Origin: Bacteroidales bacterium
GTDB taxonomy: Bacteria; Bacteroidota; Bacteroidia; Bacteroidales; Bacteroidaceae
NCBI GenBank assembly: GCA_018064685.1
Contig: JAGHUS010000163.1
Location: forward strand, 2,666 to 66,665
Direction: 5' to 3'
Length of the DNA stretch: 64,000 nucleotides
The notes beneath the pieces were generated by a model. That model did not search any database, was not told the origin of the DNA, and saw only the letters and a program-made list of their open reading frames with translations. Of the stretch, positions 1-64,000 are shown one piece after another; position 1 is the stretch's first letter, and every line of letters begins with the position of its first letter. A program made the translations under genes and the position numbers.

Positions 1-437
1 CCACAGACAACAAACTGGAGGGGTTCTATGCTGGCGCGGATGACTACATGACTAAACCGTTTGACTTCCGCGAATTGTTGGCAAGAATCGGGGTGCTGTT
101 AAGAAGGAGCGGCCCCTCGCCAGCCATCGCCATCAAGGAGGAAGTCGAGTATGCAGACCTTAAGCTCGATCTCACCAAACATGAATGTACGCGCGGTGAC
201 GTTCCTATTCACCTTACGCCAAAGGAATTTGCGCTGTTGCAGTACCTCATGGAGAATGCAGGCAAGGTGGTCAGCCGCGTGGACATTCAGGAGAAAGTAT
301 GGCATACGCATTTCGATACAGGCACAAACTTTATCGATGTGTATATCAACTATCTGCGCAAGAAGGTGGATCACGACTTCTCCGTAAAACTGATAAAGAC
401 GAAACCGGGTATAGGTTTCATTCTGACCAATGAATAA
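1..437 (+). CDS. OmpR/PhoB-family response regulator, 5'-truncated by window edge (end of receiver + winged-helix DNA-binding domain)
   Basis: Frame open from nt 3 (..GADDYMTKPFDFRELLARI = end of receiver), then LTPKEFALLQYLMENAGKVVSR..FIDVYINYLRKK..TKPGIGF winged-helix motifs; TAA 435-437; 8-nt overlap with kinase gene. Confidence 0.9.
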   Translation, partial: TDNKLEGFYAGADDYMTKPFDFRELLARIGVLLRRSGPSPAIAIKEEVEYADLKLDLTKHECTRGDVPIHLTPKEFALLQYLMENAGKVVSRVDIQEKVWHTHFDTGTNFIDVYINYLRKKVDHDFSVKLIKTKPGIGFILTNE

Positions 438-1686
438 TAAACGTATTCTACTCACCCTGAAATACACGGCGGTGATGTCTGCCGTGATGGTTGTGGCACT
501 CATTATCATCTACATAATGAGCGATGGCGCACGACATTCCACATTCCGCGACACGCTCCGTTCGGAAGCCATCACCAAGGCAAACCTCTTTCTCGAAAAC
601 CGCGTTGATGCCGAGACGATGCAGCACATCTACCTCAACAACACGCAGTTCATCAACGAGGTGGAGGTGGCCGTTTATACCCCTGACTTCAAGATGCTCT
701 ACCACGATGCTGCTGAGCATGATATTGTAAAGGAAACGCCCGAGATGATTCGGGAAATATGCGAGAAGGGAGAGATGGAAATTCTAGTTGCAAAAGACTA
801 TCAAGCTGTTGGCATTCTTTACTCCCCCTCAGGGGAGACAGAGGGGGGCTTCATCATCACCGCCGCCGCTCATGATGGCAATGGTGAGGCAAACATGGCA
901 TCACTTCGTTGGACGATCGTCATCGTAATCGTCATCGTAATCGTCTTCATGCTTGCTGTGGGTTATTACCTCGCCAACATCACCATTCGACCGATAGAAC
1001 ATGCGCTAAGTTCGCAAAAAATGTTTGTCAGCAATGTCTCGCATGAGCTTCGTACACCTCTTGCCGCTATCACGGCAGAGCTGGATCTTGCTCTTTCCCG
1101 CAAACGCACGCCCGAACAATATCAGCAATCACTAACTCGAAGTCTTGACGATGCCCACCGCATGACGCACCTCATCAATGGCCTCCTCAACCTTGCCAAA
1201 GCCGATTACGGGGCACACGGCATTGCGATGGAACCTCTCCGCATCGACGAACTTCTGCTCGACGCACGTGAACAGTTGCTGCACGCCCATCCCGACTACA
1301 CCATCAACATCTCCTTCGACGAAAAGGCTATAGAAGCAGATGCCGATTTCAGCATCAATGGCAACGAATACCTGATGAACATTGCACTGAAGAATCTGAT
1401 GGAGAACAACTGTAAGTATTCTGCCAACCACACTTCCAACGTCCTGATCGCCATCCAGACGGACAGCATCTGCATCACCCTATCCGATACGGGCGAAGGC
1501 ATGACAGACGAAGAGCAACGCAACATCTTCCAACTCTTTTACCGAGGAAACACCACAGCACAGAAAGGTCACGGCATCGGCATGGCTCTGGCTCACAAAA
1601 TCATCATCCTACACAAGGGAAAAATCGAAGTCAAGTCAAAGTCTGGTCATGGAACGACTTTCTGTGTGAAGATACCAAATGAATAA
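430..1686 (+). CDS. Two-component sensor histidine kinase (HisKA + HATPase_c)
   Basis: ATG 430; two TM segments; H-box SHELRTPL, N-box NLMENNCKYS, G1 DTGEGM, G2 GHGIGMALA. Confidence 0.9.
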   Translation: MNNKRILLTLKYTAVMSAVMVVALIIIYIMSDGARHSTFRDTLRSEAITKANLFLENRVDAETMQHIYLNNTQFINEVEVAVYTPDFKMLYHDAAEHDIVKETPEMIREICEKGEMEILVAKDYQAVGILYSPSGETEGGFIITAAAHDGNGEANMASLRWTIVIVIVIVIVFMLAVGYYLANITIRPIEHALSSQKMFVSNVSHELRTPLAAITAELDLALSRKRTPEQYQQSLTRSLDDAHRMTHLINGLLNLAKADYGAHGIAMEPLRIDELLLDAREQLLHAHPDYTINISFDEKAIEADADFSINGNEYLMNIALKNLMENNCKYSANHTSNVLIAIQTDSICITLSDTGEGMTDEEQRNIFQLFYRGNTTAQKGHGIGMALAHKIIILHKGKIEVKSKSGHGTTFCVKIPNE

Positions 1687-1757
1687 TAGTAATAGCCAGA
1701 ATCCTAAATATTGGCTATAAGTACCTAAATTCAGGTATGCTATATAAATAATGTATG

Positions 1758-1765
1758 TACCTTTG
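1758..1765 (+). promoter_or_regulatory. Candidate Bacteroidetes -7 box (TACCTTTG); a second box TAATTTTG lies at 1861-1868, both upstream of the CDF gene
   Basis: Exact TAnnTTTG matches in the 277-bp spacer before ATG 1964. Confidence 0.35.
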
Positions 1766-1963
1766 TGGCATAAACAAAAAGGAAAATGTAAAATATCACT
1801 AAAATCTGAATATAAATTTATAGATATTTGTCTTTCTGATTGCAAATCAACTTTTTTTTGTAATTTTGCTACGCTAATTGCAAAAATTATATCGGTTCTT
1901 ATAGGTATAATGAAAAAGATTTGTTAACAGAGCGATTACTTACTTATCAAAAATAGAGTAAAA

Positions 1964-3064
1964 ATGAAGCAGACAAGGAACAATCAAATAACCAGAGTCA
2001 GCATAGTCGGAATAGGCGCGAATGCGGTGCTTGCCGCATTCAAGGTCATAGTCGGACTGCTCTCCAACTCGGTAGCTGTATTGCTCGACGCCATCAACAA
2101 TGTCACGGATGCATTGTCGTCGGTAATAACAATAATAGGAGTTAAGCTGGCTGGCAGAAAACCAGACAGCAAGCACCCGTTTGGCTATGGCCGTGTAGAA
2201 TATTTCAGTGCCATTCTGGTGGCAGGAATCGTCTTTGCAGCCGGAGTCTCGTCCATGATCGAATCGGTAAAGGCTATCATCCATCCCGAAACAACTACTT
2301 TCACATGGGTGTCGGTAACAGTTATCACCGTGGCAATATTCGGCAAACTGCTATTGGGCAGATACTTCCAGATACGTGGCAAGTCACTCAACTCCGACGC
2401 ACTGGTGGCCAGCGGTCTGGAGGCATCGTACGATGCAATACTATCGGCAGCCACACTGTTGGGTGCAGCGGTGTCGATGCTTTGGGACATCAACATCGAT
2501 GGCTACATCGGAGCAGTGATTTCGGCCTTCATCATCAAGACGGGCATTGAAACACTCGCCGATCCGTTGGGCAAGGTTGTAGGCAAGAAGGTGCAAGGAG
2601 AACTTGCCACTGCCATCAAAAACAAGGTGAAGGAAGTGCCAGGTGTGCTTGGTGCATACGATCTAATCCTGCACGACTATGGTCCTGACACAGCCATCGG
2701 TTCCATACACATCGAGGTGTCGGACACACTGCCTTCGCACCAAGTGCATAAGATATGCCACCGCGTAGCCGCGCTTATCTACACAGAATTCAAGGCAGTA
2801 GTGACTGTAGGCATCTACGTCATGAACGACACGAATGCCGAAGTTGCGACCATGCGTGAAGACATCCGACAGATGGCCATGTCACAGAATGGGGTACAGC
2901 AGATGCACGGTTTCTTTGTGGATGAGGAGGAGATTGCCTTCGACATTGTCATCTCGTTCGACCACGATGCTCATGCCATCAGCCAATGGCTCAAGCAGCA
3001 GATTACAGAGAAATATCCGGGTAGGGATATACACATCACCATCGACACCAATTATGCGGGATAA
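1964..3064 (+). CDS. Cation diffusion facilitator (CDF) family metal efflux transporter
   Basis: ATG 1964; TM-rich N-half with LLSNSVAVLLDAINNVTD and HPFGYGRVEY motifs, C-terminal cytoplasmic domain; sits next to a two-component system. Confidence 0.85.
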   Translation: MKQTRNNQITRVSIVGIGANAVLAAFKVIVGLLSNSVAVLLDAINNVTDALSSVITIIGVKLAGRKPDSKHPFGYGRVEYFSAILVAGIVFAAGVSSMIESVKAIIHPETTTFTWVSVTVITVAIFGKLLLGRYFQIRGKSLNSDALVASGLEASYDAILSAATLLGAAVSMLWDINIDGYIGAVISAFIIKTGIETLADPLGKVVGKKVQGELATAIKNKVKEVPGVLGAYDLILHDYGPDTAIGSIHIEVSDTLPSHQVHKICHRVAALIYTEFKAVVTVGIYVMNDTNAEVATMREDIRQMAMSQNGVQQMHGFFVDEEEIAFDIVISFDHDAHAISQWLKQQITEKYPGRDIHITIDTNYAG

Positions 3065-3122
3065 TAAATGAGGGGGGCAATGCCATCCACATAACATGCC
3101 GCCTTCCCACTACTATTTATCT

Positions 3123-3695
3123 TTATCCTCGACAAAATTTAAAACAACCTTCCAGGTGTCCGTTTATAATCCCGATGGCTTGCAGATAGGAGTAGATAAC
3201 CGTACTACCAACAAACTTCATACCCCGCTTCTTCATATCCTTCGAGATGGTGTCGGAGAGCGGAGAGGTAGTCTTGATGTCGCATGGTTCGTAGATGACC
3301 TTGCCATCGGTAAAGCCCCAGATATACTTATCGAACGAGCCGAACTCCTCTTGAATTTTTATGAATATCCGTGCATTAACTACGCTCGCACTTAACTATA
3401 ATCTGTTACGTATAATATTCGGATTGACAAGCAGTTCTGCTAGTTTGTTATCATCATACTTCACCACCTCTTGCACATCAAAATTGTCAAATGCCTCACG
3501 AAAGGCTTCACGTTTGTTCAGCACACACTCCCATGACAGTCCTGCCTGGAATCCTTCCAGTATCAGCATCTCAAACAGCATCCTCTCGTCATGACAAGGC
3601 ACGCCCCACTCATCGTCGTGATAGGCAATGTAAAGCGGATTTTTAGGATTTTCCCAAAAGCATCTTTTAATGTCTTTGTCGGTCATTGGTTCCAT
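3123..3695 (-). pseudogene. tag: DNA-3-methyladenine glycosylase I (Tag) interrupted by an in-frame TAG at 3396-3398
   Basis: ORF 3396-3695 gives LYIAYHDDEWGVP..LILEGFQAGLSW..IIRNRL then TAG. The same frame continues LSASVVNARIFIKIQEEFGSFDKYIWGF..KKRGMKFVGSTVIYSYLQAIGIINGHLEGC.. to TAA 3123-3125, colinear with full-length Tag. Confidence 0.8.
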
Positions 3696-3706
3696 GAATC
3701 AGAACT

Positions 3707-4432
3707 CTAAATAAGTTTCTCAATCTTCTTTATCTCTACGTCAGGAAACAAACCTTGCAGATGGTCGATGATGCGTTTTCGCGACTGCTTGGGTGTGCGT
3801 CCCTCTACCCTATCGCGTATCGGGAACAGATCGGGATACATGGCTTCGGGCGTGCAATAACGAGCCACACCCCATCCGTACGTCTCGCCCTTTTTCGAGA
3901 CGAGGTATTCAAAGTCGGCTATGCATACATGTGTGCCCATCTGCAGCCCTGCAATGAGTGCATCAAAAGCCATGCCATTCCGTTTGTTCACGATAGGCGA
4001 TGCAGGATCTTCAGGATTAAACTTACTGCGCTTGCGGCTCAACGTAAAGCCACTTGCCACCTTCAACTGTTTACTCAGCATCGATTCATTCCCCACCAAC
4101 ACCTCATGTATATGTCTCGCATCTGCCGTCTCCTTCTTCAACGGCAGTTGCGACCGCCTCCAGTTCATGAAGTCGGGCAACCATTCCAGGCTCACATAGC
4201 CAGCCTTCTTCTGGAAGAACTTGCCGTAGGCCGACTCCCAGTTAGCAATGATCGGTCCCTTCCATTGCCAGGGACCATTCTCGAAGTCATCGCCAAACAG
4301 CAGCTCTGGCGGAGTCATCTCCTCGATGCTGAATCCCTCAATACCGTTCTTGAAGAAAGGCAGAAAACCAATCTCCTTTATCAAAGCCTCCAACTGCTGC
4401 TGACTCTCTATGATGATACTGAATCTGTCCAT
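3707..4432 (-). CDS. Conserved hypothetical protein, possibly AlkZ/YcaQ-related (DNA-repair associated); function not established
   Basis: Track start 4444 is TTG and the first ATG is 4432 (MDRFSIII..). 11-nt gap to tag suggests an operon. The family assignment comes from memory of similar ~240-aa AlkZ-related proteins and no catalytic motif was verified. Confidence 0.35.
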   Translation of the reverse strand: MDRFSIIIESQQQLEALIKEIGFLPFFKNGIEGFSIEEMTPPELLFGDDFENGPWQWKGPIIANWESAYGKFFQKKAGYVSLEWLPDFMNWRRSQLPLKKETADARHIHEVLVGNESMLSKQLKVASGFTLSRKRSKFNPEDPASPIVNKRNGMAFDALIAGLQMGTHVCIADFEYLVSKKGETYGWGVARYCTPEAMYPDLFPIRDRVEGRTPKQSRKRIIDHLQGLFPDVEIKKIEKLI

Positions 4433-4645
4433 TGCATTTATCAATTAGCACTCTTAGAGTACGAAGTTACTACTTTTTTCGATATTACATTCACTCAATG
4501 CCATAAAAATACAATTTACACCTTATTAAATATAAATTCCACGAATATAGATGCCAAAAGCACAACTTCGTCGGTCGAAATACAGAAAACGTATTCCAAA
4601 ACATAGATTTATTGCAAAATGTTTGAAATGTTAAACATTTACTAT

Positions 4646-4653
4646 TACCTTTG
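4646..4653 (+). promoter_or_regulatory. -7 box TACCTTTG for alpha/beta hydrolase gene
   Basis: Exact TAnnTTTG, 41 nt before ATG 4694. Confidence 0.5.
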
Positions 4654-4693
4654 TGTCAGGTTTAACAAACTCAAATTACAGTCGTTTAATAAG

Positions 4694-5521
4694 ATGAAAT
4701 ACGCAAAAGGTATTGTATCGTGGCTGATTTTGCCATTGCTGCTTATGGCATCATCGTGCAAGACACAGTATGTGGTGAATGGGCCACAAGGGAAGATTGC
4801 TACAAAGATAAGACTTCCAGAAGGCTTTGACACACAGCACGATAGTGTGGAGATGGTGGTGCTGATGCATGGCATCTTCTCGAGCAAGGCTTATCCACCC
4901 ATCCCACGCATTGCCAAAGAATTGCGCAAAAAGGGCATCGCCACCATCACGATGGATTTTGGCGGACATGGCAAGAGTGATGGCAAGAAGAAGCGAATGA
5001 CCATAGCCAAGGAGATACAGGAGGCGAAGAACGTATACGAATATGTTCGCAACTTGCCCTATGTGACGAAGGTATCACTCTTGGGACACTCTCAGGGTGG
5101 CGTGATAGCCTCCATGCTAGCCGGCGAATTGTCATTGGAAGGGCGTACACCCGAGAAGCTCATTCTCCTTGCTCCTGGAGCCGTCATCAAGGAGGCATGC
5201 AGGGGAGGTCATTTCTTCGGCAAACGCTTCGACCCGAAAAATCCTCCCGAATACATCAAATGCTTCGGCATCTTCAAGCTCGGACGTGAATACCTCACCA
5301 CCACCCAGCAACTCGACATCTATGGCACATCTGCCCACTACCAAGGTCCCGTTTGCCTCATTCATGGCACTAAAGACCGAATTGTACCCTTATGGTGCAG
5401 TAAGAAGTATGACAGCATCTACCAGCAATCGCAGCTGCATATTATAGAGGGTGAAACGCATACAATGAATAGGAAGCTGAACGAAACGACGGACATAATA
5501 GCAAGATTCATAAACGAATAA
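4694..5521 (+). CDS. Alpha/beta hydrolase lipoprotein (serine esterase/lipase-like)
   Basis: Start moved to ATG 4694, giving lipoprotein signal MKYAKGIVSWLILPLLLMASSC. TACCTTTG -7 box at 4646-4653 lies downstream of the track ATG 4619. Nucleophile elbow GHSQGG. Confidence 0.8.
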   Translation: MKYAKGIVSWLILPLLLMASSCKTQYVVNGPQGKIATKIRLPEGFDTQHDSVEMVVLMHGIFSSKAYPPIPRIAKELRKKGIATITMDFGGHGKSDGKKKRMTIAKEIQEAKNVYEYVRNLPYVTKVSLLGHSQGGVIASMLAGELSLEGRTPEKLILLAPGAVIKEACRGGHFFGKRFDPKNPPEYIKCFGIFKLGREYLTTTQQLDIYGTSAHYQGPVCLIHGTKDRIVPLWCSKKYDSIYQQSQLHIIEGETHTMNRKLNETTDIIARFINE

Positions 5522-5523
5522 AT

Positions 5524-6168
5524 ATGAAGAATACAATGATAAAGAGATTATTATTGAGCGTAATGGCAACACTGGTTGTGTTGTCGTGCGCAAGTCAGAA
5601 CAACCAGACAGAGAACATCGGGGACAAACTGAGCACGATGGACGAAGTGATAATGTCGCGTCGCAGCATACGCAAGTGGCAGGATAAGACGATAAGCCGT
5701 GACACGCTCGACATCATTCTGAAGCATGGCATCAACGCACCCAACGGCAAGGGTATACAAGCGTATGAGGTACGTGTGATTGACAAGCCAGAACTGCTGA
5801 AAGAGTTGTCGGCTGCTGTGGCAAAGGACAAACCGGAAGTGGCCAGACGTAGGGGATTCAAGAACATCTTTGTTGATGCGCCATGTGTTGTTTTCATCGC
5901 TGCCTACGACGACTACGACCTCTCACAAGTCGACTGCGGTTTGCTGGGCGAGAACATCATCCTCTCGGCATGGTCAATGGGCATCGCTTCGTGCTGTCTG
6001 GGCAGTTCGGCAAGAATGCTCAACACATCACCTTCTGCCGCTCCATACATGCAGAAACTCGACTTCTCGGAAGGCTACAAACTGCTATACTGCATCGCAC
6101 TTGGATATCCCGACGAAGAGCCGGAGGCAAAGCCACGAAAAGAAGAAAAAATACGTTACGTTGAATAA
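5524..6168 (+). CDS. Nitroreductase family protein with signal peptide
   Basis: ATG 5524; MSRRSIRKWQDKTISRDTLDIILKHGINAPNG nitroreductase N-terminal signature; 2-nt gap from upstream gene. Confidence 0.75.
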   Translation: MKNTMIKRLLLSVMATLVVLSCASQNNQTENIGDKLSTMDEVIMSRRSIRKWQDKTISRDTLDIILKHGINAPNGKGIQAYEVRVIDKPELLKELSAAVAKDKPEVARRRGFKNIFVDAPCVVFIAAYDDYDLSQVDCGLLGENIILSAWSMGIASCCLGSSARMLNTSPSAAPYMQKLDFSEGYKLLYCIALGYPDEEPEAKPRKEEKIRYVE

Positions 6169-6183
6169 TTTTTGTTACTTAAT

Positions 6184-7110
6184 ATGAAAGATAAAGACCC
6201 AATGGAATGGGAGGTGCTAGAAAGCGAGTACCTATTCAAAAAGCCTTGGCTCACAGCAAGACGCGAACACGTGAAGCTGCCTACAGGTGCTGAGATCAAG
6301 GACTTCTACGTCCTGGAGTACCCTGAATTCTGCAACGTCATAGCCATAACGAAGGATGGCAAATTCCTGATGGAACGTCAGTACCGTCATGCACAGCATT
6401 ATACCGGCTATGAAATACCTGCCGGATGTGTCGAGGAAGGCGAAGACCCCATGGAGGCTGCCAAGCGTGAGCTGTACGAGGAAACCGGATTTGGTGGAGG
6501 CGAGTGGAGCAAGCTAATGACCATAAGTCCCAATGCAGGAGCATGCACCAATTACAGCCACACCTTCCTGGCCATAGGTGTAGAGAAACTGTCCACCCAG
6601 CATCTTGAAGAGTCGGAAGACATCAAGGTTGTACTGATGGAGCAGGACGAGGTGATAAGAATGCTGAAGAACGACGAGTTTCACCAAGCAATGATGGCAG
6701 CACCTCTATGGAAATATTTTGCGACAAGGATGAACATTGCGAACAGTAATGACGCAGAACAACAAAATAGTATTATGATGAATTTTGACTATCTGGAAAA
6801 CATACCAAACATAGCAGCAACGGTATGCGACAACGAGGGTATTGTGCTTTATCAGAACAAGCGTGCCATTGACCGCGATGGCGATGTATTGGGCAAGAAC
6901 TTATACAACTGCCACGACCCTAAGGCTGGAGCCATGATTCGCCAAATGATAGAGAAGGGCTTGAGCAATACCTATCAGATTATCCGTCACGGACGCCATA
7001 AATTGCTACACCAGACACCTTGGTTTGATGCTGATGGCAACATCGGTGGCCTCATAGAACTTGCCATCGACCTACCCGACGAGATGCCAGTGTTCAACCG
7101 AGACGAATAG
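6184..7110 (+). CDS. NUDIX hydrolase fused to a C-terminal PAS-like (PAS_10/DUF438-associated type) domain
   Basis: Track start 6172 is TTG and the first ATG is 6184. Nudix box GCVEEGEDPMEAAKRELYEETGF. C-terminal ~110 aa carry LYNCHDPKAGAMIRQMIEKG, resembling the CHPPKS motif of PAS_10 domains. Confidence 0.7.
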   Translation: MKDKDPMEWEVLESEYLFKKPWLTARREHVKLPTGAEIKDFYVLEYPEFCNVIAITKDGKFLMERQYRHAQHYTGYEIPAGCVEEGEDPMEAAKRELYEETGFGGGEWSKLMTISPNAGACTNYSHTFLAIGVEKLSTQHLEESEDIKVVLMEQDEVIRMLKNDEFHQAMMAAPLWKYFATRMNIANSNDAEQQNSIMMNFDYLENIPNIAATVCDNEGIVLYQNKRAIDRDGDVLGKNLYNCHDPKAGAMIRQMIEKGLSNTYQIIRHGRHKLLHQTPWFDADGNIGGLIELAIDLPDEMPVFNRDE

Positions 7111-7166
7111 CACATTCATCCACAAGATGTTAAACACAGACATATTACATCTGAGAAAGGTAATCA

Positions 7167-8378
7167 ATGAGCAGAACAACAATAAAACCTCACCAAGGCA
7201 TTCCGACATCGCTTATGTGGATGCTTGCCGTCATGGCAGGCGTATCGGTGGCAAACCTCTATTATTGCCAACCGCTGCTGAACATGATACGCGAGGACTT
7301 ACATCTGACAGAGTTTGAAGTAAACCTGATGCCCGTCTTCACTCAGGTTGGCTATGCTCTCGGATTGCTCTTCATCATACCTATGGGCGACAAGTACAAC
7401 CGCCGAAAGACGATGATGACATGTGCCATGGTGCTAACCTGTTCGCTTCTGTCTATAAGCATCGCTAGCCACGTATGGGTGTTACTTACAGCATCGTTCG
7501 TAACGGGGTTCTTCTCCGTCATACCGCAGATGTTCATGCCTTTCGCCTCACTCTATTCCCGACCAAACGAGAAGGAACGCAGAGTAGGAATGATACTTTC
7601 AGGCCTGCTCATCGGCATACTAGGTTCGAGAGTGGCCAGTGGTTACATCGGTCACGTCATGGGGTGGAGGTCAATGTACATCATTGCAGCCATCATGCTC
7701 ATGGCAATGACTTGCATGGTGTATGCCTGTTTCCCAGACGTTGCACCAACCTACAAGGGAAAATTCCGTCGGTTGCTCTTTAGCATTCGCACACTGGCCA
7801 TAGAGCATCCACGTTCTCTGCTCTACTCCATCCGTTCTGGCTTCGCCTTCGGTTCGTTTCTGGGCCTTTGGGGATGCTTGGCCTTTCGCATGAAGGAGGC
7901 ACCGTTCTTTGTTGGCAGTGATGTCGTAGGCCTTCTCGGCATTTGTGGTATGGCCGGAGCAATGACTGCCTCCAACGTGGGAAAATACATACCACGTTAT
8001 GGAGTAAACCGCATTCACTCCTTAGGAATAACGTTGCAACTCTTGGCATGGATAATGCTTGGAGTGTTACACCAATCATACACGGGCATCATACTGAGTA
8101 TCATCATCATAGACATAGGCATGCAATGCATACAGTTGAGCAACCAGAGTGCCACGATGAAGCTCTGTCCCGAAGCCTCTTCACGCATGAATACCATATA
8201 CATGGTCACTTACTTCATCGGAGGTTCGCTCGGCACTTTCCTGGCTGGCACCTTCTGGAGCCTCTACGGATGGACGGGAACCGTATCTGCTGGCATCCTT
8301 ATGCTAGTATGTTCTATCATCTCAACAATTGTCATAGAAAGATTAATAAAGAACAAGTGTGATGTCGAGCACAAATAA
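7167..8378 (+). CDS. MFS transporter
   Basis: ATG 7167; about 12 predicted TM helices; PMGDKYNRRK loop 2-3 motif (MFS signature-like). Confidence 0.8.
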   Translation: MSRTTIKPHQGIPTSLMWMLAVMAGVSVANLYYCQPLLNMIREDLHLTEFEVNLMPVFTQVGYALGLLFIIPMGDKYNRRKTMMTCAMVLTCSLLSISIASHVWVLLTASFVTGFFSVIPQMFMPFASLYSRPNEKERRVGMILSGLLIGILGSRVASGYIGHVMGWRSMYIIAAIMLMAMTCMVYACFPDVAPTYKGKFRRLLFSIRTLAIEHPRSLLYSIRSGFAFGSFLGLWGCLAFRMKEAPFFVGSDVVGLLGICGMAGAMTASNVGKYIPRYGVNRIHSLGITLQLLAWIMLGVLHQSYTGIILSIIIIDIGMQCIQLSNQSATMKLCPEASSRMNTIYMVTYFIGGSLGTFLAGTFWSLYGWTGTVSAGILMLVCSIISTIVIERLIKNKCDVEHK

Positions 8379-8388
8379 ATAGCCGAAA

Positions 8389-8910
8389 ATGGGAATAAGC
8401 CGGAATGATATAAAAGGAAACTATAGCGAGGAGCTTATCACTAACATCTGCCTCAGTGTGGCAAAGACAGGAGATTTCCTCGGGTTTGTCAGAGAATACA
8501 TGCATGACAATGATGCAATCGTTGTCCGCAATGCGCTAAGCGCACTGTCGAAAGCCACCGACAAACAACTGTCGCAGCTCAATCCAATCAAAGACGAACT
8601 CATTGATATGGCTATCCGTTGCAATAACTCGTCCATTCGTAGGGCTTTGTTCGGAATCATCCAGCGACTACAAATGAACAAAGACGAGGTGCGAACAGAT
8701 TTTCTTGACCACTGCCTTGCAAGGATGACGGATATAAACGAAGTGCCGAGCGTACAAGATCTTTGCATGAAGCTTGCATACAAGATGTGCAAATTCTATC
8801 CTGAACTCATGGATGAACTGACACGAACACTAGAAGCAATGCAGATAGCGTATTATACACCAGCAGTCAAGAACGTAAGAAACAAGATTTTAAGCAGAAA
8901 ATTAAGATGA
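8389..8910 (+). CDS. Hypothetical all-helical protein (HEAT/ARM-like?)
   Basis: ATG 8389; coding-like composition; stop overlaps next gene start (ATGA at 8907-8910); no motif recognised. Confidence 0.55.
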   Translation: MGISRNDIKGNYSEELITNICLSVAKTGDFLGFVREYMHDNDAIVVRNALSALSKATDKQLSQLNPIKDELIDMAIRCNNSSIRRALFGIIQRLQMNKDEVRTDFLDHCLARMTDINEVPSVQDLCMKLAYKMCKFYPELMDELTRTLEAMQIAYYTPAVKNVRNKILSRKLR

Positions 8911-9443
8911 CAAAACAGGAACTTAGAAAGCAGATAAAGGCCAAGATCAAACTAATGACAGAGGCAGAGCGGGAAGCTGCCTCCATACGTATCTGCCAGC
9001 AGATTATAGCTACCAGCGAGTGGCAGAAAGCAGAAACAGTGTGGCTCTATGCAGCTCTGCCCGACGAAGTCGACCTGACGACTCTGATGCGTGATGCCGA
9101 ACAAAAAGGCAAACAGATACTACTACCGGTCATTGATGGCAACGACCTGCAGATCAGATATTACGACCCACAATACATGGCATCCAACGGCAAGTACAAC
9201 ATCATGGAGCCCACCACTCATTGCCCAATGCTCAGCAACCTCGGCGAGATAGATCTGGCCATCATCCCAGGCAGAGCCTTCACTCACGAAGGCCTCCGCA
9301 TGGGACGCGGCAAAGGATACTATGACCGCATCCTCGCCACTCTCAGCTGCACAAAATGGGGTGTTGCATTTGCATGTCAGATGATGGAACAGCTCCCAAC
9401 CGATCCCTGGGATGTCCCTCTCGATCGCATCGTCGCTGAGTGA
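8907..9443 (+). CDS. 5-formyltetrahydrofolate cyclo-ligase
   Basis: ATG 8907; EVDL..LLPV...PGRAFTHEGLRMGRGKGYYDR signature of MTHFS family. Confidence 0.85.
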   Translation: MTKQELRKQIKAKIKLMTEAEREAASIRICQQIIATSEWQKAETVWLYAALPDEVDLTTLMRDAEQKGKQILLPVIDGNDLQIRYYDPQYMASNGKYNIMEPTTHCPMLSNLGEIDLAIIPGRAFTHEGLRMGRGKGYYDRILATLSCTKWGVAFACQMMEQLPTDPWDVPLDRIVAE

Positions 9444-9576
9444 ACAAAGTGAAAAGTCCCGTAGGCGAAAGTCCAAGAAGGACTCTCACAATAACTGGAT
9501 TGGCCAGAGATTCCTCACATTCGTTCGGAATGACACCCTGAGTCAAATCGTATATAGATGCCTAAAAAAACTCACG

Positions 9577-12500
9577 TTACTTTACAACCACTTTTCGTCC
9601 GTCCTTGACGAACACTCCGGGGCGTGATATCTTGACAATGCGACGGCCGTTGAGGTCGTAGGTGGACTGGACAGTGGAAGTCGTAGCTGAAAGGACATCC
9701 TGAATGGACGTCTCTTCGCCAGTAGAGATACCAAGCTCCTGCACACCACTCAAAACGGGAGCATTAAGATAGAAGCGGAAGGGAGAGACAAGGGTCGATG
9801 TGGTACTTGCTGCAAACATATTGTTCGTGTCAGAAAGCACGAAATAGCCACCACCCAACGGGCGTTCAACAAAAGAACCATTCACACCTTCCTGCTCCGT
9901 ATCCTTGCTGTTACCCGGTACATAACTCTGCACTTCCACATCATCCTGCACCTGTAGTTTCCAACTGCGGGTGTTCGTCTCCACCAGCAAGGGAGTGCCA
10001 GCACTTATCACGGCCTCATAGTCAGCAATCTCCTCGAAGACTACATTCTCACCCTCTATCTCCTTGAAAGTAAATACTCTACTACCTTCGGCAAAAGTAT
10101 TACCCTGCACAGCAAAAGGCAGACAGACAGCGTTATAGGCACGGGCTTCATCGGCTGTGGTGTTAGCGGTGCGCGAATAGACAACCTTGTCGGCCACCAC
10201 GCTCATTCCCGGCATATAGGGATAATAATCGTTCAGCGTCAGAATGGCACAACGGCCATCCACCACCACATTCTTAGTGTTGGCCACGTTGTCAGCATCG
10301 CTCACTTTGATAAGCGTATTCATGCTGCCATGAGCCGTAGTAGAAGGCACTGGCAGTTCGGGACGGCCAATCAGCACAGCCTGCGTAGCATCGATGAGCG
10401 TCACGTTGTTCGTGCCAAGTGTCGACTTCAAAGCTGTCATATTGGGTATGCGCCAGGCACCCTTCAGTGTCAGCACACTCTTGTCATCATTGAACTCAGC
10501 CTTGCGAGCCTCCTCTGCCACGTCATACGACACCGTCTCGGGGGCATCACCTGTACCCAGGTAGTGCAACTGGAAGTTATCTACACACGTCCATGTGGCA
10601 TTGCTCTTCGTCTTGACATTCTTCTTCACGCCAATCACCAGCACGCCGTCCTCGCCCACCTTGACGACAGGCAAGACGTTGTTATACAAGTTATTATTGA
10701 AAGCCGTCGCCGCACTGGTCTGGTCTCCCGTAGCGGGACGCTTCGCTGCATCCTCTGACATGTAGCTGGCCAGATCCTGCGACACCTCAACATACGAACC
10801 CTCGGGATTAGACCACGCGTAGAACTTCACATTCGTCGAGTTCAGCTCAGCCTCCTGCACGAAACCCTGGCACGTCACCACGTAGTTTCCCGCAGGTACC
10901 TTGAGCTGCTGATACAGGTCCCAGGTGTTGTCCTGCGATATCATGCCATACGTCTTGGTCGTGATGCTACGGTTGTAGTTACACTTCGGATTGTTGTCCG
11001 CGCCGTGCACGCCATTGTCGGTGACATAGTCGTTCGAGTTCTTGCGGAACACCCACTCGCCCAACCTAGCCTCGTCGATACGGTCGAAGTTGGCAGCCGC
11101 CACAAGGTGCGTCACATTGACAGGGTTGCTCACGCTGGCAGCCTTCACCTCCTCGGCCAACTGCTCTGCTGTCAATATCTCCCATTGCTGATACTTGTCG
11201 GTCTTGCTCATAGCAGCCGTTCCTGCACCACGCACCAGCGGGTTATTATTATATGTAGCACCATCGTTGCCCGTCAGTGCCTTTGTCGTACCGTTCTGCG
11301 AGTACGACAGAATCTTGAATCCATCCTGCTCCACGATGTTCCACTCGCTGATGTACTCACCCTCGGTGTTATTGTCCATATAGCCCGCATCGGTCAGATG
11401 TCCGTACTGGCTCAACAGGTCGTACTTGCCATTGGGCAAAGCCCTGAGGAACATAGGCTTGGGATAATTGCCCGTTACCACATGGCTGCCCCACTGACCA
11501 CCGTTCATCAGGAAGCGGCCCGTGTTGCGGTTGCGCAGATACACAACCGGTTCCTCTGCCTCCACGTCATTATCATCGTCGATGGCAGGGTCGTAGTCGT
11601 GATACGAGAACGTCACCACACAAGGCTTGTGGTCGCAGAGTGGTTCGCCTGCCTCGTTCACAAACGACAGATCCTGGCAGTATGTCTCTGCCGTCACGCG
11701 TATCTTGCTCTCCTTGTTGTTGATATAGAAAATCTTGTCTACCACCTCGCCCTTCAGATAACCGTTCGTACTGGCCATGATCGACGACGAACCATAAATG
11801 GGATAGACATTGTCGCGACCGAACTGAATCCAGGGATCGCGAATGATGAAGCGCTCGTCGGCATTGATGGCGTCGATGAGGTTCTGCTTCAGCTTGTCGC
11901 GAGTGTAACGGCAGTTCGTATCACCGATGATGAGAATAGGTCGACCGTTCTTTGTCTGCTTGATATGGTTGGCCAACTGCGTCAGCTGACTGGCACGTGC
12001 TGCATTATCCTCGGCCGACGACTCTGCATCCATGTGCATGGTGTAGAGGTCCAGCTCAGTGCCATCCTCGAGCGTGATGACATAGTAGCGGAAACCTTTG
12101 TTGATAAGTCCGTCGCCACCATTGTCGGTATAGCCGTAGTGGTCATTCCACTTCGTCCAGGCTTCTCCGGAAGGGTTGGCAATAACCTTCTCTCCGTCAA
12201 TACGATAGAACAGACACAATCCGTCAGAGTCCAGTACGGGACGCTTGGCCAGATAGTCGGCAATGGCACCCGCACCAGCCGAGATGCTGCCACGATGTGT
12301 CGTAGCGTTGTAGTGGATACCCACACCGCCATTCCATGCAGCCTCCCACAGCTGACTGTGGTAGTAGAAGTCCTCGCTCACGCCCACCACGTCATAGCCC
12401 GATGTGAGCAGACGCTGTCCGATAGCCGTTGCACCGGGGCCCTCCTTGGCATCCTCGTTCAGCTTCACCTCGTAGATGCCAGCCACCTTGATGCTCTTGG

Positions 12501-12972
12501 GCATACCGTCTACGTTGAGCGATGCTACGGTAAACTTCTTCTTGGCCGTCCACTCGGCATATTCATCCTCCGACACGAACATCCAGTAGCTGCGGTCGCT
12601 GTTCACGGTCGTCAGCTGGCAGGTCACACCACCGCCCAGATACTTACAGCGGTTCTCGTCGCCGGGGAAGTTAGCATCCGCCACCTTCTCCTCGAAGGCA
12701 AAATACCGCGAACCACTCTTCAGCTGGTAGTATCCGCTGGCGTTCTTGCTCAGCGTGTACTTCACTCCGCCGATACTTACCGCCGTACCATCCACCTCGA
12801 AGCGTGCGGCAGAGGCATTGTTCAGTTTGCCGTCTTCAGCTACAAACTTGTTCTGGTATACATTAAAGAGATAATAACTCTGTCCCGAACTGGGCACACT
12901 GCCACGAAACGCTCTCGCCGAAAACAGGGGGCAGAGCAATAATAGGAAGGGGAGTAGGATTTTTATTTTCAT
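9577..12972 (-). CDS. Large secreted endonuclease/exonuclease/phosphatase (EEP)-fold protein with lectin-like module(s) and T9SS C-terminal sorting domain
   Basis: ATG 12972; signal peptide; EEP motifs ASLNVDG, GVSEDF, IIGDTNCRY, CDHKPCVV; QxW-type segment KYQQWEIL; C-terminus YDLNGRRIVKISRPGVFVKDGRKVVVK. Confidence 0.8.
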   Translation of the reverse strand: MKIKILLPFLLLLCPLFSARAFRGSVPSSGQSYYLFNVYQNKFVAEDGKLNNASAARFEVDGTAVSIGGVKYTLSKNASGYYQLKSGSRYFAFEEKVADANFPGDENRCKYLGGGVTCQLTTVNSDRSYWMFVSEDEYAEWTAKKKFTVASLNVDGMPKSIKVAGIYEVKLNEDAKEGPGATAIGQRLLTSGYDVVGVSEDFYYHSQLWEAAWNGGVGIHYNATTHRGSISAGAGAIADYLAKRPVLDSDGLCLFYRIDGEKVIANPSGEAWTKWNDHYGYTDNGGDGLINKGFRYYVITLEDGTELDLYTMHMDAESSAEDNAARASQLTQLANHIKQTKNGRPILIIGDTNCRYTRDKLKQNLIDAINADERFIIRDPWIQFGRDNVYPIYGSSSIMASTNGYLKGEVVDKIFYINNKESKIRVTAETYCQDLSFVNEAGEPLCDHKPCVVTFSYHDYDPAIDDDNDVEAEEPVVYLRNRNTGRFLMNGGQWGSHVVTGNYPKPMFLRALPNGKYDLLSQYGHLTDAGYMDNNTEGEYISEWNIVEQDGFKILSYSQNGTTKALTGNDGATYNNNPLVRGAGTAAMSKTDKYQQWEILTAEQLAEEVKAASVSNPVNVTHLVAAANFDRIDEARLGEWVFRKNSNDYVTDNGVHGADNNPKCNYNRSITTKTYGMISQDNTWDLYQQLKVPAGNYVVTCQGFVQEAELNSTNVKFYAWSNPEGSYVEVSQDLASYMSEDAAKRPATGDQTSAATAFNNNLYNNVLPVVKVGEDGVLVIGVKKNVKTKSNATWTCVDNFQLHYLGTGDAPETVSYDVAEEARKAEFNDDKSVLTLKGAWRIPNMTALKSTLGTNNVTLIDATQAVLIGRPELPVPSTTAHGSMNTLIKVSDADNVANTKNVVVDGRCAILTLNDYYPYMPGMSVVADKVVYSRTANTTADEARAYNAVCLPFAVQGNTFAEGSRVFTFKEIEGENVVFEEIADYEAVISAGTPLLVETNTRSWKLQVQDDVEVQSYVPGNSKDTEQEGVNGSFVERPLGGGYFVLSDTNNMFAASTTSTLVSPFRFYLNAPVLSGVQELGISTGEETSIQDVLSATTSTVQSTYDLNGRRIVKISRPGVFVKDGRKVVVK

Positions 12973-12984
12973 CGGAATTATTAT

Positions 12985-13093
12985 TAGTATAGAGTATTTT
13001 TAGTGTAGAGTTTAGAGTAGTTGAAAGTGTATTATAGTTTAGAGTTGAGAGAATTTTTAGTGTAGAGTATTCTATTGTAGAGTTTAGAGTTTT
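12985..13093. repeat. TAGAGT/GTAGAG word stutter
   Basis: ATTTTTAGTGTAGAGT exact at 12996-13011 and 13053-13068; GTAGAGTTTAGAGT exact at 13005-13018 and 13077-13090. Confidence 0.85.
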
Positions 13094-13128
13094 CTAGAAT
13101 TCTTTATACAAGCTTCGCTTAATTTTAA

Positions 13129-13281
13129 GTAGTAAAAGAGAGATAAAAGGGAGTAAAGCTTTTGACGAAGGTCAAAATGCAGTAGTAAAAGGGACAATAC
13201 CTCTGTGACAATTTATACTAATGTCACTTTTACTACCTTTTTACTACCTTTGTACTACCTTTTTACTACCTTTATACTACC
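13129..13281. repeat. CTTTTACTACC array: five direct 11-bp units plus two inverted copies
   Basis: TACTACC at 13231, 13242, 13253, 13264 and 13275 (exact 11-bp period); inverted GTAGTAAAAG at 13129-13138 and 13182-13191. Confidence 0.9.
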
Positions 13282-13313
13282 TTTAAAATCCTTTAAAGCG
13301 AAAGTTGAATTCT

Positions 13314-14102
13314 TTATTTTGTATCCAGCACAGCACGGACGTTGAAACCTGAACGGCGAGCGTCGTTATACAAATCGCAACTGCGCCAGAAGAAGTGAAG
13401 GAAGAGCGCCTCGTTGCAGTATCGTGAAAAGAGCGTACGCGACCAGTAAAAACCATTCTTGCCTTCAAGGGTGGAAGTGCTGTAATGCCGACAACCTGCA
13501 GCGGGCAAGAAGATGGAGTTACCATTCTCGCCCACAACCTTAAAGCCGCTGTATTCATCTTCTGACACCCAATCCCAGGTACACTTCTGCAACAATTCCG
13601 TAATCTGTTCGGCAGAAGGCATTCGCCAACCTTTACCCCAGTTAACGTAGGCGGCATCATCACCGGGCTCAAGTTCCTTTCTATCATCTACATTGCCGTA
13701 CTGCTTGTCAGTAACATACTTAGAGAAACCGTAGCCCTTATCGTCAATGCTGTATTTCAGATTATTCCATTCGTAACTGTCTTTCTGGCTCGTCTCGCCC
13801 CATGCAAAGTACTGTCCGAAGTCGGTGGGCGAAGAAGCCCCCACATTCGTCGTAGCCCACTTGGTGCCCGAGGGCAGTCCAAGGTCTACCCACTCATGAC
13901 CACGATGAGTGTTTCCCACAGTAAGAGAATCGGTTCCCGATTCTACCTCAACCCTCTTTGTCTTCTCTTCCTTCGGCTTGTTCTGATTAGCAGACTTCGT
14001 CCTCTCCGTCCTAGCTTTCTTACGGGGAACCTTACCATGTTTCTGTCCCAGAGCACTGAGACTGCACACGCACAATATCAAGAAAAGAATCTTTGTTTTC
14101 AT
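13314..14102 (-). CDS. Secreted DUF1566/FISUMP-like (Lcl C-terminal-like) domain protein with lysine-rich linker
   Basis: ATG 14102; signal peptide; WVDLGLPSGTKWATTNVGA..YFAWGE..GWRMPSAEQITELL..IFLPAAG..GFYWS..GFNVRAV pattern. Confidence 0.6.
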   Translation of the reverse strand: MKTKILFLILCVCSLSALGQKHGKVPRKKARTERTKSANQNKPKEEKTKRVEVESGTDSLTVGNTHRGHEWVDLGLPSGTKWATTNVGASSPTDFGQYFAWGETSQKDSYEWNNLKYSIDDKGYGFSKYVTDKQYGNVDDRKELEPGDDAAYVNWGKGWRMPSAEQITELLQKCTWDWVSEDEYSGFKVVGENGNSIFLPAAGCRHYSTSTLEGKNGFYWSRTLFSRYCNEALFLHFFWRSCDLYNDARRSGFNVRAVLDTK

Positions 14103-14544
14103 AAATATATTATCCGCTTACTAAAGTACAATCACTCCTTTCATCCTCATCCACAATACGAAAAACTGATCATAGACAGTATAGACATTTCTGCCAAATG
14201 TAATGAATTCTTTTTCCAGCAAACCCTTTATTGCCGAACTTTATCATTTAATGATAATATCAGCTTCGCTTGTTTATACTACGATTCGTTGCCATTAACC
14301 ACAGTGCCATCTACACGTCCGTCGGCAGAATAGCACTTACATTATACACTACTGCTGTTTTTTCATTTCGCTGCAAAGATAAGAAATAAATATGGTACTT
14401 CCGATATTTGGACTGACCTTTTTTGGCAAAGATATACTATTTGGCATAAACTGATAATTGAACGTACTTTTGAAGCAGAGTCGTAGAAAAATGATTCCCC
14501 TGGGCTGGAAGCACTTTCTCTTTTCTGCCACAGCATTTTTTAGA

Positions 14545-14667
14545 CATAAAATGGCTCACCAAGAAAAAGCTGTGTCAGATGGGAAAACAAAAACTACAAT
14601 CAAAGGGACTGTTTACGGGTGAGCCAATAAAACTATCGTGTAGGTGTTGTGTAGAGTACTGATTTTT
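14545..14667 (-). ncRNA. Candidate ~120-nt RNA, or the start of a long leader, driven by orphan promoter module C; unverified
   Basis: Module C -7 box at 14674-14681. 9-bp inverted repeat TGGCTCACC/GGTGAGCCA (14552-14560 / 14618-14626) closes a 57-nt loop and is followed on the minus strand by TTTTA. No credible CDS until 14102. Confidence 0.2.
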
Positions 14668-14673
14668 CGATTA

Positions 14674-14758
14674 CAAAGGTAAGCAAAAAACAGTAAAAGG
14701 ATACTTGCAAAATGAACTTATTTTACAGTCAGGGTTAAATTCAATATGTTTTGCAAGA
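14674..14758 (-). promoter_or_regulatory. Conserved promoter module, copy C (orphan)
   Basis: On the plus strand: CAAAGGTA - N22 - CTTGCAAAATGAAC - N27 - ATATGTTTTGCAAGA. Same geometry as copies A and B. Confidence 0.5.
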
Positions 14759-14761
14759 TAA

Positions 14762-14803
14762 AGGGAAAAAATGGAGTTAAAGGAGCTCAAATCCTTTAAC
14801 TCC
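14762..14803 (-). terminator. Intrinsic terminator of lipoprotein gene 14813-15400
   Basis: Perfect 12-bp stem GGAGTTAAAGGA/TCCTTTAACTCC (14773-14784 / 14792-14803), 7-nt loop, followed on the minus strand by ATTTTTTCCC. Confidence 0.75.
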
Positions 14804-14812
14804 AAGAGTACT

Positions 14813-15400
14813 TTACTTATATTTCTCTTCATCCAAAGGGAAGTCAACCGAACATACAGAAATGACTGCATTGACATGACCCTCGAAAAGCTTAACAGAG
14901 TTATAACCACCTTGGTTCCAACCAAAAGCAGTTCCAGAGAACATACCTGACTTGGTGCAGTCGCCTGCCTTCAAATAGAAACGGAAGAGCTTACTGTCCT
15001 CCTCACTTGCATTGGCAATCAACGCCTTACCAGCCTCGGTAAGCTTGTATGATACCGAAACATGGATAGGCTGCTCATTTTCATACTCGATAGCGGGAAT
15101 CTGCAGTGAGCGACCGCCCACCGTAACATCCTCATCTTTATCCTCGTCGTAATAGGTGCCGATACTATCAGAATGAAGACTTGCGACTATCGGATAAGAC
15201 TTCTTCACACCTACACTGTCCACGTTAATAGTGAAATCGGCAAACTCGAAAAAGGCGTCTGAAAGAGCAAGCTTGTAAGAGATATAGTGCTTCTGGACAG
15301 GAGCAGGAGCGGGAACAACCTCGTCATCGCCGCAAGAGCTGAAACCAACAGCCAACAATGCCAGGATAGCAAGGCTGAAAATAGAAATATACTTCTTCAT
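14813..15400 (-). CDS. Hypothetical lipoprotein
   Basis: ATG 15400; lipobox LAVGFSSC; followed by strong terminator 14762-14803. Confidence 0.7.
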   Translation of the reverse strand: MKKYISIFSLAILALLAVGFSSCGDDEVVPAPAPVQKHYISYKLALSDAFFEFADFTINVDSVGVKKSYPIVASLHSDSIGTYYDEDKDEDVTVGGRSLQIPAIEYENEQPIHVSVSYKLTEAGKALIANASEEDSKLFRFYLKAGDCTKSGMFSGTAFGWNQGGYNSVKLFEGHVNAVISVCSVDFPLDEEKYK

Positions 15401-15433
15401 AACGTCATTAACCTAGATTACATTAAAAATGTA

Positions 15434-15730
15434 TTATTCGCCGTAGACACGAATCTGGTGCTTAACAACAACGCCAAAGAAAATTGACTTGTTGTACTCC
15501 TCGACATGCGAAATCTTGGTGATGCCACCATTTGCAGCAGCTGCCTTGATAGACTGCTCTGGACCACCCTTACCAAAGAAACCAAGAATAGTCTTCTGCT
15601 CAGAAACACCCATCTTAGAACCAACTGCACTGTTAGATGAAATGCCAACAACATGGGTTGCAGAACAGCAGCTGCTCAGAAGCATAGCTGCAAAAACACC
15701 AGCACCGATAATAGAAAAAATCTTCTTCAT
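15434..15730 (-). CDS. Small lipoprotein, TRL-like family (tentative)
   Basis: ATG 15730; signal + LLSSCC lipobox; ..GGITKISHVEEY...VYGE tail resembles TRL-like family as I remember it. Confidence 0.45.
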   Translation of the reverse strand: MKKIFSIIGAGVFAAMLLSSCCSATHVVGISSNSAVGSKMGVSEQKTILGFFGKGGPEQSIKAAAANGGITKISHVEEYNKSIFFGVVVKHQIRVYGE

Positions 15731-15861
15731 AATTGTTTAATTTAAAAGTGATTAATATTGATAATTATAATATTGTTTTTTAGTTTATGGCAGTTGGTTC
15801 TTGATTCAGTGTGAAATTAAGAGGTTTTCGTTTCCACTAAACGACTAAACGACTAATCCCC

Positions 15862-17679
15862 TTAACGACTAACCTCTCCCAACTTCTTCCTGTACTCTCC
15901 CGCCGTCATGCCGTACATGGCTTTGAACTGCCGGCGGAATGTGGACTGGTCTTTGTAGCCGCACTGTCGCATCAGATCTTCAATGGGATCATCCAAATGA
16001 TTCTTGAGCAATTCGACGAAGAGTGAGAGGCGGTATTCGGAGAGCCACTGCCGGAACGTCTTACCCGTAAGACTGTTGATGCAGACCGATATGATAGTAC
16101 GGCTAGAACCTATCTCTTCGGCAAGAAGCTTGATGTCAAGGTCGGCATTGAGGTAAAGCTTATGCTCGTCCATGGCCGTCTTGATGCGTTCGTACAATGC
16201 CTGTGTGTTCTGCAACAAACGCTCGTTTCTCGACTCCTCCAGTTTCTGCGTCAGCTCCAACACCTCTTCCTTCGTCTCGTTCAGGTCTTGCTGCGTAGCA
16301 TCTATCACCTGTTGTGCCGTCTCGATGATCTGTTCGTTCTTGCGATTACTACGCACAAGGCGAATGATGACAACCGCTGCCGCCACTATTATGACAAGCA
16401 GAATGGACAACGAGATGATGACAAGTCGCTGATGCGATACCTCGTTCTCGGCATCTTGTCGGGCCAACTCGTGTTCCTGCACCATATTAATAGATATCTG
16501 CTCGGAGAGTGTTCGCAGCATATCCTGACGGCGTATGCTGTCGCTCACAACCAGTGCACGGCGCAGATATTCATTCCCAAGCTTGTAGTTGCCCGTACGT
16601 ACTGCATCTTCCGACAGTAGCGACAGATAGTCGACATAACCGCCCACAAGACTGTCATTCTGGTAGAACAACTCCGCTGCCTTCTTGGCTTCATCGAATT
16701 CAGCCTTTCGTCCCAAGAAAGACAGTTCGTGTAATACATTTACCTGATTCTCTAACAATTGTGACTGATCGATATGGCTCAAGAGGTCAATGTAACAAGC
16801 TACGGAATCGGTATCGGCAACCGTGTTCTGCGACATGCTTTTCTGCACCTTCTGACGATAGGCCGTGGCTATTCTGATGTACATCTGACAGCGATAGAAA
16901 TCGGCAAAGCCGTGTGTGCCTTCGCCCGATGCGTTCATAGTCTCGGGACGCGGATCGACAAACGAAGGGTCACGATCGAAACGGTTGACAAGAGCCAGAA
17001 CGTCGTGGCTCGTGGCTATCACCTTGTCATAGTCCTGCCTCTCGAAGTACAGCTCCATCTGCTTCTTATTGAGCGAGATGAGCGAGATAAGTCCACTGAA
17101 CGAACTATCCTCGCTGAGCAAAAGATGTACTTTCTGGTACGTCTCTTCGGCCTGCTTAGTACGTCCCATCATCTGCTCGGCCATACCCACACGCAGCATC
17201 ATGGCAGTCTCGTCGCCGCGCATCTGTTCATGTCCATGACAGATGGCAATGCCCCGGTTGGCATAACGCAAAGTCTCGATATATCGGTTGCGCGAAGCAG
17301 TGATGTTGGAAGCCAGATCGCATATCTCCTCCTCGAGGAACTGATCGTCGCCAAACGTGCCATCGTCCAGCAGACGGTTGCAGATGCACAATGCACTGTC
17401 GGCATTGTTGTCGCCGTTCAAAACGACTATGGCATGCAGATATTCGCAACGCTTAGGAGAGATGATCTTGGCAGCGAGCAGTGAGTCGAGCATATGATGC
17501 GCTTTCGAGGGATTGCTGCTCATATAGCTCATGCAACTGTCTACAACGTCAAAATTATCCTTGCTGATGGGATATTCCATCCCATAGCCTTCGAGGCCCT
17601 GTTCGTCCCGACTGCCACAACGGCAGAACAGTGCTATCAATGTCAACGTATAAAAAAAATAGGATAATTGTCTGAACAC
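15862..17679 (-). CDS. Membrane-anchored one-component regulator: extracytoplasmic TPR-like domain - TM - coiled coil - AraC-type HTH
   Basis: Track start 17679 is GTG; N-terminal hydrophobic segment; TM IISLSILLVIIVAAAVVIIRLV; C-terminal FRQWLSEYRL..GYKDQSTFRRQFKAMYGMTAGEYRKK. Confidence 0.8.
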   Translation of the reverse strand: MFRQLSYFFYTLTLIALFCRCGSRDEQGLEGYGMEYPISKDNFDVVDSCMSYMSSNPSKAHHMLDSLLAAKIISPKRCEYLHAIVVLNGDNNADSALCICNRLLDDGTFGDDQFLEEEICDLASNITASRNRYIETLRYANRGIAICHGHEQMRGDETAMMLRVGMAEQMMGRTKQAEETYQKVHLLLSEDSSFSGLISLISLNKKQMELYFERQDYDKVIATSHDVLALVNRFDRDPSFVDPRPETMNASGEGTHGFADFYRCQMYIRIATAYRQKVQKSMSQNTVADTDSVACYIDLLSHIDQSQLLENQVNVLHELSFLGRKAEFDEAKKAAELFYQNDSLVGGYVDYLSLLSEDAVRTGNYKLGNEYLRRALVVSDSIRRQDMLRTLSEQISINMVQEHELARQDAENEVSHQRLVIISLSILLVIIVAAAVVIIRLVRSNRKNEQIIETAQQVIDATQQDLNETKEEVLELTQKLEESRNERLLQNTQALYERIKTAMDEHKLYLNADLDIKLLAEEIGSSRTIISVCINSLTGKTFRQWLSEYRLSLFVELLKNHLDDPIEDLMRQCGYKDQSTFRRQFKAMYGMTAGEYRKKLGEVSR

Positions 17680-17707
17680 AAGTATTTGCTGTCTAGTTTC
17701 TATAATG

Positions 17708-17792
17708 CAAAATTATGAAAAAGAAAGCAAAAAGGCACTTGCAAAATGAACATAAATGCAAAAAACTGCTAAAATATGAACGTTTTGCAAGG
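17708..17792 (-). promoter_or_regulatory. Conserved promoter module, copy A (upstream of TPR-TM-AraC gene 15862-17679)
   Basis: On the plus strand: CAAAATTA (-7 box, 29 nt from the start codon) - N22 - CTTGCAAAATGAAC - N27 - ATGAACGTTTTGCAAGG. Confidence 0.55.
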
Positions 17793-17810
17793 TGCAGCAG
17801 ATAATTATCG

Positions 17811-18278
17811 CTATAGCAACATACTGAGGATGGCTGGCGGAACGGGTCCATCGACAGTGTAGAGGATGCTGCTGCTGTAGGTGGAGTTGCCCTGATAGAG
17901 GTGCTTGCCGTCCCAGGTGACTAGGATGTTGCTGCTGTAAGTGGAGTTACCCTGATAGAAGTGCTTGCCGTCCCACGTCAGCATGATGTTACTGCTGTAG
18001 GTGGAGTTACCCTGGTAGACATGCTTGCCGTCCCAGGTGTAGAGGATGTTACTGCTATAGGTAGAGTTGCCCTGATAGATGCGGCGTCCATCCCAAGTAA
18101 GGATGATGTTACTGCTATACGTGGAGTTGCCCTGGTACAGATGCTTGCCGTCCCAAGTATACAGGATGTTACTGCTATAGGTACTATTACCTTTATAAAT
18201 ATGTACACCCTTTGCCATGCCGACCACCGAAATGATAAGCATGACAAAGAGTGTTAAGACACGAGTTGAAAAGTTCAT
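17811..18278 (-). CDS. Secreted protein made of six tandem 20-aa repeats (xYQGNSTYSSNILYTWDGKH)
   Basis: ATG 18278, 3 nt after the stop of the upstream esterase gene; signal peptide MNFSTRVLTLFVMLIISVVGMA; six 60-nt units. Confidence 0.75.
   Translation of the reverse strand: MNFSTRVLTLFVMLIISVVGMAKGVHIYKGNSTYSSNILYTWDGKHLYQGNSTYSSNIILTWDGRRIYQGNSTYSSNILYTWDGKHVYQGNSTYSSNIMLTWDGKHFYQGNSTYSSNILVTWDGKHLYQGNSTYSSSILYTVDGPVPPAILSMLL
17841..18200 (-). repeat. Six 60-bp in-frame tandem repeats inside CDS 17811-18278
   Basis: Protein repeats IYKGNSTYSSNILYTWDGKH / LYQGNSTYSSNIILTWDGRR / ... / LYQGNSTYSSSILYTVDGPV. Confidence 0.9.
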
Positions 18279-18281
18279 TGA

Positions 18282-19277
<996 letters not shown>

Positions 19278-19320
19278 TTATAGGTTAAATCGTTGTAAGT
19301 TTTGGTTAAAATTGCAATTT

Positions 19321-19410
19321 ATCAAGCTATCGAGGCATCAAGCTAACAAGCATCGAGCCATCGAATTATCGGATAATCGAGATTTCGAGCTACCGAGCCA
19401 TCGAGCCATC
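19321..19410. repeat. ATCGAGCC/ATCAAGCT word stutter ending 5 nt from a stop codon
   Basis: atcaagctatcgaggcatcaagctaacaagcatcgagccatcgaatt..cgagctaccgagccatcgagccatc. Confidence 0.8.
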
Positions 19411-19414
19411 TTTA

Positions 19415-19912
19415 TTAGAATAATGTGAGCTGCTCGGGGATGTCAACGTTCTTCTTCTTGCCACGTGGCTTGGGAGCGGGCTTTGCTGCAGCGGGTGCCT
19501 CGGCGGCAGCGGGAGTCTCAGAAGGAGCGGGAGTCTCAGAAGGAGCGGGAGCTTCTACCACAGGTGCCTCTACTACGGGTGCTTCAGCAGCGGGAGCCTC
19601 GGCTACAGCAGCTGCTTCGGCAGCGGGAGCAACACCAGCGGCATTCAAGCCGGCACGGATGCCTTCGCTTATAATCTGCTGCCAACGGTTGCTGCGGTTG
19701 GTCTTGGCCTGTCCCAGGATGCCAACACGAATGATGTAGCCGTGACGGCGATTCTTATACACATCGCCGGGCTTCAACGACACGTTGCTATGGAAAGAGG
19801 TGTACTTCATGCCCATTCGCTCCTCGCCCATGATGTCGAAGATAGCCTTGGGAGAACCGAAGTAATAATGCTCACCATCGATTTCGAGATGGAAAACTTT
19901 TGTCTGTGCCAT
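19415..19912 (-). CDS. Hypothetical protein: ~95-aa N-terminal domain, Ala/Pro/Glu-rich linker, basic patch, C-terminal QLTLF
   Basis: ATG 19912; TAA 19415-19417; last residues PKPRGKKKNVDIPEQLTLF; internal 21-nt direct repeats encode APSETPAPSETP. Confidence 0.65.
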   Translation of the reverse strand: MAQTKVFHLEIDGEHYYFGSPKAIFDIMGEERMGMKYTSFHSNVSLKPGDVYKNRRHGYIIRVGILGQAKTNRSNRWQQIISEGIRAGLNAAGVAPAAEAAAVAEAPAAEAPVVEAPVVEAPAPSETPAPSETPAAAEAPAAAKPAPKPRGKKKNVDIPEQLTLF

Positions 19913-20086
19913 AATCTTATATCAGTATTAAATTAATGTTTTTCATTTATGACGTGATGGCTAGCGTCTTTGCATATATATATTATATAATGTATGAAAA
20001 TACACCATTAGCCTTTTTTATGCATCATTTACGTGCAAAGTTAAAAAAAATACTTTGTACAAGCAACAATGAATAGCTTTTTTTTG

Positions 20087-20094
20087 TATTTTTG
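20087..20094 (+). promoter_or_regulatory. -7 box TATTTTTG for the RSH gene
   Basis: Exact TAnnTTTG, 39 nt before ATG 20133. Confidence 0.45.
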
Positions 20095-20132
20095 CTAAAT
20101 AAAACGTGAACAATCTTCAATATATCGGGAAA

Positions 20133-21983
20133 ATGGATGCAATTCAGGAAAAAGTAGAACGAGTGTTTGCGGCCATGAAGGGCCGCACCAGCGAGAAGGA
20201 TATGCAAAGACTGCACGAGGCATTCAACCTGGCCAACGAGGCACACAGCCAGCAACGTCGCAAGAGTGGCGAACCGTATATCATACACCCCATTGCGGTG
20301 GCACTGATAGCGGCCGAGGAGATGCGACTGGATGCCAACTGTGTCATCACGGCTTTCCTGCACGATGTGGTGGAGGATACCGACTACACGCTCGAAGACA
20401 TACGTCTGCGCTTTGGCGACGATGTGGCCTTCCTGGTGGATGTGGTGACGAAGAAGAAGAAAGAACACTACGACACGACCAAGCAGGTAGACAACTACCG
20501 ACAACTGCTCAACTCGCTGCACTATGACATTCGCGCCTTGATGGTGAAGATTGCCGACCGACTGCACAATATGCGCACACTGGAGAGCATGCGCCCCGAC
20601 AAGCAGATGAAGATAGCGGGAGAGACGGATACGTTCTACGCTCCGCTGGCCAACCGTCTGGGACTGATAGACGTGAAGAGCGACCTGGAGAACCTCTCGT
20701 TCAAGTATCGTTGCGAATTGGAATACAACGACTTGGAGAGATGGATTGAGGAGGACGCCGAGAGGAATGAGGACCGTCTGAAGGCTTTCACCAACCGCAT
20801 AGAGTATGTACTGCAGAATGCGGGCATCGAGGCTAAGGCCGAAATATACTACCGCCGCCCCTACTCCATCTGGCGCAGAATGCAGCAGGACGAGGTGGAC
20901 TTCAACCACGTCGAGAACCGCTACTACGTGCGTATCACCTACACGAAGTGCCGATTCCCGATGAGCGAGAAGTCGGCTTGCATCAAGATTTACTCGGTAC
21001 TGACGGATTACTTCAAGGAGAAGCCGGGCACATTCCAGAACCTCATCGACCAGGCAAAGGAGAATTCATACCGCTGTCTGCGACTGATGCTGCTGAGCCA
21101 GACGGGCGTGTGGGAGGATGTGCAGATATGCTCGACACGCATGGTGGAGACGAGCAAGGTGGGATGCATGGCCGAGATAGGCGACAACATCGGTGCATGG
21201 ATAAAGCGTTTCCGCAACGTGCTGCAGGACATCGCCAAGCAACGACAGGACGACAAGCTGCTAGAGGAGATATCGGCCTCACTCTATTACGACGACGTGA
21301 TGGTGTTCACCCCCAACGGGCGCAGCATCATCATGCCAAAGGGCAGCACGGCCATCGACTTCGCCTTCAAACTGGGAGTCGAAACGGGTTTGCACGCACG
21401 CTATGCACACATCAACGGCAAACTGTCGAGCATAAAGACGGAACTGAAGCGTGGCGACTGCGTAGAGATACACACCGACTTCAACTCGCACCCACATGCC
21501 GAATGGATGGATCACGTGTGTACGTACTTTGCCAAGAGCGAGATAAGACACTGGCTGGAACGACAGCAGAACAGCAATACAAAACGATGCCCCCTGTGTC
21601 TGCCACTACCGGGAGGCGACCTCATCGGCATCGAAGATGACGAGCATCACATCACCATCCACCGCCGCAGCTGCCGTCAAGCCATACTGCTGGCGTCGAA
21701 ATACGGCGACAACGTGAAGCCTGCCAACCTGCCCGAGGATCCTAACATCGTATATCCCATCACCTTCCAGATCAGGGCTATAGACCGTTATCACCTGTTG
21801 GTGGACACCATCGACCACATCACCAACGTGCTGAACCTGAACATCGACTCGCTCACCACCACCACCATCGACGACATCGTGGACATGCGCATCACATTCT
21901 TCGTACACTCGGTGGGCGAGATGATACGAGCCAAAGAGCATATCTACAACATTCGTGGAGTAGACGAGGTGAGACAGGCGTAA
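20133..21983 (+). CDS. Long RelA/SpoT homologue (HD hydrolase - synthetase-like - TGS - Zn-finger/ACT-like)
   Basis: Track start 20106 is GTG, ATG at 20133, and the -7 box is at 20087-20094. HD motifs HPIAVA, LHDVVEDT, ADRLHNMRTL; YSIWRRM; TGS FTPNGRSIIMPKGSTAIDFAF; CPLCLPLPGGDLIG. Confidence 0.85.
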   Translation: MDAIQEKVERVFAAMKGRTSEKDMQRLHEAFNLANEAHSQQRRKSGEPYIIHPIAVALIAAEEMRLDANCVITAFLHDVVEDTDYTLEDIRLRFGDDVAFLVDVVTKKKKEHYDTTKQVDNYRQLLNSLHYDIRALMVKIADRLHNMRTLESMRPDKQMKIAGETDTFYAPLANRLGLIDVKSDLENLSFKYRCELEYNDLERWIEEDAERNEDRLKAFTNRIEYVLQNAGIEAKAEIYYRRPYSIWRRMQQDEVDFNHVENRYYVRITYTKCRFPMSEKSACIKIYSVLTDYFKEKPGTFQNLIDQAKENSYRCLRLMLLSQTGVWEDVQICSTRMVETSKVGCMAEIGDNIGAWIKRFRNVLQDIAKQRQDDKLLEEISASLYYDDVMVFTPNGRSIIMPKGSTAIDFAFKLGVETGLHARYAHINGKLSSIKTELKRGDCVEIHTDFNSHPHAEWMDHVCTYFAKSEIRHWLERQQNSNTKRCPLCLPLPGGDLIGIEDDEHHITIHRRSCRQAILLASKYGDNVKPANLPEDPNIVYPITFQIRAIDRYHLLVDTIDHITNVLNLNIDSLTTTTIDDIVDMRITFFVHSVGEMIRAKEHIYNIRGVDEVRQA

Positions 21984-22034
21984 AGACAAAATCTAGGAGT
22001 TAAGGAAATTGAATCGATATAGCTTATCATGGTA

Positions 22035-22064
22035 TAAAAAAAGAAGGTTGTCATCACGACAACC
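22035..22064 (-). terminator. Intrinsic terminator oriented on the minus strand, with no annotated gene upstream
   Basis: GGTTGTC-GTGAT-GACAACC hairpin (22046-22064) followed on the minus strand by TTCTTTTTTTATA; on the plus strand it is preceded by an A-run rather than followed by a T-run. Confidence 0.55.
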
Positions 22065-22104
22065 CAACTTTCGTTAACCTTAAATCTAATACCATGAAAA
22101 ACAC
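22035..22104 (-). ncRNA. Candidate ~70-nt small RNA (promoter box to terminator), unverified
   Basis: Exact TACTTTTG -7 box on the minus strand at 22109-22116, about 45 nt upstream of minus-strand terminator 22035-22064; only a 13-codon ORF inside. Confidence 0.25.
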
Positions 22105-22416
22105 GATGCAAAAGTACTGCTTTTTTGATAATTGGCAAGCGAAAGTTAATAAAATAAACTTCAAATTGCCTTTTAATTGATTTATATCAAGAGAGACAGT
22201 CGGTAAAAACCAAAATCAAGGCTTTTTACGGGTGCGTTGCTCTTTAGCGGATTTTCTCAGCAGTCTGGTTTCCCACGCTATCAGCCTCGAATTTATTCGC
22301 AAATTCCTCTTATGTGGTTTTCATTATTACAGGTCGAAATCATTTCGGCTTGTCGCCCTTGCGTTCAATTCTCAGTGATGCCAAAACAGAAAATCATTGC
22401 CTAAATGAAAGCCATT

Positions 22417-22533
22417 GCTGCGACTTCAGATGAATAGCGTAGCGACAATTACAGAAAAACGCTGCGACAATTAGATAAAACCGTAGCGATAATTATTATA
22501 AAACCGCTGCGACAATTAGATAAAACCGTAGCG
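22417..22533. repeat. ~22-23-bp alternating tandem units (GCTGCGACAATTAGATAAAACC / GTAGCGATAATTATTATAAAACC)
   Basis: 22461-22482 and 22506-22527 are identical 22-mers; flanking units are diverged. Confidence 0.9.
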
Positions 22534-22548
22534 TGTTTTCATTGCACG

Positions 22549-22724
22549 GCAGCTGTTAAACACGTGTTTAGCAACTGTTAAACACACGTTTAGCAGCTGT
22601 TAAACGCACGTTTAGCAGCTGCTAAACGCGTGTACGGCAGCTGCTAAACGCGTGTACGGCAAATGATAAACGTGTGTACGGCAAATGATAAACGCATGTA
22701 CGGCAGATGTTAAAAGTGGAAAAT
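22549..22724. repeat. Eight exact-period 22-bp tandem units with a palindromic core, drifting along the array
   Basis: Units start every 22 nt from 22549: GCAGCTGTTAAACACGTGTTTA, GCAACTGTTAAACACACGTTTA, GCAGCTGTTAAACGCACGTTTA, GCAGCTGCTAAACGCGTGTACG x2, GCAAATGATAAACGTGTGTACG, GCAAATGATAAACGCATGTACG, decayed last unit. Confidence 0.9.
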
Positions 22725-22759
22725 ACACAAAAAGACTAGTACACCGCAGATACAGCGAC

Positions 22760-22787
22760 CCCCGAATGTCGTACTTGACATCCGGGG
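22760..22787. terminator. Hairpin downstream of OMP gene 22836-23681 (possible terminator; no clear U-tract on the minus strand)
   Basis: CCCCGAATGTC-GTACTT-GACATCCGGGG, 11-bp stem with one mismatch. Confidence 0.4.
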
Positions 22788-22835
22788 TTCGCGTTATATT
22801 TATAGTGCTTCCAATGGGTGAAAGCTGCAGATCGA

Positions 22836-23681
22836 TTAGAAGATTCTGCCGAAGATAGAGAACTTGAGAGTGGGATAAACGGGAATCTTACCCACAGTCT
22901 TTATAACATCCTGGAAATCCTTTGAGATGCCGGGCTCGTCCTTGGTGATGACATGACCCTTACCATCGTTGGCATACTTGTCGATAATCTCGGGCTTGCC
23001 CCAGAACTCAACACCTACATCCAACTTGCAACCTACGCGCTTGCGGGGAACAGTGCGACCCACGCCAAAGCCGATATAGGGACGGAAACCGTTGATCTTC
23101 ACATCGAGCTGAGCACGACCCTTGTTGGGAGTGAGGTTGTAACCCTCGAGGTCGATGTTGATACCATTCTCGTAACCGGGCTCGGGAAGGATGTAACCGT
23201 TCTTGATATCCGAGTTATAGAGCTCGACAGCAGCAATGGTCTTGTCGACAGCCTTGACAGAAGCGAAACGAGAGCTACCGAAATAGGCACCGACGGTGAA
23301 GTGGAACATGCTGTTCTTACCGGTATAGATGTCGAACAGCACCTTACCCTGATTAAAGTTGGGCTTACCCTTCACATCAATCTCAGCACCGTACTCGGGG
23401 ATATTGACGTAACGCTCTTCGAGCAACTGAGGAGTAACATTGTTGAGCACTGCGGGACGGTCGTACTTAAGGGTGTTCTTGACAGTGAACTTAGGCATGA
23501 AGTCGGCACCTACACGCATCGTCACGAAAGGACAAACGGTGGTTCCCACCTCGAAACCAATAGCACTGGTACCCACATTGAGACCAACTGAGAGATGGTT
23601 GAAAACGTTCTTGTCGTCTTCAATCTGCGCCTGAGCTGCCACACTGGCAGTAAGTGCAAGAGCAATAAACAGTTTTCTCAT
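22836..23681 (-). CDS. Outer-membrane beta-barrel protein (porin/OmpA-like barrel family)
   Basis: Start moved to ATG 23681, giving signal MRKLFIALALTASVAAQAQ; alternating beta-strand pattern; C-terminal ..KFSIFGRIF. Confidence 0.75.
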   Translation of the reverse strand: MRKLFIALALTASVAAQAQIEDDKNVFNHLSVGLNVGTSAIGFEVGTTVCPFVTMRVGADFMPKFTVKNTLKYDRPAVLNNVTPQLLEERYVNIPEYGAEIDVKGKPNFNQGKVLFDIYTGKNSMFHFTVGAYFGSSRFASVKAVDKTIAAVELYNSDIKNGYILPEPGYENGINIDLEGYNLTPNKGRAQLDVKINGFRPYIGFGVGRTVPRKRVGCKLDVGVEFWGKPEIIDKYANDGKGHVITKDEPGISKDFQDVIKTVGKIPVYPTLKFSIFGRIF

Positions 23682-23805
23682 ACTTAAAAAGTGTTTTATG
23701 CAAAAGTTTCCCAAGCCCGACATCTTATCGAAAGGTGGAGCTTGAGAAACTTTTCTATTTAATTAATAATGTATCGTCAAAACGTATTTTGTACAGGTAC
23801 AAGGA

Positions 23806-24744
23806 TTAGTCGTTCAGGTTGCAAACGAGACGGCCAGTCAAGGTGTGAACACCAAGACCACCAACACCCTCCATGTTAGCAGTGATTACGAAGTAAGCCT
23901 TGTTGGGAGTACCCTTCTGGAAACGAGCGGTAAGAGCTACGTCCTTGCCATCGATAACAGTGCTCAACTCACCATTAGCCTGGTTGGTCCACTTCCAGGT
24001 TGACTCCTCAACCTTGCCGTTGGTATAGACAACGTAAACAACATTGTTAGTCAAGAAAGTAACTGACTCGATGTCGCTGCTCAGGATCTTGAAACCATCG
24101 TCATAGAGCTTGCTGTCCTTAGCGATGAGCTTGTCCATAACACTCTTGGCCAGAACCTTGATCTCCTTAACTTCCTTCTGCTCAGCAGCCTGAACGCCAT
24201 AGATGGGGAGCTTGTCGAACCATACACCAGCGGTGTAACCGGGGTTCTTCCAAGTACGGCAGATGCTAACCTCGTTGGGAGTAGCAGCAGCGGGAGCCTT
24301 TGCGAGCTCGGCCTTGAAAGGATCGTCGTTGATGAGAATGTCGGCAGCATCATCCAAAGAAACGGTGATGTTGGCTTCCAACTCGGGGCAAGAGATAACG
24401 ATCTTGTCGCCTTCGAGCTTGTACTGGCAAACGAATACGTTCTCGCCGTCAACTACAGCCTTGGTCTCAGACTTGTATACGATAGCCTTAGTATCGTCAA
24501 CAACAATCTTGGTAATGGCTGCCTTAGCATCCTTAATGCTTACAGTGAAAGCACCATCGGGCAATACACTAACAAGCTTAGCCAGCTCTACAGCAGGATA
24601 CTTCTCAACCACGTCAGCGATAGTAGCCTTAATCGTTGGATCAAGAACGATACCGTTGTCATCGTCATCGCTACCACAAGAGGTCATACCGAAACTCAAA
24701 GTTACTGCCATCAGAGCAGCACCGAAAAATCTTAAAGTTTTCAT
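23806..24744 (-). CDS. Hypothetical lipoprotein
   Basis: Start moved to ATG 24744 (MKTLRFFGAALMAVTLSFGMTSC lipobox); no catalytic motif recognised. Confidence 0.7.
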   Translation of the reverse strand: MKTLRFFGAALMAVTLSFGMTSCGSDDDDNGIVLDPTIKATIADVVEKYPAVELAKLVSVLPDGAFTVSIKDAKAAITKIVVDDTKAIVYKSETKAVVDGENVFVCQYKLEGDKIVISCPELEANITVSLDDAADILINDDPFKAELAKAPAAATPNEVSICRTWKNPGYTAGVWFDKLPIYGVQAAEQKEVKEIKVLAKSVMDKLIAKDSKLYDDGFKILSSDIESVTFLTNNVVYVVYTNGKVEESTWKWTNQANGELSTVIDGKDVALTARFQKGTPNKAYFVITANMEGVGGLGVHTLTGRLVCNLND

Positions 24745-24933
24745 AAGCTTTATTAAATTAAATAATGTATAATTTGGTTTTCTTTCTATCCGATAAGTGT
24801 TTCTTATCATTTTTCAAGTGCAAATATAATCAGTTTTTTTTAATAATAATTGCACTACGTGCGCAAAAATATGTATTTTTGTAAAAAACGTGCTTTTTTG
24901 ACACTCTAGAGACGTATTTTTGTATTTTGTGAC

Positions 24934-24941
24934 TATCTTTG
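24934..24941 (+). promoter_or_regulatory. -7 box TATCTTTG for trmH-like gene (a second match TATTTTTG at 24915-24922)
   Basis: Exact TAnnTTTG, 27 nt before ATG 24968. Confidence 0.5.
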
Positions 24942-24967
24942 CTACCAAAAATACAAATCCAGCACAC

Positions 24968-25768
24968 ATGATTAAGGAAATAACCACACTGGACGAACCA
25001 GGAGTTGAAGTGTTTGGCACTCTGACCGAGGCACAGCTGCGCAATCGTCTGGAACCCGAGAAAGGAATCTTCATTGCCGAGAGTCCGAAAGTGATAAAGG
25101 TGGCATTGGATGCCGGATACACTCCCATCTCGCTGCTGTGCGAGGCGCGCCATATCGAGGGCGATGCCAAAGAGATAATAGAGCGATGTGGCGACATACC
25201 CGTATACACCGGCAGCCGTAAGTTGCTGGAGAAGCTGACCGGCTACACGCTGACACGTGGCGTGCTGTGTGCCATGCGCCGACCTCATCCCAAAACTGTG
25301 GAGGAGGTGTGCGAAGGTGCAAGCCGAGTGGTGGTGATAGACGGAGTAGTGGATTCCACCAACATAGGAGCCATCTTCCGTTCGGCTGCAGCACTGGGTA
25401 TCGACAGTGTGCTTGTGACGCAGACATCGTGCGACCCGCTGAACCGCCGTGCCGTGCGCGTGTCGATGGGCAGCGTATTCCTTGTGCCCTGGACACGACT
25501 AGAGGCGCCTATCTCGTCGCTCAAGTCATTAGGTTTCAAGACCGTAGCCATGGCGTTGCGCGACAATTCGGTGATGCTGGACGACCCCACCCTACAGGCA
25601 GAGCCGCGACTGGCCATCGTGATGGGCAACGAGGGCGACGGATTGCCCAATGAAACCATCGATGATGCCGACTATGTGGTATGCATTCCCATGAAGCATA
25701 ATGTCGATTCGCTCAATGTGGCAGCCGCATCTGCCGTCGCCTTCTGGGCACTGAGGGATGGTAAGTGA
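24968..25768 (+). CDS. TrmH/SpoU-family RNA 2'-O-methyltransferase
   Basis: Track start is TTG, ATG at 24968, 27 nt after TATCTTTG box. SpoU motifs VVIDGVVDSTNIGAIFRSAAA, IVMGNEGDGL, IPMKHNVDSLNVAAASAVAFW. Confidence 0.85.
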   Translation: MIKEITTLDEPGVEVFGTLTEAQLRNRLEPEKGIFIAESPKVIKVALDAGYTPISLLCEARHIEGDAKEIIERCGDIPVYTGSRKLLEKLTGYTLTRGVLCAMRRPHPKTVEEVCEGASRVVVIDGVVDSTNIGAIFRSAAALGIDSVLVTQTSCDPLNRRAVRVSMGSVFLVPWTRLEAPISSLKSLGFKTVAMALRDNSVMLDDPTLQAEPRLAIVMGNEGDGLPNETIDDADYVVCIPMKHNVDSLNVAAASAVAFWALRDGK

Positions 25769-25812
25769 CTGCTTGAACCTATCCTTTCACCATTACCAAT
25801 AAATAACTGACA

Positions 25813-27351
25813 ATGAAAAAGATAATGTACACGTCATGGTTTTGTCTTCTGGCAGGTTGTATGCTGATTATATCCTGCACCACAGATGGAGGCAATGAAG
25901 CGAAGACTGCGAAGCAGATGGAGGCAGACAGCCTTGTCGACCAACTCTACGAGCGATATGACGCTTTCGATTTTGCGGGAACAGTAGAGATTGGCGAGGA
26001 GGCTTTGATGCAACTCGAAGCGCTGGGCGACACGACCACTATGAGCGACATAATGGCCACGATGTGCATATCTTATCTGCGTGTGGGCGACATTGCGAAA
26101 GGACTGGAACTATCGGCACGAGCCATAGAGATTGACAGCATACTGGGCGACCCCGAACTGCTGAGTGGCGACTACAACACGGTGGCAGGACTTTACCTGG
26201 CCGAGGATAAGGCTGAGGAAGCAGAGCCGTTCATCATCAAGGCGATAGAATACGAGATGAAGACGCCCGATGGCTCCCGACTGTCCAATCGATATGGCAT
26301 TGCATCGGAGATATACTGCAAGATTCACCAACCGCAGAAGGCATTGGATTTTGCACAGAAAGGGCTGGCGATTGCCGAACAGCACGGCGATTCGGCACAG
26401 ATGGGCACGCGCCTGTCGCAACTGGGTGACGCCTTCATGGCTTCGGGGCAGATGCAGGAGGCAGAGGAGACATTCCTGCGATGTGCAGAGATACTGAAAG
26501 CTACTCAGTCGGCCGTGAGCCTGGCCATCGTGTACAGGCAGCTGGGCAATATCTACGAGGACCGAAACCAGATTCCCCTGGCCATCAGTTACTATGAGAA
26601 AGCGGCCAACCTGGCGCGACAATTGCAGTACAGTATGCTGCTGTGCCAGTGCACGCAGGCCATAGGCGAACTCACGGCAGGTGAGCATCCCGACTATTCG
26701 GTGCAGATGCTGATGGAGAGTCGACAGTTGGCCGACACGCTTCACTCGCAGAACGTAGAGAAGATGATGGCAGATTTCGCCACGAAATTCGACCTGAAGG
26801 AGAAGGAGCATACCATAGAAGAACAGGCAGCGGAACTACGTATGCACCGCTTCGTGACGGTGATCTTCGTTGTTGGTTCCGTTGTGGCTCTTGCCATCCT
26901 GGCTCTCGTTCTCTATATGCGTCGACTCCATCGCAAGGGTGAGGTCCTGGAGGTGAAACTCTCAGAGAAGGTGGTGCAAGAGACGCAGCATCAGGAGGAG
27001 CCTGAGATGAGTCAATCCGACCGTGAATTCATAGAACGACTGGCGCAACACGTGGAACAGCACCTTGGCGATGCTGACCTCTCATCCACCTCCATTGCCG
27101 ATGCTTTCTGCTTGAGTCCCCGTCAGTTTGCTCGCCGTGTAAAAACACTCACAGGCGTTGACACCACCCATTACATCCGTGCCTCGCGCATACTCCGTGC
27201 ACGTCAACTTCTCACCCACACGGAGTTGCCCATGGGGGAGATTTGCATGCAATGCGGCTTTGACAGCCCTAACTACTTTTCGCGCACATTCCGCAGCGAT
27301 GTAGGGCTTTCTCCCACAGAATATCGCAAGAAAACGACCGAAAACAAGTGA
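25813..27351 (+). CDS. Membrane-anchored one-component regulator: lipoprotein TPR domain - TM - AraC-type HTH
   Basis: ATG 25813; lipobox LLAGCMLIISC; TPR-like repeats; TM VTVIFVVGSVVALAILALVLYM; GFDSPNYFSRTFRSDVGLSPTEYRKK. Confidence 0.8.
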   Translation: MKKIMYTSWFCLLAGCMLIISCTTDGGNEAKTAKQMEADSLVDQLYERYDAFDFAGTVEIGEEALMQLEALGDTTTMSDIMATMCISYLRVGDIAKGLELSARAIEIDSILGDPELLSGDYNTVAGLYLAEDKAEEAEPFIIKAIEYEMKTPDGSRLSNRYGIASEIYCKIHQPQKALDFAQKGLAIAEQHGDSAQMGTRLSQLGDAFMASGQMQEAEETFLRCAEILKATQSAVSLAIVYRQLGNIYEDRNQIPLAISYYEKAANLARQLQYSMLLCQCTQAIGELTAGEHPDYSVQMLMESRQLADTLHSQNVEKMMADFATKFDLKEKEHTIEEQAAELRMHRFVTVIFVVGSVVALAILALVLYMRRLHRKGEVLEVKLSEKVVQETQHQEEPEMSQSDREFIERLAQHVEQHLGDADLSSTSIADAFCLSPRQFARRVKTLTGVDTTHYIRASRILRARQLLTHTELPMGEICMQCGFDSPNYFSRTFRSDVGLSPTEYRKKTTENK

Positions 27352-27422
27352 AAAACACTGCATTTGTCTGCTGAGTGCTATAACATGTCTGCTGAGTGAT
27401 AATGTTTGAGAGCAGTTCTTTG

Positions 27423-27430
27423 TAACTTTG
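27423..27430 (+). promoter_or_regulatory. -7 box TAACTTTG for the stand-alone AraC HTH gene
   Basis: Exact TAnnTTTG, 29 nt before ATG 27459. Confidence 0.5.
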
Positions 27431-27458
27431 CACACGAATATCATAATCAGCAAATAGC

Positions 27459-27800
27459 ATGACCGCAGCAGAGAAGGAATTCTTTGACCGACTGGTGCAA
27501 CTGGTGGATGAGAATATCGCCAATTACGAGTTGTCGTCTGAGATTCTATCAGAAAGATTTTGCATCACCGCACGCCACTTCAATCGTAAGGTGAGAGCCA
27601 TCACCGAGATGGACACAACGCATTTCATACGTAAACGCCGAATGGCGCTTGCCTGCAATCTTCTTACCCAAACCGCCCTACCCATCTCCGAGATATACAT
27701 CCGTTGTGGGTTGGACAGTGCCAACTACTTTTCGCGCGTGTTCAAAATGGAGATGGGACAATCGCCTACCTCCTATCGCAAAACGAATTCCCAACTTTAG
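27459..27800 (+). CDS. Stand-alone AraC-type HTH DNA-binding domain protein (paralogue of the C-terminus of 25813-27351)
   Basis: ATG 27459 with own TAACTTTG box 27423-27430. Colinear with the upstream protein tail (EKEFFDRLVQLVDEN.. vs EREFIERLAQHVEQH..; GLDSANYFSRVFKMEMGQSPTSYRK). Confidence 0.8.
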   Translation: MTAAEKEFFDRLVQLVDENIANYELSSEILSERFCITARHFNRKVRAITEMDTTHFIRKRRMALACNLLTQTALPISEIYIRCGLDSANYFSRVFKMEMGQSPTSYRKTNSQL

Positions 27801-27823
27801 TTCACACATTATTAATAAAAGAT

Positions 27824-29977
27824 ATGAAGAAGTTTATACTCTTGATGATCACACTCGTAATAAGTGTCACGGCATGGGCCGCCGATCCTTACTTCGAAGT
27901 GACAAGCGGCAGTTTCGCAAGTGGTAATGTAACGGTGAAGATGACATTCCCTGAAGCAACAACAGTATCAGTCACTGGTTCCATTTTCCTTGATCACCCA
28001 AACAAGCCAAATGACCTGCTGATAACGGTCTCACCTTCCGATGTTATTGTTAAAAACAATACTGCCACTGCCACATTTGTGTTCATACCATGGGAGGATA
28101 TGATTGAAACTGGCTATCTGTTTTGGAGTGCAGGTATTACAGCAACCGGTTATAGTAAGTATCAAGATATATATGCGAAGAAAATACCTCCCTATGCAAC
28201 AGTTTCGGAAGGTGACTTAACGATAGGTGGAAACGTGGTTGTTGACGTAACATTTCCAGAATTCACCTCAGCAAGTGCTTATCCTGCCTCATGGAAAAAT
28301 GCAACACTGAGCTATGATGGAGTTGAAGTGGCAACTTGTGCAATGAACAACATAACAAATTCAGACAAGACTCTACATATTCCTTTCTACATGACGAGTT
28401 CGCCTGGCAACGATCTTTCACTCTATTCTGTAAATCTTCCTTTTGGTTATGTGCAGAACAATGGCGTTGATGTATATGAAGAATATAATGTGTCATTTAA
28501 AACATCTCCATCGGTTGACCCTGACGACCCAGACGAAGGCGGTGGCGAAGGTGGTGATGACCCAGATACCGGCCCTGAGGTTCCTGCCGACCTGACCAAT
28601 TACTTCTGGGTAGAGAATCTGTCGGAGGATGCTACCACACTTTCTTTCTACGGCAAAAACATCGAGTACACCAATACGCCTAACGATGCAAGCAGTTGGG
28701 TTAGAATGGATGGTCAGATTGATTTCGAAGCACACCAGAAAGTATATCTGCGTGCATCGGCCGAGGGTAACACTAACATGGCAAATGCGATGTCAGTAGG
28801 TAATTTTGGTGATTTCTATGATGGTATAGAATGGACCCATATTGATACACGCGTGGCACATAAGGTCGGTGGCGACATCACCACTTTGCTCAACGCACAA
28901 GGTAACATGACAAGACTTCCTGCACCTTTTACAAACGGCGAATACTACATAAGCGGTGTCTTCGAGAATTTCTTCTATAACGACACATACCTTCAGGATG
29001 TATCTGAACTCGTATTGCCTTCAACTACACTGACGGAATACTGCTACGCTGGCATGTTCAATGGTTGCACTAGCATCACCAAGGCGCCCGTCCTCCCTGC
29101 CACAGTGTTGGTAAAAGGTTGTTACGATAAAATGTTTAACGAATGTAACAGTCTGAACTACGTGGAGGCATACTTCTCTGAGTGGCCCAAGAAGAGCACT
29201 GGTTATTCTCCTTATGCTGCAACCGAGAACTGGTTGCAAAATGTGGCTGCTGAAGGTACCTTCAAGACTCATTATTGGGTCGGAAACGATTACAAATACT
29301 ATGGTTCAACATACCCTGCTGCATGGAACAAGGAAGAACTCGGTTCGATGGACATCCCCGTGTCGGCAGTTGGCTACACCACCTTCTATTACGAGAAGAA
29401 CTGGGTGATGCCCGAAGGTATGGAAGGATATGTGGCTTACGAGACGTATAACAACGAGACATATAGTTACGACTTCGTCTTTGAGAAGGCGTTCGAAGCC
29501 GGTGAGATCGTACCATTTGCTCAACCACTCATACTGAAAGCAAAGGCTGGAACCTACACCATCCACTTTACAGAAGTAGATGCAACACGACATATCAGTG
29601 ATGAGTTCTTCAACCTCAACGGTTCTATTACAACAAAAAATCTCGCTAGCGAATATGAATCGTACAATTACTACTACTATGCTCTCTCACTCAATGCAAG
29701 TGGCGAGAACGTAGGTTTCTACTGGATGAATGACAATGGCGAAGGTTTCACAAGCGCTCCTTTCAAAGCATGGCTTCGCATCAGCAAGACTCACTTCGCC
29801 AGCGGCGTAAAGGGTTCGTTTGCATTCGGCGACTTCGAAGACATGACAGATGGCATCAAGACTGCAGCAGTCAGCCAGCAGAAGGCAAAGGGTGTGTACG
29901 ACCTCAGCGGCCGCCGCGTAAACGGAAATGCACAGCGTGGCATGTACATCATTAATGGCAAAAAGGTAATCCGATAA
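27824..29977 (+). CDS. Secreted BspA-type leucine-rich-repeat-containing protein with T9SS C-terminal sorting domain
   Basis: Start moved to ATG 27824 (MKKFILLMITLVISVTAWA); LRR_5-like YCYAGMFNGCTSITKAPVLPATVLVKGCYDKMFNECNSLNYV; C-terminus GVYDLSGRRVNGNAQRGMYIINGKKVIR. Confidence 0.75.
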   Translation: MKKFILLMITLVISVTAWAADPYFEVTSGSFASGNVTVKMTFPEATTVSVTGSIFLDHPNKPNDLLITVSPSDVIVKNNTATATFVFIPWEDMIETGYLFWSAGITATGYSKYQDIYAKKIPPYATVSEGDLTIGGNVVVDVTFPEFTSASAYPASWKNATLSYDGVEVATCAMNNITNSDKTLHIPFYMTSSPGNDLSLYSVNLPFGYVQNNGVDVYEEYNVSFKTSPSVDPDDPDEGGGEGGDDPDTGPEVPADLTNYFWVENLSEDATTLSFYGKNIEYTNTPNDASSWVRMDGQIDFEAHQKVYLRASAEGNTNMANAMSVGNFGDFYDGIEWTHIDTRVAHKVGGDITTLLNAQGNMTRLPAPFTNGEYYISGVFENFFYNDTYLQDVSELVLPSTTLTEYCYAGMFNGCTSITKAPVLPATVLVKGCYDKMFNECNSLNYVEAYFSEWPKKSTGYSPYAATENWLQNVAAEGTFKTHYWVGNDYKYYGSTYPAAWNKEELGSMDIPVSAVGYTTFYYEKNWVMPEGMEGYVAYETYNNETYSYDFVFEKAFEAGEIVPFAQPLILKAKAGTYTIHFTEVDATRHISDEFFNLNGSITTKNLASEYESYNYYYYALSLNASGENVGFYWMNDNGEGFTSAPFKAWLRISKTHFASGVKGSFAFGDFEDMTDGIKTAAVSQQKAKGVYDLSGRRVNGNAQRGMYIINGKKVIR

Positions 29978-30000
29978 CTCATCAAGAAACATACAACACT

Positions 30001-30189
30001 ATGAAAAAGATATATTCAACTCCAAACCTGATGGTGGTACACATAGGGCTAGAGTCAATAATTGCAGAGAGCGACCCCACAGTCAACAACGAGCGTGGCA
30101 ATGGCTTTCAGTTGACAAAGGGCGAAGCAGAGATGGATGGTGACTGGGAAAGCGAAGGATCATCGACCAGCAGTTGGGAAGAGTGGTAA
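30001..30189 (+). CDS. Small acidic Trp-rich hypothetical protein (62 aa)
   Basis: ATG 23 nt after upstream stop and upstream of terminator 30376-30424, so probably co-transcribed; MKKIYSTPNLMVVHIGLESIIAES.. ..DGDWESEGSSTSSWEEW; no family recognised. Confidence 0.45.
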   Translation: MKKIYSTPNLMVVHIGLESIIAESDPTVNNERGNGFQLTKGEAEMDGDWESEGSSTSSWEEW

Positions 30190-30248
30190 TGCACCTTCCC
30201 CAACAACCGCGAAGAAGCAACCGTCCACAACCACTTCCCTACTTATGA

Positions 30249-30284
30249 GGAGTTAAAGGAGTTAAGGAGTTAAAGGAGTTAAAG
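30249..30284. repeat. GGAGTTAAA(G) x4 stutter
   Basis: ggagttaaaggagttaaggagttaaaggagttaaag; the same word forms the stem of terminator 14773-14803. Confidence 0.85.
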
Positions 30285-30306
30285 ACGGCAGATTTACCTG
30301 CTTGCG

Positions 30307-30353
30307 TTTTCTCTTCTTTCTTCTCTCTTCTCTTGCTTTTTTCTTCTCTCTTT
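30307..30353. repeat. 47-nt polypyrimidine (CT) tract with mirror symmetry
   Basis: ttttctcttctttcttctctcttctcttGcttttttcttctctcttt; a single purine. Confidence 0.85.
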
Positions 30354-30375
30354 ACAAAGTCAAGTACATAAATAA

Positions 30376-30424
30376 TCACCCTTTGAGGACGTGCATTTCC
30401 TCAAAGGGTGATACTGTTTTTATT
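30376..30424 (+). terminator. Intrinsic terminator ending the 27824-30189 transcription unit (possibly bidirectional)
   Basis: Perfect 14-bp stem TCACCCTTTGAGGA/TCCTCAAAGGGTGA, 8-nt loop, then TACTGTTTTTATT. Confidence 0.8.
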
Positions 30425-30498
30425 CGAGAGGCAAATTGTACTGTGCGAATTGCTTATGCATAATGCCCTCTTTCTGCTTATTGAGAAGAGGGTAGCTC

Positions 30499-30589
30499 CA
30501 CGCCAGCTAATTCTTTTTTCTTAATTCTTAATTACGAGAAAGCACCGCGCAAGCCAATTCTTCTTTCTTCTTTCTTAATTCTTAATTAA
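30499..30589. repeat. Two tandem copies of the GC-head + AATTCTTAA-tail element
   Basis: CACGCCAGCTAATTCTTTTTTCTTAATTCTTAATTA and CACCGCGCAAGCCAATTCTTCTTTCTTCTTTCTTAATTCTTAATTAA. Confidence 0.85.
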
Positions 30590-30614
30590 CCTAGATGCCG
30601 CAGGCAGAGAGGGG

Positions 30615-32231
30615 TCAATACCTCATCCCTGCCGTCGGTTTCGCCTTGCCGTCGGCAATGACCTTTAGGGCTCGCTGCACGGTGGGATCCCACATATTGG
30701 TGTATTGACGGTATTCCTGCTGCGACATCGCATCGTAGATGATTGACGAGTTGATGTAGTGCTGGAAGAGGGTCTTGCTCTTCTGCAGCATCAGGTTGCG
30801 GCGCTCCAATCCCTGCTTGGCAGCATGCTGGGCGAACTTCTCCAGCAATCCCTGCTTGTTCAGGTACTTCTCCAGATCTTCCACCTTCGAGAATCGCTTC
30901 AACGTCTCGCGGTTCTGGTCGGTGTATTCAAAAGCAAACTGGCGGATGTAGCCGTTGATGACTGCTTCGCGATAATAAGAAGTGTAGTCGGTTGTGTCTT
31001 CGGGAATGAAGATATCGGGCGTGATGCCACCACCACCATATACAGGACGGCCCAGCGTGGTGTGGAACTCCTCGCCCTCGTTCTTGATGCTATCCATCGA
31101 GAAGTACTCGCCACGCTCGTAACGCTCGATGAGCTCCATCTCATACTCCTCGCCATGTCCGGGCGAGTAAGGCTTCTGGATGCAACGCCCCGAAGGAGTG
31201 TAGTAGCGGGCAACGGTGAGACGCAGGCACGAACCGTCCTTGAAGTCCATGGGCGACTGTACCAGTCCCTTACCGAACGAACGACGACCTACGACGGTGG
31301 CACGGTCGTTGTCCTGCATGGCACCCGCAAAGATCTCGCTGGCCGAAGCCGAGCCCTCATCGATGAGTACCACGAGAGGCAGGTTCTGATAGGTGCCAAG
31401 TCCGTTGCTGGCATAATCCTGACGGGGACTGTGTACGCCTTGCGTGTAGACAATCAGTCGGTTACGCGCCAGGAACTCGTTGGCCATCTGCACAGCGATG
31501 TGCATGTAGCCGCCACGGTTGCCACGAAGGTCGACAATAAGACTCTTCATGCCCTGTGCGCTGAGCGATGTCAGGGCAACGATAAACTCATTGTAGGTCT
31601 GGTCGCCGAAACTCTCGACACTGACGTAACCCGTCTTGTTGTCTATCATATGATAGGCATCGACACTCTTGACAGGTATCTCGCCACGCTTCACGGTGAA
31701 ATAGATAGGTTTCTGCTCGCTGCGACGCAACACACCCAACTTAACCTCCGAGCCGCTGGGGCCCTTCAGGTGCTTCATAATCTTCTCGTTATCCATTCCC
31801 ACGAGCGACTCTCCATCGGCAGTGATGATACGGTCGCCAGCCAGCATACCCACCTTCTCGGCCGGACCGCCAGGAATGATCTGCATCACCGTCACCGTGT
31901 CCTGAGGTACGGAGAAGCTGACACCAATACCACTGAACGAACCACGCAGTTCGTCGTTGGCAGCATCGGCATCGGCAGCTGCAATATAGCAGGAATGCGG
32001 ATCCAACTCCCTAAGAATGAGAGGTATGGACTTCTCAACGATAGAGTCGAGCCCAATCTCGTCGACATAGTTATCCTGGATAGCCTCCAAAAGACTGCCC
32101 AACTTGTTGGCGCCTCCGTTGATGATGTTCAACCTTCCGTTGGAGAAGTGCTTGGTATAGAAGAAACCAATGCAAACGCCAATCACCATGCACAAGGCCA
32201 TCAGCAGCGGTGTAAATCTGTGCTTGTTCAT
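30615..32231 (-). CDS. S41 family C-terminal processing peptidase (PDZ-containing)
   Basis: ATG 32231; N-terminal TM; PDZ GGPAEKVGMLAGDRII; catalytic GSASASEIFAGA and SFGKGLVQ. Confidence 0.9.
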   Translation of the reverse strand: MNKHRFTPLLMALCMVIGVCIGFFYTKHFSNGRLNIINGGANKLGSLLEAIQDNYVDEIGLDSIVEKSIPLILRELDPHSCYIAAADADAANDELRGSFSGIGVSFSVPQDTVTVMQIIPGGPAEKVGMLAGDRIITADGESLVGMDNEKIMKHLKGPSGSEVKLGVLRRSEQKPIYFTVKRGEIPVKSVDAYHMIDNKTGYVSVESFGDQTYNEFIVALTSLSAQGMKSLIVDLRGNRGGYMHIAVQMANEFLARNRLIVYTQGVHSPRQDYASNGLGTYQNLPLVVLIDEGSASASEIFAGAMQDNDRATVVGRRSFGKGLVQSPMDFKDGSCLRLTVARYYTPSGRCIQKPYSPGHGEEYEMELIERYERGEYFSMDSIKNEGEEFHTTLGRPVYGGGGITPDIFIPEDTTDYTSYYREAVINGYIRQFAFEYTDQNRETLKRFSKVEDLEKYLNKQGLLEKFAQHAAKQGLERRNLMLQKSKTLFQHYINSSIIYDAMSQQEYRQYTNMWDPTVQRALKVIADGKAKPTAGMRY

Positions 32232-32397
32232 CTACGCAAATTCTATTATAGCTTATTTCTATTCTTTGGTCGAGGCGTTGACACCTGCGACCTATACCTT
32301 ATTAATATATATAAGAGCCAAAGCAAAGCGGATGGGCTTCAGCGGCAAAGGCACGTCCCTACCCCAGCGGTCATAGCCCGGAATGCTTTTCTCTGCA

Positions 32398-32829
32398 TCA
32401 CGCCTCTTCCTCGTCCAGCGGCATGTGCTCTACCACGATACCGGCTCGTTTCAGCAGATCCACACCGTCGGACAGACGGTACTCGCGCATGTACACGACT
32501 CGCTTGATGCCTGCCTGGATGATGAGCTTCGAGCACTCGATGCAGGGCGAGTCGGTGACGTAGAGCGTAGCACCATCGCTGTTGTTGCTGGAACGGGCAA
32601 TCTTGGTGATGGCATTTGCCTCGGCATGCAGCACATAGGGCTTGCTCACATTGTTCTCGTCCTCGCACACATTCTCAAAGCCGGTAGGCGTACCGTTGTA
32701 ACCATCGCTAATGATCATCTTATCCTTCACGATGAGTGCGCCCACCTTGCGACGAACACAATAGCTGTTCTCGCTCCATATAGTGGCCATCCTCAGATAG
32801 CGGTAATCAAGTTCTTTATGTTTATCCAT
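32398..32829 (-). CDS. Deoxycytidylate (dCMP) deaminase
   Basis: ATG 32829; zinc motifs HAEANAI and PCIECSKLI. Confidence 0.9.
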   Translation of the reverse strand: MDKHKELDYRYLRMATIWSENSYCVRRKVGALIVKDKMIISDGYNGTPTGFENVCEDENNVSKPYVLHAEANAITKIARSSNNSDGATLYVTDSPCIECSKLIIQAGIKRVVYMREYRLSDGVDLLKRAGIVVEHMPLDEEEA

Positions 32830-32841
32830 ATCAGTAAATTC

Positions 32842-34932
32842 TTAATTTAAAATGCCATTCCTCCTGAGCAGCGCATCGATGCTGGGTTCGCCACCACGGA
32901 AACGCTTGTATAGCGTCATGGGAGGCTCGGTGCCGCCACGCGAGAGCACCTCGTTGCGGAAGCGGGCTGCAGTGTCCTTGTTGAAGATACCCTCCTGCTG
33001 GAACACGCTGAAGGCATCGGCGTCGAGCACCTCTGCCCATTTGTAACTGTAGTAACCAGCCGAATAGCCACCACTCATAATGTGGCCGAACTGCACCGAC
33101 ATGCAAGCTTCGTCGACGGTGGGCATCAGCTGTATGCGCTCCCACACCTTCTTCTCGAAGGCCTTGACATCCTCGTCGAAGGGAACATCCATCGTGTAGT
33201 AAGCCATGTCGAGCAAACCGAAGCTGACCTGACGGATGCAGGCGTATGCCACGTTGAAGTTACGGCTCTTGCGTATGCGGTCGATAAGATCGTCGGGGAT
33301 AGGTTCGTCCGTCTGATAGTGACGGGCAAAGGTGTGCAGGAACTCGGGTTCGATAGCGTAGTTCTCCATAAACTGGCTGGGCAGTTCCACGAAATCCCAA
33401 TATACGTTCGTACAGCTCAACGCCTCAAATCTCACTTTCGAGAACATACCATGCAGAGCATGTCCAAACTCGTGCAGGAACGTCTCCACCTCGCTCAGTG
33501 TGAGCAATGCGGGAGCCGTCTCGGTGGGTTTGGTGAAGTTCATCGTGACGCTGACAATGGGGCGCGAGTCAATAGTCTTGCCTTTTGCCTCTTCACTTGT
33601 AACGTCTTCCCCGTCACTCTTAACTCTTACCTTTCCACTTTTCACTTTTTGCTGCCACTGCTCTTTGTAGCTCGTCATCCACGCTCCGCTCTGCTTTGAC
33701 TTACGGGGGTGGAAGTCGGTGTAGAGGACAGCCAGGAACTGGTCGTTCTCGTCGCGCACCTCCCAAGCCTCCACTTCGGGATGATACACCTGAATGTCGT
33801 CGCGCTTGTGGAAGGTGATGCCATACAGACGAGTAGCCAAGCCGAAGACACCCTCCTTGACACGCTTCAGTTCGAAGTATGGGCGCAGCATCTCGGCATC
33901 GATGTTATAGCGCTCCATCTTGAGCAGATGGCTGTAGTGGGCAAAATCCCAGGGCATGAGTTGGAAGTCATCGCCCTCGTGCTGCTTGGCTATTGCCTCT
34001 ACCTCGGCCAACTCCTGGCGTGCAGCAGGCAGATAAGCATCGATGAGCTTCTCCAACAGGTCGTTGACATTCTCAATCTTTTCGGCCATACGGCGTTTCA
34101 GTACATACTCGGCCCAGTTGCGGTAACCAAGCAGTTGCGCTATCTCGCGACGCAGGTTCACGATGCGCTTCACCACCTGCTCGTTGTTATATTCATTGGG
34201 GTGCGTACACAGCGTGTTGCGTGCCATGTACATCTGCCTGCGCAGTTCGCGATTCTCGCAATAAGTCATGAACGGCGTGAACGAGGGTGCATGCAGCGTG
34301 AAGAGCCATCCTTCCTTGCCTGCCTCCTTGGCAGCCAGACTTGCGGCGTCCATTGCCGTCTGTGGCAATCCCTTCAGCTCGCTCTCGTCGGTGATGTGCA
34401 AGGTAAACTCGTTGGTGTCCTTCAGTTCGTTCTGCGAGAACTGCAACGTCAGCATCGATAGTTCCTGCTGCAACTGACGGAATACCTGCTTCTTATCCTC
34501 GGGCAAGGTGGCACCGTTGCGCTCAAATCCCTCGTAGATATTGTCGAAGAGCATCTGCTCCTCGGGCGTCAGTTTGGGGTTCTTCTCCTTCAGAGCCTTG
34601 ACGCGTGCAAAGTACTTCTCGTTGAGAATGATATTCTGCGAGTGCTCGGTGAGCAGCGGAGCCATCTTCTGTGCCAGCGCATCCATCTCGTCGTTGGTGT
34701 GGGCACTGAGCAGATTGAAGAAGGTGGTGGTGACACGGCTCAGCGTCTTGTCGTCGTCGGTGTCGATGGTGTTCTCGAACGTAGGCTCCTCGGGATTGTC
34801 AATCATGCGTTGCAGATCGGCATCCTCGCGGCGCATACCCTCCATCATGGCCTCCTCATAGTCCTCGAACTTTATCTCGTTGAAGGGAACCGTCTCGTAC
34901 GGCGTCTTATATTTCTCCAGAAAAACGTTCAT
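32842..34932 (-). CDS. dcp: M3 family metallopeptidase (peptidyl-dipeptidase Dcp-like)
   Basis: ATG 34930-34932; HEFGHALH zinc motif; length and overall M3 pattern. Confidence 0.85.
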   Translation of the reverse strand: MNVFLEKYKTPYETVPFNEIKFEDYEEAMMEGMRREDADLQRMIDNPEEPTFENTIDTDDDKTLSRVTTTFFNLLSAHTNDEMDALAQKMAPLLTEHSQNIILNEKYFARVKALKEKNPKLTPEEQMLFDNIYEGFERNGATLPEDKKQVFRQLQQELSMLTLQFSQNELKDTNEFTLHITDESELKGLPQTAMDAASLAAKEAGKEGWLFTLHAPSFTPFMTYCENRELRRQMYMARNTLCTHPNEYNNEQVVKRIVNLRREIAQLLGYRNWAEYVLKRRMAEKIENVNDLLEKLIDAYLPAARQELAEVEAIAKQHEGDDFQLMPWDFAHYSHLLKMERYNIDAEMLRPYFELKRVKEGVFGLATRLYGITFHKRDDIQVYHPEVEAWEVRDENDQFLAVLYTDFHPRKSKQSGAWMTSYKEQWQQKVKSGKVRVKSDGEDVTSEEAKGKTIDSRPIVSVTMNFTKPTETAPALLTLSEVETFLHEFGHALHGMFSKVRFEALSCTNVYWDFVELPSQFMENYAIEPEFLHTFARHYQTDEPIPDDLIDRIRKSRNFNVAYACIRQVSFGLLDMAYYTMDVPFDEDVKAFEKKVWERIQLMPTVDEACMSVQFGHIMSGGYSAGYYSYKWAEVLDADAFSVFQQEGIFNKDTAARFRNEVLSRGGTEPPMTLYKRFRGGEPSIDALLRRNGILN

Positions 34933-34953
34933 TACTTATATCCTATTATAAAT

Positions 34954-35589
34954 TTAATCCCGGTTATAGATTATCATATTTGGGCGAAGCGAAAGTTTGC
35001 CTTCACGCTCCATCTCGTGCAACACGTGCGAAATGGTGTTGCGCGCCGCACCCAGATAACGTCCCAGATCTACCATCCTGATCTTTACCGTCAAGGGCTC
35101 TTCTGCACCGAAATGCATTATCTGTTCCTTAAGGTCGTAAGTGCTATACTCCTTGCTGTCGAGCAGCTTGCAGTAGTTGGCAGAGAGCAGATTCATCATG
35201 TTGATGCGGAAGATGGAGATGTTCATCAGCGTCTTCCTGACATCATCCTTGCTGATAAGCAGCATCTTGCACGAAGTGATGGTAACGTAGTCGCTGCGAT
35301 AGCGACAGGTCAGTCCATAAAGTTGCTCCAGTTCGAAGATGTGTATACCGCTCAGCTTCTCAGTCACCACAAAGGTATTGCCATCATGGTAGGTGATGCG
35401 CTTCATCTCGCCCTCCATCAGAACGGCCAGATGATTGCACGGCTCGTTACACTGGATGAAAGTCTGCTCGGGACCGACCGAAACCCAACGCAGGTTGACC
35501 CTGTCCGAGACGACAGCCAGCTCCTCCCCACTCATTCCGCGGAACAAGGGGATGGAAGTCAGTTTCTCATATAGATTGGCAAGAGTCAT
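34954..35589 (-). CDS. Crp/Fnr family transcriptional regulator
   Basis: ATG 35589; cNMP-binding-like beta-roll N-half; C-terminal HTH RMVDLGRYLGAARNTISHVLHEMEREG. Confidence 0.75.
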   Translation of the reverse strand: MTLANLYEKLTSIPLFRGMSGEELAVVSDRVNLRWVSVGPEQTFIQCNEPCNHLAVLMEGEMKRITYHDGNTFVVTEKLSGIHIFELEQLYGLTCRYRSDYVTITSCKMLLISKDDVRKTLMNISIFRINMMNLLSANYCKLLDSKEYSTYDLKEQIMHFGAEEPLTVKIRMVDLGRYLGAARNTISHVLHEMEREGKLSLRPNMIIYNRD

Positions 35590-35598
35590 TTGGAGCTG

Positions 35599-35637
35599 GT
35601 TACGGTTTTATGGTTTATCGGTTTTATGGTTTTAAGG
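35599..35637. repeat. GGTTTTATGG/CGGTTTTA stutter, 10 nt upstream of the Crp/Fnr start codon
   Basis: ggttacggttttatggtttatcggttttatggttttaagg. Confidence 0.85.
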
Positions 35638-35643
35638 AGATTG

Positions 35644-35728
35644 CATCGCACAGTTAATTCTTCTTTCTTCTCTCTTAATTCTTAAATAAAGAACGTCAAC
35701 GCGCAGCTTTATTATGGATTAAGAATTA
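35644..35728. repeat. Third copy of the GC-head + AATTCTTAA element, plus an inverted TTAAGAATTA arm
   Basis: CATCGCACAGTTAATTCTTCTTTCTTCTCTCTTAATTCTTAAATAA; TAATTCTTAA (35676-35685) pairs with TTAAGAATTA (35719-35728), with inner ATAAAG/CTTTAT. Confidence 0.8.
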
Positions 35729-35734
35729 GAATAC

Positions 35735-36832
35735 TCACACTGTTCTGTACACCTTATTCTCCTCTCCCTCAGCATAGATCAGGAACACCTTCAGCTGCGT
35801 CTGCTTCTTCAGCACCTCCTTAGCAGCCTCAAGGCCCATCACCATGAACGATGTGGCGAAAGCATCGGCTTCGGCACAGGTGGGAGCCAGTACCGTGGCA
35901 CTCAAGATGGTGTGCTGCACGGGATAGCCAGTATGCGGATCGATGGTGTGTGCTATGCGTCGTCCGTCCTCGGTAGTGTAGAAGTTACGGTAGTTGCCGC
36001 TCGTGGCCATGGCACAGTTGGTCAATTCCAACACATCCTCCAGTTCGGTGCTGGTACTGGTGGGATCGTCAACGGGTTTGTTCACACCCACACGCCATGC
36101 CTCGCCTTTGCTGTTCTTGCCTTGCACCACTACTTCGCCGCCTATCTCAACCATGAAGTTCTCCACGCCATGTCTGCGAAGCACATCGGCCACCACATCG
36201 CAGCCGAAGCCTTTGGCAATGGCGCTGAAGTCCATCACCATACGTGGGTCAGCCTTCTTCATCAAGCCATTCTCGATGCTCACGCGTTCGTAGCCAACCA
36301 GCGAGCGCAAGCTGTCCACCTCATGTTCGGTGGGCAATGCATTGTTCTTGTAACCAAAGCCCCAGGCATTGACAAGCGGAGCCACAGTGACATCGAAGGC
36401 ACCATCGGTGGCCTTGCTTACCTTCTGTGCCAGACTGAACACCACACAGAGCATCGAGTCGGTGTGCATGTCGGTGTTGTCATTGATATGACGCAGTGTC
36501 GAGTGCTCGTTGAACATCGACAGCGAGTTGTTGACGCTGTCCAGCGCTGCCTCGTACTCCTTCTGCAGATCATTGTCGCACAGGTACTTGATGTGGTATA
36601 TGGTACCAAACACCATTCCCTCGTTCTCCTGCCACTCGGTATATGCCTTCGCCGTCTTGGCCTTCCCTGCATCGGGCTTACTGCTGTGATGACGAATGAT
36701 GAGCACCGTGCCCACCATCAGCAACAGCAGGAAGGGGATGCGCCACCACCATCCTTTGTTGCGAGGTTTAGGCTGCTCGTCCATCACATCACGAACATCC
36801 TTAATCTCAGTATCTTTACTCTTTTCGCTCAT
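35735..36832 (-). CDS. apbE: FAD:protein FMN transferase (ApbE family)
   Basis: ATG 36832; N-terminal TM; AIAKGFGCDVVADVL, ATSGNYRNF, HTIDPHTGYP ApbE motifs. Confidence 0.85.
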   Translation of the reverse strand: MSEKSKDTEIKDVRDVMDEQPKPRNKGWWWRIPFLLLLMVGTVLIIRHHSSKPDAGKAKTAKAYTEWQENEGMVFGTIYHIKYLCDNDLQKEYEAALDSVNNSLSMFNEHSTLRHINDNTDMHTDSMLCVVFSLAQKVSKATDGAFDVTVAPLVNAWGFGYKNNALPTEHEVDSLRSLVGYERVSIENGLMKKADPRMVMDFSAIAKGFGCDVVADVLRRHGVENFMVEIGGEVVVQGKNSKGEAWRVGVNKPVDDPTSTSTELEDVLELTNCAMATSGNYRNFYTTEDGRRIAHTIDPHTGYPVQHTILSATVLAPTCAEADAFATSFMVMGLEAAKEVLKKQTQLKVFLIYAEGEENKVYRTV

Positions 36833-36847
36833 ATTATCTTTTCATCA

Positions 36848-37531
36848 CTAAATGTCGAACATCAGATTCACACTGCCTCCCCATGTGGTCGAACCATTCT
36901 TGCCGAAACCGGGAACATACCACGGATCGCCGTGCTCGCTGTAGTGGGTGTAGATGCGAGGCTTGTAACGGAGTGTCCAACCCAGACGCACGAACTTCCA
37001 GATGCGTGTCTCCACGCCCACGCATATCTCCAGCCAGTGCGTCTTGCCGTTCAGGCCCTCGAAGTCGATGGGCGTGGCAGTGCCGTCGCCATACACCTCG
37101 TCGGTGAAGTCGGGATTGCTGTAGTCGTAGTTGAAGCTGGAGAAACCGTATCGCATACCCACCAGCAGACGATTGCCGTTGCGCTTCGTTGTGAAACAGT
37201 AGTCGGCACCGATGCGGAAGTAAGGAGCACGTGTATGGAAATGTGTGTTCTGCTCGTTACCGTCGCGGTTAGCTTCGCCTATTCCCAATTCGAAAATGGG
37301 GAAGTACTTCTCCAGAAAGTTGGCACGCGCCATGACCTCCATGTTGGCAAAACGTCCGCCCAAGAACTTCATGCCAAGGCCCACACCGTCAATACCCACG
37401 CCAAAACCGTTGAACAGCTTGGCGGAAGGCATCTCGGGCTCCAAGCGGTACTTGCTCTTCTTGGCAGCACAGGGCACCACAGCCACAAGGCTAATCAGCA
37501 GTATGCAGATAAATCTTGATATTCTCTCCAT
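36848..37531 (-). CDS. Outer-membrane beta-barrel-like protein (DUF6048-like, tentative)
   Basis: ATG 37531; signal peptide; aromatic-rich alternating pattern; C-terminal ..GGSVNLMFDI. Confidence 0.6.
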   Translation of the reverse strand: MERISRFICILLISLVAVVPCAAKKSKYRLEPEMPSAKLFNGFGVGIDGVGLGMKFLGGRFANMEVMARANFLEKYFPIFELGIGEANRDGNEQNTHFHTRAPYFRIGADYCFTTKRNGNRLLVGMRYGFSSFNYDYSNPDFTDEVYGDGTATPIDFEGLNGKTHWLEICVGVETRIWKFVRLGWTLRYKPRIYTHYSEHGDPWYVPGFGKNGSTTWGGSVNLMFDI

Positions 37532-37985
37532 TGTTGTATTCTACTTTGGGTGAAACCACCACCACCGAGTCGATAAAGTGGTTCGTACTCTCCACACCGT
37601 TTATCACGTGCATCATCTTCACGGGACAGTCAAGACTCTCAAAGTGCTCGTAGTTCGTCTTCTTTATCACCACATCATCCTGCAGCAGATAATGCTCGCC
37701 ATAAAGGGTCAGCGTCAGCGTGTCGCCATCCTTATAGTAGCTCAGCGGTAAGCCCACCTTGCTCGTCTTGATGCCACGGTTGTACAGCACACTGTCAGTA
37801 CCCGCAGCCGTTATCGTCAGCGTGTCGGTCAGCGCCACAGGCGCTCCAGTAGCATCGTAGAAGCCCATCTGGCACAGCACCTGATTCTCCAGCGAACAAT
37901 CAATGCTGTCGCAGCTGGTGATGCCGAAAGCCACTGCCACCAGCAACATCACGCACAACAATATTTTCTTTATCGCATCAGTCAT
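37491..37985 (-). CDS. Lipoprotein (DUF6452-like, tentative)
   Basis: ATG 37985; lipobox AFGITSCDSIDC; 41-nt overlap with downstream gene. Confidence 0.6.
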   Translation of the reverse strand: MTDAIKKILLCVMLLVAVAFGITSCDSIDCSLENQVLCQMGFYDATGAPVALTDTLTITAAGTDSVLYNRGIKTSKVGLPLSYYKDGDTLTLTLYGEHYLLQDDVVIKKTNYEHFESLDCPVKMMHVINGVESTNHFIDSVVVVSPKVEYNNGENIKIYLHTAD

Positions 37986-38078
37986 CTTTAGTCGTTTGGG
38001 AAACTAGTCGTTTAGTCGTTTAGGGAACTAGTTATTTGGTCGTTTGGGGAACTAGTCGTTTAGTCGTTTGGGGAACTA
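37986..38078. repeat. Four 24-bp tandem units (GTCGTTTAGTCGTTTGGGGAACTA) running up to start codon 37985
   Basis: Units at 37986-38006 (partial), 38007-38030, 38031-38054 and 38055-38078. Confidence 0.9.
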
Positions 38079-38091
38079 AACTATGAATATT

Positions 38092-38140
38092 CATCGCGCC
38101 AGCCCAATTATGAATTATGAATTATAAATTATGAATTAAC
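38092..38140. repeat. GC-head + AATTATGAATT-tail element abutting the GT2 stop codon
   Basis: CATCGCGCCAGCCCAATTATGAATTATGAATTATAAATTATGAATTAAC, then stop codon 38141-38143. Confidence 0.85.
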
Positions 38141-39100
38141 CTAAAACTCTTCCGAAATCTGATACTTGTTTCTCTCTTGCGAGTTGCGGCTCACCAGTTC
38201 GCCGATGAATCCCGTCAGGAACAGCTGCGTACCCAGGATCATCATCGTCAGGGCGATGTAGAAATAGGGTGACGAGGTGACAAGGGGATGGGGAGTGCCC
38301 GAGCAGAGGTAGACAAGCTTGGTGCCACCCACGATGCACACCGAGATGAAGCCGAGCAGGAACATGATGGTGCCGAGGAAGCCGAACACATGCATGGGCT
38401 TCTTGCCGAAAGTACTGAGGAACCACAGCGTTATCAGATCAAGATAGCCGTTCACAAAACGGTTCCAACCCATAAACTTCGACTTGCCATGCTTGCGTGC
38501 CTGGTGATGAACCATCTTCTCGCCGATGCGGTTGAAGCCTGCCTCCTTGGCCAGATAGGGGATGTAACGATGCATCTCACCAAACACCTCGATGTTCTTC
38601 ACCACCTCCTTGCGGTAAGCCTTCAGTCCGCAGTTGAAGTCGTGCAGATTCTTGATGCCACTCACCTTGCGAGCCGTAGCATTATACAGCTTCGTGGGGA
38701 TGGTCTTCGACAGCGGGTCACCCTGCTTGCGGTTCATCTTGTATCCACTCACCAGGTCGTAGCCGTCCTCCACAATCATGCGGCGCAACTCAGGAATCTC
38801 GTCGGGCGAATCCTGCAGGTCGGCATCCATGGTGATGACAACATCGCCCTGAGCACGTTCGAAACCACAGAACAATGCAGGACTCTTGCCGTAGTTGCGG
38901 CGGAAGCGGATGGCATGAACCTCGGGAAATTCGGCCTGCAAGTCGCGCAGTACCTTCCACGAGTTATCCGTCGAACCGTCATTCACAAATATCACTTCAT
39001 ATGTGAAACCGTTCTCGTCCATCACACGCTTTATCCATTCGTGCAATTCTCTCAACGACTCTTCCTCGTTATACAGAGGAACAACAACTGTTATATCCAT
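38141..39100 (-). CDS. Family 2 glycosyltransferase (polyprenol-phosphate sugar transferase-like, C-terminal TM helices)
   Basis: ATG 39100; VVVPLYNEE, FVNDGSTDNS, ITMDADLQD (DxD) motifs; TAG 38141-38143. Confidence 0.85.
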   Translation of the reverse strand: MDITVVVPLYNEEESLRELHEWIKRVMDENGFTYEVIFVNDGSTDNSWKVLRDLQAEFPEVHAIRFRRNYGKSPALFCGFERAQGDVVITMDADLQDSPDEIPELRRMIVEDGYDLVSGYKMNRKQGDPLSKTIPTKLYNATARKVSGIKNLHDFNCGLKAYRKEVVKNIEVFGEMHRYIPYLAKEAGFNRIGEKMVHHQARKHGKSKFMGWNRFVNGYLDLITLWFLSTFGKKPMHVFGFLGTIMFLLGFISVCIVGGTKLVYLCSGTPHPLVTSSPYFYIALTMMILGTQLFLTGFIGELVSRNSQERNKYQISEEF

Positions 39101-39141
39101 ATCTTTTTTATGTTCTATTGTTCTGATAAATAATCAATAAC

Positions 39142-39699
39142 TCACATGGTAAAATCGTCATTCTTGATCCTTTTGGCACCGATGGTGAACAGCATCGTGA
39201 AGCCCGAGAAGATGGCCGCAGCCATGATGTTGATAAAGAGAAACATCATCATCGTCTCCTTTGTCGACATACCCTGCATCTGCTCCAGCGACTGCTGCAT
39301 CTGCTCCAGCATATTACTGCTGCCTATCAGCTTCTCGTTCAGTTCCACAACCTCCTTGCTCGAATACATCTCCACAAGGTTGTTCACAAACCGCCCTCCG
39401 TCCAGAAAGGCGAAATAAAGATACTGCCCCGCAGTAGTGACAAGCATGGCACACATGTAGGTGAACCAAGACGTCCAGAAGGCACGAAAGCCCACGCAGC
39501 CATCCACATGCTGTACAAAGCGGCGCAGATTCATGCCCGCAAGCGGAAGGGCAAGAAAACCGAGCCCGATGCCCAGATCTACAAACAACGAGGGGAAAGT
39601 GTAAACCACCAGCAGGAAGCTGGCAATCCACATTATGCCAACCCTCAAGCCCAGCGCCATACCAAAGCGGCGCGATAATCCATAATCGTACATTTCCAT
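39142..39699 (-). CDS. DUF4199-like integral membrane protein
   Basis: Start moved to ATG 39699 (MEMYDYGLSRRFG..); 4-5 TM; usual neighbour of this GT2 in Bacteroidota (from memory); CAAAGGTA box at 39709-39716. Confidence 0.6.
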   Translation of the reverse strand: MEMYDYGLSRRFGMALGLRVGIMWIASFLLVVYTFPSLFVDLGIGLGFLALPLAGMNLRRFVQHVDGCVGFRAFWTSWFTYMCAMLVTTAGQYLYFAFLDGGRFVNNLVEMYSSKEVVELNEKLIGSSNMLEQMQQSLEQMQGMSTKETMMMFLFINIMAAAIFSGFTMLFTIGAKRIKNDDFTM

Positions 39700-39780
39700 A
39701 ATTGTGTGCAAAGGTACAAAAAAAAACTCACATACACGCACACACGCCCAAACATTTTTAACAACATTAGAATTCTTAAC

Positions 39781-39955
39781 ATTTCACACCACTTCGCAAA
39801 CCTATTTCACACTACCACACTCACCCATTCCACATTATTACGCACACCCCAATTCACATTACTACGCTCTCCCAACTCACATTACTACGTTCCTCCAATT
39901 CACATTACAATGCCCTCCCATTTCGCACTACATATCAACCCTCAATTCATTTTTT
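39781..39955. repeat. Seven to eight ~23-bp G-poor tandem units upstream of tRNA-Thr
   Basis: ATT(T)CAC-type unit starts at 39781, 39804, 39827, 39852, 39875, 39898, 39920 and 39945; the plus strand is almost devoid of G. Confidence 0.85.
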
Positions 39956-40119
39956 TCATCTTTTTTTCGAAAAACATTTGGTGGAACAAAAAAAATGTCT
40001 TACCTTTGCACTCGCAAACGGGAAAGTCCTGTACGGCATGCTCCCTCGGAATCCTCCAGGGCTTGATCGCAGCAAAGGTACTTGGTTGTAGCGGCGCGAT
40101 ATAGTTTGCTTTCCCACCC

Positions 40120-40193
40120 GCCTCTTTAGCTCAGTTGGCCAGAGCACGTGATTTGTAATCTCGGGGTCGTTGGTTCGAATCCGACAAGAGGCT
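40120..40193 (+). tRNA. tRNA-Thr (anticodon UGU)
   Basis: Acceptor GCCTCTT/AAGAGGC, D-arm GCTC-AGTTGGCCA-GAGC, anticodon loop TTTGTAA (TGT at 40154-40156), T-arm GTTGG-TTCGAAT-CCGAC. One T-T mismatch in anticodon stem; CCA not encoded. Confidence 0.9.
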
Positions 40194-40196
40194 CAA

Positions 40197-40226
40197 AAGA
40201 GAGTTCCAAACGGAACTCTCTTTTTC
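40197..40226 (+). terminator. Intrinsic terminator after tRNA-Thr
   Basis: AGAGAGTTCC-AAAC-GGAACTCTCT stem-loop followed by TTTTC. Confidence 0.8.
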
Positions 40227-40350
40227 ATATAGACAACCAATACATCAAAGACAACACCCTCATCATCGAAACACCTTCGCAGACATACCACGTCAACGGA
40301 ACTACAATACGCTGACCGAGCTTGCCAAGGAGCCTGACCAACGACACTGA

Positions 40351-41094
40351 ATGATAATAAAATTTCCATTACATTATGCTCCGGCCAACGAGGAGCGAAT
40401 GATACATCTTTATCTGCCGGACGAATACCATTCGACGGACGAACGCTACCCCGTCATCTATATGTTCGATGGGCACAACCTGTTCAGCGACAGCGATGCC
40501 ACCTATGGCAAGTCATGGGGATTGAAGGAATTCCTGGACCATTGGCATAAGAGGGTCATTGTAGTAGGCATGGAATGCTCGCACACGGGTCACGAACGCA
40601 TAAAGGAGTATTGTCCCTATCAGATTAAGTCGCGATACACGGGTGCTGTGGATGGCATTGGCGATGCCACGATGCAATGGATAGTAGGTTATGTAAAGCC
40701 TTTCATTGATGAAAAATATCGTACATGGAGGCATCGCGAAGCAACAGCGATAGCGGGCAGTTCGATGGGCGGAATGATGGCACTCTACGGTGTGCTGCAC
40801 TATAACGACGTCTTCTCGAAGGCTGCTGCCGTGTCGCCTGCATTCTTCAAGTGCCTGCCACTCTTTGTCAACGAACTTTCAACACACCCCATCCATCCCG
40901 ACACCCGTCTGTTTATGAGTTGGGGCACCAATGAGGACAGCCATGGATGGCAGACAAAACGCATACTGAAGATGGAGGCGGCAGCGCAGAGGCATGGCAT
41001 ACGCACCTGGCTGTACAACCAGCAGGGCGGAAGGCATTGCGAAGCGGATTGGGAAGTGCAGGTGCCTACATGGATGCAGTTTCTGTGGCTTTAG
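40351..41094 (+). CDS. Putative esterase (esterase D/enterochelin-esterase-like alpha/beta hydrolase)
   Basis: ATG 40351; IHLYLPDEY..YPVIYMFDGHNLF, GSSMGGMMAL nucleophile elbow. Confidence 0.75.
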   Translation: MIIKFPLHYAPANEERMIHLYLPDEYHSTDERYPVIYMFDGHNLFSDSDATYGKSWGLKEFLDHWHKRVIVVGMECSHTGHERIKEYCPYQIKSRYTGAVDGIGDATMQWIVGYVKPFIDEKYRTWRHREATAIAGSSMGGMMALYGVLHYNDVFSKAAAVSPAFFKCLPLFVNELSTHPIHPDTRLFMSWGTNEDSHGWQTKRILKMEAAAQRHGIRTWLYNQQGGRHCEADWEVQVPTWMQFLWL

Positions 41095-41116
41095 AGACGA
41101 TGTCCACAAAAAACAA

Positions 41117-41764
41117 TCAAAGCAGATAGGGATTGCAAGCCTTCTCGTGGCCGATGGTAGACTTCTTGCCGTGGCCGGGATAGATAGTGGTGTCATCAGG
41201 CAGGATTGAAGACAAATGCTTCAGACTTTCTTGCAACTCATCTTCATTGCCACCTTCCAAGTCCGTTCGCCCTACACTCATGGCAAACAACGTGTCGCCG
41301 GTGAATGCCACTTCCTCCTCAGGACAATAGTAAACCACCGACCCTGGCGTATGCCCCGGCGTGTGCATCACCTGCAGTTGGTGGTTACCAAATGCTATCA
41401 CGTCTCCCCCACGCAGGTAATGATCGGGCACCGGTATGCTGTAAGGATATTTGTCACCATACACTTCCTTTATGCGTTGCACAACGTGTGTTTTCATCAG
41501 CCTACTGTCAGCCTCGTGCAGTTCGGGCAGCAGGCCGAAGTTATCCCACAGCAAGTCATTGCCGTACAGATGGTCGTGATGAGCATGGGTCAGCAGAACA
41601 TGTACAAGCTTCAGATTATTCTGGTGCAGCAAAGCGAGCAGATGTCTGCGCTCCGACGGGTAGAACACACCACAATCTATCACCACAGCCTCGCCTGTTT
41701 CGTCCCAGACGATGTGCGTACACTCCTGACACGGGTTGACCATCATTTTCTCAATCTTCAGCAT
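41117..41764 (-). CDS. MBL-fold metallo-hydrolase (glyoxalase II-like)
   Basis: Track start is GTG and the first ATG is 41764 (MLKIEKMMVNP..). THAHHDH motif; HTPGHTPGS; CAAAGATA box at 41785-41792. Confidence 0.8.
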   Translation of the reverse strand: MLKIEKMMVNPCQECTHIVWDETGEAVVIDCGVFYPSERRHLLALLHQNNLKLVHVLLTHAHHDHLYGNDLLWDNFGLLPELHEADSRLMKTHVVQRIKEVYGDKYPYSIPVPDHYLRGGDVIAFGNHQLQVMHTPGHTPGSVVYYCPEEEVAFTGDTLFAMSVGRTDLEGGNEDELQESLKHLSSILPDDTTIYPGHGKKSTIGHEKACNPYLL

Positions 41765-41784
41765 AGGCAATATTTTATCCACGT

Positions 41785-41792
41785 CAAAGATA
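41785..41792 (-). promoter_or_regulatory. -7 box (TATCTTTG on minus strand) for MBL hydrolase gene
   Basis: CAAAGATA on the plus strand, 21 nt upstream of ATG 41764. Confidence 0.45.
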
Positions 41793-41984
41793 GTGTTTTA
41801 TTTCAAATAAATGAAAATAATTTTTGTTTTTCTACATCAAAACACACATTTGCTAACGAAAGAGCAGATTATCCAGCAGACACGCCCAACGAACAGTCGA
41901 TTTTTATCGCTGCGATATTGAATCAAAATCGCTGCGATTTTGAAACACATTTGCATAGCGAACGATACGTTTTTGTATTGCCTT

Positions 41985-42022
41985 AGGTATATTCACAGGT
42001 ACAGCAGGTATATTCACAGGTA
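41985..42022. repeat. AGGTATATTCACAGGTA x2 (21-bp period); neighbouring stutters at 41905-41938 and 42229-42301
   Basis: Exact 17-mers at 41985 and 42006; ATCGCTGCGAT x2; TCCCCTCGGGGAAGCGGAGGA / TCCCCTAGGGGAGGCGGGAGA. Confidence 0.8.
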
Positions 42023-42417
42023 TACGTTTAAAGAAGAAACAGAAAAGAAGAAACGCTTCCCCCTTGCATCCCCTTTTCAAAAGAAGAAAAAGATAAAGAA
42101 GAAAAGTGAGCAGAGCAGAGCAAAAAAACGCGCGCATAATAAATTATGCAATTCTCGAGTCCATCAATCTGCTAAACATCTAAAAGTGTTATCGACTAAT
42201 CTCCCAATCCTCATCCCACAAGCATCCATTCCCCTCGGGGAAGCGGAGGATGAGAGTCTTCTCTGCGGCTAAGCAGCTCCTCCCCTAGGGGAGGCGGGAG
42301 AAGGATCTTCCGAGAATGTGGACAAAAGTGGACAGCTGGCATTAACGAGGCGTATATTGGTTGCGGGATGAACCAAAAAGAATTGTGACAGGATTAGGAA
42401 ATTCGATTTATTTTAAT

Positions 42418-42425
42418 TACTTTTG
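42418..42425 (+). promoter_or_regulatory. -7 box TACTTTTG for GH27 gene
   Basis: Exact TAnnTTTG, 31 nt before ATG 42456. Confidence 0.5.
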
Positions 42426-42455
42426 CAACGGAAAAACAACGAATACTGATACAGC

Positions 42456-44414
42456 ATGAAGAAGATACTCTTTATCATAGGCCTGATGATAGTCGCCCTG
42501 CACACACAGTCTGCCATACAGCATAGTGCGAAGCTGCACTACGAAGACAGCCTCATGGGGATGAAGATGCAAGCAGCAACGGACAAGGGGCAGGAGAAGG
42601 TGAACGAGAAGCATCGCTACACACTCTTCAGCGACGGGATGCCCAACGATGCCGTGGTGAGGATCAAGGGCAAGGAGTTCAGAGGACTTAACGCACAAGG
42701 CAACCAGAGCATAGAGCTGGATACCCTCACAGTTGAGGACGTGAAGGTGGAGGTGGGAGATGGCTATCGCGCCAAGGTGACGGTGGATAATGCTAACTAT
42801 CAGGTGAATATAGAATTCATACAGACATCATCGGCCAACTATTCGGGCATAAATGCCACCCAAGAACAGAAGGAGGGAACGATGCCATGTGCCACGCTGA
42901 TGTATGCCGTGCCCGGAGCGGAGTATATGCACAAACTGGTGACAAACGCCGGAGAGACGGTGACAGACGTTGACTTCGGGAGCATCAGCACCCTGACACT
43001 GAGGGACGACCGCCTTGCCACGGGCAATAGATACAAATACGTGCATGGCAGAGCTCCCAAGAAGGAAGGAGAATACAGCTACACAGTGCTGTTGAGAGGC
43101 AAAGACGGAGAGGCCACGCAGGTGACGGTACGATTGGTGGTAAGCCGACATCTGCAGTCGCCCACCCCGATGATGGCCTGGCTGACGTGGAACTGGTTTG
43201 CACGTGCCATCAGTCATGACAAAATGGTGGAGATAGCCAAGGGACTGAAGAGGCACGGCCTTATCGATGCGGGCTTCAGCACCATCGTGCTGGACGACGC
43301 ATGGGCCTCGCCCACCAACGACAAAGCCGCACTGAACTATGATGCAGAGAAGTTCCCCAAGGGCATAAGTGGATTGAAGAGGGCATTGCAGAAAACGGAC
43401 AAACGCTTGAAGGTGGGCATATACAGCGATGCGGGCAGCATGACGTGCGAAAACTACCAACCGGGCTCCTATCAGCATGAGGCACAGCACCTTGCACTCT
43501 TCGACCAGTGGGGCGTAGACATGCTGAAGTACGACTACTGCAACTCAGAGGCCAGCACCACGGTTAGCTATTCGCGCATGGGCGATGCAATAGGACAACT
43601 GAACGAGCAGCGCCGTGCCAGGGGGCACAAACCCTTTGTGTTCAACATCTGCGAATGGGGCAAGACGCAACCATGGCTATGGGGATCCGAGGCGGGTGGT
43701 TCAAGCTGGCGATCGACAAGCGATGCACGTGAAGACTGGGTAGGTAACAGTTCGCGTCCCGGTGTGCTGGCAGGTGTCGACGAGACACGCCGACTGTGGA
43801 TGTATGCGGGTGTGAACCGTTTCAACGATCTTGACATGATGTGCATCGGTCTGCATGGATTGGGAGGTCCAAGCAACAACACCATGCACCACATGCAGAA
43901 CGGTGGCAAGATAGAGGGGCTTACCGATGCACAGGCACGCACACAGATGTCGCTGTGGTGCATGCTAGCTAGTCCACTGTCACTGACATGCGACCTCCGC
44001 TCTGCCCCCAAGGGCGAAGCTAACAGCAGTCAGCCAATGCCCAACACACTCATCACAAAAGCTGACATAGAAACACTTACGAACAGAGATATCCTGTCGA
44101 TAAACCAAGATGCACTGGGACAGCAGGCCGAGTACATGGAACAGCTGTCGACCGGTACCGACTACTCCGATACGGGTTATGACATCTACGTAAAGGATTT
44201 GACAGGCGGCAGAAAGGCTGTATCGATAACGAACCGTGCATTGACACCCATCCCAAGCATCGACATTCCCCTCACAAGTCTTTACATGAAGGCGGGTAAG
44301 AAGTATAAGTGCCGCGAGGTATGGAGTCGGAAGACAACAACCATACAGGACACCCTCAGCACAGGCACACTGGATGCGTGCGAGACAAAAGTGTTTGTTT
44401 TAGTTAATAGTTAA
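42456..44414 (+). CDS. GH27 family alpha-galactosidase/alpha-N-acetylgalactosaminidase-like enzyme with ~230-aa N-terminal extra domain
   Basis: ATG 42456, 30 nt after TACTTTTG box; LTWNWF, IVLDDAWA, DMLKYDYCN, NICEWGK, WRSTSDAREDW GH27 motifs. Confidence 0.8.
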   Translation: MKKILFIIGLMIVALHTQSAIQHSAKLHYEDSLMGMKMQAATDKGQEKVNEKHRYTLFSDGMPNDAVVRIKGKEFRGLNAQGNQSIELDTLTVEDVKVEVGDGYRAKVTVDNANYQVNIEFIQTSSANYSGINATQEQKEGTMPCATLMYAVPGAEYMHKLVTNAGETVTDVDFGSISTLTLRDDRLATGNRYKYVHGRAPKKEGEYSYTVLLRGKDGEATQVTVRLVVSRHLQSPTPMMAWLTWNWFARAISHDKMVEIAKGLKRHGLIDAGFSTIVLDDAWASPTNDKAALNYDAEKFPKGISGLKRALQKTDKRLKVGIYSDAGSMTCENYQPGSYQHEAQHLALFDQWGVDMLKYDYCNSEASTTVSYSRMGDAIGQLNEQRRARGHKPFVFNICEWGKTQPWLWGSEAGGSSWRSTSDAREDWVGNSSRPGVLAGVDETRRLWMYAGVNRFNDLDMMCIGLHGLGGPSNNTMHHMQNGGKIEGLTDAQARTQMSLWCMLASPLSLTCDLRSAPKGEANSSQPMPNTLITKADIETLTNRDILSINQDALGQQAEYMEQLSTGTDYSDTGYDIYVKDLTGGRKAVSITNRALTPIPSIDIPLTSLYMKAGKKYKCREVWSRKTTTIQDTLSTGTLDACETKVFVLVNS

Positions 44415-44458
44415 TCGGTTTTATGGTTTTACGGTTTTACGGTTAATCGGTTTTACGG
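44403..44458. repeat. GTTAATCGG/GGTTTTACGG stutter overlapping the GH27 stop codon
   Basis: gttaatagTTAAtcggttttatggttttacggttttacggttaatcggttttacgg (stop at 44412-44414). Confidence 0.85.
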
Positions 44459-44497
44459 AATAACCATTTGACTGATTGTATTTGGACAGTATCTGGC

Positions 44498-44536
44498 TTA
44501 AAACCTATAAAACTTACAACCTAAAAACTCACAACC
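44498..44536. repeat. AAAACNTANAACC stutter abutting the S1 peptidase stop codon, partly complementary to 44403-44458
   Basis: ttaaaacctataaaacttacaacctaaaaactcacaacc, then stop 44537-44539. Confidence 0.8.
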
Positions 44537-45409
44537 TTATTTCCCCAACAGTCGTTTCAACACCTTGACGGGAATACCCACACGAAGCACCATCTGCGGA
44601 TTGCGTCGCTCTTCGTCGTAGAAGATAGACGTGGTACCCTTCACCATGCCTACCAGGTTGCCACGGTCGTCCATGAACGGACCACCACTCGAACCCTCGG
44701 CAAAGTCGGCCGTCACCTCCATGAGATCAAGGACAGGACGGTCGGGATAGTTATACATGGTGTTGCGCGACACAAAGCCCTGCGTGTAGGTATATAGCAT
44801 CTGTTTAGGGTGCGATATGAGGTTGACGTGCGAACCCGTAGCAGCATCCTGTCCCAAGGGGATGGCTTCGAGCTTTTGTCCGCGTGTGTCGACACGAATG
44901 ACAGCTATGTCCTCGTCGCGCGAATAGGCCATGACCTCGACGATGGGGAAGATCTGTCCGTCGCGATCGGCCAGGAAATAGGCACTGTCACCTTTCAGGA
45001 CACCTTCGCGCGAGACGATGGGATGCACCATGTGATAGTTGGCCAGGCAGACGCCGTCCTCGGTGATGGCCGTAGCCGTAGCGATGAGCGAGAGATGCAT
45101 CTTGGGGCACTCGCCGCACGAATACATCTTGCCGAAGATAAGGGCACCATTCAGTCGCTTGGTATAGAGCTGTTCGGGAGTGAGAACATCTGTCGAGGCA
45201 GCAGGCAGGTTGAGCTTGAACTGCGACGACATGGTGCGATGCACATTACGCGTCAGTGTCTTCATGCCCCACTCCTCATGTCCAGGCAGCTCGGCCAGCG
45301 CATTCGTTTCGATGCTGCTCATGATCCTGTACACAGGTATGGTTTGTGCAAAGAGACTTAGGTTTGCAGCAAGCAAAAATGCTGCAGCGATAGCAAAAAA
45401 TCTTTTCAT
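44537..45409 (-). CDS. Secreted trypsin-like (S1 family) serine peptidase
   Basis: Start moved to ATG 45409 (MKRFFAIAAAFLLAANLSLFAQ); GSSGGPFMDDRGNLVGMV active-site Ser motif; CAAAAGTA box at 45440-45447. Confidence 0.75.
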   Translation of the reverse strand: MKRFFAIAAAFLLAANLSLFAQTIPVYRIMSSIETNALAELPGHEEWGMKTLTRNVHRTMSSQFKLNLPAASTDVLTPEQLYTKRLNGALIFGKMYSCGECPKMHLSLIATATAITEDGVCLANYHMVHPIVSREGVLKGDSAYFLADRDGQIFPIVEVMAYSRDEDIAVIRVDTRGQKLEAIPLGQDAATGSHVNLISHPKQMLYTYTQGFVSRNTMYNYPDRPVLDLMEVTADFAEGSSGGPFMDDRGNLVGMVKGTTSIFYDEERRNPQMVLRVGIPVKVLKRLLGK

Positions 45410-45439
45410 ATATATTATTCGGCAATATTCTTTCTGATG

Positions 45440-45447
45440 CAAAAGTA
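45440..45447 (-). promoter_or_regulatory. -7 box (TACTTTTG on minus strand) for S1 peptidase gene
   Basis: CAAAAGTA on the plus strand, 31 nt upstream of ATG 45409. Confidence 0.5.
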
Positions 45448-45531
45448 ATAAAAAACCTGTGCTATGCCTAAAGAAAAAGGAAAAAAAACATGTTAGCAAA
45501 AGAAAAGACCTATTAATTTGAAAAAAATTAT

Positions 45532-45539
45532 TATCTTTG
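45532..45539 (+). promoter_or_regulatory. -7 box TATCTTTG for SusC-like gene
   Basis: Exact TAnnTTTG, 20 nt before ATG 45559. Confidence 0.5.
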
Positions 45540-45558
45540 CGCACAAATAAAATATAAA

Positions 45559-48500
45559 ATGACAAAAGGAAAACTATTACGGATGTACTTTGCGCTTGCA
45601 CTGCTGTGCTGTTCTGACGTAACGCTTGACACATACGCACAGGGCCAGCATGACGGCAAGAAGATTGCACAGAAGATGGAATACATCAAAGGACGTGTGC
45701 TGGACGAAGAGGGCGAACCTCTGCCCGGAGCAAAGGTCATCGCGCAAATGAAGAATGGCGACACAACAATGTCGATAACCGACAACAACGGTCACTTCTC
45801 GATTGCTGCCACTGGCAAGGAGGTCAGCGTCGTAGTGTCGTATATGGGATATGCCGACAACAAGCAGGCCGTGAAGGGAGGCAAGGACAGCTACACCTTC
45901 AACATGAAGCCCGACGAGAACGTGATGGGCGAGGTGGCCGTGACGGGTTACAACACCATCGACAAGCGTAAGCTGACGAGCAGCATCACCACTCTGTCGA
46001 AGGAGGATCTGGACTTCAAGGGTGCACTGACAGTGGACCAGATGCTGGAGGGCAAGGTGGCCGGATTGCTGTCCATCACCACCAGCACCACTCCGGGTGC
46101 CGCACCCCAGATGCGTCTGCGCGGAACGACAACCTTCACGGGCACACGCGAACCGCTGTGGGTCATTGACGGCGTGGTGTATGAGAATCCCGTGCCGGTA
46201 AGTGCCGACGAGATAAACTCGCTGGACAACATCAACATCATCGGCAATGCCATCTCGGGACTTAACCCTCAGGACATCGAGCGCATCGACGTGCTGAAGG
46301 ATGCCTCGGCCACAGCCATATACGGAACACGTGCCGCCAACGGTGTCATCGTGGTGACGACCAAGACGGGACAGGTGGGACGTACCAGCGTGAACTACTC
46401 GTTCAACGCTCAGGCACAGCGCCGCCCGCACTATAGCGACTTCAACCTTATGACCTCGAAGCAGCGTATCGACGTGAGTCGCGAGATCATGGACAAGGGT
46501 CTTTTCTTCGAAACGATGCCCGAACGCTACGGCTACGAGGGAGCGATGATGAACTATTGGGACAAGAAGATCACCTTCGACGAGTTCCGCCAACAGGTGT
46601 CGCAGATGGAGGCTAACAACACCGACTGGTTTGGTGCTCTCTATCGCAACGCCTTCTCACAGACGCACAATGTAAATCTGAGCGGTGGAACTTCGAGCAC
46701 ACGTTTCTATGCATCAATAGGTTATGACAAGGACAAGGGCACGGAACGCAATACCGATCTGCAGCGCTTCACGGCTCGCATGAACCTCACCTCGCATCTG
46801 GGAGAAAAAGTGACAATCGACCTTCGACTGAGCGGTTCGGCACAGGATGCCAACTACAACTCGCCCTACTACAGCGCCTTCGACGAGGCATACTACACCA
46901 ACCGCATCTTCCCATGCTATAATGCAGACGGCACGTATTCGTACATCAAGACGCTGATAAAAGAGGACCAGACGACAGGACGCAACGTGTATGGCGACTA
47001 TAACATCCTGCATGAGTTTGACAATAGCGGACAGACGGTGAAGAACAAGTCGCTGAACCTGACCGGAACACTGAACTGGGAGATTCTGGAGGGATTGCGC
47101 TACACCACCACGCTGGGTTACACCTCGACAAGCAACAACACCGAGAACTGGATTGGTGAGAACACCTTCTACTGTGCTCAGCTGCGTGGCTATGCCGACG
47201 AGATGCCTCGCGCCGATGCCTTCATGCAGTCGGTGCTGCAGGATGGTGGTATATGGTCGGGATCGGCCATCGACCAGAAGTCGTATATCTGGCGTAACCA
47301 ACTTAACTACAACTTCGACCTGAAGAACAAGCATTACTTCAACTTCGACCTCGGACACGAGGTGACATCAACGCAGTATCGCGGACACAACACGGGTCAG
47401 ATACCAGGCTACAGTCCCGAGCAGGGCGAGTCGTTCATACCCGTATGGGCTGGTTCGGCCATCGATGCACAGCAGTACTACTGGTATCTGCGACAGTGGT
47501 TCATGGGAGCCGAGAACACACCTTCGGCATTCCCCACCATCACAGCCAAGAAGAACAACAAACTGTCGTTCTACCTCACTGCCACCTATTCCTTCAAGAA
47601 CTTCTTCTCGCTGAACTTCAATGCCCGCAACGATGGCAGCAACCAGTTCGGACAGTACGAGAAGGCCAAGTTCAACCCCGTATGGTCGGCATCAGGGCGT
47701 GTCAACCTGCACGAGATGGGATTCATGAAGGATGTAGATTGGGTGGACAACCTGTCGGTACGTGGTTCGTACGGCTATCGTGGAAGCGTGCCTAATGCCA
47801 CGCCCTACCTCATCCTCACCACGCCGCGCAAGAGCAGCGTGAGCGGTGAGCTCTCGGCGTCCATCCACGACTATCCCAACGCCAATCTGGCATGGGAGAA
47901 GACCTCGACATGGAACCTGGGCATCGACGCGTCAATGCTGAAGAACCGCATCAACGTGGGCATCGACCTCTACCGCAGCCTTTCCACCGACCTGATAAGC
48001 AACCGCTCGGTGTCGCTCGTCAACGGTACGACGTCGCTCTACTTCAACGACGGAGAGGCCACGAATACGGGTGTCGAGTTCACCATCAACACACTGAACA
48101 TCAAGACAAAGGACTTCCGCTGGCGCACCTCGTTCATGTATTCGTACAACAAGAATAAGATAAAGCGAGGCATCATATCCACCAACACCTATGCCGACTA
48201 CATCAACGGTTCGGTGGTGCTAGATGGCAATAGCGTGGACGGTTTCTACTCGTACAAGTTCAACGGATTGGATGCCAACGGATTGCCTACATTCAAAAAC
48301 CTGACAGGCAACAAGGCAGGACTTACACGCGACCAGTTCCTGCAAACCATCCTCACTTATAGCGGAATGCGCACGCCTCGCAGCCATGGCAGCTTCTCGA
48401 CAGAGTTTGCGTGGAAGGGCATCACCTTGCGTGCGCAGTTCACTTATAAGGTTGGCTACAAGCAGCGTCTGCTGGCGCTGTACCAGAACGGCACCTCTGC

Positions 48501-48966
48501 CCTACCCCAGCCGCAGGACAACATGAACGCTGACTTCGTGAACCGCTGGCGCAACCCTGGCGACGAGGCACACACTAGCATACCTGTGCTGTCGAACGCA
48601 TCGCTCAACTACCGTTCGCCCTCAACCTTGAACAGCTACAACGACACGTATCTCGACGTAGATCAGGCATACGCCACCTACTGCGGCCCAGCCTCGTACA
48701 CGGGTTGGTACATGTACAACAACTCCGACGAACGCGTGGTAAACGCCAGTCACATCCGCTTCCGCTCGCTCACGCTGGGCTATGACCTGCCCAAGGAGTG
48801 GCTAAGCAAGATAAAGGTTACGAACTGCCGCATCGACTTCCAGGCACAGAACATTGCTGTATGGGCCTTCGACAAAAAACTGAAGGGACAAGATCCCGAC
48901 CAGGTAGCATCCATCGGCATGCCCGTCCTACCCACCTTCAACTTCGGCGTACAACTGGGATTCTAA
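45559..48966 (+). CDS. SusC/RagA-family TonB-dependent outer-membrane transporter
   Basis: ATG 45559; carboxypeptidase-regulatory-like IKGRVLDEEGEPLPGAKVI; plug IERIDVLKDASATAIYGTRAANGVIVVTTK; no N-terminal STN extension; ends ..FNFGVQLGF. Confidence 0.9.
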   Translation: MTKGKLLRMYFALALLCCSDVTLDTYAQGQHDGKKIAQKMEYIKGRVLDEEGEPLPGAKVIAQMKNGDTTMSITDNNGHFSIAATGKEVSVVVSYMGYADNKQAVKGGKDSYTFNMKPDENVMGEVAVTGYNTIDKRKLTSSITTLSKEDLDFKGALTVDQMLEGKVAGLLSITTSTTPGAAPQMRLRGTTTFTGTREPLWVIDGVVYENPVPVSADEINSLDNINIIGNAISGLNPQDIERIDVLKDASATAIYGTRAANGVIVVTTKTGQVGRTSVNYSFNAQAQRRPHYSDFNLMTSKQRIDVSREIMDKGLFFETMPERYGYEGAMMNYWDKKITFDEFRQQVSQMEANNTDWFGALYRNAFSQTHNVNLSGGTSSTRFYASIGYDKDKGTERNTDLQRFTARMNLTSHLGEKVTIDLRLSGSAQDANYNSPYYSAFDEAYYTNRIFPCYNADGTYSYIKTLIKEDQTTGRNVYGDYNILHEFDNSGQTVKNKSLNLTGTLNWEILEGLRYTTTLGYTSTSNNTENWIGENTFYCAQLRGYADEMPRADAFMQSVLQDGGIWSGSAIDQKSYIWRNQLNYNFDLKNKHYFNFDLGHEVTSTQYRGHNTGQIPGYSPEQGESFIPVWAGSAIDAQQYYWYLRQWFMGAENTPSAFPTITAKKNNKLSFYLTATYSFKNFFSLNFNARNDGSNQFGQYEKAKFNPVWSASGRVNLHEMGFMKDVDWVDNLSVRGSYGYRGSVPNATPYLILTTPRKSSVSGELSASIHDYPNANLAWEKTSTWNLGIDASMLKNRINVGIDLYRSLSTDLISNRSVSLVNGTTSLYFNDGEATNTGVEFTINTLNIKTKDFRWRTSFMYSYNKNKIKRGIISTNTYADYINGSVVLDGNSVDGFYSYKFNGLDANGLPTFKNLTGNKAGLTRDQFLQTILTYSGMRTPRSHGSFSTEFAWKGITLRAQFTYKVGYKQRLLALYQNGTSALPQPQDNMNADFVNRWRNPGDEAHTSIPVLSNASLNYRSPSTLNSYNDTYLDVDQAYATYCGPASYTGWYMYNNSDERVVNASHIRFRSLTLGYDLPKEWLSKIKVTNCRIDFQAQNIAVWAFDKKLKGQDPDQVASIGMPVLPTFNFGVQLGF

Positions 48967-48970
48967 AAAA

Positions 48971-49070
48971 GTTCAGAGTGGAGAGTTCTGAGTGGAGAGT
49001 TCCGAGTGGAGAGTGGAAAGATTAGAGATTTGAGATCTGAGAATTGAGATTTGAGAGGAGATGATAAGCA
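48971..49070. repeat. C-poor stutter in the SusC-SusD spacer (14-bp GTTCNGAGTGGAGA x3, then GAGATTTGAGA words)
   Basis: gttcagagtggaga gttctgagtggaga gttccgagtggaga gtggaaagattagagatttgagatctgagaattgagatttgagagg. Confidence 0.85.
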
Positions 49071-49179
49071 TCTTTTTGATTTAAGAGATTTGATTCGGAT
49101 TCTTTAATATAAAGAGGAAACGTGCGGCAAGAGTAAAGAAAAAATTGCCGATAAGACAAGACGAGAAAAGAATAATAAA

Positions 49180-50697
49180 ATGAAGATATACAAGACAACA
49201 AAAGCGCTGCTGATGGCCTTCATACTGGGTGCTTCGCTCACCTCGTGCAGCAACTTCCTGGACGAGGAGGACAAGGACCTTGTGATACCGGAGACGGTGA
49301 CACAGTACGAGGCCATGCTGCACAAGGAGGCATTCCTCGAGGTGTCGTGGTTCTACATGTCCGACCTCATGACCGACGACATCACCGAAAACCCCTTGGC
49401 CACCACCTCGGCCAAGAACACATACAAGAGCCTCTACACCTGGAAGCGCGATGTAGAGCGCGATGGCGAGGGACAGGTCATAACGGCTACCAACAGCATG
49501 TGGCAGAACCTGTACAGCGACATCCTGGTGGCGAACTACATCATCGAGAATGGCATGAAGGCCACAGGCACAGCCGAGCAGCGAAACCAGCTGGTGGCAG
49601 AGGCCTACTTCGTGCGTGGACGTGCCTACCTCGAGCTGGTCAACATCTACGCACCCGTGTATGATGCTGCCACGGCAGCCAACACGCCTGGCGTACCCCT
49701 TCGCCTCGACACGGGCGTATCGAACGATTACACACGCGCATCGGTGGCCGAGGTGTACAACAGGATAGAGGCCGACCTGAAGGAAGCCATCAAGCTGTTC
49801 GCTCAAACCTCAGTAAAGAAATCACTATGGCATCCCAATGCCGATGCAGCTCAACTGCTGCTCTCGCGCGCGTATTTATATAAAGGTGAATGGCAGAAGG
49901 TGGTGGATGCCACCGAGCAGTTGGCACAACGTCCGCTGTACGACCTGACACGCCGACCAAATGCGCCTATGATAGTCGAGACCAACACCGAGGTGCTGCA
50001 CAGCTACGGTTCGCCCGCCTCGCTCTACCCCGGCACCGACGAGTCGCTAGGCATCATGGACATTCCGTCCATCTACCAAACCAACCTCACCACCTGCACC
50101 TATGGTGCATCCGAGGACCTGCTCTCGCGCTTCGCCCTTGCCACCAACGACTGCCGCAAATACACCTGGGTCATCAATCCGCAAGGCGGCACAAGCATTA
50201 CGGTTCCAGCAAAATGGCACGGACAATTCACCCAGGTTGGTGCATACACTTACCGTCTGGCCGAAGCGTACCTGAACCGCGCCGAGGCAATGGCCGCACT
50301 GAGCAAGACGAACGAGGCACAGACGCTGATGACGAAATATCTGACCACGCGCATAGCCAACTTCTCGGCACAGCGTGCCACCTACATGCCAGCATCAACC
50401 GACCCGCTGGAGTGGCGCAAGTTCATCGTCGACCAGCGACGACTGGAGTTCTGCTTCGAGGACATGCGCTGGTTCGACCTGCGCCGCATCAATGCATGGT
50501 ATCCCCACACGCTGTCGCATACGTTCACACTGGCTTCGACAGCATCAGGTTCGACCAACGTCACCGTACAGGGCACTGAGCATTACACGCTCAACCCATC
50601 ATCGCCCAACTACGTGTTCGAAATACCCGAATCGGAAACGCAAATCAACACCACCATCTCGGCTTATGGCAAGCGAGAGGAAATAATCAATGAATAG
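49180..50697 (+). CDS. SusD/RagB-family outer-membrane lipoprotein
   Basis: ATG 49180; lipobox ASLTSC; AEAYFVRGRAYLEL, LAEAYLNRAEA, QRRLEFCFEDMRWFDLRR. Confidence 0.9.
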   Translation: MKIYKTTKALLMAFILGASLTSCSNFLDEEDKDLVIPETVTQYEAMLHKEAFLEVSWFYMSDLMTDDITENPLATTSAKNTYKSLYTWKRDVERDGEGQVITATNSMWQNLYSDILVANYIIENGMKATGTAEQRNQLVAEAYFVRGRAYLELVNIYAPVYDAATAANTPGVPLRLDTGVSNDYTRASVAEVYNRIEADLKEAIKLFAQTSVKKSLWHPNADAAQLLLSRAYLYKGEWQKVVDATEQLAQRPLYDLTRRPNAPMIVETNTEVLHSYGSPASLYPGTDESLGIMDIPSIYQTNLTTCTYGASEDLLSRFALATNDCRKYTWVINPQGGTSITVPAKWHGQFTQVGAYTYRLAEAYLNRAEAMAALSKTNEAQTLMTKYLTTRIANFSAQRATYMPASTDPLEWRKFIVDQRRLEFCFEDMRWFDLRRINAWYPHTLSHTFTLASTASGSTNVTVQGTEHYTLNPSSPNYVFEIPESETQINTTISAYGKREEIINE

Positions 50698-52678
50698 AAT
50701 GCATACAAACAGAATACATAAACTGATAATGGCAGTTATGGTGTTCGCCACCATGGGCATGCTAAACTCGTGCAAAGAGAGCGAGGACGTGACGCCCAGC
50801 AATGCCGACACAAACCGCCTGGAGGGATTGCTCGACCGCAGCATCCCCGACATTGCCGACTTCTGCGACAAGTACGGCACTTACGTATTGTATAATTTCG
50901 ACCAGCGTCTCGACTTCGCATACCAGTTCGAACAGGCTACGGCATGGGAGAACGCGAAGCTGACACGCCTGGATCAAAATGGCGCAAAAGACGCCATGAC
51001 GTGGCTAAAAGCCAACGTCTTCTCGCACTACAGCGACGACTTCAAGGCGAAGTATTTGCCTCGTAAATTCCTCATCACGCAGAAGATAGAGAGCAACTCC
51101 GAGTTGGGACGCTCCACCCCCAAGAACGGCATTCACAATGCTGTGGCCAACATCAACAGCATCACGGTCGGAGCCTATACCAATGCGCAGGACATCGACC
51201 GTGCCATCCTCTCCGACTACCTCATCAACGCCCGCGGTGAAGCTCCTGTGGGCAATGAGTTCTACGAGGTGTCGAACACGTACTACTCCACCCTGATGGA
51301 CGAGAGCCGAAGACAAGCACACATACTGCTGCACGAGAATCCTGAGTTCTTCCACGACTATGGTTTCCTCAATCCCGTTGACGACGACGCCACCTACTTC
51401 CCCAGTGCCCGTCTCGACCTGGTGCAGTATGTCGACTCGCTCGTGGGCATGACACAGGAGCTGCACGACAAGATCATGAACAACGAGAATAGCGACATGC
51501 TGGTCAAGATGGCTTATGTGGCTCACGGCCTTAAGGCCATAGGCGTTGAGGTGGCAGAACTCAACCCTTATGCAGTAGATTTCCTCGAGGTCAACATCTC
51601 GGGCATCAACCCCAGCGTTCGCTTCACCAACATACCGGCTGCCTTCACGGCAGAGGAAACAGTAGAGTTCACCGTGCTGCGCGGCGAGAACAACCTGCAG
51701 AAGGCCGAGGTGTACATGCACGGCGAACTGATCCAGACATTCGACCTGTCGGAGCAGAGCGATGCACCGGCCATACAGCTTAAGGCCACACTCAAGAGTC
51801 TGCAGCCCAAAGCCAACGTGTTCAGCGTATGGGTGTACGAAGAGGGCAAGACACGCCCGTCGGCCAAGATCAGCAACACGATAACATACTACGCCAACAA
51901 TAACGTACTGCTGCTCAACATACAGGACGACAATGACAACACCTACACGCGCGAGAACTACAACCTGAAGGTGGATTACAACGACTATGTCATCGAGGGC
52001 ATTGAACCGATGAAGGACATCATAACTGTGACGTTCTATCATAAGGCGAAGTTTGATGGTGCAACCTTCATGGAGTATGGTCACGAGAAGCGATACTGGC
52101 GTATGCACTTCAGCGCAGGCAAGGTGGATTGGATCGAGGAATACGAGAACGTGGTAGACTACGAGAACTACAAGTCTAGCGACATCTACCGCCATAAGTA
52201 CGCATACAACTACGACGAAGAGGGCAACCTGGAAAGCGTAGTGAAAGAAGCTGATGGCAACAAGCAGACGGTAGTGAGCGACGTAGAAACCATCAACAAC
52301 GAGATTGTAAGCTATAAAGTTAAGGTAAACAGCTCGATGGTAAGCTACAAACCCCGATACTCCGAGCTGGACAACAAGACACGCATCGACCTGATGGATG
52401 AAGCACTGTCGGGAGCATCATTCGTGTATAAGGGAGGAGAAGAGGAGAATCCGTACTACATAGCAGGTCTTCCCGCCGTATTACCAGGCAACGTGACAGA
52501 CATCTCGCTCCACTTCCTCTACAACCCCTATCTGTTCAACGCCATCGACGACGCCAACGGCAACTGCATCTGGAATGGCGGTTGGAACATCGACCGCTCC
52601 GATGCCAAGAACCCATTCATCGGTGCTACGGTGACAAGAGGAACAAAAGAGTGGTACTACCGATTTATACTTAAATAA
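50690..52678 (+). CDS. Hypothetical surface lipoprotein of the Sus-like locus, C-terminal YD-like repeats
   Basis: ATG overlaps SusD stop by 8 nt; lipobox MGMLNSC; YAYNYDEEGNLESVV YD-like motif; no HExxH found. Confidence 0.7.
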   Translation: MNRMHTNRIHKLIMAVMVFATMGMLNSCKESEDVTPSNADTNRLEGLLDRSIPDIADFCDKYGTYVLYNFDQRLDFAYQFEQATAWENAKLTRLDQNGAKDAMTWLKANVFSHYSDDFKAKYLPRKFLITQKIESNSELGRSTPKNGIHNAVANINSITVGAYTNAQDIDRAILSDYLINARGEAPVGNEFYEVSNTYYSTLMDESRRQAHILLHENPEFFHDYGFLNPVDDDATYFPSARLDLVQYVDSLVGMTQELHDKIMNNENSDMLVKMAYVAHGLKAIGVEVAELNPYAVDFLEVNISGINPSVRFTNIPAAFTAEETVEFTVLRGENNLQKAEVYMHGELIQTFDLSEQSDAPAIQLKATLKSLQPKANVFSVWVYEEGKTRPSAKISNTITYYANNNVLLLNIQDDNDNTYTRENYNLKVDYNDYVIEGIEPMKDIITVTFYHKAKFDGATFMEYGHEKRYWRMHFSAGKVDWIEEYENVVDYENYKSSDIYRHKYAYNYDEEGNLESVVKEADGNKQTVVSDVETINNEIVSYKVKVNSSMVSYKPRYSELDNKTRIDLMDEALSGASFVYKGGEEENPYYIAGLPAVLPGNVTDISLHFLYNPYLFNAIDDANGNCIWNGGWNIDRSDAKNPFIGATVTRGTKEWYYRFILK

Positions 52679-52742
52679 AAGACTACACCCCTAGCCCCGC
52701 TCCAAGGCGGGGAATGGAATAAAGACAGTGAGTGAATACGTA

Positions 52743-52776
52743 GCACAGCCAATTATGAATTAAGAATTATGAATTA
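52743..52776. repeat. GC-head + AATTATGAATT element containing the TlpA-1 start codon
   Basis: GCACAGCCAATTATGAATTAAGAATTATGAATTA; ATG 52769 lies inside the last word. Confidence 0.8.
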
Positions 52777-54028
52777 CTTTAAGAAGACCATAGTATCAAT
52801 ACTGCTTTTGTTCGTCAGTACGATGATGTGGGCAGCCAAGGGCCCTACCGACGAACAACTCAAGTCATTATGCCGCGAAGCCGGTGCTGCACTAATAGGA
52901 TGTACTACTCCCGAAGCACAGCAAGAGGCTTTCGGCAACGTAACGAAGAAATTCGACACGACTGCAGACATCACCAAGATAACGGCTGCACAGGTGGAAC
53001 TGCTCTTCGAGAATGGTGGTATGACGCTCGACCATCTGTTGCGCCTTTGGCTCGAGCCCACCTTCCAGCAACGTGCCAAGTCCGAAACCATCTTCGCTTT
53101 CTATCTGTGGAAGTACATGCCAGAGAATGATGGCTTTATGCACGGAGAGAAGGAGACTGAAGCATTGATCAACTTCCTATCTGCCAAAGACTTGCAGAAG
53201 ACTGTAAGCGAGCAGGAAAGCATCGTCGGCGACGTGTTTGCCGCCACAGCCACCATGAAGGATGCCAACTGGCACACCAAGGGCTTTGCCGAGGGAATGC
53301 TGCGACTGGTGAAGTGCGACATCTCTGACCAGGCCGTGATGGAATGCGTTAAGGTCTTCAACTCCATTGCACGTGTCGACACCATCGATGCCACTCTGCG
53401 CGAACAGTTCCGCACCACCTGTCGCGACAAATACGCCAAGCTGGCCAGCACGCTCGACTCACAGCGTAAGATCAAGGCTTGCAACGAGCAGATCAAGTAC
53501 CTGGACGGTCCCTTTGCCTGCGGAACACTCGTGGGCAGCAAGGCACCCGAGCTGCATCTAATGCGCGTTATGAAGCAAGGCAAGGACAGCGTGGAAATCA
53601 TCCCCGCCACTTCGCTCGACGACTTCAAAGGCAAGGTCGTGATGCTCGACTTCTGGGGCACAAAGTGCGTACCCTGTCTGCATGCCTTCCCCGAACTGGC
53701 AGAGATGCAAGCACACTTCGAAGGAAAGGACGTGGTGATACTGGGTGTCACTTCCATCCAGGGGTACTTCGTCGACACGCCCAACAAGCGCACCATACAA
53801 TGCCGCAACGACAAGGAGAAGGAGATGTCGCTCTTCCCCGCCTACATGAAGGGTATGGGCATCACATGGACAATCGGCATTAGCGAGGAGGACGTGATGA
53901 ATACTGACTATGGTGCACTTGCCATCCCGCACGTCGTCATCATCGACAAGCAGGGCATCGTGCGTCATAACGCAGTGAACGGTGAGAAGGAGACAAAGAT
54001 CAAACTCATCGAGGAACTGCTGAAATAG
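52769..54028 (+). CDS. TlpA-like thiol:disulfide oxidoreductase (N-terminal helical domain + thioredoxin fold)
   Basis: ATG 52769; signal peptide; VVMLDFWGTKCVPC CxxC motif. Confidence 0.8.
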   Translation: MNYFKKTIVSILLLFVSTMMWAAKGPTDEQLKSLCREAGAALIGCTTPEAQQEAFGNVTKKFDTTADITKITAAQVELLFENGGMTLDHLLRLWLEPTFQQRAKSETIFAFYLWKYMPENDGFMHGEKETEALINFLSAKDLQKTVSEQESIVGDVFAATATMKDANWHTKGFAEGMLRLVKCDISDQAVMECVKVFNSIARVDTIDATLREQFRTTCRDKYAKLASTLDSQRKIKACNEQIKYLDGPFACGTLVGSKAPELHLMRVMKQGKDSVEIIPATSLDDFKGKVVMLDFWGTKCVPCLHAFPELAEMQAHFEGKDVVILGVTSIQGYFVDTPNKRTIQCRNDKEKEMSLFPAYMKGMGITWTIGISEEDVMNTDYGALAIPHVVIIDKQGIVRHNAVNGEKETKIKLIEELLK

Positions 54029-54072
54029 AGTGGCTTCCGGTTTCAAGGTTATCTGGATATTAACCGCAGAAC

Positions 54073-54104
54073 CGATTAAACGATTAAACGATTAAACGAA
54101 TAAA
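54073..54104. repeat. CGATTAAA x3 + CGAATAAA (8-bp period), 16 nt before the TlpA-2 start
   Basis: cgattaaacgattaaacgattaaacgaataaa. Confidence 0.85.
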
Positions 54105-54119
54105 AAAAACCGCAAAATA

Positions 54120-55481
54120 ATGAAAAAACTATTCCTTTCGCTACTGGGCGCCATCGCTCTTTCAGCTAACGCACAGAAGCCTGTCAACATCAACTTTACG
54201 GCTCATGACACTCGTATCAACGAGGTGGAGATTCAGTTTGCAGAAACCGACACCATCATCAACATGACGGCCGTGGGCGATACTGCCGCTGCCTCAAAGA
54301 CCACACAGGGCAGCGTAAGCCTTAATGTGAAGGAGCCCACCTATGGCGTCATCACCTACCGGTGGAAGAAGTCGACCGTATATCTTGAACCTGGAAAGGA
54401 CTTCAGCATGGAATGGGATCTCACCCCCGCTGCGCTCACAGTCAACGTCACTTCCAAGAAGTCGCAGATCAATCCCTACCTGTCGTGTGGCGAACTGAAG
54501 GGCCCTGTCATGGGCGACTTCGGCAAGGATCCCGAAGAGATTCTCGACATCCTCGAGGAGTATCAGACGAACTGCTACAAGATTGTCGACTCTAAGAAGC
54601 TGGACAAAACCTTCGTAGAGAAAGAGAAGCAGCGCATCCGCTACTGGATATACGGTTTCCTGGCTCAATACGCACAGCAGAAGGCTTGTGGCGACGACAT
54701 CTACGAGGTGCTGCAGGAACTCTCGTCACGCGAAGATGCATGGCTCGTGCAGATGCCCGAATACACTAACTTCCAGTACAGCGCCATCACGACTCTGGCA
54801 CTGCGCGATATCGACATCGAAAACACACCCGAGTTCCAGACCAAGGCTGTGACAACCGTGTGCGAATATGCTGCCACAAAGATCAACAACAAAGAACTCA
54901 AGGAGTATATCATCGGCACCAACGCCGTAGCACATGTAGCCAACAACGGCAACGAGGGGGCTGAGCGCTTGAAAGAGATATTCGATGCCAACATCACTGA
55001 CAAAGAGATAAAGCATGCCTTCGAGGTGGCTTGGGCCACTGGAGCAGTACTGCGCGAAGGTCGTCCTTCGCCCGAATTTAACTTCCCCGACATCAACGGC
55101 AAGAACGTCTCTCTCGCCGACCTTCGCGGCAAGTACGTCTACATCGACTGCTGGGCCACATGGTGCGTACCCTGCCGTGGCGAGCTGCCTCATCTGCAAA
55201 AACTTGAGGAGACATTCAAGGGCATGAACATCGCCTTCGTAAGCATCTCATGCGACCGCGACAAGGCCAAATGGGAAAAGATGGTGAAGGACCAGAACAT
55301 GGGCGGCATTCAGCTTTGGGGCAACGAGACGAACGAGTTCATGGAGAAGTATCGCGTGCAGAGTATTCCCCGCTTCATCTTCATCGGTCCCGACGGTCGC
55401 ATCATCAACCCCGATATGACACGCCCCTCCGACCCCAAGACCATCGAGGCACTGGGTATGGTGGCTATGCCTGTAGAATAG
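54120..55481 (+). CDS. TlpA-like thiol:disulfide oxidoreductase (second copy)
   Basis: ATG 54120; signal peptide; YVYIDCWATWCVPCR CxxC motif. Confidence 0.8.
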   Translation: MKKLFLSLLGAIALSANAQKPVNINFTAHDTRINEVEIQFAETDTIINMTAVGDTAAASKTTQGSVSLNVKEPTYGVITYRWKKSTVYLEPGKDFSMEWDLTPAALTVNVTSKKSQINPYLSCGELKGPVMGDFGKDPEEILDILEEYQTNCYKIVDSKKLDKTFVEKEKQRIRYWIYGFLAQYAQQKACGDDIYEVLQELSSREDAWLVQMPEYTNFQYSAITTLALRDIDIENTPEFQTKAVTTVCEYAATKINNKELKEYIIGTNAVAHVANNGNEGAERLKEIFDANITDKEIKHAFEVAWATGAVLREGRPSPEFNFPDINGKNVSLADLRGKYVYIDCWATWCVPCRGELPHLQKLEETFKGMNIAFVSISCDRDKAKWEKMVKDQNMGGIQLWGNETNEFMEKYRVQSIPRFIFIGPDGRIINPDMTRPSDPKTIEALGMVAMPVE

Positions 55482-55509
55482 TAATAAAGAATAAAAACAA
55501 ACAAGAAAA

Positions 55510-56892
55510 ATGAAGAAGATCATTTTATCAATACTTGCACTGATGCTTATCGGCATCACTGCCCAGGCTGCAGAGAGCAAGATTATACGTGCTCATGACA
55601 GCAACGACTACTGGCACGATTATTACTACAACGCGCAGAACCAACTTTTCTGGGAAATATATGGCACTACACGTCGTGAGTATACATACAACGAAGCTGG
55701 CCAGTTGACCTCCATGCAACAGAAAGCTTGGGTGTCTGCAACAGGCGTATATACACTCAACCAGCACGAGACGTATGAATATGATGCTAACGGCAATATG
55801 TCAAAGAAGATTATTGTGAAGAATCCAGGCAGCAGTTTCGAGGTTACATGGACATACACCTACTTTGACTACGTGAATGGCGTAGCAACCTACTATGATG
55901 AGTACAAGAACGGCAATCTTTACTATATGTATAAGCAGCTTCCTGAGTTCGATGCACAGAACCGACTGGTGAAATGTGTAGTAATGTATGCAGACCCAGA
56001 CGACTATACCAATCCCACCTACGGCAATGTAGACTACGAAAGAAAGGATCATGAGTACACGAAGACATGGGCTGAAGACGGAACACTGGCTGCCGAGAAC
56101 GATGGTAAGGTGACATACGAATACATCTACACCGAGCTTGACGCATCTTACGCTCCTACAGGACTGAAGGCTGAGAGCGACAACGAGGTCGTTACGCTCA
56201 CATGGAACGCCGTACCAGGTATAGACGAATACAATGTCATTTATGATCAGACTGTAACCTTGGTTCATGGTACATCATTCCGCACTGCGGTTGAAACGGG
56301 CGACCGTCAGTTTACCGTACAAGCTATCATCGGGGACTTTCCCCGCAATGCAGCAACGCCTGTCACTGCCACTATCGTTGACCCAGGCAAACTGCCCATC
56401 ACCAACCTTGCAGTAGGCGAAATAACCATGACCACCGAAGAAACCGAAAGTCCGAAGGCCCCAACCCGCGACTTCTTCAACATCCAACTCAAATGGACAT
56501 TGCCTGAAGGACACTCGGAAGTAGAGAAATACTATGTATATTACAACTCGACGCGCTACGGCAAGGACATACAGGTAGCCGTAAACGACAAGGATGCCAC
56601 ATCGTTCACACTCAAGATTGACCCAGACGAGGTTGCAGAATGGGACAGCGAAGGCAATCCCGTGAAGGGCGTTGAGACACCTATCTACATGACTGTAGTT
56701 TACGTTACCGGTGAGTCAGAGAAGTCAAACATCGTTACCATCAACCCTTACGACAAGTTCTACACAGGTGTTAAGAACGTCAAGGGCGAAGAGTCAGGAT
56801 CAAAGAGTTGCTACAACCTCGCTGGCCAGCTCGTCAACAATGCTCAGAAGGGCCTCGTAATCAAGAACGGCAAGAAGGTTGTAGTGAAGTAA
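55510..56892 (+). CDS. Secreted YD-repeat-like + Fn3-like protein with T9SS C-terminal sorting domain
   Basis: ATG 55510; signal peptide; YTYNEAGQLTSM, YEYDANGNMSKK; Fn3-like LTWNAVPGIDEYNV; C-terminus CYNLAGQLVNNAQKGLVIKNGKKVVVK. Confidence 0.75.
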   Translation: MKKIILSILALMLIGITAQAAESKIIRAHDSNDYWHDYYYNAQNQLFWEIYGTTRREYTYNEAGQLTSMQQKAWVSATGVYTLNQHETYEYDANGNMSKKIIVKNPGSSFEVTWTYTYFDYVNGVATYYDEYKNGNLYYMYKQLPEFDAQNRLVKCVVMYADPDDYTNPTYGNVDYERKDHEYTKTWAEDGTLAAENDGKVTYEYIYTELDASYAPTGLKAESDNEVVTLTWNAVPGIDEYNVIYDQTVTLVHGTSFRTAVETGDRQFTVQAIIGDFPRNAATPVTATIVDPGKLPITNLAVGEITMTTEETESPKAPTRDFFNIQLKWTLPEGHSEVEKYYVYYNSTRYGKDIQVAVNDKDATSFTLKIDPDEVAEWDSEGNPVKGVETPIYMTVVYVTGESEKSNIVTINPYDKFYTGVKNVKGEESGSKSCYNLAGQLVNNAQKGLVIKNGKKVVVK

Positions 56893-56958
56893 CGCAAGGC
56901 ACAAGCTTCTAATCAAGATTTGAGACAGAAAGGGGGCTAACCCCTGATCCATAAGTGT

Positions 56959-56999
56959 AAGGGCTGCAACGGAAATATGCCGTGCAGCCCTTTCTTTTA
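56959..56999 (+). terminator. Intrinsic terminator after 55510-56892
   Basis: 13-bp stem (one bulge) AAGGGCTGCA(A)CGG / CCGTGCAGCCCTT followed by TCTTTTAT. Confidence 0.65.
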
Positions 57000-57048
57000 T
57001 ACTATAGCCATCGAAGGGAGCAATCACCCCCCCTTAATGGTGATATAA

Positions 57049-59169
57049 TCAGCGTGCTACTCTTGTTCCAATAATGTTGTACAGCTGACCGTTCTTCTCG
57101 ATGACGATATTGCCGCGAGGGTCGAGGCGCTTGGTGGTGCGATGGATGTCAGAGCCTATTGGCTGAATGCCAGTGGTAGAGAGGATGTATTCCAATCCAC
57201 GCAAAGCGTTGATCTTGCCATATCCTGCACGCTCAGGCTTTGCCTCGCAGAAGGAATCGTAGTCGGATGTCTGACGGATGATGTTGCGAACATCGGCCGT
57301 GGTGAGTGTGGGATCTGCCTGCAGCCAGAGGGCTATGATGCCCGATACGGCAGGAGTAGCCATCGAGGTGCCAGACATGCATCCCCACTTACAATCAGTG
57401 CCGTTGTACGTGCTGATGCTCACAACATTGCCATCCATCATCGATTGGTGGTAGGAAGAGATGAGCATACGACCAGGAGCTACGACATCTGGACGAGCAG
57501 TACCATAAAAGGAAGTGCTGAAGCTGGAGTATTCCGACAACTCGCCAGGTTCTTCATCACTCTCTATGCCATCGTCTCCAATTTCATCGTCGATAGTGGT
57601 GAAGTAATATCGGTTGGTGTATGAACCCACCGAGATGACATTGTCGGTGCAAGCCATAGGATTCAAGCTGCCAAAGTTGTTAGGTACCGCAATGTCGGGA
57701 TCGTCTGGAACGTACGTGAATGCATTGTTCTCGACAGCGCCATCAATGTGCATTCCCTCGCTCTTTGTATACAGAGCCGCCACTATCATCATAGGTTCAG
57801 CCAAGTTTCTGCCATTAAATTCTGTTTCGTGAAGAAGGCGATTGGTGGAAGTAAGCTTGAAGGTTGGGAACAACTCTACCAAAAAGTCATTACCATAGTT
57901 CGACACACCTTTCAGCGCAATAGGTTCCTTCAGGTCCTTCACCGTCTCAGGGGTAAGCTTGTCGGTGGATGCCAACATTCTATTCTGATCGTCAACAACA
58001 ATATATTTCACAGCAAACTCCCTGTCATCATTTCCGTAGAAGAATACATTCATAACAGAACTAAACAGGCCTTCCGTTTCACGATCAAACTGAGGGTCAA
58101 AGTACATCAACTTCTGCATTGTCCAATCATCATTCACAATGGGCTGTTCGCAATCTATCTGAACCGAGAGACTCTGACCACCCTCATTTCCGGCAGCCAC
58201 ACACACTACTTTTCCCCTCATGTCGTAGTTCTTCATTAACTCTCTCAAACCCTCGCTGAAAAAGTCCGTACCGTCCAACTGTGGCGAATTGACGCCAATA
58301 CTTAAGTTCACAACAACAGGCTGATGCAGTTCGTCTGCCTTATCGAAAGCACGAGTCAGATTCAACAGAACATCAGAATCATCATACGTTCCAGTGTAAC
58401 TCAACATAAGGTCATAGGCAAGAATGTCAGCCTCAGGAGCCATGCCATAATACTGCTTGTTGGGGTCGCCCACAGCCAGCAAATCGGTGGAACCTGCAGC
58501 AATACCAGCCACATGGGCGCCATGACCCATGCGCACCTCATCATCACGTTCAAGTGATGCCTTTATGCCCTCCTCTACCTTATCATCTTTAGATACCACA
58601 AAATGCGATGGAGCCGATTCACTAACATTATAAACCAATTCCTTGATTCTGGACGTACCGTCGGCATTGCGAAAGGCAGGATGTGCGAAGTCTATCTCCG
58701 CATCGATGACACTGACCAACACACCTTTTCCACGATACTTCTCCGGAACATCTGCGCTGGCACTCTGCACTGTATTCATCGCATGTACATTATCCACCAT
58801 CGTGCTCTTGCGTGCATAGTCGTTCTTCATCCTTACGCTTCCACCTGCATGGATGGTCTTTATGCCCTCAATCTGTGCAAGAGCTTCTAGTCGGCTGATA
58901 GGCACGTTGACAAAAACTACCGTACCACGCCTCTTCACCACCTCAATGTCGAGTGCCTCAAGGGCAGAGTCAGTCACATCGGCATCCTCGCTGAGCAGGA
59001 TGGTAGCAAGAGTACGCTGTTCGGCTGCCACACGGTGCTGCTTCCTGTCAGCATTGGCATGCTTGGCAAAAAGAATCTGCGCAGAGTTAGTAAGCTTGGA
59101 TGTCTGAGCATTGACGCTGAAGACAATCAACAACGAAGCAAAAAATGCTATGATTTTTTTTGATTTCAT
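57049..59169 (-). CDS. S8 (subtilisin) family serine peptidase, probable T9SS cargo
   Basis: Track start is GTG, ATG at 59169 (MKSKKIIAFFASLLIVFSVNAQ). VSVIDAEID, HGAHVAGIAAG, GTSMATPAVSG triad motifs; C-terminus LDPRGNIVIEKNGQLYNIIGTRVAR. Confidence 0.85.
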   Translation of the reverse strand: MKSKKIIAFFASLLIVFSVNAQTSKLTNSAQILFAKHANADRKQHRVAAEQRTLATILLSEDADVTDSALEALDIEVVKRRGTVVFVNVPISRLEALAQIEGIKTIHAGGSVRMKNDYARKSTMVDNVHAMNTVQSASADVPEKYRGKGVLVSVIDAEIDFAHPAFRNADGTSRIKELVYNVSESAPSHFVVSKDDKVEEGIKASLERDDEVRMGHGAHVAGIAAGSTDLLAVGDPNKQYYGMAPEADILAYDLMLSYTGTYDDSDVLLNLTRAFDKADELHQPVVVNLSIGVNSPQLDGTDFFSEGLRELMKNYDMRGKVVCVAAGNEGGQSLSVQIDCEQPIVNDDWTMQKLMYFDPQFDRETEGLFSSVMNVFFYGNDDREFAVKYIVVDDQNRMLASTDKLTPETVKDLKEPIALKGVSNYGNDFLVELFPTFKLTSTNRLLHETEFNGRNLAEPMMIVAALYTKSEGMHIDGAVENNAFTYVPDDPDIAVPNNFGSLNPMACTDNVISVGSYTNRYYFTTIDDEIGDDGIESDEEPGELSEYSSFSTSFYGTARPDVVAPGRMLISSYHQSMMDGNVVSISTYNGTDCKWGCMSGTSMATPAVSGIIALWLQADPTLTTADVRNIIRQTSDYDSFCEAKPERAGYGKINALRGLEYILSTTGIQPIGSDIHRTTKRLDPRGNIVIEKNGQLYNIIGTRVAR

Positions 59170-59205
59170 AGTCACGGTTCCTTATTATATTTATAATGTA
59201 TAAAA

Positions 59206-60387
59206 CTATTTCCTCTCCATCACCTTACGGTTATCCTTTATGACGATGCCGTTGTAGGGCTTGCTCACAGGCATACCATCGATCGTGTAGGCTTTCGATG
59301 CATCGGGCACAGCCTTCGCGGCACTGACAGCCGTATTCGGGGTGCGCACTACCCCATCGCCATAGATGGTCTTCCAGTCGTTACGCATCGATATGGTGTG
59401 CCAACCAGCATCCGCGCAACGCTCCTTGATAGAAGCCGCCTTGGTAGGATTGCCGTTCTCACGCTCCGTATCGTCGGCCAAGACACAGAAAGCCAAGCCC
59501 TTGCGTTGCTTGTTGGCCGTGGTGTATTGGAACATTGAAAAGTCGCCTGTAGAGTTGCCGAAAGCCAGGATCGGACGAATGCCTATCTCCTGTGCGATGC
59601 TGCTCACCTTGTTCATCTTCAAGTTCTTCATCAGCAGATTGCCACGCACGATGTTGTCCGAAGCCTTGAACACATAATCCATGCCCTTCGTTTCGCCCTG
59701 CTCGGTGGCAAAGGTCTCGACATCCGAACCGATGATGTGGTTCGTCTCGAACTGCAGCACGCCGTTAGCCATCACACGCAGCAACTGTCGTTCGCTACCC
59801 GAAACGATATAGGTCTTGAAGTCGTTGGCTACCAGATAGCTCACCACCTCCACCATAGGCAGGTAGAAAGCCTCGCCCCACAGCATGCCGTTGTACCCCT
59901 CAACTTCAGTACGGCTGAAGGCGCGAACATAGTCGGCATACTCGTCGAGCGTCATACCCACGAAAACTGCATTCTGCGCCCAAGCCTCGCCCCAGTCCAT
60001 CTCGGCAGGAACAACCTTTGTCTCGACAGCCTTGAGCACCTCCTTGGCGTAGTTATAGGCTTCGGCAGATGGCTGATAGCTGCCGTCCTCGAGCACGCGA
60101 TGCAGATACAACAACCACTCGAAGTATGTCGGAGCCGTCTCGCAGATGAGCGTACCGTCCAGGTCGAAGACAGCCACACGCTCGTCAGCAGGCACGAAGT
60201 CGACACTCGCCTCGTCTGTGACGCGTACCACAAAGTCCTTGAGCGACTGCAGCACAGCCGAGTTCTCATCCCAATACACAAAATTACCGTCTCGACCCAC
60301 CCGTATCTTAGCAATCTCATCGCGCGAGATTGCGAATGTGGAAACCGATACCAACAGCATGACTGCCGCAATAATAAGCTTTTTCAT
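59206..60387 (-). CDS. Secreted HAD-superfamily hydrolase (phosphatase-like), possible T9SS-type C-terminal domain
   Basis: ATG 60387; signal peptide; VAVFDLDGTLI (DxDGT), IVSGSER, AFGNSTGD motifs; C-terminus AYTIDGMPVSKPYNGIVIKDNRKVMERK. Confidence 0.7.
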   Translation of the reverse strand: MKKLIIAAVMLLVSVSTFAISRDEIAKIRVGRDGNFVYWDENSAVLQSLKDFVVRVTDEASVDFVPADERVAVFDLDGTLICETAPTYFEWLLYLHRVLEDGSYQPSAEAYNYAKEVLKAVETKVVPAEMDWGEAWAQNAVFVGMTLDEYADYVRAFSRTEVEGYNGMLWGEAFYLPMVEVVSYLVANDFKTYIVSGSERQLLRVMANGVLQFETNHIIGSDVETFATEQGETKGMDYVFKASDNIVRGNLLMKNLKMNKVSSIAQEIGIRPILAFGNSTGDFSMFQYTTANKQRKGLAFCVLADDTERENGNPTKAASIKERCADAGWHTISMRNDWKTIYGDGVVRTPNTAVSAAKAVPDASKAYTIDGMPVSKPYNGIVIKDNRKVMERK

Positions 60388-60425
60388 ATTATCTGATTAT
60401 TTTTATTATCCTATACTTTGCAATG

Positions 60426-60510
60426 CAAAAATACAAAAAAAAACAAAAAACATAGTTTGCAAAACGAACAACTCTGCAAAACACCCTTAAAATATGTACG
60501 TTTTGCAAGG
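60426..60510 (-). promoter_or_regulatory. Conserved promoter module, copy B (upstream of secreted HAD hydrolase gene)
   Basis: On the plus strand: CAAAAATA (-7 box, 39 nt from ATG 60387) - N22 - TTTGCAAAACGAAC - N27 - ATGTACGTTTTGCAAGG. Confidence 0.55.
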
Positions 60511-60653
60511 TTTTGGCAGAGACAAGGGCATAAAGCAACCATGATAAAGAGTATTTCTTCATCAAACTTGTGCTACATTACAATATAATTGGGAGGTGAT
60601 GCAGATGACATCAATCTACATTCCGAGAAGTAAAAAGCGCTGATAGAGGCTGG

Positions 60654-61226
60654 CTATTTTTTCTCACCACTTATCACCTGCTCGATGACCTTGGGGAAAT
60701 GAGCCATCTCCAGCACATGCACCTTGTCGGCAATATCATCGGGCGTATCGTCGGGCGTGAGGGCGGTAGAGAACTGAGCGATGCGTTCGCCAGCATCCAG
60801 TTCGGTATTGACAAAGTGTATGGTTATACCCGTCTCACTCTCGCCAGCAGCCTTTACCGCTTCATGCACATGATGCCCCCACATGCCCTTGCCGCCATAC
60901 TTGGGCAGAAGCGCAGGATGAATGTTGATGATGCGGTTGGGATAAAGTGTGATGAGGTATTCGGGCACCTTAGGCAGGAATCCGGCTAGGATGATATAGT
61001 CACATCCCTTAACAGTGTCGAGCACAAGCTGACGATCCTCGTTCAACTGCTGACGTGTGATGACCGTCGTGGGGATACCCAGATTCTCGGCACGCACTAT
61101 GGCATAAGCATCGCTTTTGTTGCTTACCACGATAGACACTTCCACCTCCTTGCTACCCTGGAAGTAACGAATGATATTCTCACAGTTAGTGCCGCCACCC
61201 GACACAAAGATTGCTAACTTTGTCAT
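60654..61226 (-). CDS. purN: Phosphoribosylglycinamide formyltransferase
   Basis: ATG 61226; IFVSGGGTNCENI, NIHPALLPKYGGKGMWGHHVHEAV motifs. Confidence 0.9.
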   Translation of the reverse strand: MTKLAIFVSGGGTNCENIIRYFQGSKEVEVSIVVSNKSDAYAIVRAENLGIPTTVITRQQLNEDRQLVLDTVKGCDYIILAGFLPKVPEYLITLYPNRIINIHPALLPKYGGKGMWGHHVHEAVKAAGESETGITIHFVNTELDAGERIAQFSTALTPDDTPDDIADKVHVLEMAHFPKVIEQVISGEKK

Positions 61227-61571
61227 GTTCCTTATTTATCTAACGAGCGACAAAGGTATTACATATCTTCAAGATAAGCAAGCAATTCGGCTACAAATTT
61301 GCATTTTCAACAACAATATGTCGCACATTCCCATTTCTCACCTTACTTTTGTCATTGTTTTCATGCAAAATGCAAACTATTAGCAGAACAACCAAGAGGG
61401 AAATGATTCGTTCTTGTAGCAATAACGAGTTACTTCTGCACTGAGTTTTTCAGAAACACGTTACACAGAAAGATGCTACACAAACTACAAATATCACACG
61501 AGAAGAAGCTAAATACGGAATATTTTCAATAAAATCAAAGATTATCTTGCCGATAATTGAAGTTTTATTCG

Positions 61572-61579
61572 TACATTTG
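61572..61579 (+). promoter_or_regulatory. -7 box TACATTTG upstream of rhodanese-MBL gene
   Basis: Exact TAnnTTTG, 86 nt before ATG 61665. Confidence 0.35.
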
Positions 61580-61664
61580 CACAATTCATTAAAATGCAGA
61601 ATGATTGTAATTTAGAATATTTCGGTCAGACACCAATCAACAACAAAATAGTTAACAGGATATT

Positions 61665-62753
61665 ATGAAAATCAAACTGATGGGACTTTTTACAATGCTT
61701 TGCAGCATGTTGGCATGCAAAGCGCAGGCAGAGGGCTACAAGAGCCTCGGTGTAGATGAATTTGCCAAAACCATTGAGGATAGCAAGGTAGTGCGACTGG
61801 ACGTACGAACGGCTGAGGAGTATGCCGAAGGACACATAGCAATGGCCATGAACATCGACGTAAAGCAAGATGACTTTGAGAAAAAAGCCAAGCTTGCGCT
61901 CGACAAGACGAAGACCATTGCTGTGTATTGCCGAAGCGGAAACAGGAGCAAGAAGGCATGCCAGATACTGACGTCAAACGGATACCAAGTTATCGAACTA
62001 TCGTCTGGCATCATGGGATGGACAAACGCAGGCAAGGAGGTGACGAAGGAAGAGGTGGATGTCTTCACCACTGCCAATGGCGCCACCGTATACATGCATT
62101 GCATCAAGCATGGCAGCCTCAGCATCATGGTCTCTACCCCATCATCCGATGGGCAAAGCAGAACTGTCGACAAATGGATTTACGTCGACCCAGTGACAGA
62201 TAAAGTACAGCCTATAACAGACTATAGTTCAATGCCTAAGGCTGACTACATACTAGTGACACACGAACATGCCGACCACCTTGATGCGAAAGCAATAGAG
62301 CAACTGACAAAGGAGGGTACGATGCTCATCGTCAACCCTCGAAGCAGCGAGTTGCTGGGTGGCAAGGGCGACGTGATGAAGAACGGCGAGAGCAAAACCA
62401 TCGCTACATGGACCGTAGAGGCCGTGCCTGCATACAACACCTCGACCGACAAGCAGCAGTTCCACCCCAAGGGACGTGACAATGGCTACATCCTCTCCAT
62501 CGAAGGACTTCGCATCTACATCGCTGGCGACACCGAACCGACGCCCGAGATGCAGTACATCAAGGACATCGACATTGCTCTGATGCCATGCAACCTGCCC
62601 TTTACCATGACTCCCGAGCAACTGAAGGAGGCTGCCAGCATAGTCCGTCCCAAAGTGCTCTTCCCATACCACTACGGCAAGACTGATATGCAGCAAGTTG
62701 TCAATCTGATGGACGGAAGCGGCATAGACGTAAGAATAAGGCAATATCAGTAA
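61665..62753 (+). CDS. Exported rhodanese domain fused to MBL-fold metallo-hydrolase
   Basis: ATG 61665; signal/lipobox SMLACKA; rhodanese VRLDVRTAEEYAEGHI..VYCRSGNRSKKA (active-site Cys loop); MBL ILVTHEHADHLD. Confidence 0.8.
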   Translation: MKIKLMGLFTMLCSMLACKAQAEGYKSLGVDEFAKTIEDSKVVRLDVRTAEEYAEGHIAMAMNIDVKQDDFEKKAKLALDKTKTIAVYCRSGNRSKKACQILTSNGYQVIELSSGIMGWTNAGKEVTKEEVDVFTTANGATVYMHCIKHGSLSIMVSTPSSDGQSRTVDKWIYVDPVTDKVQPITDYSSMPKADYILVTHEHADHLDAKAIEQLTKEGTMLIVNPRSSELLGGKGDVMKNGESKTIATWTVEAVPAYNTSTDKQQFHPKGRDNGYILSIEGLRIYIAGDTEPTPEMQYIKDIDIALMPCNLPFTMTPEQLKEAASIVRPKVLFPYHYGKTDMQQVVNLMDGSGIDVRIRQYQ

Positions 62754-63041
62754 AGCAGAGAACAAAGAGCTTTGCATACAACGATGGTAAGCCGTATGAT
62801 GTAACGCCGCATACGTCCAGCTTTCATCAATTTGCTGCATGGACAATTTTCTTTCCGTGCGTGGCGGAAAAAGTAATATCGCAGCAGCATTAAAATTTCC
62901 GCCACGCGCGGAAAAAAAATGCCTTAGCGTCTTTGCATCATTTTACGGTACTGAAAATAAGTCTGAATCAGGGGGCTGATCACATGATTCAGTGTCTACA
63001 TTTATTAAGAAAAAAAGTTTTAAAACGCCAAAAGGGTTCAA

Positions 63042-63272
63042 GGGTTCCACTTTAAAGATGTAAACATCACAAAATCATTATGATACACCAGTGGAACCCT
63101 CGGTGGAACCCTGCTTAAGGGTTCCACGGGGTTCCACTTGCGAATGCAACTCGCTTTGTTTTGAGAAGGGGAAATGGTGGAACCCTGTGGAACCCTTGAA
63201 CGGGGTTCCACCAAGGGTTCCACGCACATAAGAAACTGTTATACATCATGTTACAAGCAAAAAGTGGAACCA
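63042..63272. repeat. Dyad-symmetric cluster of ten GGGTTCCAC / GTGGAACCC 9-mers (two 47-bp palindromic modules plus two flanking copies)
   Basis: Plus-sense copies at 63042, 63119, 63129, 63203 and 63215; minus-sense copies at 63091, 63103, 63177, 63187 and 63264 (the last is GTGGAACCA). Confidence 0.9.
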
Positions 63273-63298
63273 TTGATGGTTTTCATGCAAAAAAAAAT

Positions 63299-64000
63299 CT
63301 AATATTCGCAGCTAAGTGTGCCGGTGCGCGTGTCGTACACCCACACTACAATGGCTTCCGACTCGCCGGCCTCGCAGATGCCACCACAATAGATGGTGCC
63401 AGAACGGCCACGATAGTTACGCTTTAGTATGCCGGAGATGAAGAGGCGTGCGGTTGCGCCTTCCTCTATCATAGCCGATGCCAAGGGACCTTCGGTCTCG
63501 CCATCGTCAGAACTAAGCACAAGCGACCAATAATCGGCTTCGAGGTACTTGCCTACGTTCTGCGCACAGAAAATATCTTCCAATGGGGTTTCGTTATCCA
63601 CACTCACGCTTGCCACACCCACCTTGCGCTTGGCCAGATTTCGGTCGGTGGTAGTATCGCCTTCGCGAATAATCTGCCACGACGTATCGTAACCCGTGAA
63701 GCGGAGATAGGAATTATAGACCTTGTACTTGCCACCAGGCTCTGTCTGTACAAACTTGTCGAACGACACACCCACACGACAACTGTTCATGACGTCAACC
63801 TTCACATTACCAATGGCTTGATAATAATAGGGGTGCTTCTCAAAGAACTTGTGATGGTCGCTATACACCTCGTCGCGACTATACTCCGAACCATAGTAGA
63901 TGACCATACTGGTATACTGCTGCGAGAGCAGAGCCTCATCGCGGTTGTTAAGACCAGCGTTCCAGCGTTGCAGCACGTCCATACAGGCATTGGCCTGGAC
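63299..64000 (-). CDS. Hypothetical protein, 5'-truncated by window edge (N-terminal NTF2/SnoaL-like segment?)
   Basis: Frame stays open upstream of the track ATG 63982 to nt 64000 (..VQANACMDVLQRWNAGLNNRD..); TAG 63299-63301; no motif recognised. Confidence 0.55.
   Translation of the reverse strand, partial: VQANACMDVLQRWNAGLNNRDEALLSQQYTSMVIYYGSEYSRDEVYSDHHKFFEKHPYYYQAIGNVKVDVMNSCRVGVSFDKFVQTEPGGKYKVYNSYLRFTGYDTSWQIIREGDTTTDRNLAKRKVGVASVSVDNETPLEDIFCAQNVGKYLEADYWSLVLSSDDGETEGPLASAMIEEGATARLFISGILKRNYRGRSGTIYCGGICEAGESEAIVVWVYDTRTGTLSCEY

Follow-up and report, generated by a model that had tools for sequence, protein, structure and literature searches.

Tandem arrays of short words in the intergenic spacers of a Prevotellaceae genome: probable slippage-prone micro- and minisatellites

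What fills the intergenic spacers of this genome, and how did it get there? A 64,000-nt stretch of DNA from a Prevotellaceae metagenome-assembled genome (MAG; gut or rumen), hereafter the window, carries imperfect tandem copies of short words between its genes, for which a sequence-only reading had proposed either a local slippage or duplication process seeded at gene ends or a selected class of untranslated-region (UTR) or spacer elements. Arrays were called by TRF, and genes, including their starts, by our own heuristic based on codon usage. Every array named in that reading was recovered, in place or a few bases off, by TRF and by reading the sequence; its figure of at least 20 array-bearing spacers in 12973-63298 proved too high (about 16 spacers), although the arrays themselves number more than 20.

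Arrays cover 1486 of the 8260 intergenic bases (18.0%; 15-18% in the cross-genome pipeline), compared to 997 of the 55740 coding bases (1.8%). After merging, there are 31 arrays (1435 nt) within 15 of the 34 spacers of at least 40 nt, against about 3 in dinucleotide-shuffled spacers (200 shuffles; 3.0 +/- 1.7 arrays, 69 +/- 42 nt, maximum 7 arrays). With the identical pipeline, arrays make up 1.0% of intergenic bases in the E. coli control (no arrays at all with the record's own annotation), 3.0% and 3.3% in single stretches of Bacteroides finegoldii and Parabacteroides distasonis, respectively, and 4.9% in Segatella hominis. Across 77 Prevotellaceae loci, with relatives all drawn from around one synteny block, the median share of spacer bases in arrays is ~9% and the maximum 38%, while that of coding bases is ~1%; the period of 134 robust arrays is 7 nt in 62, 8 nt in 22, and 9 nt in 9. 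The tandem-array spacers are confirmed as a real feature of the window DNA, and the trait is widespread across Prevotellaceae, with 7-nt units the commonest. No published description of Prevotellaceae-wide stuttered spacers was found.

A stutter of TATTTTTAGTGTAGAG and TTAGAGT with 16- and 7-nt periods (12979-13092) adjoins the start end of gene 9577-12972(-). The AGTAGTAAAAG words at 13129-13199 are the inverted partner (inverted repeats I8 and I11) of the TTTTACTACCT array at 13228-13284 (5.2 copies, 93% matches); the two enclose the small hairpin TTTTGACGAAGGTCAAAA, and folding of 13129-13278(-) gives z = -5.1. A 21-mer of the 13228-13284 array is found in two viral contigs as well, and a Logan contig from the window's own sample terminates within this array. 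The hairpin GGAGTTAAAGGA/TCCTTTAACTCC followed by TTTTTT (14772-14806, minus strand), just 3' of gene 14813-15400(-), is terminator-like by terminator scan and is made of the word that also forms the array at 30248. The ACTAAACG array (15836-15872, 4.6 copies) lies over the stop 15862-15864 of an AraC-type gene and, read in reverse complement, gives the TAGTCGTT word at 38005 (15837-15855 versus 38005-38023, exact over 19 nt); a related array is present at another position in locus L004. An 8-nt stutter of the ATCGAGCC type (19321-19410, ~11 copies, 67% matches) ends 5 nt from the stop at 19415. Two arrays have 22-nt units, GCGACAATTAGATAAAACCGCT (22438-22533, 3.9 copies) and ACGGCAGCTGTTAAACGCGTGT (22546-22714, 7.7 copies, with internal dyad symmetry); the latter unit is private to the window genome among 182 loci compared, and its Rfam search returned only spurious below-threshold miRNA matches.

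The GGAGTTAAA array (30248-30284, 4.2 copies, ending ...GGAGTTAAAGAC) is followed by a polypyrimidine TCTTCTT/CTTGCTTTTCTCTTCT stutter (30301-30352), by AATTCTT and TAATTCT words after the GC-rich core ACGCCAGCT (30499-30535), and by a 30-nt module, AATTCTTCTTTCTTCTTTCTTAATTCTTAA, with the core CGCGCAAGCC ahead (30556-30585). A second copy of this module (35656-35685; C variant, core TCGCACAGTT ahead, 97% identical over 30 nt) is preceded by an CGGTTTTA/TGGTTTA stutter (35600-35634, 4.4 copies), 11 nt from the start at 35589, and followed by ATTATGGATTAAGAATTAGAAT (35711-35734), an inverted partner of AATTCTTAA words with which it is predicted to form a weak hairpin immediately after the ApbE stop. 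The 24-nt unit TTTAGTCGTTTGGGGAACTAGTCG, composed of TAGTCGTT words (37987-38078, 3.8 copies), begins 2 nt from the start codon 37985(-); a related array is found in L004 and its word in 5 viral contigs. AATTATG (38106-38138, 4.7 copies, core CGCGCCAGCC ahead) abuts the stop codon at 38141. The G-poor 23-nt unit TTCACATTACTACGCACACCCAA (5.4 copies, then T-rich 9-mers; 39783-39965) is flanked by divergent promoters, with the SRP RNA gene downstream of it; it is predicted to be unstructured on both strands and is private among the loci compared.

The array stretch 41985-42122 contains AGGTATATTCAC (3.6 copies), AAAAGAAG (3.6 copies), and GAGCA (3 copies). A 5.4-copy CGGTTTTA array (44401-44458) crosses the stop 44412-44414 and matches the stutter at 35600 (35600-35626 versus 44429-44455, 93% identical over 27 nt); its inverted partner, made of TAAAACCT-type words (44497-44537), abuts the stop at 44537(-), and the fold of 44415-44536(-) has z = -3.0. 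Between SusC-like and SusD-like genes, 4 nt after the stop at 48966, C-poor AGTTCAGAGTGGAG (3.2 copies) gives way to AGATTTG (5.4 copies; 48970-49056). In the AATTATG/AATTAAG array at 52751-52776 (3.7 copies, core GCACAGCC ahead), the start ATG at 52769 comes from the final unit; this array resembles the AATTATG array (38104-38131 versus 52749-52776, 93% identical over 28 nt). The CGATTAAA array (54073-54104, 4.0 copies) lies 16 nt ahead of the start codon at 54120. The Logan assembly L191 has both of these arrays without any change. The word GTGGAACCC(T), present at least 8 times and in either orientation (63032-63276), is predicted to fold into a long hairpin of very high stability (63085-63230, -97.6 kcal/mol, z = -12.3); this word is rare among other loci.

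Most of what had been said about the form and placement of these arrays stands. They overlap the stops at 15862 and 44412, abut those at 38141 and 44537, and extend into the starts at 37985 and 52769; the strand skew is as strong as described, with 6 G in 175 nt at 39781-39955, 6 C in 100 nt at 48971-49070, and 46 of 47 nt pyrimidine at 30307-30353. The statement that genes, canonical terminators, REP hairpins, and CRISPRs fail to explain the arrays holds: no Rfam family, CRISPR, or REP matched the arrays, and the terminator scan indicates that the arrays are mostly not terminators. The words are likewise not private to one locus, as seen from the four spacer-to-spacer matches of 19-30 nt (93-100% identical).

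The sharing extends beyond the window. Exact copies of the 30-mer occur in 18 metagenome contigs without a blastn match to the window, representing at least 12 distinct contexts. These copies have sharp borders, at which no target duplication is visible; in most contexts, a co-oriented ORF begins 21-151 nt downstream, and in three of them a Bacteroidetes-type -7 box (TACCTTTGCA) is found ~10-15 nt after the 30-mer. Exact (AATTATG)3.5 was detected in 63 viral stretches, with up to 6 per contig, and in such phage arrays the AATT core is constant while the remaining 3-4 bases drift. The GGAGTTAAA word is found in 6 viral contigs, 4 of which have the window-type array with its ...GAC junction. The same array and junction are common to 30248-30284 and a ~170-bp insert in Segatella copri L063 that is absent from 10 other strains. 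The arms of this insert are (GGAGTTAAA)n and (TTTAACTCC)n, its inverted ends CTSAASTTTCGCA recur in another insert that is unrelated to it, and the target TAAATAA is duplicated; judged by these sequence features, this is a MITE-like insertion. In the window itself, neither inverted ends nor a target duplication could be demonstrated at any array, and the end sequence of the Segatella copri insert is absent.

Comparison of orthologous spacers, suggested earlier as a check for copy-number change, revealed unit-sized gains and losses. The arrays are also present in L081, an ENA contig of a different sample that is 96% identical to the window; in it the GGAGTTAAA array is 9 nt (one unit) shorter, the TAGTCGTT array (37987-38078) is 8 nt (one 8-nt word) shorter, 5 nt are gained next to AATTAGAAT (the 35711-35734 site), and the block 39800-39950 is largely replaced. 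In Segatella copri strains that are ~97% identical, the copies in one spacer range from 2.4 to 9.6 for AACATTC and from 2.6 to 6.5 for CTTTTTAC. Whole units are gained and lost between close strains and slippage is therefore at work, which bears out the slippage or duplication half of the original proposal. Between species, the words of orthologous spacers differ, and the GT2-to-DUF6452 spacer, 155 nt in the window, measures ~40 nt and carries no array in a species with a 93% identical GT2.

On balance, the window spacers are probably slippage-prone micro- and minisatellites, partly spread by small mobile modules. They would consist largely of fast-evolving imperfect repeats with units mostly of 7-9 nt and some of 11-24 nt, in which replication slippage or unequal exchange evidently adds and removes whole units and later point substitutions blur the copies into a stutter. 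Array-bearing modules appear to be copied between spacers, genomes, and phages, as observed in a relative and likely in the window, and at least some to travel as small MITE-like elements with tandem-word arms, which would account for the recurring vocabulary. The arrays are akin to known heptamer-repeat and MITE-minisatellite phenomena; heptamers dominate in many repeat-rich prokaryotes, and polymerase slippage has been named as the cause (Mrazek et al. 2007, summarised in PMC4679880).

A distinctly less probable explanation is that the arrays are selected cis-elements and slippage is merely their mode of production. A conserved nucleic-acid-binding protein found in Prevotellaceae and their phages could bind them as periodic sites, either on RNA (for example an S1, cold-shock-domain, or RRM protein) or on DNA (a nucleoid protein); alternatively, they could be structure-free A-rich leaders suiting the Shine-Dalgarno-independent initiation of Bacteroidota. 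The recurrence of words between species, in phage-like contigs, and in contexts unrelated to each other, frequently right beside a start or stop codon, is in line with this explanation, as are the sharp-bordered 30-mer with its downstream ORF and, in three contexts, the -7 box, the predicted lack of structure in direct arrays, and the fact that units with only G or only C account for 65%, compared to 37% of random spacer words of equal length. An 8-nt CGRAAWAY array family persists directly upstream of the S41 start in species whose S41 proteins are 83-94% identical; this persistence and the constant AATT core of the drifting phage arrays fit selection on words better than drift. For TAACTGA repeats that precede start codons in Beggiatoaceae, Cyanobacteria, and some Bacteroidetes, a similar idea has been put forward (PMC4679880). 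However, arrays are as common in convergent (13.2% of bases) and divergent (8.0%) spacers as in co-directional ones (9.9%), and (AATTATG)n has no fixed orientation relative to genes among 105 arrays (a start nearby is same-sense in 28 and opposite-sense in 23, with none within 30 nt in 59). The sense strand has A>T in 60/76 and 59/77 arrays near gene ends, no more than in spacers in general (366/481), folding z-scores are near 0 and not positive, copy number is free to vary among strains, and close relatives lack arrays, as in the GT2-to-DUF6452 spacer. The earlier suggestion of selected UTR or spacer elements may hold, with the S41 arrays pointing towards it and the (AATTATG)n arrays away from it.

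Purely local neutral slippage, with shared words arising by convergence through AT-rich composition and 7-nt polymerase slips, is unlikely. Unit indels between strains, the presence of arrays in all spacer types, a composition bias matching that of the host spacer, the dominance of heptamers as in repeat-rich prokaryotes (as cited in PMC4679880), and 22-23-nt unit arrays private to the window genome among the loci compared would all be expected from it. Nevertheless, a purely local origin is contradicted by comparison of the sequences: slippage alone fails because words and the exact 30-mer recur in viral contigs and in non-orthologous spacers from other organisms and because one array-armed element, with inverted ends and a duplicated target, is a discrete insertion. 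In addition, the matches cover non-periodic stretches (the 30-mer; GC-rich cores beside AATT arrays), an exact 29-base pattern has 18 matches where, by our own estimate, none is expected by chance in the collection, and the GGAGTTAA(A)GAC junction is common to several genomes, so this explanation is already weakened. The related idea of seeding at gene ends is weakly supported: arrays lie within 2 nt of stop codons in 57 cases versus 30.8 expected (~1.9-fold, z = 7.2), but there is little enrichment at start codons (35 observed, 26 expected) and all spacer types are affected.

The enrichment against stop codons, the 7-nt period, and the ~7-bp duplications made by Segatella copri inserts (TAAATAA; (C/G)TAAAGA) at AT-rich sites, including a stop codon, could also be read as transposon footprints, in which 7-9-bp target duplications pile up through repeated insertion and excision. 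This is quite improbable: 5-12 copies would require many cycles at one site, the words are diverse, unlike a single target consensus, 11-24-nt units are left unexplained, and bacterial cut-and-paste excision seldom leaves both target copies. An assembly or binning artefact, conceivable for a MAG in which a same-sample short-read contig breaks within one array, is rejected for practical purposes, as the arrays are reproduced by a second assembler (L191, 100% identical to 49425-59006, 9.6 kb), and by the other-sample contig L081, and arrays of this kind are present in complete isolate genomes of Segatella copri.

If the arrays are indeed slippage-prone and in part mobile satellites, they would persist only outside reading frames, where selection permits; since TAA or TAG is present in many units, they can reach or cross a stop codon. 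Their A-rich sense-strand bias would be inherited from the host spacer, and much of the strand skew arises because a short AT-rich word is tiled. Most arrays would then be tolerated filler that incidentally alters the spacing around promoters, starts, and stops, while some may act as the arms of 3' hairpins or form leaders immediately before start codons.

Arrays detected with Tandem Repeats Finder (TRF; 79 rows for the window, whose main spacers were also read directly) make up 18.0% of the intergenic bases and 1.8% of the coding bases of the window, with genes called by an iterated codon-usage model and their starts being approximate and heuristic. After merging, 31 arrays totaling 1435 nt are found in 15 of the 34 spacers of at least 40 nt, about ten-fold more than in 200 dinucleotide-preserving shuffles of such spacers (3.0 ± 1.7 arrays per shuffle, maximum 7); arrays with periods of 7-11 nt comprise 2 to 8 copies. 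The annotated intergenic DNA in a 50-kb stretch of E. coli K-12 yielded no arrays. Every array named in the sequence-only reading of the window was recovered among the TRF rows, and the excess over dinucleotide-shuffled spacers supports that reading; comparison of the spacers with each other bears out its claim that separate spacers have words in common, and the contacts of arrays with start and stop codons were confirmed in the sequence. Its estimate of at least 20 array-bearing spacers was too high (about 16 were counted), and the strand skew that it described, although present as stated, arises in part trivially wherever a short AT-rich word is tiled. The arrays do not stem from faulty assembly, because they are reproduced in contig L081, which comes from a different ENA sample, carries the window's arrays, and is 96% identical over window positions 30140-40877, as well as in a Logan assembly that is 100% identical to window positions 49425-59006. 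A short-read Logan contig from the same sequencing run (L192) ends inside the TTTTACTACCT array, at about window position 13213, and arrays of this type probably fragment metagenome assemblies of these organisms.

The window has a G+C content of about 49% and encodes SusC-like and SusD-like proteins, peptidases of the S41, M3, and S8 families, and thioredoxin-fold lipoproteins, along with a tRNA-Thr (Rfam), a small SRP RNA of the Bacteroidales type (40013-40119, Rfam), and the FopS sRNA (22033-22104, minus strand, Rfam), which has its own -7 box, TACTTTTG, and its own terminator. These three RNAs alone reach the gathering score in Rfam 15, in which no family matches any array; the sub-threshold hits on arrays are to miRNA models and fall on a dyad-symmetric 22-nt array. 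Two 22-nt arrays lie about 340 nt away from the FopS gene, and the 731-nt “spacer” 22105-22835 may conceal an uncalled small gene. The nearest GTDB genomes are Prevotellaceae metagenome-assembled genomes (“Bacteroidaceae” in GTDB labels), with no more than 82% amino acid identity in the M3 peptidase; NCBI lists one of the window's proteins under a “Bacteroidales bacterium” metagenome-assembled genome. Exact look-up found no identical protein on record for the window's GT2 glycosyltransferase, protein P0005, or alpha-galactosidase, and led from protein P0006 to the same-species contig L081. In some relatives, the GT2 glycosyltransferase is 421-479 aa long with two Glycos_transf_2 hits (L082, positions 10001-11440; proteins P0001-P0004), as against 319 aa in the window, which points to duplication within the gene or to a gene fusion. 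A 60-nt (20-codon) tandem repeat of 5.3 copies with about 80% identity, at 17857-18183, lies inside the open reading frame 17811-18278 (minus strand, 155 aa), which encodes a repetitive protein and is not a spacer array.

Same-species comparison relied on L081 alone, over 10.7 kb. Coding DNA differs by substitutions at 331 of 9289 aligned positions and contains no gaps; the spacers contain 76 gap columns, including one unit each of GGAGTTAAA (the word of the array at 30248) and TAGTCGTT (the word of the array at 37987), and a 5-nt gap adjoins AATTAGAAT words. Much of the 23-nt array at 39800-39950 is replaced in L081. At the replaced site, L081 has a hairpin-like sequence, GTCATTCCGACGTAAGGGATGAC, and the similar CATTCGTTCGGAATGAC is found in the window spacer 9444-9576 (at 9500-9545); this type may represent another small dispersed element. 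In one convergent spacer of Segatella copri strains that are about 97% identical, AACATTC is present in 2.4-9.6 copies and CTTTTTAC in 2.6-6.5 copies, and some strains have an ordinary bidirectional terminator where others have (GGTAAAAA)n-hairpin-(TTTTTACC)n. Between species, the words in orthologous operon-internal spacers differ, and a 155-nt array-bearing spacer of the window corresponds to an array-free spacer of about 40 nt in a species with a 93%-identical GT2 protein. Comparison of copy numbers between strains, suggested by the sequence-only reading, thus reveals change both in the whole-unit gaps between the window and L081 and in the variable copies of S. copri. The unit gaps, the copy-number ranges, and the differing orthologous spacers are direct evidence of gain and loss of the slippage type and of rapid turnover.

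Arrays of this kind extend well beyond the window. When the same pipeline was applied to 77 loci of at least 8 kb from different Prevotellaceae, taken around the M3 peptidase gene and therefore representing a single synteny block, arrays accounted for a median of about 9% of spacer DNA (maximum 38%) and about 1% of coding DNA. Single 50-kb stretches gave spacer shares of 3.0% in Bacteroides finegoldii, 3.3% in Parabacteroides distasonis, 4.9% in Segatella hominis, and 1.0% in E. coli. By these fractions, many Prevotellaceae lineages show the trait strongly but others do not, and the value for the window is toward the upper end of the range. Units of 22-23 nt recur in comparison loci L188 (23455-23513), L189 (15268-15339 and 28372-28445), and L190 (45510-45652) and in the window (22438-22714 and 39783-39920). 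Such arrays, unrelated in sequence, were found in B. finegoldii, P. distasonis, S. hominis, and the window, and the unit length is the same in the BrickBuilt elements of Porphyromonas gingivalis, and a preference for the 22-23-nt period may be an order-wide property.

What spacers have in common exceeds the periodic words themselves. In the window, the 30-mer AATTCTTCTTTCTTCT(T/C)TCTTAATTCTTAA is found at 30556 and 35656, and a GC-rich core of the form CGCRCMAGCY precedes each of five arrays of AATT words. The exact 30-mer AATTCTTCTTTCTTCTYTCTTAATTCTTAA was found in 18 metagenome contigs in at least 12 different gene contexts, and blastn detected no similarity between these contigs and the window. 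The 30-mer has sharp borders and lies among other stuttered arrays, including (AATTATG)n, (GTAAACN)n, (TTTCAGG)n, and (AGTGAAG)n, and in three contexts a Bacteroidetes-type -7 box lies just downstream. The nonperiodic junction GGAGTTAA(A)GAC ends GGAGTTAAA arrays in the window, in one S. copri strain, and in 4 of the 6 viral contigs that have the word, and TAGTCGTT is also present in a related locus (L004, at a different position) and in five viral contigs. In IMG/VR, (AATTATG)3.5 was detected in 63 contig stretches, up to six per contig and in both orientations, between genes wherever the context was examined; the spacers of these contigs display the same word-to-word drift, with the AATT core remaining constant in the drifting arrays. 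For two viral contigs with the window's words, megablast found no match to GenBank phages, and among contigs carrying these words NCBIfam returned nothing taxon-specific and Rfam only tRNAs, while a search with proteins and a look-up of clusters yielded no organism names.

Several other dispersed sequences were encountered. In the viral contig L118, two direct copies of GGAATTTTACTACCTTTTTACTACCTTTTT, the word found at window position 13228 (minus-strand coordinates of the copies 4073-4093 and 4279-4299), flank a segment that ends like the 3′ end of a tRNA, an arrangement resembling attachment sites. A composite, GGTACAAYAAAAAAGTG(AAAAGTG)nAAAAKTTTGC, is present in several rumen Prevotella loci (L012, 3182-3215 and 7859-7890; L028, 4406-4439 and 9027-9058; L014, L021, L040, and L075); within both L012 and L028 it occurs twice, inverted and 4.6 kb apart, and it could be promoter associated or form the border of an invertible or mobile segment. 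The dyad CTTGCAAAATGAAC ... CGTTTTGCAAG, which is not one of the tandem arrays, has arms of about 11-17 nt with 10-20 nt between them. It recurs in three window spacers (14703-14757, 17737-17791, and 60488-60511, the last with the right half only) and resembles an operator common to these sites or a further small dispersed element.

A discrete insertion was found in S. copri, in which locus L063 carries an element of roughly 170 bp at a site that is empty in ten other strains. The arms of this element consist of (GGAGTTAAA)n and (TTTAACTCC)n, its two ends bear CTSAASTTTCGCA in inverted orientation, and the duplicated TAAATAA on its flanks takes in the stop codon of the upstream gene; another insert, unrelated and about 250 bp long, likewise has CTSAASTTTCGCA at its borders. 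MITE-like elements therefore probably spread at least some of the vocabulary, as indicated by the L063 insertion together with the words and modules shared beyond periodicity. Such elements are numerous in Bacteroidota (PMC11602168). An S. copri MITE-like family of roughly 250-330 bp with CTSAASTTTCGCA ends varies in presence or absence at several sites among strains (L057, 14838-15166; L065, 9625-9873; L072, about 14838-15095 and 15470-15700; also L053, L062, and L068), and a 31-nt segment (TTTCGCAAGTTTTGCCCCACACGCCCTG...) at one insert end is present in three tandem copies in L057 versus one in L072. The CTSAASTTTCGCA ends are absent from the window, in which the only match has two mismatches and lies inside a gene, fewer than chance gives. 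Inverted array pairs are found in the window at 13129-13284, 44401-44537, and 63091-63223, most of its arrays having no inverted partner, and the differences from L081, the sole same-species comparator, comprise unit indels and one replaced block, and nothing else.

The best explanation would be that the spacer arrays are micro- and minisatellites prone to slippage and that small mobile modules have helped to seed and spread them, a combination that would cover their excess, imperfection, unit-sized polymorphism, shared vocabulary, and indifference to spacer type (array shares are 9.9% in co-directional, 13.2% in convergent, and 8.0% in divergent spacers). It is also possible that some of the words are bound by proteins or act as expression cassettes. 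This is suggested by the retention of a CGRAAWAY array directly upstream of the S41 start in species with 83-94%-identical S41 proteins, by the constancy of the AATT core while the arrays drift, and by the exact conservation of the 30-mer and its placement just upstream of the -7 box in three contexts. A broader proposal, which we regard as rather unlikely, is that the Prevotellaceae and their phages share a lexicon that builds much of their intergenic DNA (AATTATG, AATTCTT..., GGAGTTAAA, TAGTCGTT, GTAAACN, and the 30-mer would be examples), its entries being either ultra-short mobile modules or periodic binding arrays of a conserved factor. In the former case, the modules could form an undescribed class whose members insert into and extend one another; in the latter, a DNA- or RNA-binding factor could take part in gene expression in a lineage without Shine-Dalgarno-led initiation.

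At distances of no more than 2 nt, arrays adjoin a stop codon in 57 cases and a called start in 35, compared with 30.8 (z = 7.2) and 26 expected if each array were placed uniformly in its own spacer. The stop-codon excess could stem from the presence of TAA or TAG inside many units, from the harmlessness of stop-spanning duplications, or from the TAA-rich targets of the S. copri element. A role specific to the sense strand was rejected: among 105 (AATTATG)n arrays, a nearby start is in the same sense in 28 and in the opposite sense in 23 (5 being counted in both), with no start within 30 nt in the remaining 59, and the sense-strand A-richness of arrays near gene ends (60 of 76 and 59 of 77) is no different from that of spacers overall (366 of 481). 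Neither are the arrays unusually unstructured RNA, as their folding z-scores are near zero and not positive. For most spacers with arrays, folding is no more stable than in shuffles (z from -1.9 to +1.5); the three significant folds, at 13129-13278 (minus strand, z = -5.1), 44415-44536 (minus strand, z = -3.0), and 63085-63230 (z = -12.3), place a word array opposite its own inverse. The arrays were likewise rejected as intrinsic terminators, site counts being not above those in shuffles. The sole array-related feature like a canonical terminator is 14772-14804 (minus strand), a hairpin of GGAGTTAAAGGA and its complement followed by T6; in a scan over 40 kb (12973-52972), apart from the terminator of FopS itself, the only sites in protein-gene spacers were this one, one at 30375-30412, and a weak one of 5 pairs at 30287-30302, none of them a tandem array. 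A role as sigma-70 promoters was also dismissed, consensus scans being uninformative for Bacteroidota promoters.

Known repeat systems resemble the arrays to different degrees. The short tandemly repeated repetitive (STRR) heptamers of cyanobacteria belong with the simple sequence repeats of 5-11 nt. We know of no STRR heptamer that equals a TRF unit word, and the window falls outside the cyanobacterial STRR families proper, carrying Bacteroidales small SRP and FopS RNAs (Rfam) and SusC-like genes and having Prevotellaceae relatives. A cyanobacterial origin of the window, at which the heptamers might hint, was rejected on the strength of these Rfam hits and the SusC-like genes. Among 134 robust arrays (at least three copies and a score of at least 40), the unit is 7 nt in 62, 8 nt in 22, and 9 nt in 9, and with heptamers dominant the phenomenon belongs to the 5-11-nt class of “long simple sequence repeats,” with which the window arrays agree in being tandem and mainly intergenic. 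That class was described in prokaryotes by Mrazek, Guo and Shah (2007), with heptamers favored and slippage proposed, according to the account of their work in PMC4679880. The two have in common short head-to-tail units, an overwhelmingly intergenic location, heptamers as the commonest unit, a sporadic phylogenetic distribution, and slippage as the proposed origin, but the copies in the window are highly imperfect, with one word drifting into the next, and there are many words per genome, some of the words and modules being common to species and phage-like contigs. The TAACTGA direct repeats found upstream of start codons in marine Beggiatoaceae, Cyanobacteria, and five Bacteroidetes are formed by a single word in fixed orientation to the downstream gene and were suggested to be translational regulators (PMC4679880). 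They are similar in being intergenic heptamer arrays, often a few nucleotides from a start, with a word found in distant lineages and a variable copy number; the window arrays differ in comprising dozens of words in all spacer types, with no fixed orientation of (AATTATG)n.

The MITE-like BrickBuilt and 464/PgRS elements of P. gingivalis contain imperfect tandem repeats of 23 nt or 41 nt (PMC4596501). BrickBuilt also belongs to the Bacteroidales and is strictly intergenic, with imperfect units in variable number; the window has arrays of 22, 22, 23, and 24 nt, and the array-armed S. copri element is bounded by inverted ends and a duplicated target. However, BrickBuilt has one internal array between a nonrepetitive leader and tail, whereas in the S. 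copri element the arrays are the two inverted arms, and most arrays of the window type have 7-9-nt units. The long-unit arrays of the window show no leader, tail, or flanking inverted repeats, and no further copies of them were found among the loci compared. Enterobacterial BIMEs (REP) and pneumococcal BOX elements are spacer elements combined from a few short motifs, with one module in variable number, the REP units being imperfect palindromes of about 35 nt. The arrays share with them the small motif vocabulary and the variable number of one module, but most are direct repeats with no predicted structure, and stable folding is limited to the three spacers noted above. They also differ from CRISPRs, as the units are contiguous, mostly 7-9 nt long, and have no unique spacers between them. 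Like the phase-variable simple sequence repeats of contingency loci (reviewed in PMC11868660), the arrays are slippage prone, lie near promoters or starts, and differ in copy number between strains, but contingency repeats are usually perfect and a change of one unit switches a gene on or off, whereas the window arrays are imperfect and ubiquitous. At 52751-52776, the one array that takes in a start codon, upstream copy changes would not shift the reading frame because it opens with the final unit.

Both abundant heptamer repeats between genes and minisatellites carried by MITEs are sequence types already known. In the literature searched, there was no description of such arrays as a Prevotellaceae-wide feature of spacers and no report of a vocabulary common to species and phage-like contigs. 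Prevotella and Segatella rank with the most abundant bacteria of the gut and rumen, and their noncoding DNA is almost unstudied. Words common to host and phage-like contigs could tie phages to their hosts; phage-host linking by MITEs has already been proposed (PMC11602168). If at least one-tenth of spacer DNA consists of hypervariable arrays, these would be a major and neglected contributor to variation between strains, would break contigs in metagenome assemblies, and would provide ready-made markers for strain typing. Bacteroidota have unusual promoters and lack Shine-Dalgarno pairing, and if the words are bound by a factor or are mobile terminator or leader cassettes, they would offer insight into how expression signals are organized in this phylum.

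What the first reader, a model, noticed from the sequence alone, without database searches (positions are those of the whole stretch)
63042..63272. 230-bp dyad-symmetric superstructure of ten GGGTTCCAC 9-mers between convergent genes
The layout, with + for GGGTTCCAC and - for GTGGAACCC, is:
- one + copy at 63042
- a 40-bp gap
- [- - + +] at 63091-63137
- a 39-bp gap
- [- - + +] at 63177-63223
- a 40-bp gap
- one - copy at 63264

Each 47-bp module (GTGGAACCC-n-GTGGAACCC-n7-GGGTTCCAC-n-GGGTTCCAC) is a near-perfect palindrome able to form a hairpin or cruciform of about 20 bp on either strand. The modules are 86 bp apart. The whole set is symmetric about roughly 63157, and each flanking copy is centred 111 bp from that point.

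The cluster sits in a 545-bp spacer between two convergent stop codons, so no promoter is required there. Its organisation recalls enterobacterial REP/BIME clusters or a multi-site nucleoprotein assembly platform. I saw no RAYT-like or recombinase gene in the window, and the 9-mer does not occur elsewhere in the regions I inspected.
Basis: seen in the sequence. Interest (0 to 1): 0.65.

Follow-up and report, generated by a model that had tools for sequence, protein, structure and literature searches.

The report
Gene-less helicase-binding repeat array (origin-like)
Between two ordinary genes of a gut Bacteroidales bacterium lies a mirror-symmetric array of ten copies of one 9-base word; the same word and layout flank small helicase genes in related bacteria and form replication origins next to similar genes in phages, so it is most likely an orphan docking site for such a replication helicase.

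Summary
Nine exact GGGTTCCAC/GTGGAACCC copies and one copy with one mismatch lie at the stated coordinates (0.38 exact copies expected by chance), with none elsewhere in the window.

The element is not a local curiosity. In gut metagenome assemblies its modules are 5-15 times deeper than the flanking genes, occur with several different flanks, and show at least five diverged spacer variants.

A scan found Bacteroidetes loci with the same core word (GGTTCCAC) and the same unit layout: an outer site, a 40-50-bp spacer, then a palindromic module. There, two inverted units flank a ~400-aa VapE-like gene, and gene-less versions also exist. That protein is homologous to a staphylococcal pathogenicity-island (SaPI) replication-initiator helicase, whose winged-helix tail binds short repeats ("iterons").

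In natural mosaics the short word in both flanking units changes together with the last 64 residues of the protein, while the rest stays 96-99% identical. Phage VapE-like genes are followed by similar opposed repeat sets.

Best reading (confidence about 0.5): a gene-less, origin-like binding array for such a helicase supplied in trans.

REP/RAYT membership is not supported. Binding, replication and transcription are untested.

The parts
63010..63296 (.). Whole dyad-symmetric element. Its limits are where metagenomic copies diverge from the window.
   Evidence: Loose ends lie at 63007/63010 (before) and 63276/63296 (behind), with unrelated flanks. The left arm aligns with the reverse complement of the right arm from about 63030 to 63137.
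63033..63041 (+). Degenerate extra copy (GGGTTCAAG) abutting the outer site
   Evidence: Sequence. The mirror counterpart on the right is TTGATGG, after 63272.
63042..63050 (+). Outer left site, GGGTTCCAC
63051..63090 (.). Spacer A, 40 bp, 25% G+C. It contains the small palindromes GATGTAAACATC and ATCATTATGAT and is homologous to the reverse complement of spacer C.
   Evidence: At least 5 diverged variants exist in metagenomes, all ending ..TTACAC(T)G.
63091..63137 (.). Module 1: GTGGAACCC-3-GTGGAACCC-7-GGGTTCCAC-1-GGGTTCCAC (- - + +)
   Evidence: Hairpin -38.5/-39.5 kcal/mol. Metagenome contig depth 110-160 against 10-19 in the flanks.
63138..63176 (.). Central spacer B, 39 bp, 44% G+C. In other copies it is replaced by at least 255 nt of other sequence.
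   Evidence: loose ends behind 63138 and before 63177.
63177..63223 (.). Module 2: GTGGAACCC-1-GTGGAACCC-7-GGGTTCCAC-3-GGGTTCCAC, the mirror image of module 1
63224..63263 (.). Spacer C, 40 bp, 30% G+C
63264..63272 (-). Outer right site, GTGGAACCA here. It is GTGGAACCC in sister strains and in most other copies.
62832..62919 (.). Separate multi-copy hairpin repeat (arms 62846-62877 and 62889-62920). In some other copies it is joined directly to position 63025, so it may be an accessory part of a composite element.
   Evidence: I2. Fold -41 to -43 kcal/mol. Depth 200-357 against about 18. Joints 62917/62919->63025.
61665..62753 (+). Left flanking gene: rhodanese + metallo-beta-lactamase-fold protein
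63299..64000 (-). Right flanking gene: hypothetical lipoprotein. It runs off the window end, is 299 aa in a sister strain, and is followed there by a pyruvate formate-lyase gene.

Best explanation
The roughly 285-bp element at 63010-63296 is a gene-less, mirror-symmetric array of ten binding sites (core GGTTCCAC). The same kind of array does two things elsewhere. It forms the inverted terminal units of ~1.6-kb cassettes that carry a ~400-aa VapE-like gene in Prevotella-like Bacteroidales. It also forms iteron-type replication origins beside VapE-like primase-helicase genes in phages.

Proposed mechanism. The winged-helix C-terminal domain of a VapE-like helicase recognises the 9-mers; this helicase is related to the self-loading replication initiators of staphylococcal pathogenicity islands. 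The helicase would be encoded elsewhere in the genome or on an incoming element. Opposed site sets (+|--, ++|--, ++|-) bracket the A+T-rich 39-40-bp spacers and would position helicase rings on either side of DNA to be melted. The array would then act as an orphan origin, or as a decoy or titration site.

Shown here:
- the array itself and its multi-copy status in gut communities;
- the cassette architecture and the existence of gene-less derivatives;
- co-variation between the protein's C-terminal domain and the flanking word;
- homology of the protein to a SaPI Rep-type helicase;
- similar repeat arrays next to phage homologues.

Inferred, not shown:
- that this particular array is bound by such a helicase;
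- that it fires as an origin.
For: 1. Same core and layout in Bacteroidetes loci. A unit is an outer GGTTCCAC, a ~49-bp spacer, then GTGGAACC-N8-GGTTCCAC plus extra phased copies. Two inverted units flank a VapE-like/DUF5906/DUF3874 gene in L152/L156 and in L170-L179, in different genomic contexts.

2. Gene-less dyads derived from such cassettes exist. L154/L157 have units 75-82% identical to cassette units and a 125-bp centre. This parallels the window's 39-bp centre.

3. Specificity coupling. L171 and L185 are 98.8% identical in the promoter and 95.8% in codons 1-341. They are only 64.6% identical in the last 64 codons and 55% and 46% in the two flanking units. The word switches from GGTTCCAC to AACACTTCCCC in both units, and the layout is unchanged. 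Other protein lineages carry ATTCCCCAC or AGGTAGGTGTT.

4. Homology. The protein matches PDB 7PDS, a staphylococcal PriRep helicase, at E=1e-8. PMC9371898 states that such Reps bind 5-6-nt iterons through a C-terminal winged helix, and that at least two iterons on each side of an AT-rich centre point in opposite directions. The modelled C-terminal domain has an H-b-H-H-b-b pattern at pLDDT 81-91.

5. Phage parallels. In 4 of 8 phage loci the VapE-like gene is followed at once by opposed sets of 8-9-nt repeats. GTGGAACC clusters sit next to PrimPol/DNA polymerase and primase genes in L150 and L155.

6. Conservation pattern. In metagenomes the modules are conserved and deep while the spacers vary. 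Spacers A and C are 25-30% G+C.
Against: - No VapE-like gene lies in the window or in the roughly 2 kb beyond it. The rest of the genome was not available.
- The window's spacers show no detectable homology to the cassette units. Only the 8-nt core and the architecture are shared, and the window's word has an extra G (AGGGTTCCAC against AGGTTCCAC).
- In other copies of the window-type module the adjoining gene ends ...EA(F/S)A(D/N)*, unlike the ...IPLKAA end of the VapE-like set. The partner gene is therefore unidentified.
- The central spacer is not A+T-rich (44% G+C).
- The cassette spacers are about 49% G+C by eye, not computed.
- The motif scans selected for this word, so finding it in many taxa is partly ascertainment.
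- There are no binding, replication or transcription data.
Confidence: 0.5

Rival explanations
1. [quoted passage not shown] The 9-mers would be terminal and subterminal transposase-binding sites, and the element would be moved in trans by a transposase encoded elsewhere.
For: - The arms are terminal inverted repeats that extend about 17 bp beyond the outer 9-mers.
- Many diverged copies with different flanks occur in gut assemblies.
- Related elements exist in gene-carrying and gene-less forms.
Against: - None of the gene-carrying relatives encodes a transposase. Their only gene is a helicase.
- The word co-varies with the helicase tail.
- No target-site duplication could be defined.
- The window holds no transposase.
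- This rival is not exclusive of the main reading, because the same sites could serve both spread and binding.
Confidence: 0.2
2. A REP/BIME-type extragenic palindrome family maintained by a RAYT (Y1 transposase).
For: The element is extragenic, lies between convergent genes, is palindromic and is multi-copy in the community.
Against: - No RAYT was found in the window.
- The modules are composites of four phased 9-mers, accompanied by solitary outer sites 40 bp away. This is not the REP pattern.
- There is only one copy in 64 kb.
- The gene-carrying relatives bear a helicase.
Confidence: 0.05
3. An RNA-level element: hairpins that end or stabilise the two convergent transcripts, or a structured small RNA.
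For: The position between convergent stop codons. Very stable hairpins on both strands.
Against: - No U-tract follows either module, and the terminator scan found nothing at the modules.
- Rfam has no match.
- The solitary outer sites have no local pairing partner yet are conserved.
- The same word is used in arrays beside replication genes.
- The metatranscriptome runs that were tried gave no reads, so transcription remains untested.
Confidence: 0.1
4. A binding array for some other DNA-binding protein, such as a ParB-like protein, a nucleoid protein or a transcription factor. GTTCCAC resembles a parS half-site.
For: The phased 10-12-bp spacing and dyad symmetry. The resemblance to TGTTCCAC|GTGGAACA is from memory.
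Against: The half-sites are tail-to-tail with 7-bp gaps, not the head-to-head parS arrangement. The association and co-variation found here are with VapE-like helicases.
Confidence: 0.1
5. A locus-specific duplication with no function.
For: There is only one copy in the window.
Against: Contig depth is 5-15 times higher than in the flanking genes. Several different flanks and spacer variants occur in four independent assemblies. Nine exact copies are kept.
Confidence: 0.02

Closest known systems
SaPI (staphylococcal pathogenicity island) replication origin with its Rep/PriRep self-loading helicase
   Same: Short repeats lie in opposed sets on either side of a spacer. The initiator is a VapE-type SF3 helicase with a C-terminal winged helix, and the repeat word is matched to the helicase variant (PMC9371898; homology; co-variation).
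   Different: - The words here are 8-11 nt rather than 5-6 nt.
- In the Bacteroidales cassettes the arrays lie on both sides of the gene, as inverted units.
- The window's array has no adjacent rep gene, integrase or island.
- Only the two outer spacers are A+T-rich.
Phage P4 ori/crr and the alpha primase-helicase (from memory)
   Same: Two separate cis sites made of octamer iterons in both orientations, bound by the C-terminal domain of a primase-helicase.
   Different: A different word (TGTTCACC). The P4 sites belong to a phage-plasmid genome and are not dispersed gene-less copies.
SV40 large T antigen site II (from memory)
   Same: Four short words arranged as two inverted pairs nucleate a double hexamer of an SF3 helicase beside an A+T-rich tract. 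This resembles each - - + + module.
   Different: A eukaryotic virus with 5-nt words and 1-nt spacers. There is no sequence relationship.
Enterobacterial REP/BIME elements
   Same: Extragenic, palindromic and multi-copy, often lying between convergent genes.
   Different: No RAYT partner was found. The modules are composite multi-site arrays, and copy density is low in this window.
Bacteroidetes MITEs such as BrickBuilt of Porphyromonas gingivalis (PMC4596501; only the title and abstract were seen)
   Same: A non-coding inverted-repeat element with internal short repeats in a Bacteroidales genome.
   Different: No sequence comparison was made. Here the related gene-carrying forms encode a helicase rather than pointing to an IS transposase.

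Membership tests
Iteron-type origin of a Rep/VapE-like self-loading helicase (SaPI type) | Short repeats, at least two on each side of a spacer, pointing in opposite directions | tested here: met
   The sets are + |40| - -, + + |39| - - and + + |40| -. The criterion is taken from PMC9371898.
Iteron-type origin of a Rep/VapE-like self-loading helicase (SaPI type) | A+T-rich region between the opposed repeat sets | tested here: inconclusive
   Spacers A and C are 25% and 30% G+C, but the central spacer is 44%.
Iteron-type origin of a Rep/VapE-like self-loading helicase (SaPI type) | Located immediately 3' of the rep (helicase) gene | tested here: not met
   No VapE-like gene lies in the 64-kb window (Pfam) or in the next roughly 2 kb. 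This is why the element is called orphan or gene-less.
Iteron-type origin of a Rep/VapE-like self-loading helicase (SaPI type) | Specific binding by the helicase's C-terminal domain, and initiation of replication | not testable with these tools
   This needs gel-shift or DAP-seq experiments and replication assays.
Terminal units of Bacteroidales VapE-like cassettes (defined here) | Core word GGTTCCAC in a unit made of an outer site, a 40-50-bp spacer and a palindromic module with a 7-8-nt loop; two such units in inverted orientation | tested here: met
   Window compared with L152, L171 and L154.
Terminal units of Bacteroidales VapE-like cassettes (defined here) | Sequence homology of the spacers and flanks to cassette units | tested here: not met
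   BLAST of 63000-63310 against five cassettes gave no hit at E<=0.01. The gene-less L154 dyad gave 75-82% identity.
REP/BIME with RAYT | A cognate Y1 (RAYT) transposase gene, typically flanked by the repeats | tested here: not met
   None among the window ORFs. The whole genome was not available, so this is absence in the window only.
REP/BIME with RAYT | Tens to hundreds of copies per genome | not testable with these tools
   There is one copy in 64 kb. Multi-copy status is shown only at the level of gut communities.
MITE | Terminal inverted repeats and many copies with different flanks | tested here: met
MITE | Target-site duplication, and a related autonomous element that encodes a transposase | tested here: not met
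   The ends could not be placed to the base and no duplication was seen. The gene-carrying relatives encode only a helicase.
Intrinsic terminator | G+C-rich hairpin followed by a U-tract | tested here: not met
   The scan found no terminator at the modules. The modules are followed by TTGCGAAT and GCACATAA.

The most novel reading that the evidence does not exclude
Gut Bacteroidales carry a previously undescribed class of mini-elements whose inverted ends are origin-like iteron arrays read by the element's own self-loading helicase. The specificity modules (helicase tail plus both ends) are exchanged as a set. Gene-less copies such as the one in this window would spread through chromosomes and act as origins fired in trans, or as decoys that titrate the helicases of incoming phages or satellites.
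Probability: 0.25. Interest if true: 0.8.

Novelty: new variant of a known kind. Interest (0 to 1): 0.6.

Why it matters
VapE-like genes of about 400 aa are very common in gut Bacteroidales: more than 7,000 clusters scored E<=1e-20. They have no assigned role. Three results together give a testable model for them: they sit between matched repeat arrays, the array word tracks the protein's tail, and orphan arrays lie among housekeeping genes. The model also raises the possibility of extra, conditionally active origins or initiator decoys in the chromosomes of dominant gut bacteria. For assembly work, it explains why contigs break at this locus.

Tried and rejected
- BLAST of the element against plasmid and phage collections found nothing.
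- Rfam and tRNA scans found nothing at the locus.
- A literature search for the 9-mer returned only primers.
It mostly returned coding repeats and an unrelated acidobacterial repeat family.
- A protein search with spurious ORFs translated from the element, meant to fish out other copies, gave no hits.
- Metatranscriptome runs gave zero reads, and the raw DNA runs were too shallow.
- The exact-protein look-up of the right-hand gene failed because the ORF runs off the window.
- The AlphaFold model of the helicase was poor overall (pLDDT 55.7), and Foldseek gave nothing significant. Only the secondary-structure pattern of the tail is used.
- CRISPR was rejected: there are only two modules, and they are mirror images rather than identical direct repeats.
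- oriC was rejected: the word is not a DnaA box, and the GC skew shows no turn.
- parS was rejected because the half-site orientation is wrong.

Full report
OBSERVATION

The array is real. Nine exact GGGTTCCAC/GTGGAACCC copies lie at 63042-63223. Shuffles expect 0.38 and never give more than 2, and the 64-kb window has no other exact copy. The tenth copy, at 63264, is GTGGAACCA. It is exact in two sister-strain contigs and in most metagenomic copies.

Start-to-start spacings are 49, 12, 16, 10, 48, 10, 16, 12, 49, which is perfectly mirror-symmetric. The two 47-bp modules are 89% complementary to each other. Each folds into a hairpin of about 20 bp (-36 to -39.5 kcal/mol, z about -7). Eight of ten copies are preceded by A, so the word is AGGGTTCCAC.

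The left arm and the reverse complement of the right arm align well beyond the 9-mers, spacers A and C included. The window is from a Bacteroidales genome, as shown by the Bacteroidales small SRP RNA and a FopS sRNA.

The flanking genes are ordinary. On the left is a rhodanese/metallo-beta-lactamase-fold protein. On the right is a lipoprotein that runs off the window end, followed in a sister strain by a pyruvate formate-lyase gene. Pfam scans of about 45 window ORFs found no transposase, integrase, RAYT or VapE-like gene.

NOT UNIQUE TO THIS LOCUS

Contigs from four gut-metagenome assemblies were laid on the region. Contig depth is 110-190 over the modules against 10-19 over the flanking genes. 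The contigs break there. There are 14-21 distinct contigs per run on the 143-bp core alone.

At least five diverged versions of spacer A and of spacer C are present. Copies also occur with unrelated outside flanks. In one of them the element starts right after another gene's stop codon. The modules are the conserved part and the spacers vary.

Whether the copies lie in one genome or in several species could not be settled.

A second repeat, the hairpin at 62832-62919, is deeper still (200-357). In some copies it is joined directly to position 63025.

RELATIVES WITH A GENE

A metagenome scan for the module pattern returned eight loci. Five are from Bacteroidetes-like contigs (G+C 0.40-0.48; SusD-like and T9SS-type genes). 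They show the same unit: an outer GGTTCCAC, a ~49-bp spacer, then GTGGAACC-N8-GGTTCCAC with further phased copies.

In L152/L156, two such units in inverted orientation flank a 402-aa gene. Its protein has VapE-like, DUF5906 and DUF3874 domains and matches PHROG families annotated as DNA helicase or primase. The same cassette, with a protein 83% identical, sits in a different genomic context in ten further contigs, L170-L179. Homology between the two cassettes ends a few bases outside the outer 8-mers.

L154/L157 hold two units back to back with a 125-bp centre and no gene. Their units are 75-82% identical to cassette units, so gene-less derivatives do arise. The window's element has the same design with a 39-bp centre. 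Its spacers, however, show no detectable homology to these cassettes. The link rests on the shared 8-nt core and on the architecture.

WHAT READS THE WORD

The protein family is very large: more than 7,384 clusters scored E<=1e-20. Different lineages carry different words in the same layout:
- ATTCCCCAC with P0107;
- AGGTAGGTGTT with P0122;
- AACACTTCCCC with P0021.

The decisive comparison is L171 against L185:

| Segment | DNA identity |
|---|---|
| Promoter / 5' UTR | 98.8% |
| Codons 1-341 | 95.8% |
| Last 64 codons | 64.6% |
| Left flanking unit | 55% |
| Right flanking unit | 46% |

Both units switch word together with the protein tail. The left unit is separated from the tail by 1.2 kb of nearly identical DNA, so physical linkage alone does not explain the joint replacement.

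P0003 and P0013 share the word GGTTCCAC and keep 78% identity in the tail.

P0019 is a recombinant. It has a GGTTCCAC left unit but a foreign tail and a foreign right unit.

The protein matches PDB 7PDS, a staphylococcal PriRep helicase, at E=1e-8. The paper describing that structure states three relevant points about SaPI Reps (PMC9371898). They are self-loading helicases and initiators. Their C-terminal winged helix binds 5-6-nt iterons. The origins have at least two iterons on each side of an A+T-rich centre, pointing in opposite directions.

The AlphaFold model was poor overall. Its tail (residues 330-400) is confident, at pLDDT 81-91, and shows a helix-strand-helix-helix-strand-strand pattern. 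Foldseek gave no significant match.

PHAGE PARALLELS

No close relative of the cassette protein exists in 2.9 million viral contigs; the best match is 27-31% identical. In four of the eight distant phage loci examined, the VapE-like primase-helicase gene is followed at once by opposed sets of 8-9-nt repeats around a spacer. In L188, for example, the word is TTCCATACC.

GTGGAACC clusters themselves occur in three phage settings:
- next to a PrimPol and a DNA polymerase gene (L150);
- just 3' of a primase/polymerase gene (L155);
- upstream of terminase genes (L022, L027).

The scans selected for this word, so its presence in many taxa is partly ascertainment. The repeated association with replication genes was not selected for.

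INTERPRETATION

The most economical reading is that the window's element is an orphan, origin-like binding array for a VapE-like helicase supplied in trans. It offers three opposed site sets around 39-40-bp spacers. Two of those spacers are 25-30% G+C.

Several things remain unknown:
- whether the array fires as an origin, acts as a sink for initiators, or is only a spreading relic;
- how the cassettes and their gene-less copies move, since no transposase is present and no target duplication could be defined.

One caution stands out. In other copies, the gene that abuts window-type modules ends ...EA(F/S)A(D/N)*, not ...IPLKAA as in the VapE-like set. The true partner gene is therefore not identified.

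The rivals are:
- a MITE moved by an unseen transposase, which is compatible with parts of the main reading;
- REP/RAYT;
- an RNA hairpin or terminator;
- a different DNA-binding protein.

No RNA evidence could be obtained.

VERDICT

REP/BIME membership is not supported. I file the element as a new variant of the iteron-type origin theme, with confidence about 0.5 and interest 0.6.

Noticed in passing
window 62832-62919: A separate 88-bp hairpin repeat (arms 62846-62877 and 62889-62920; -41 to -43 kcal/mol). Its metagenome contig depth is 200-357 against about 18 in the flanks. It occurs with several different left flanks, and in some copies it is fused directly to position 63025 of the 9-mer element. 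It is not a canonical terminator: the A and T runs form part of the stem.
   Followed up: partly
L143 5300-5530; L115 340-530; L035 340-455; about 25 further loci from two Acidobacteriota MAGs (CAVZGT.., CAWGAS..): A dispersed family of long hairpins, roughly 120-230 bp. Each arm is a run of GGGTTCCACn repeats with a 10-bp period that decays toward the centre. It shares the word with the window but has a different architecture and host.
   Followed up: partly
L183 (P0019) and L184 (P0119): Recombinant VapE-like cassettes. The front of the gene and the left unit come from one lineage. The tail comes from another, and in L183 the right unit is foreign too; in L184 the right unit is missing. The two ends therefore no longer match.
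   Followed up: partly
L160-L164 (P0122 cassette): This cassette always sits beside a fructose-bisphosphate aldolase gene. On its other side the contigs carry different defence-type genes: an EcoRI-type methylase with GmrSD/HNH, an MmeI-like enzyme, or AAA_14/DUF4143. This suggests a variable hotspot next to the cassette.
   Followed up: no
L171 1090-1182; L185 and L181 at the equivalent position: Three or four direct repeats containing TACAGCT, ending in ATTTTTTGC, lie just outside the left unit of several cassettes. L152/L183 carry a different repeat (CTCGAGAAGTAAGCACGTG..) at that position.
   Followed up: no
L117 1-70; L140 1190-1463: In L117, (TGGAACCCCAG)x3 lies directly upstream of a gene whose N-terminus looks like a P4-type integrase; this was judged by eye and not scanned. 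In L140, a duplicated segment with what looks like a tRNA 3' end (also by eye) carries GGGTTCCAC-GGTG-GGTTCCAC pairs. The same word may therefore serve other proteins in other elements.
   Followed up: no
L022 7840-8070; L027 12800-12850: In G+C-rich phage contigs, alternating sets of three (G)TGGAACCC copies lie immediately upstream of the putative small-terminase and large-terminase genes. They could be an origin or a packaging site.
   Followed up: partly
window 40013-40194 and 22033-22104: A Bacteroidales small SRP RNA is followed without a gap by tRNA-Thr(TGT). A FopS-family sRNA lies at 22033-22104 on the minus strand.
   Followed up: no
window 63299-64000; L159 27-596: The lipoprotein gene runs off the window end and is 299 aa in a sister strain. 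In another strain (L159) the N-terminal 46 residues or so of the called protein are unrelated, and the contig begins just upstream.
   Followed up: partly
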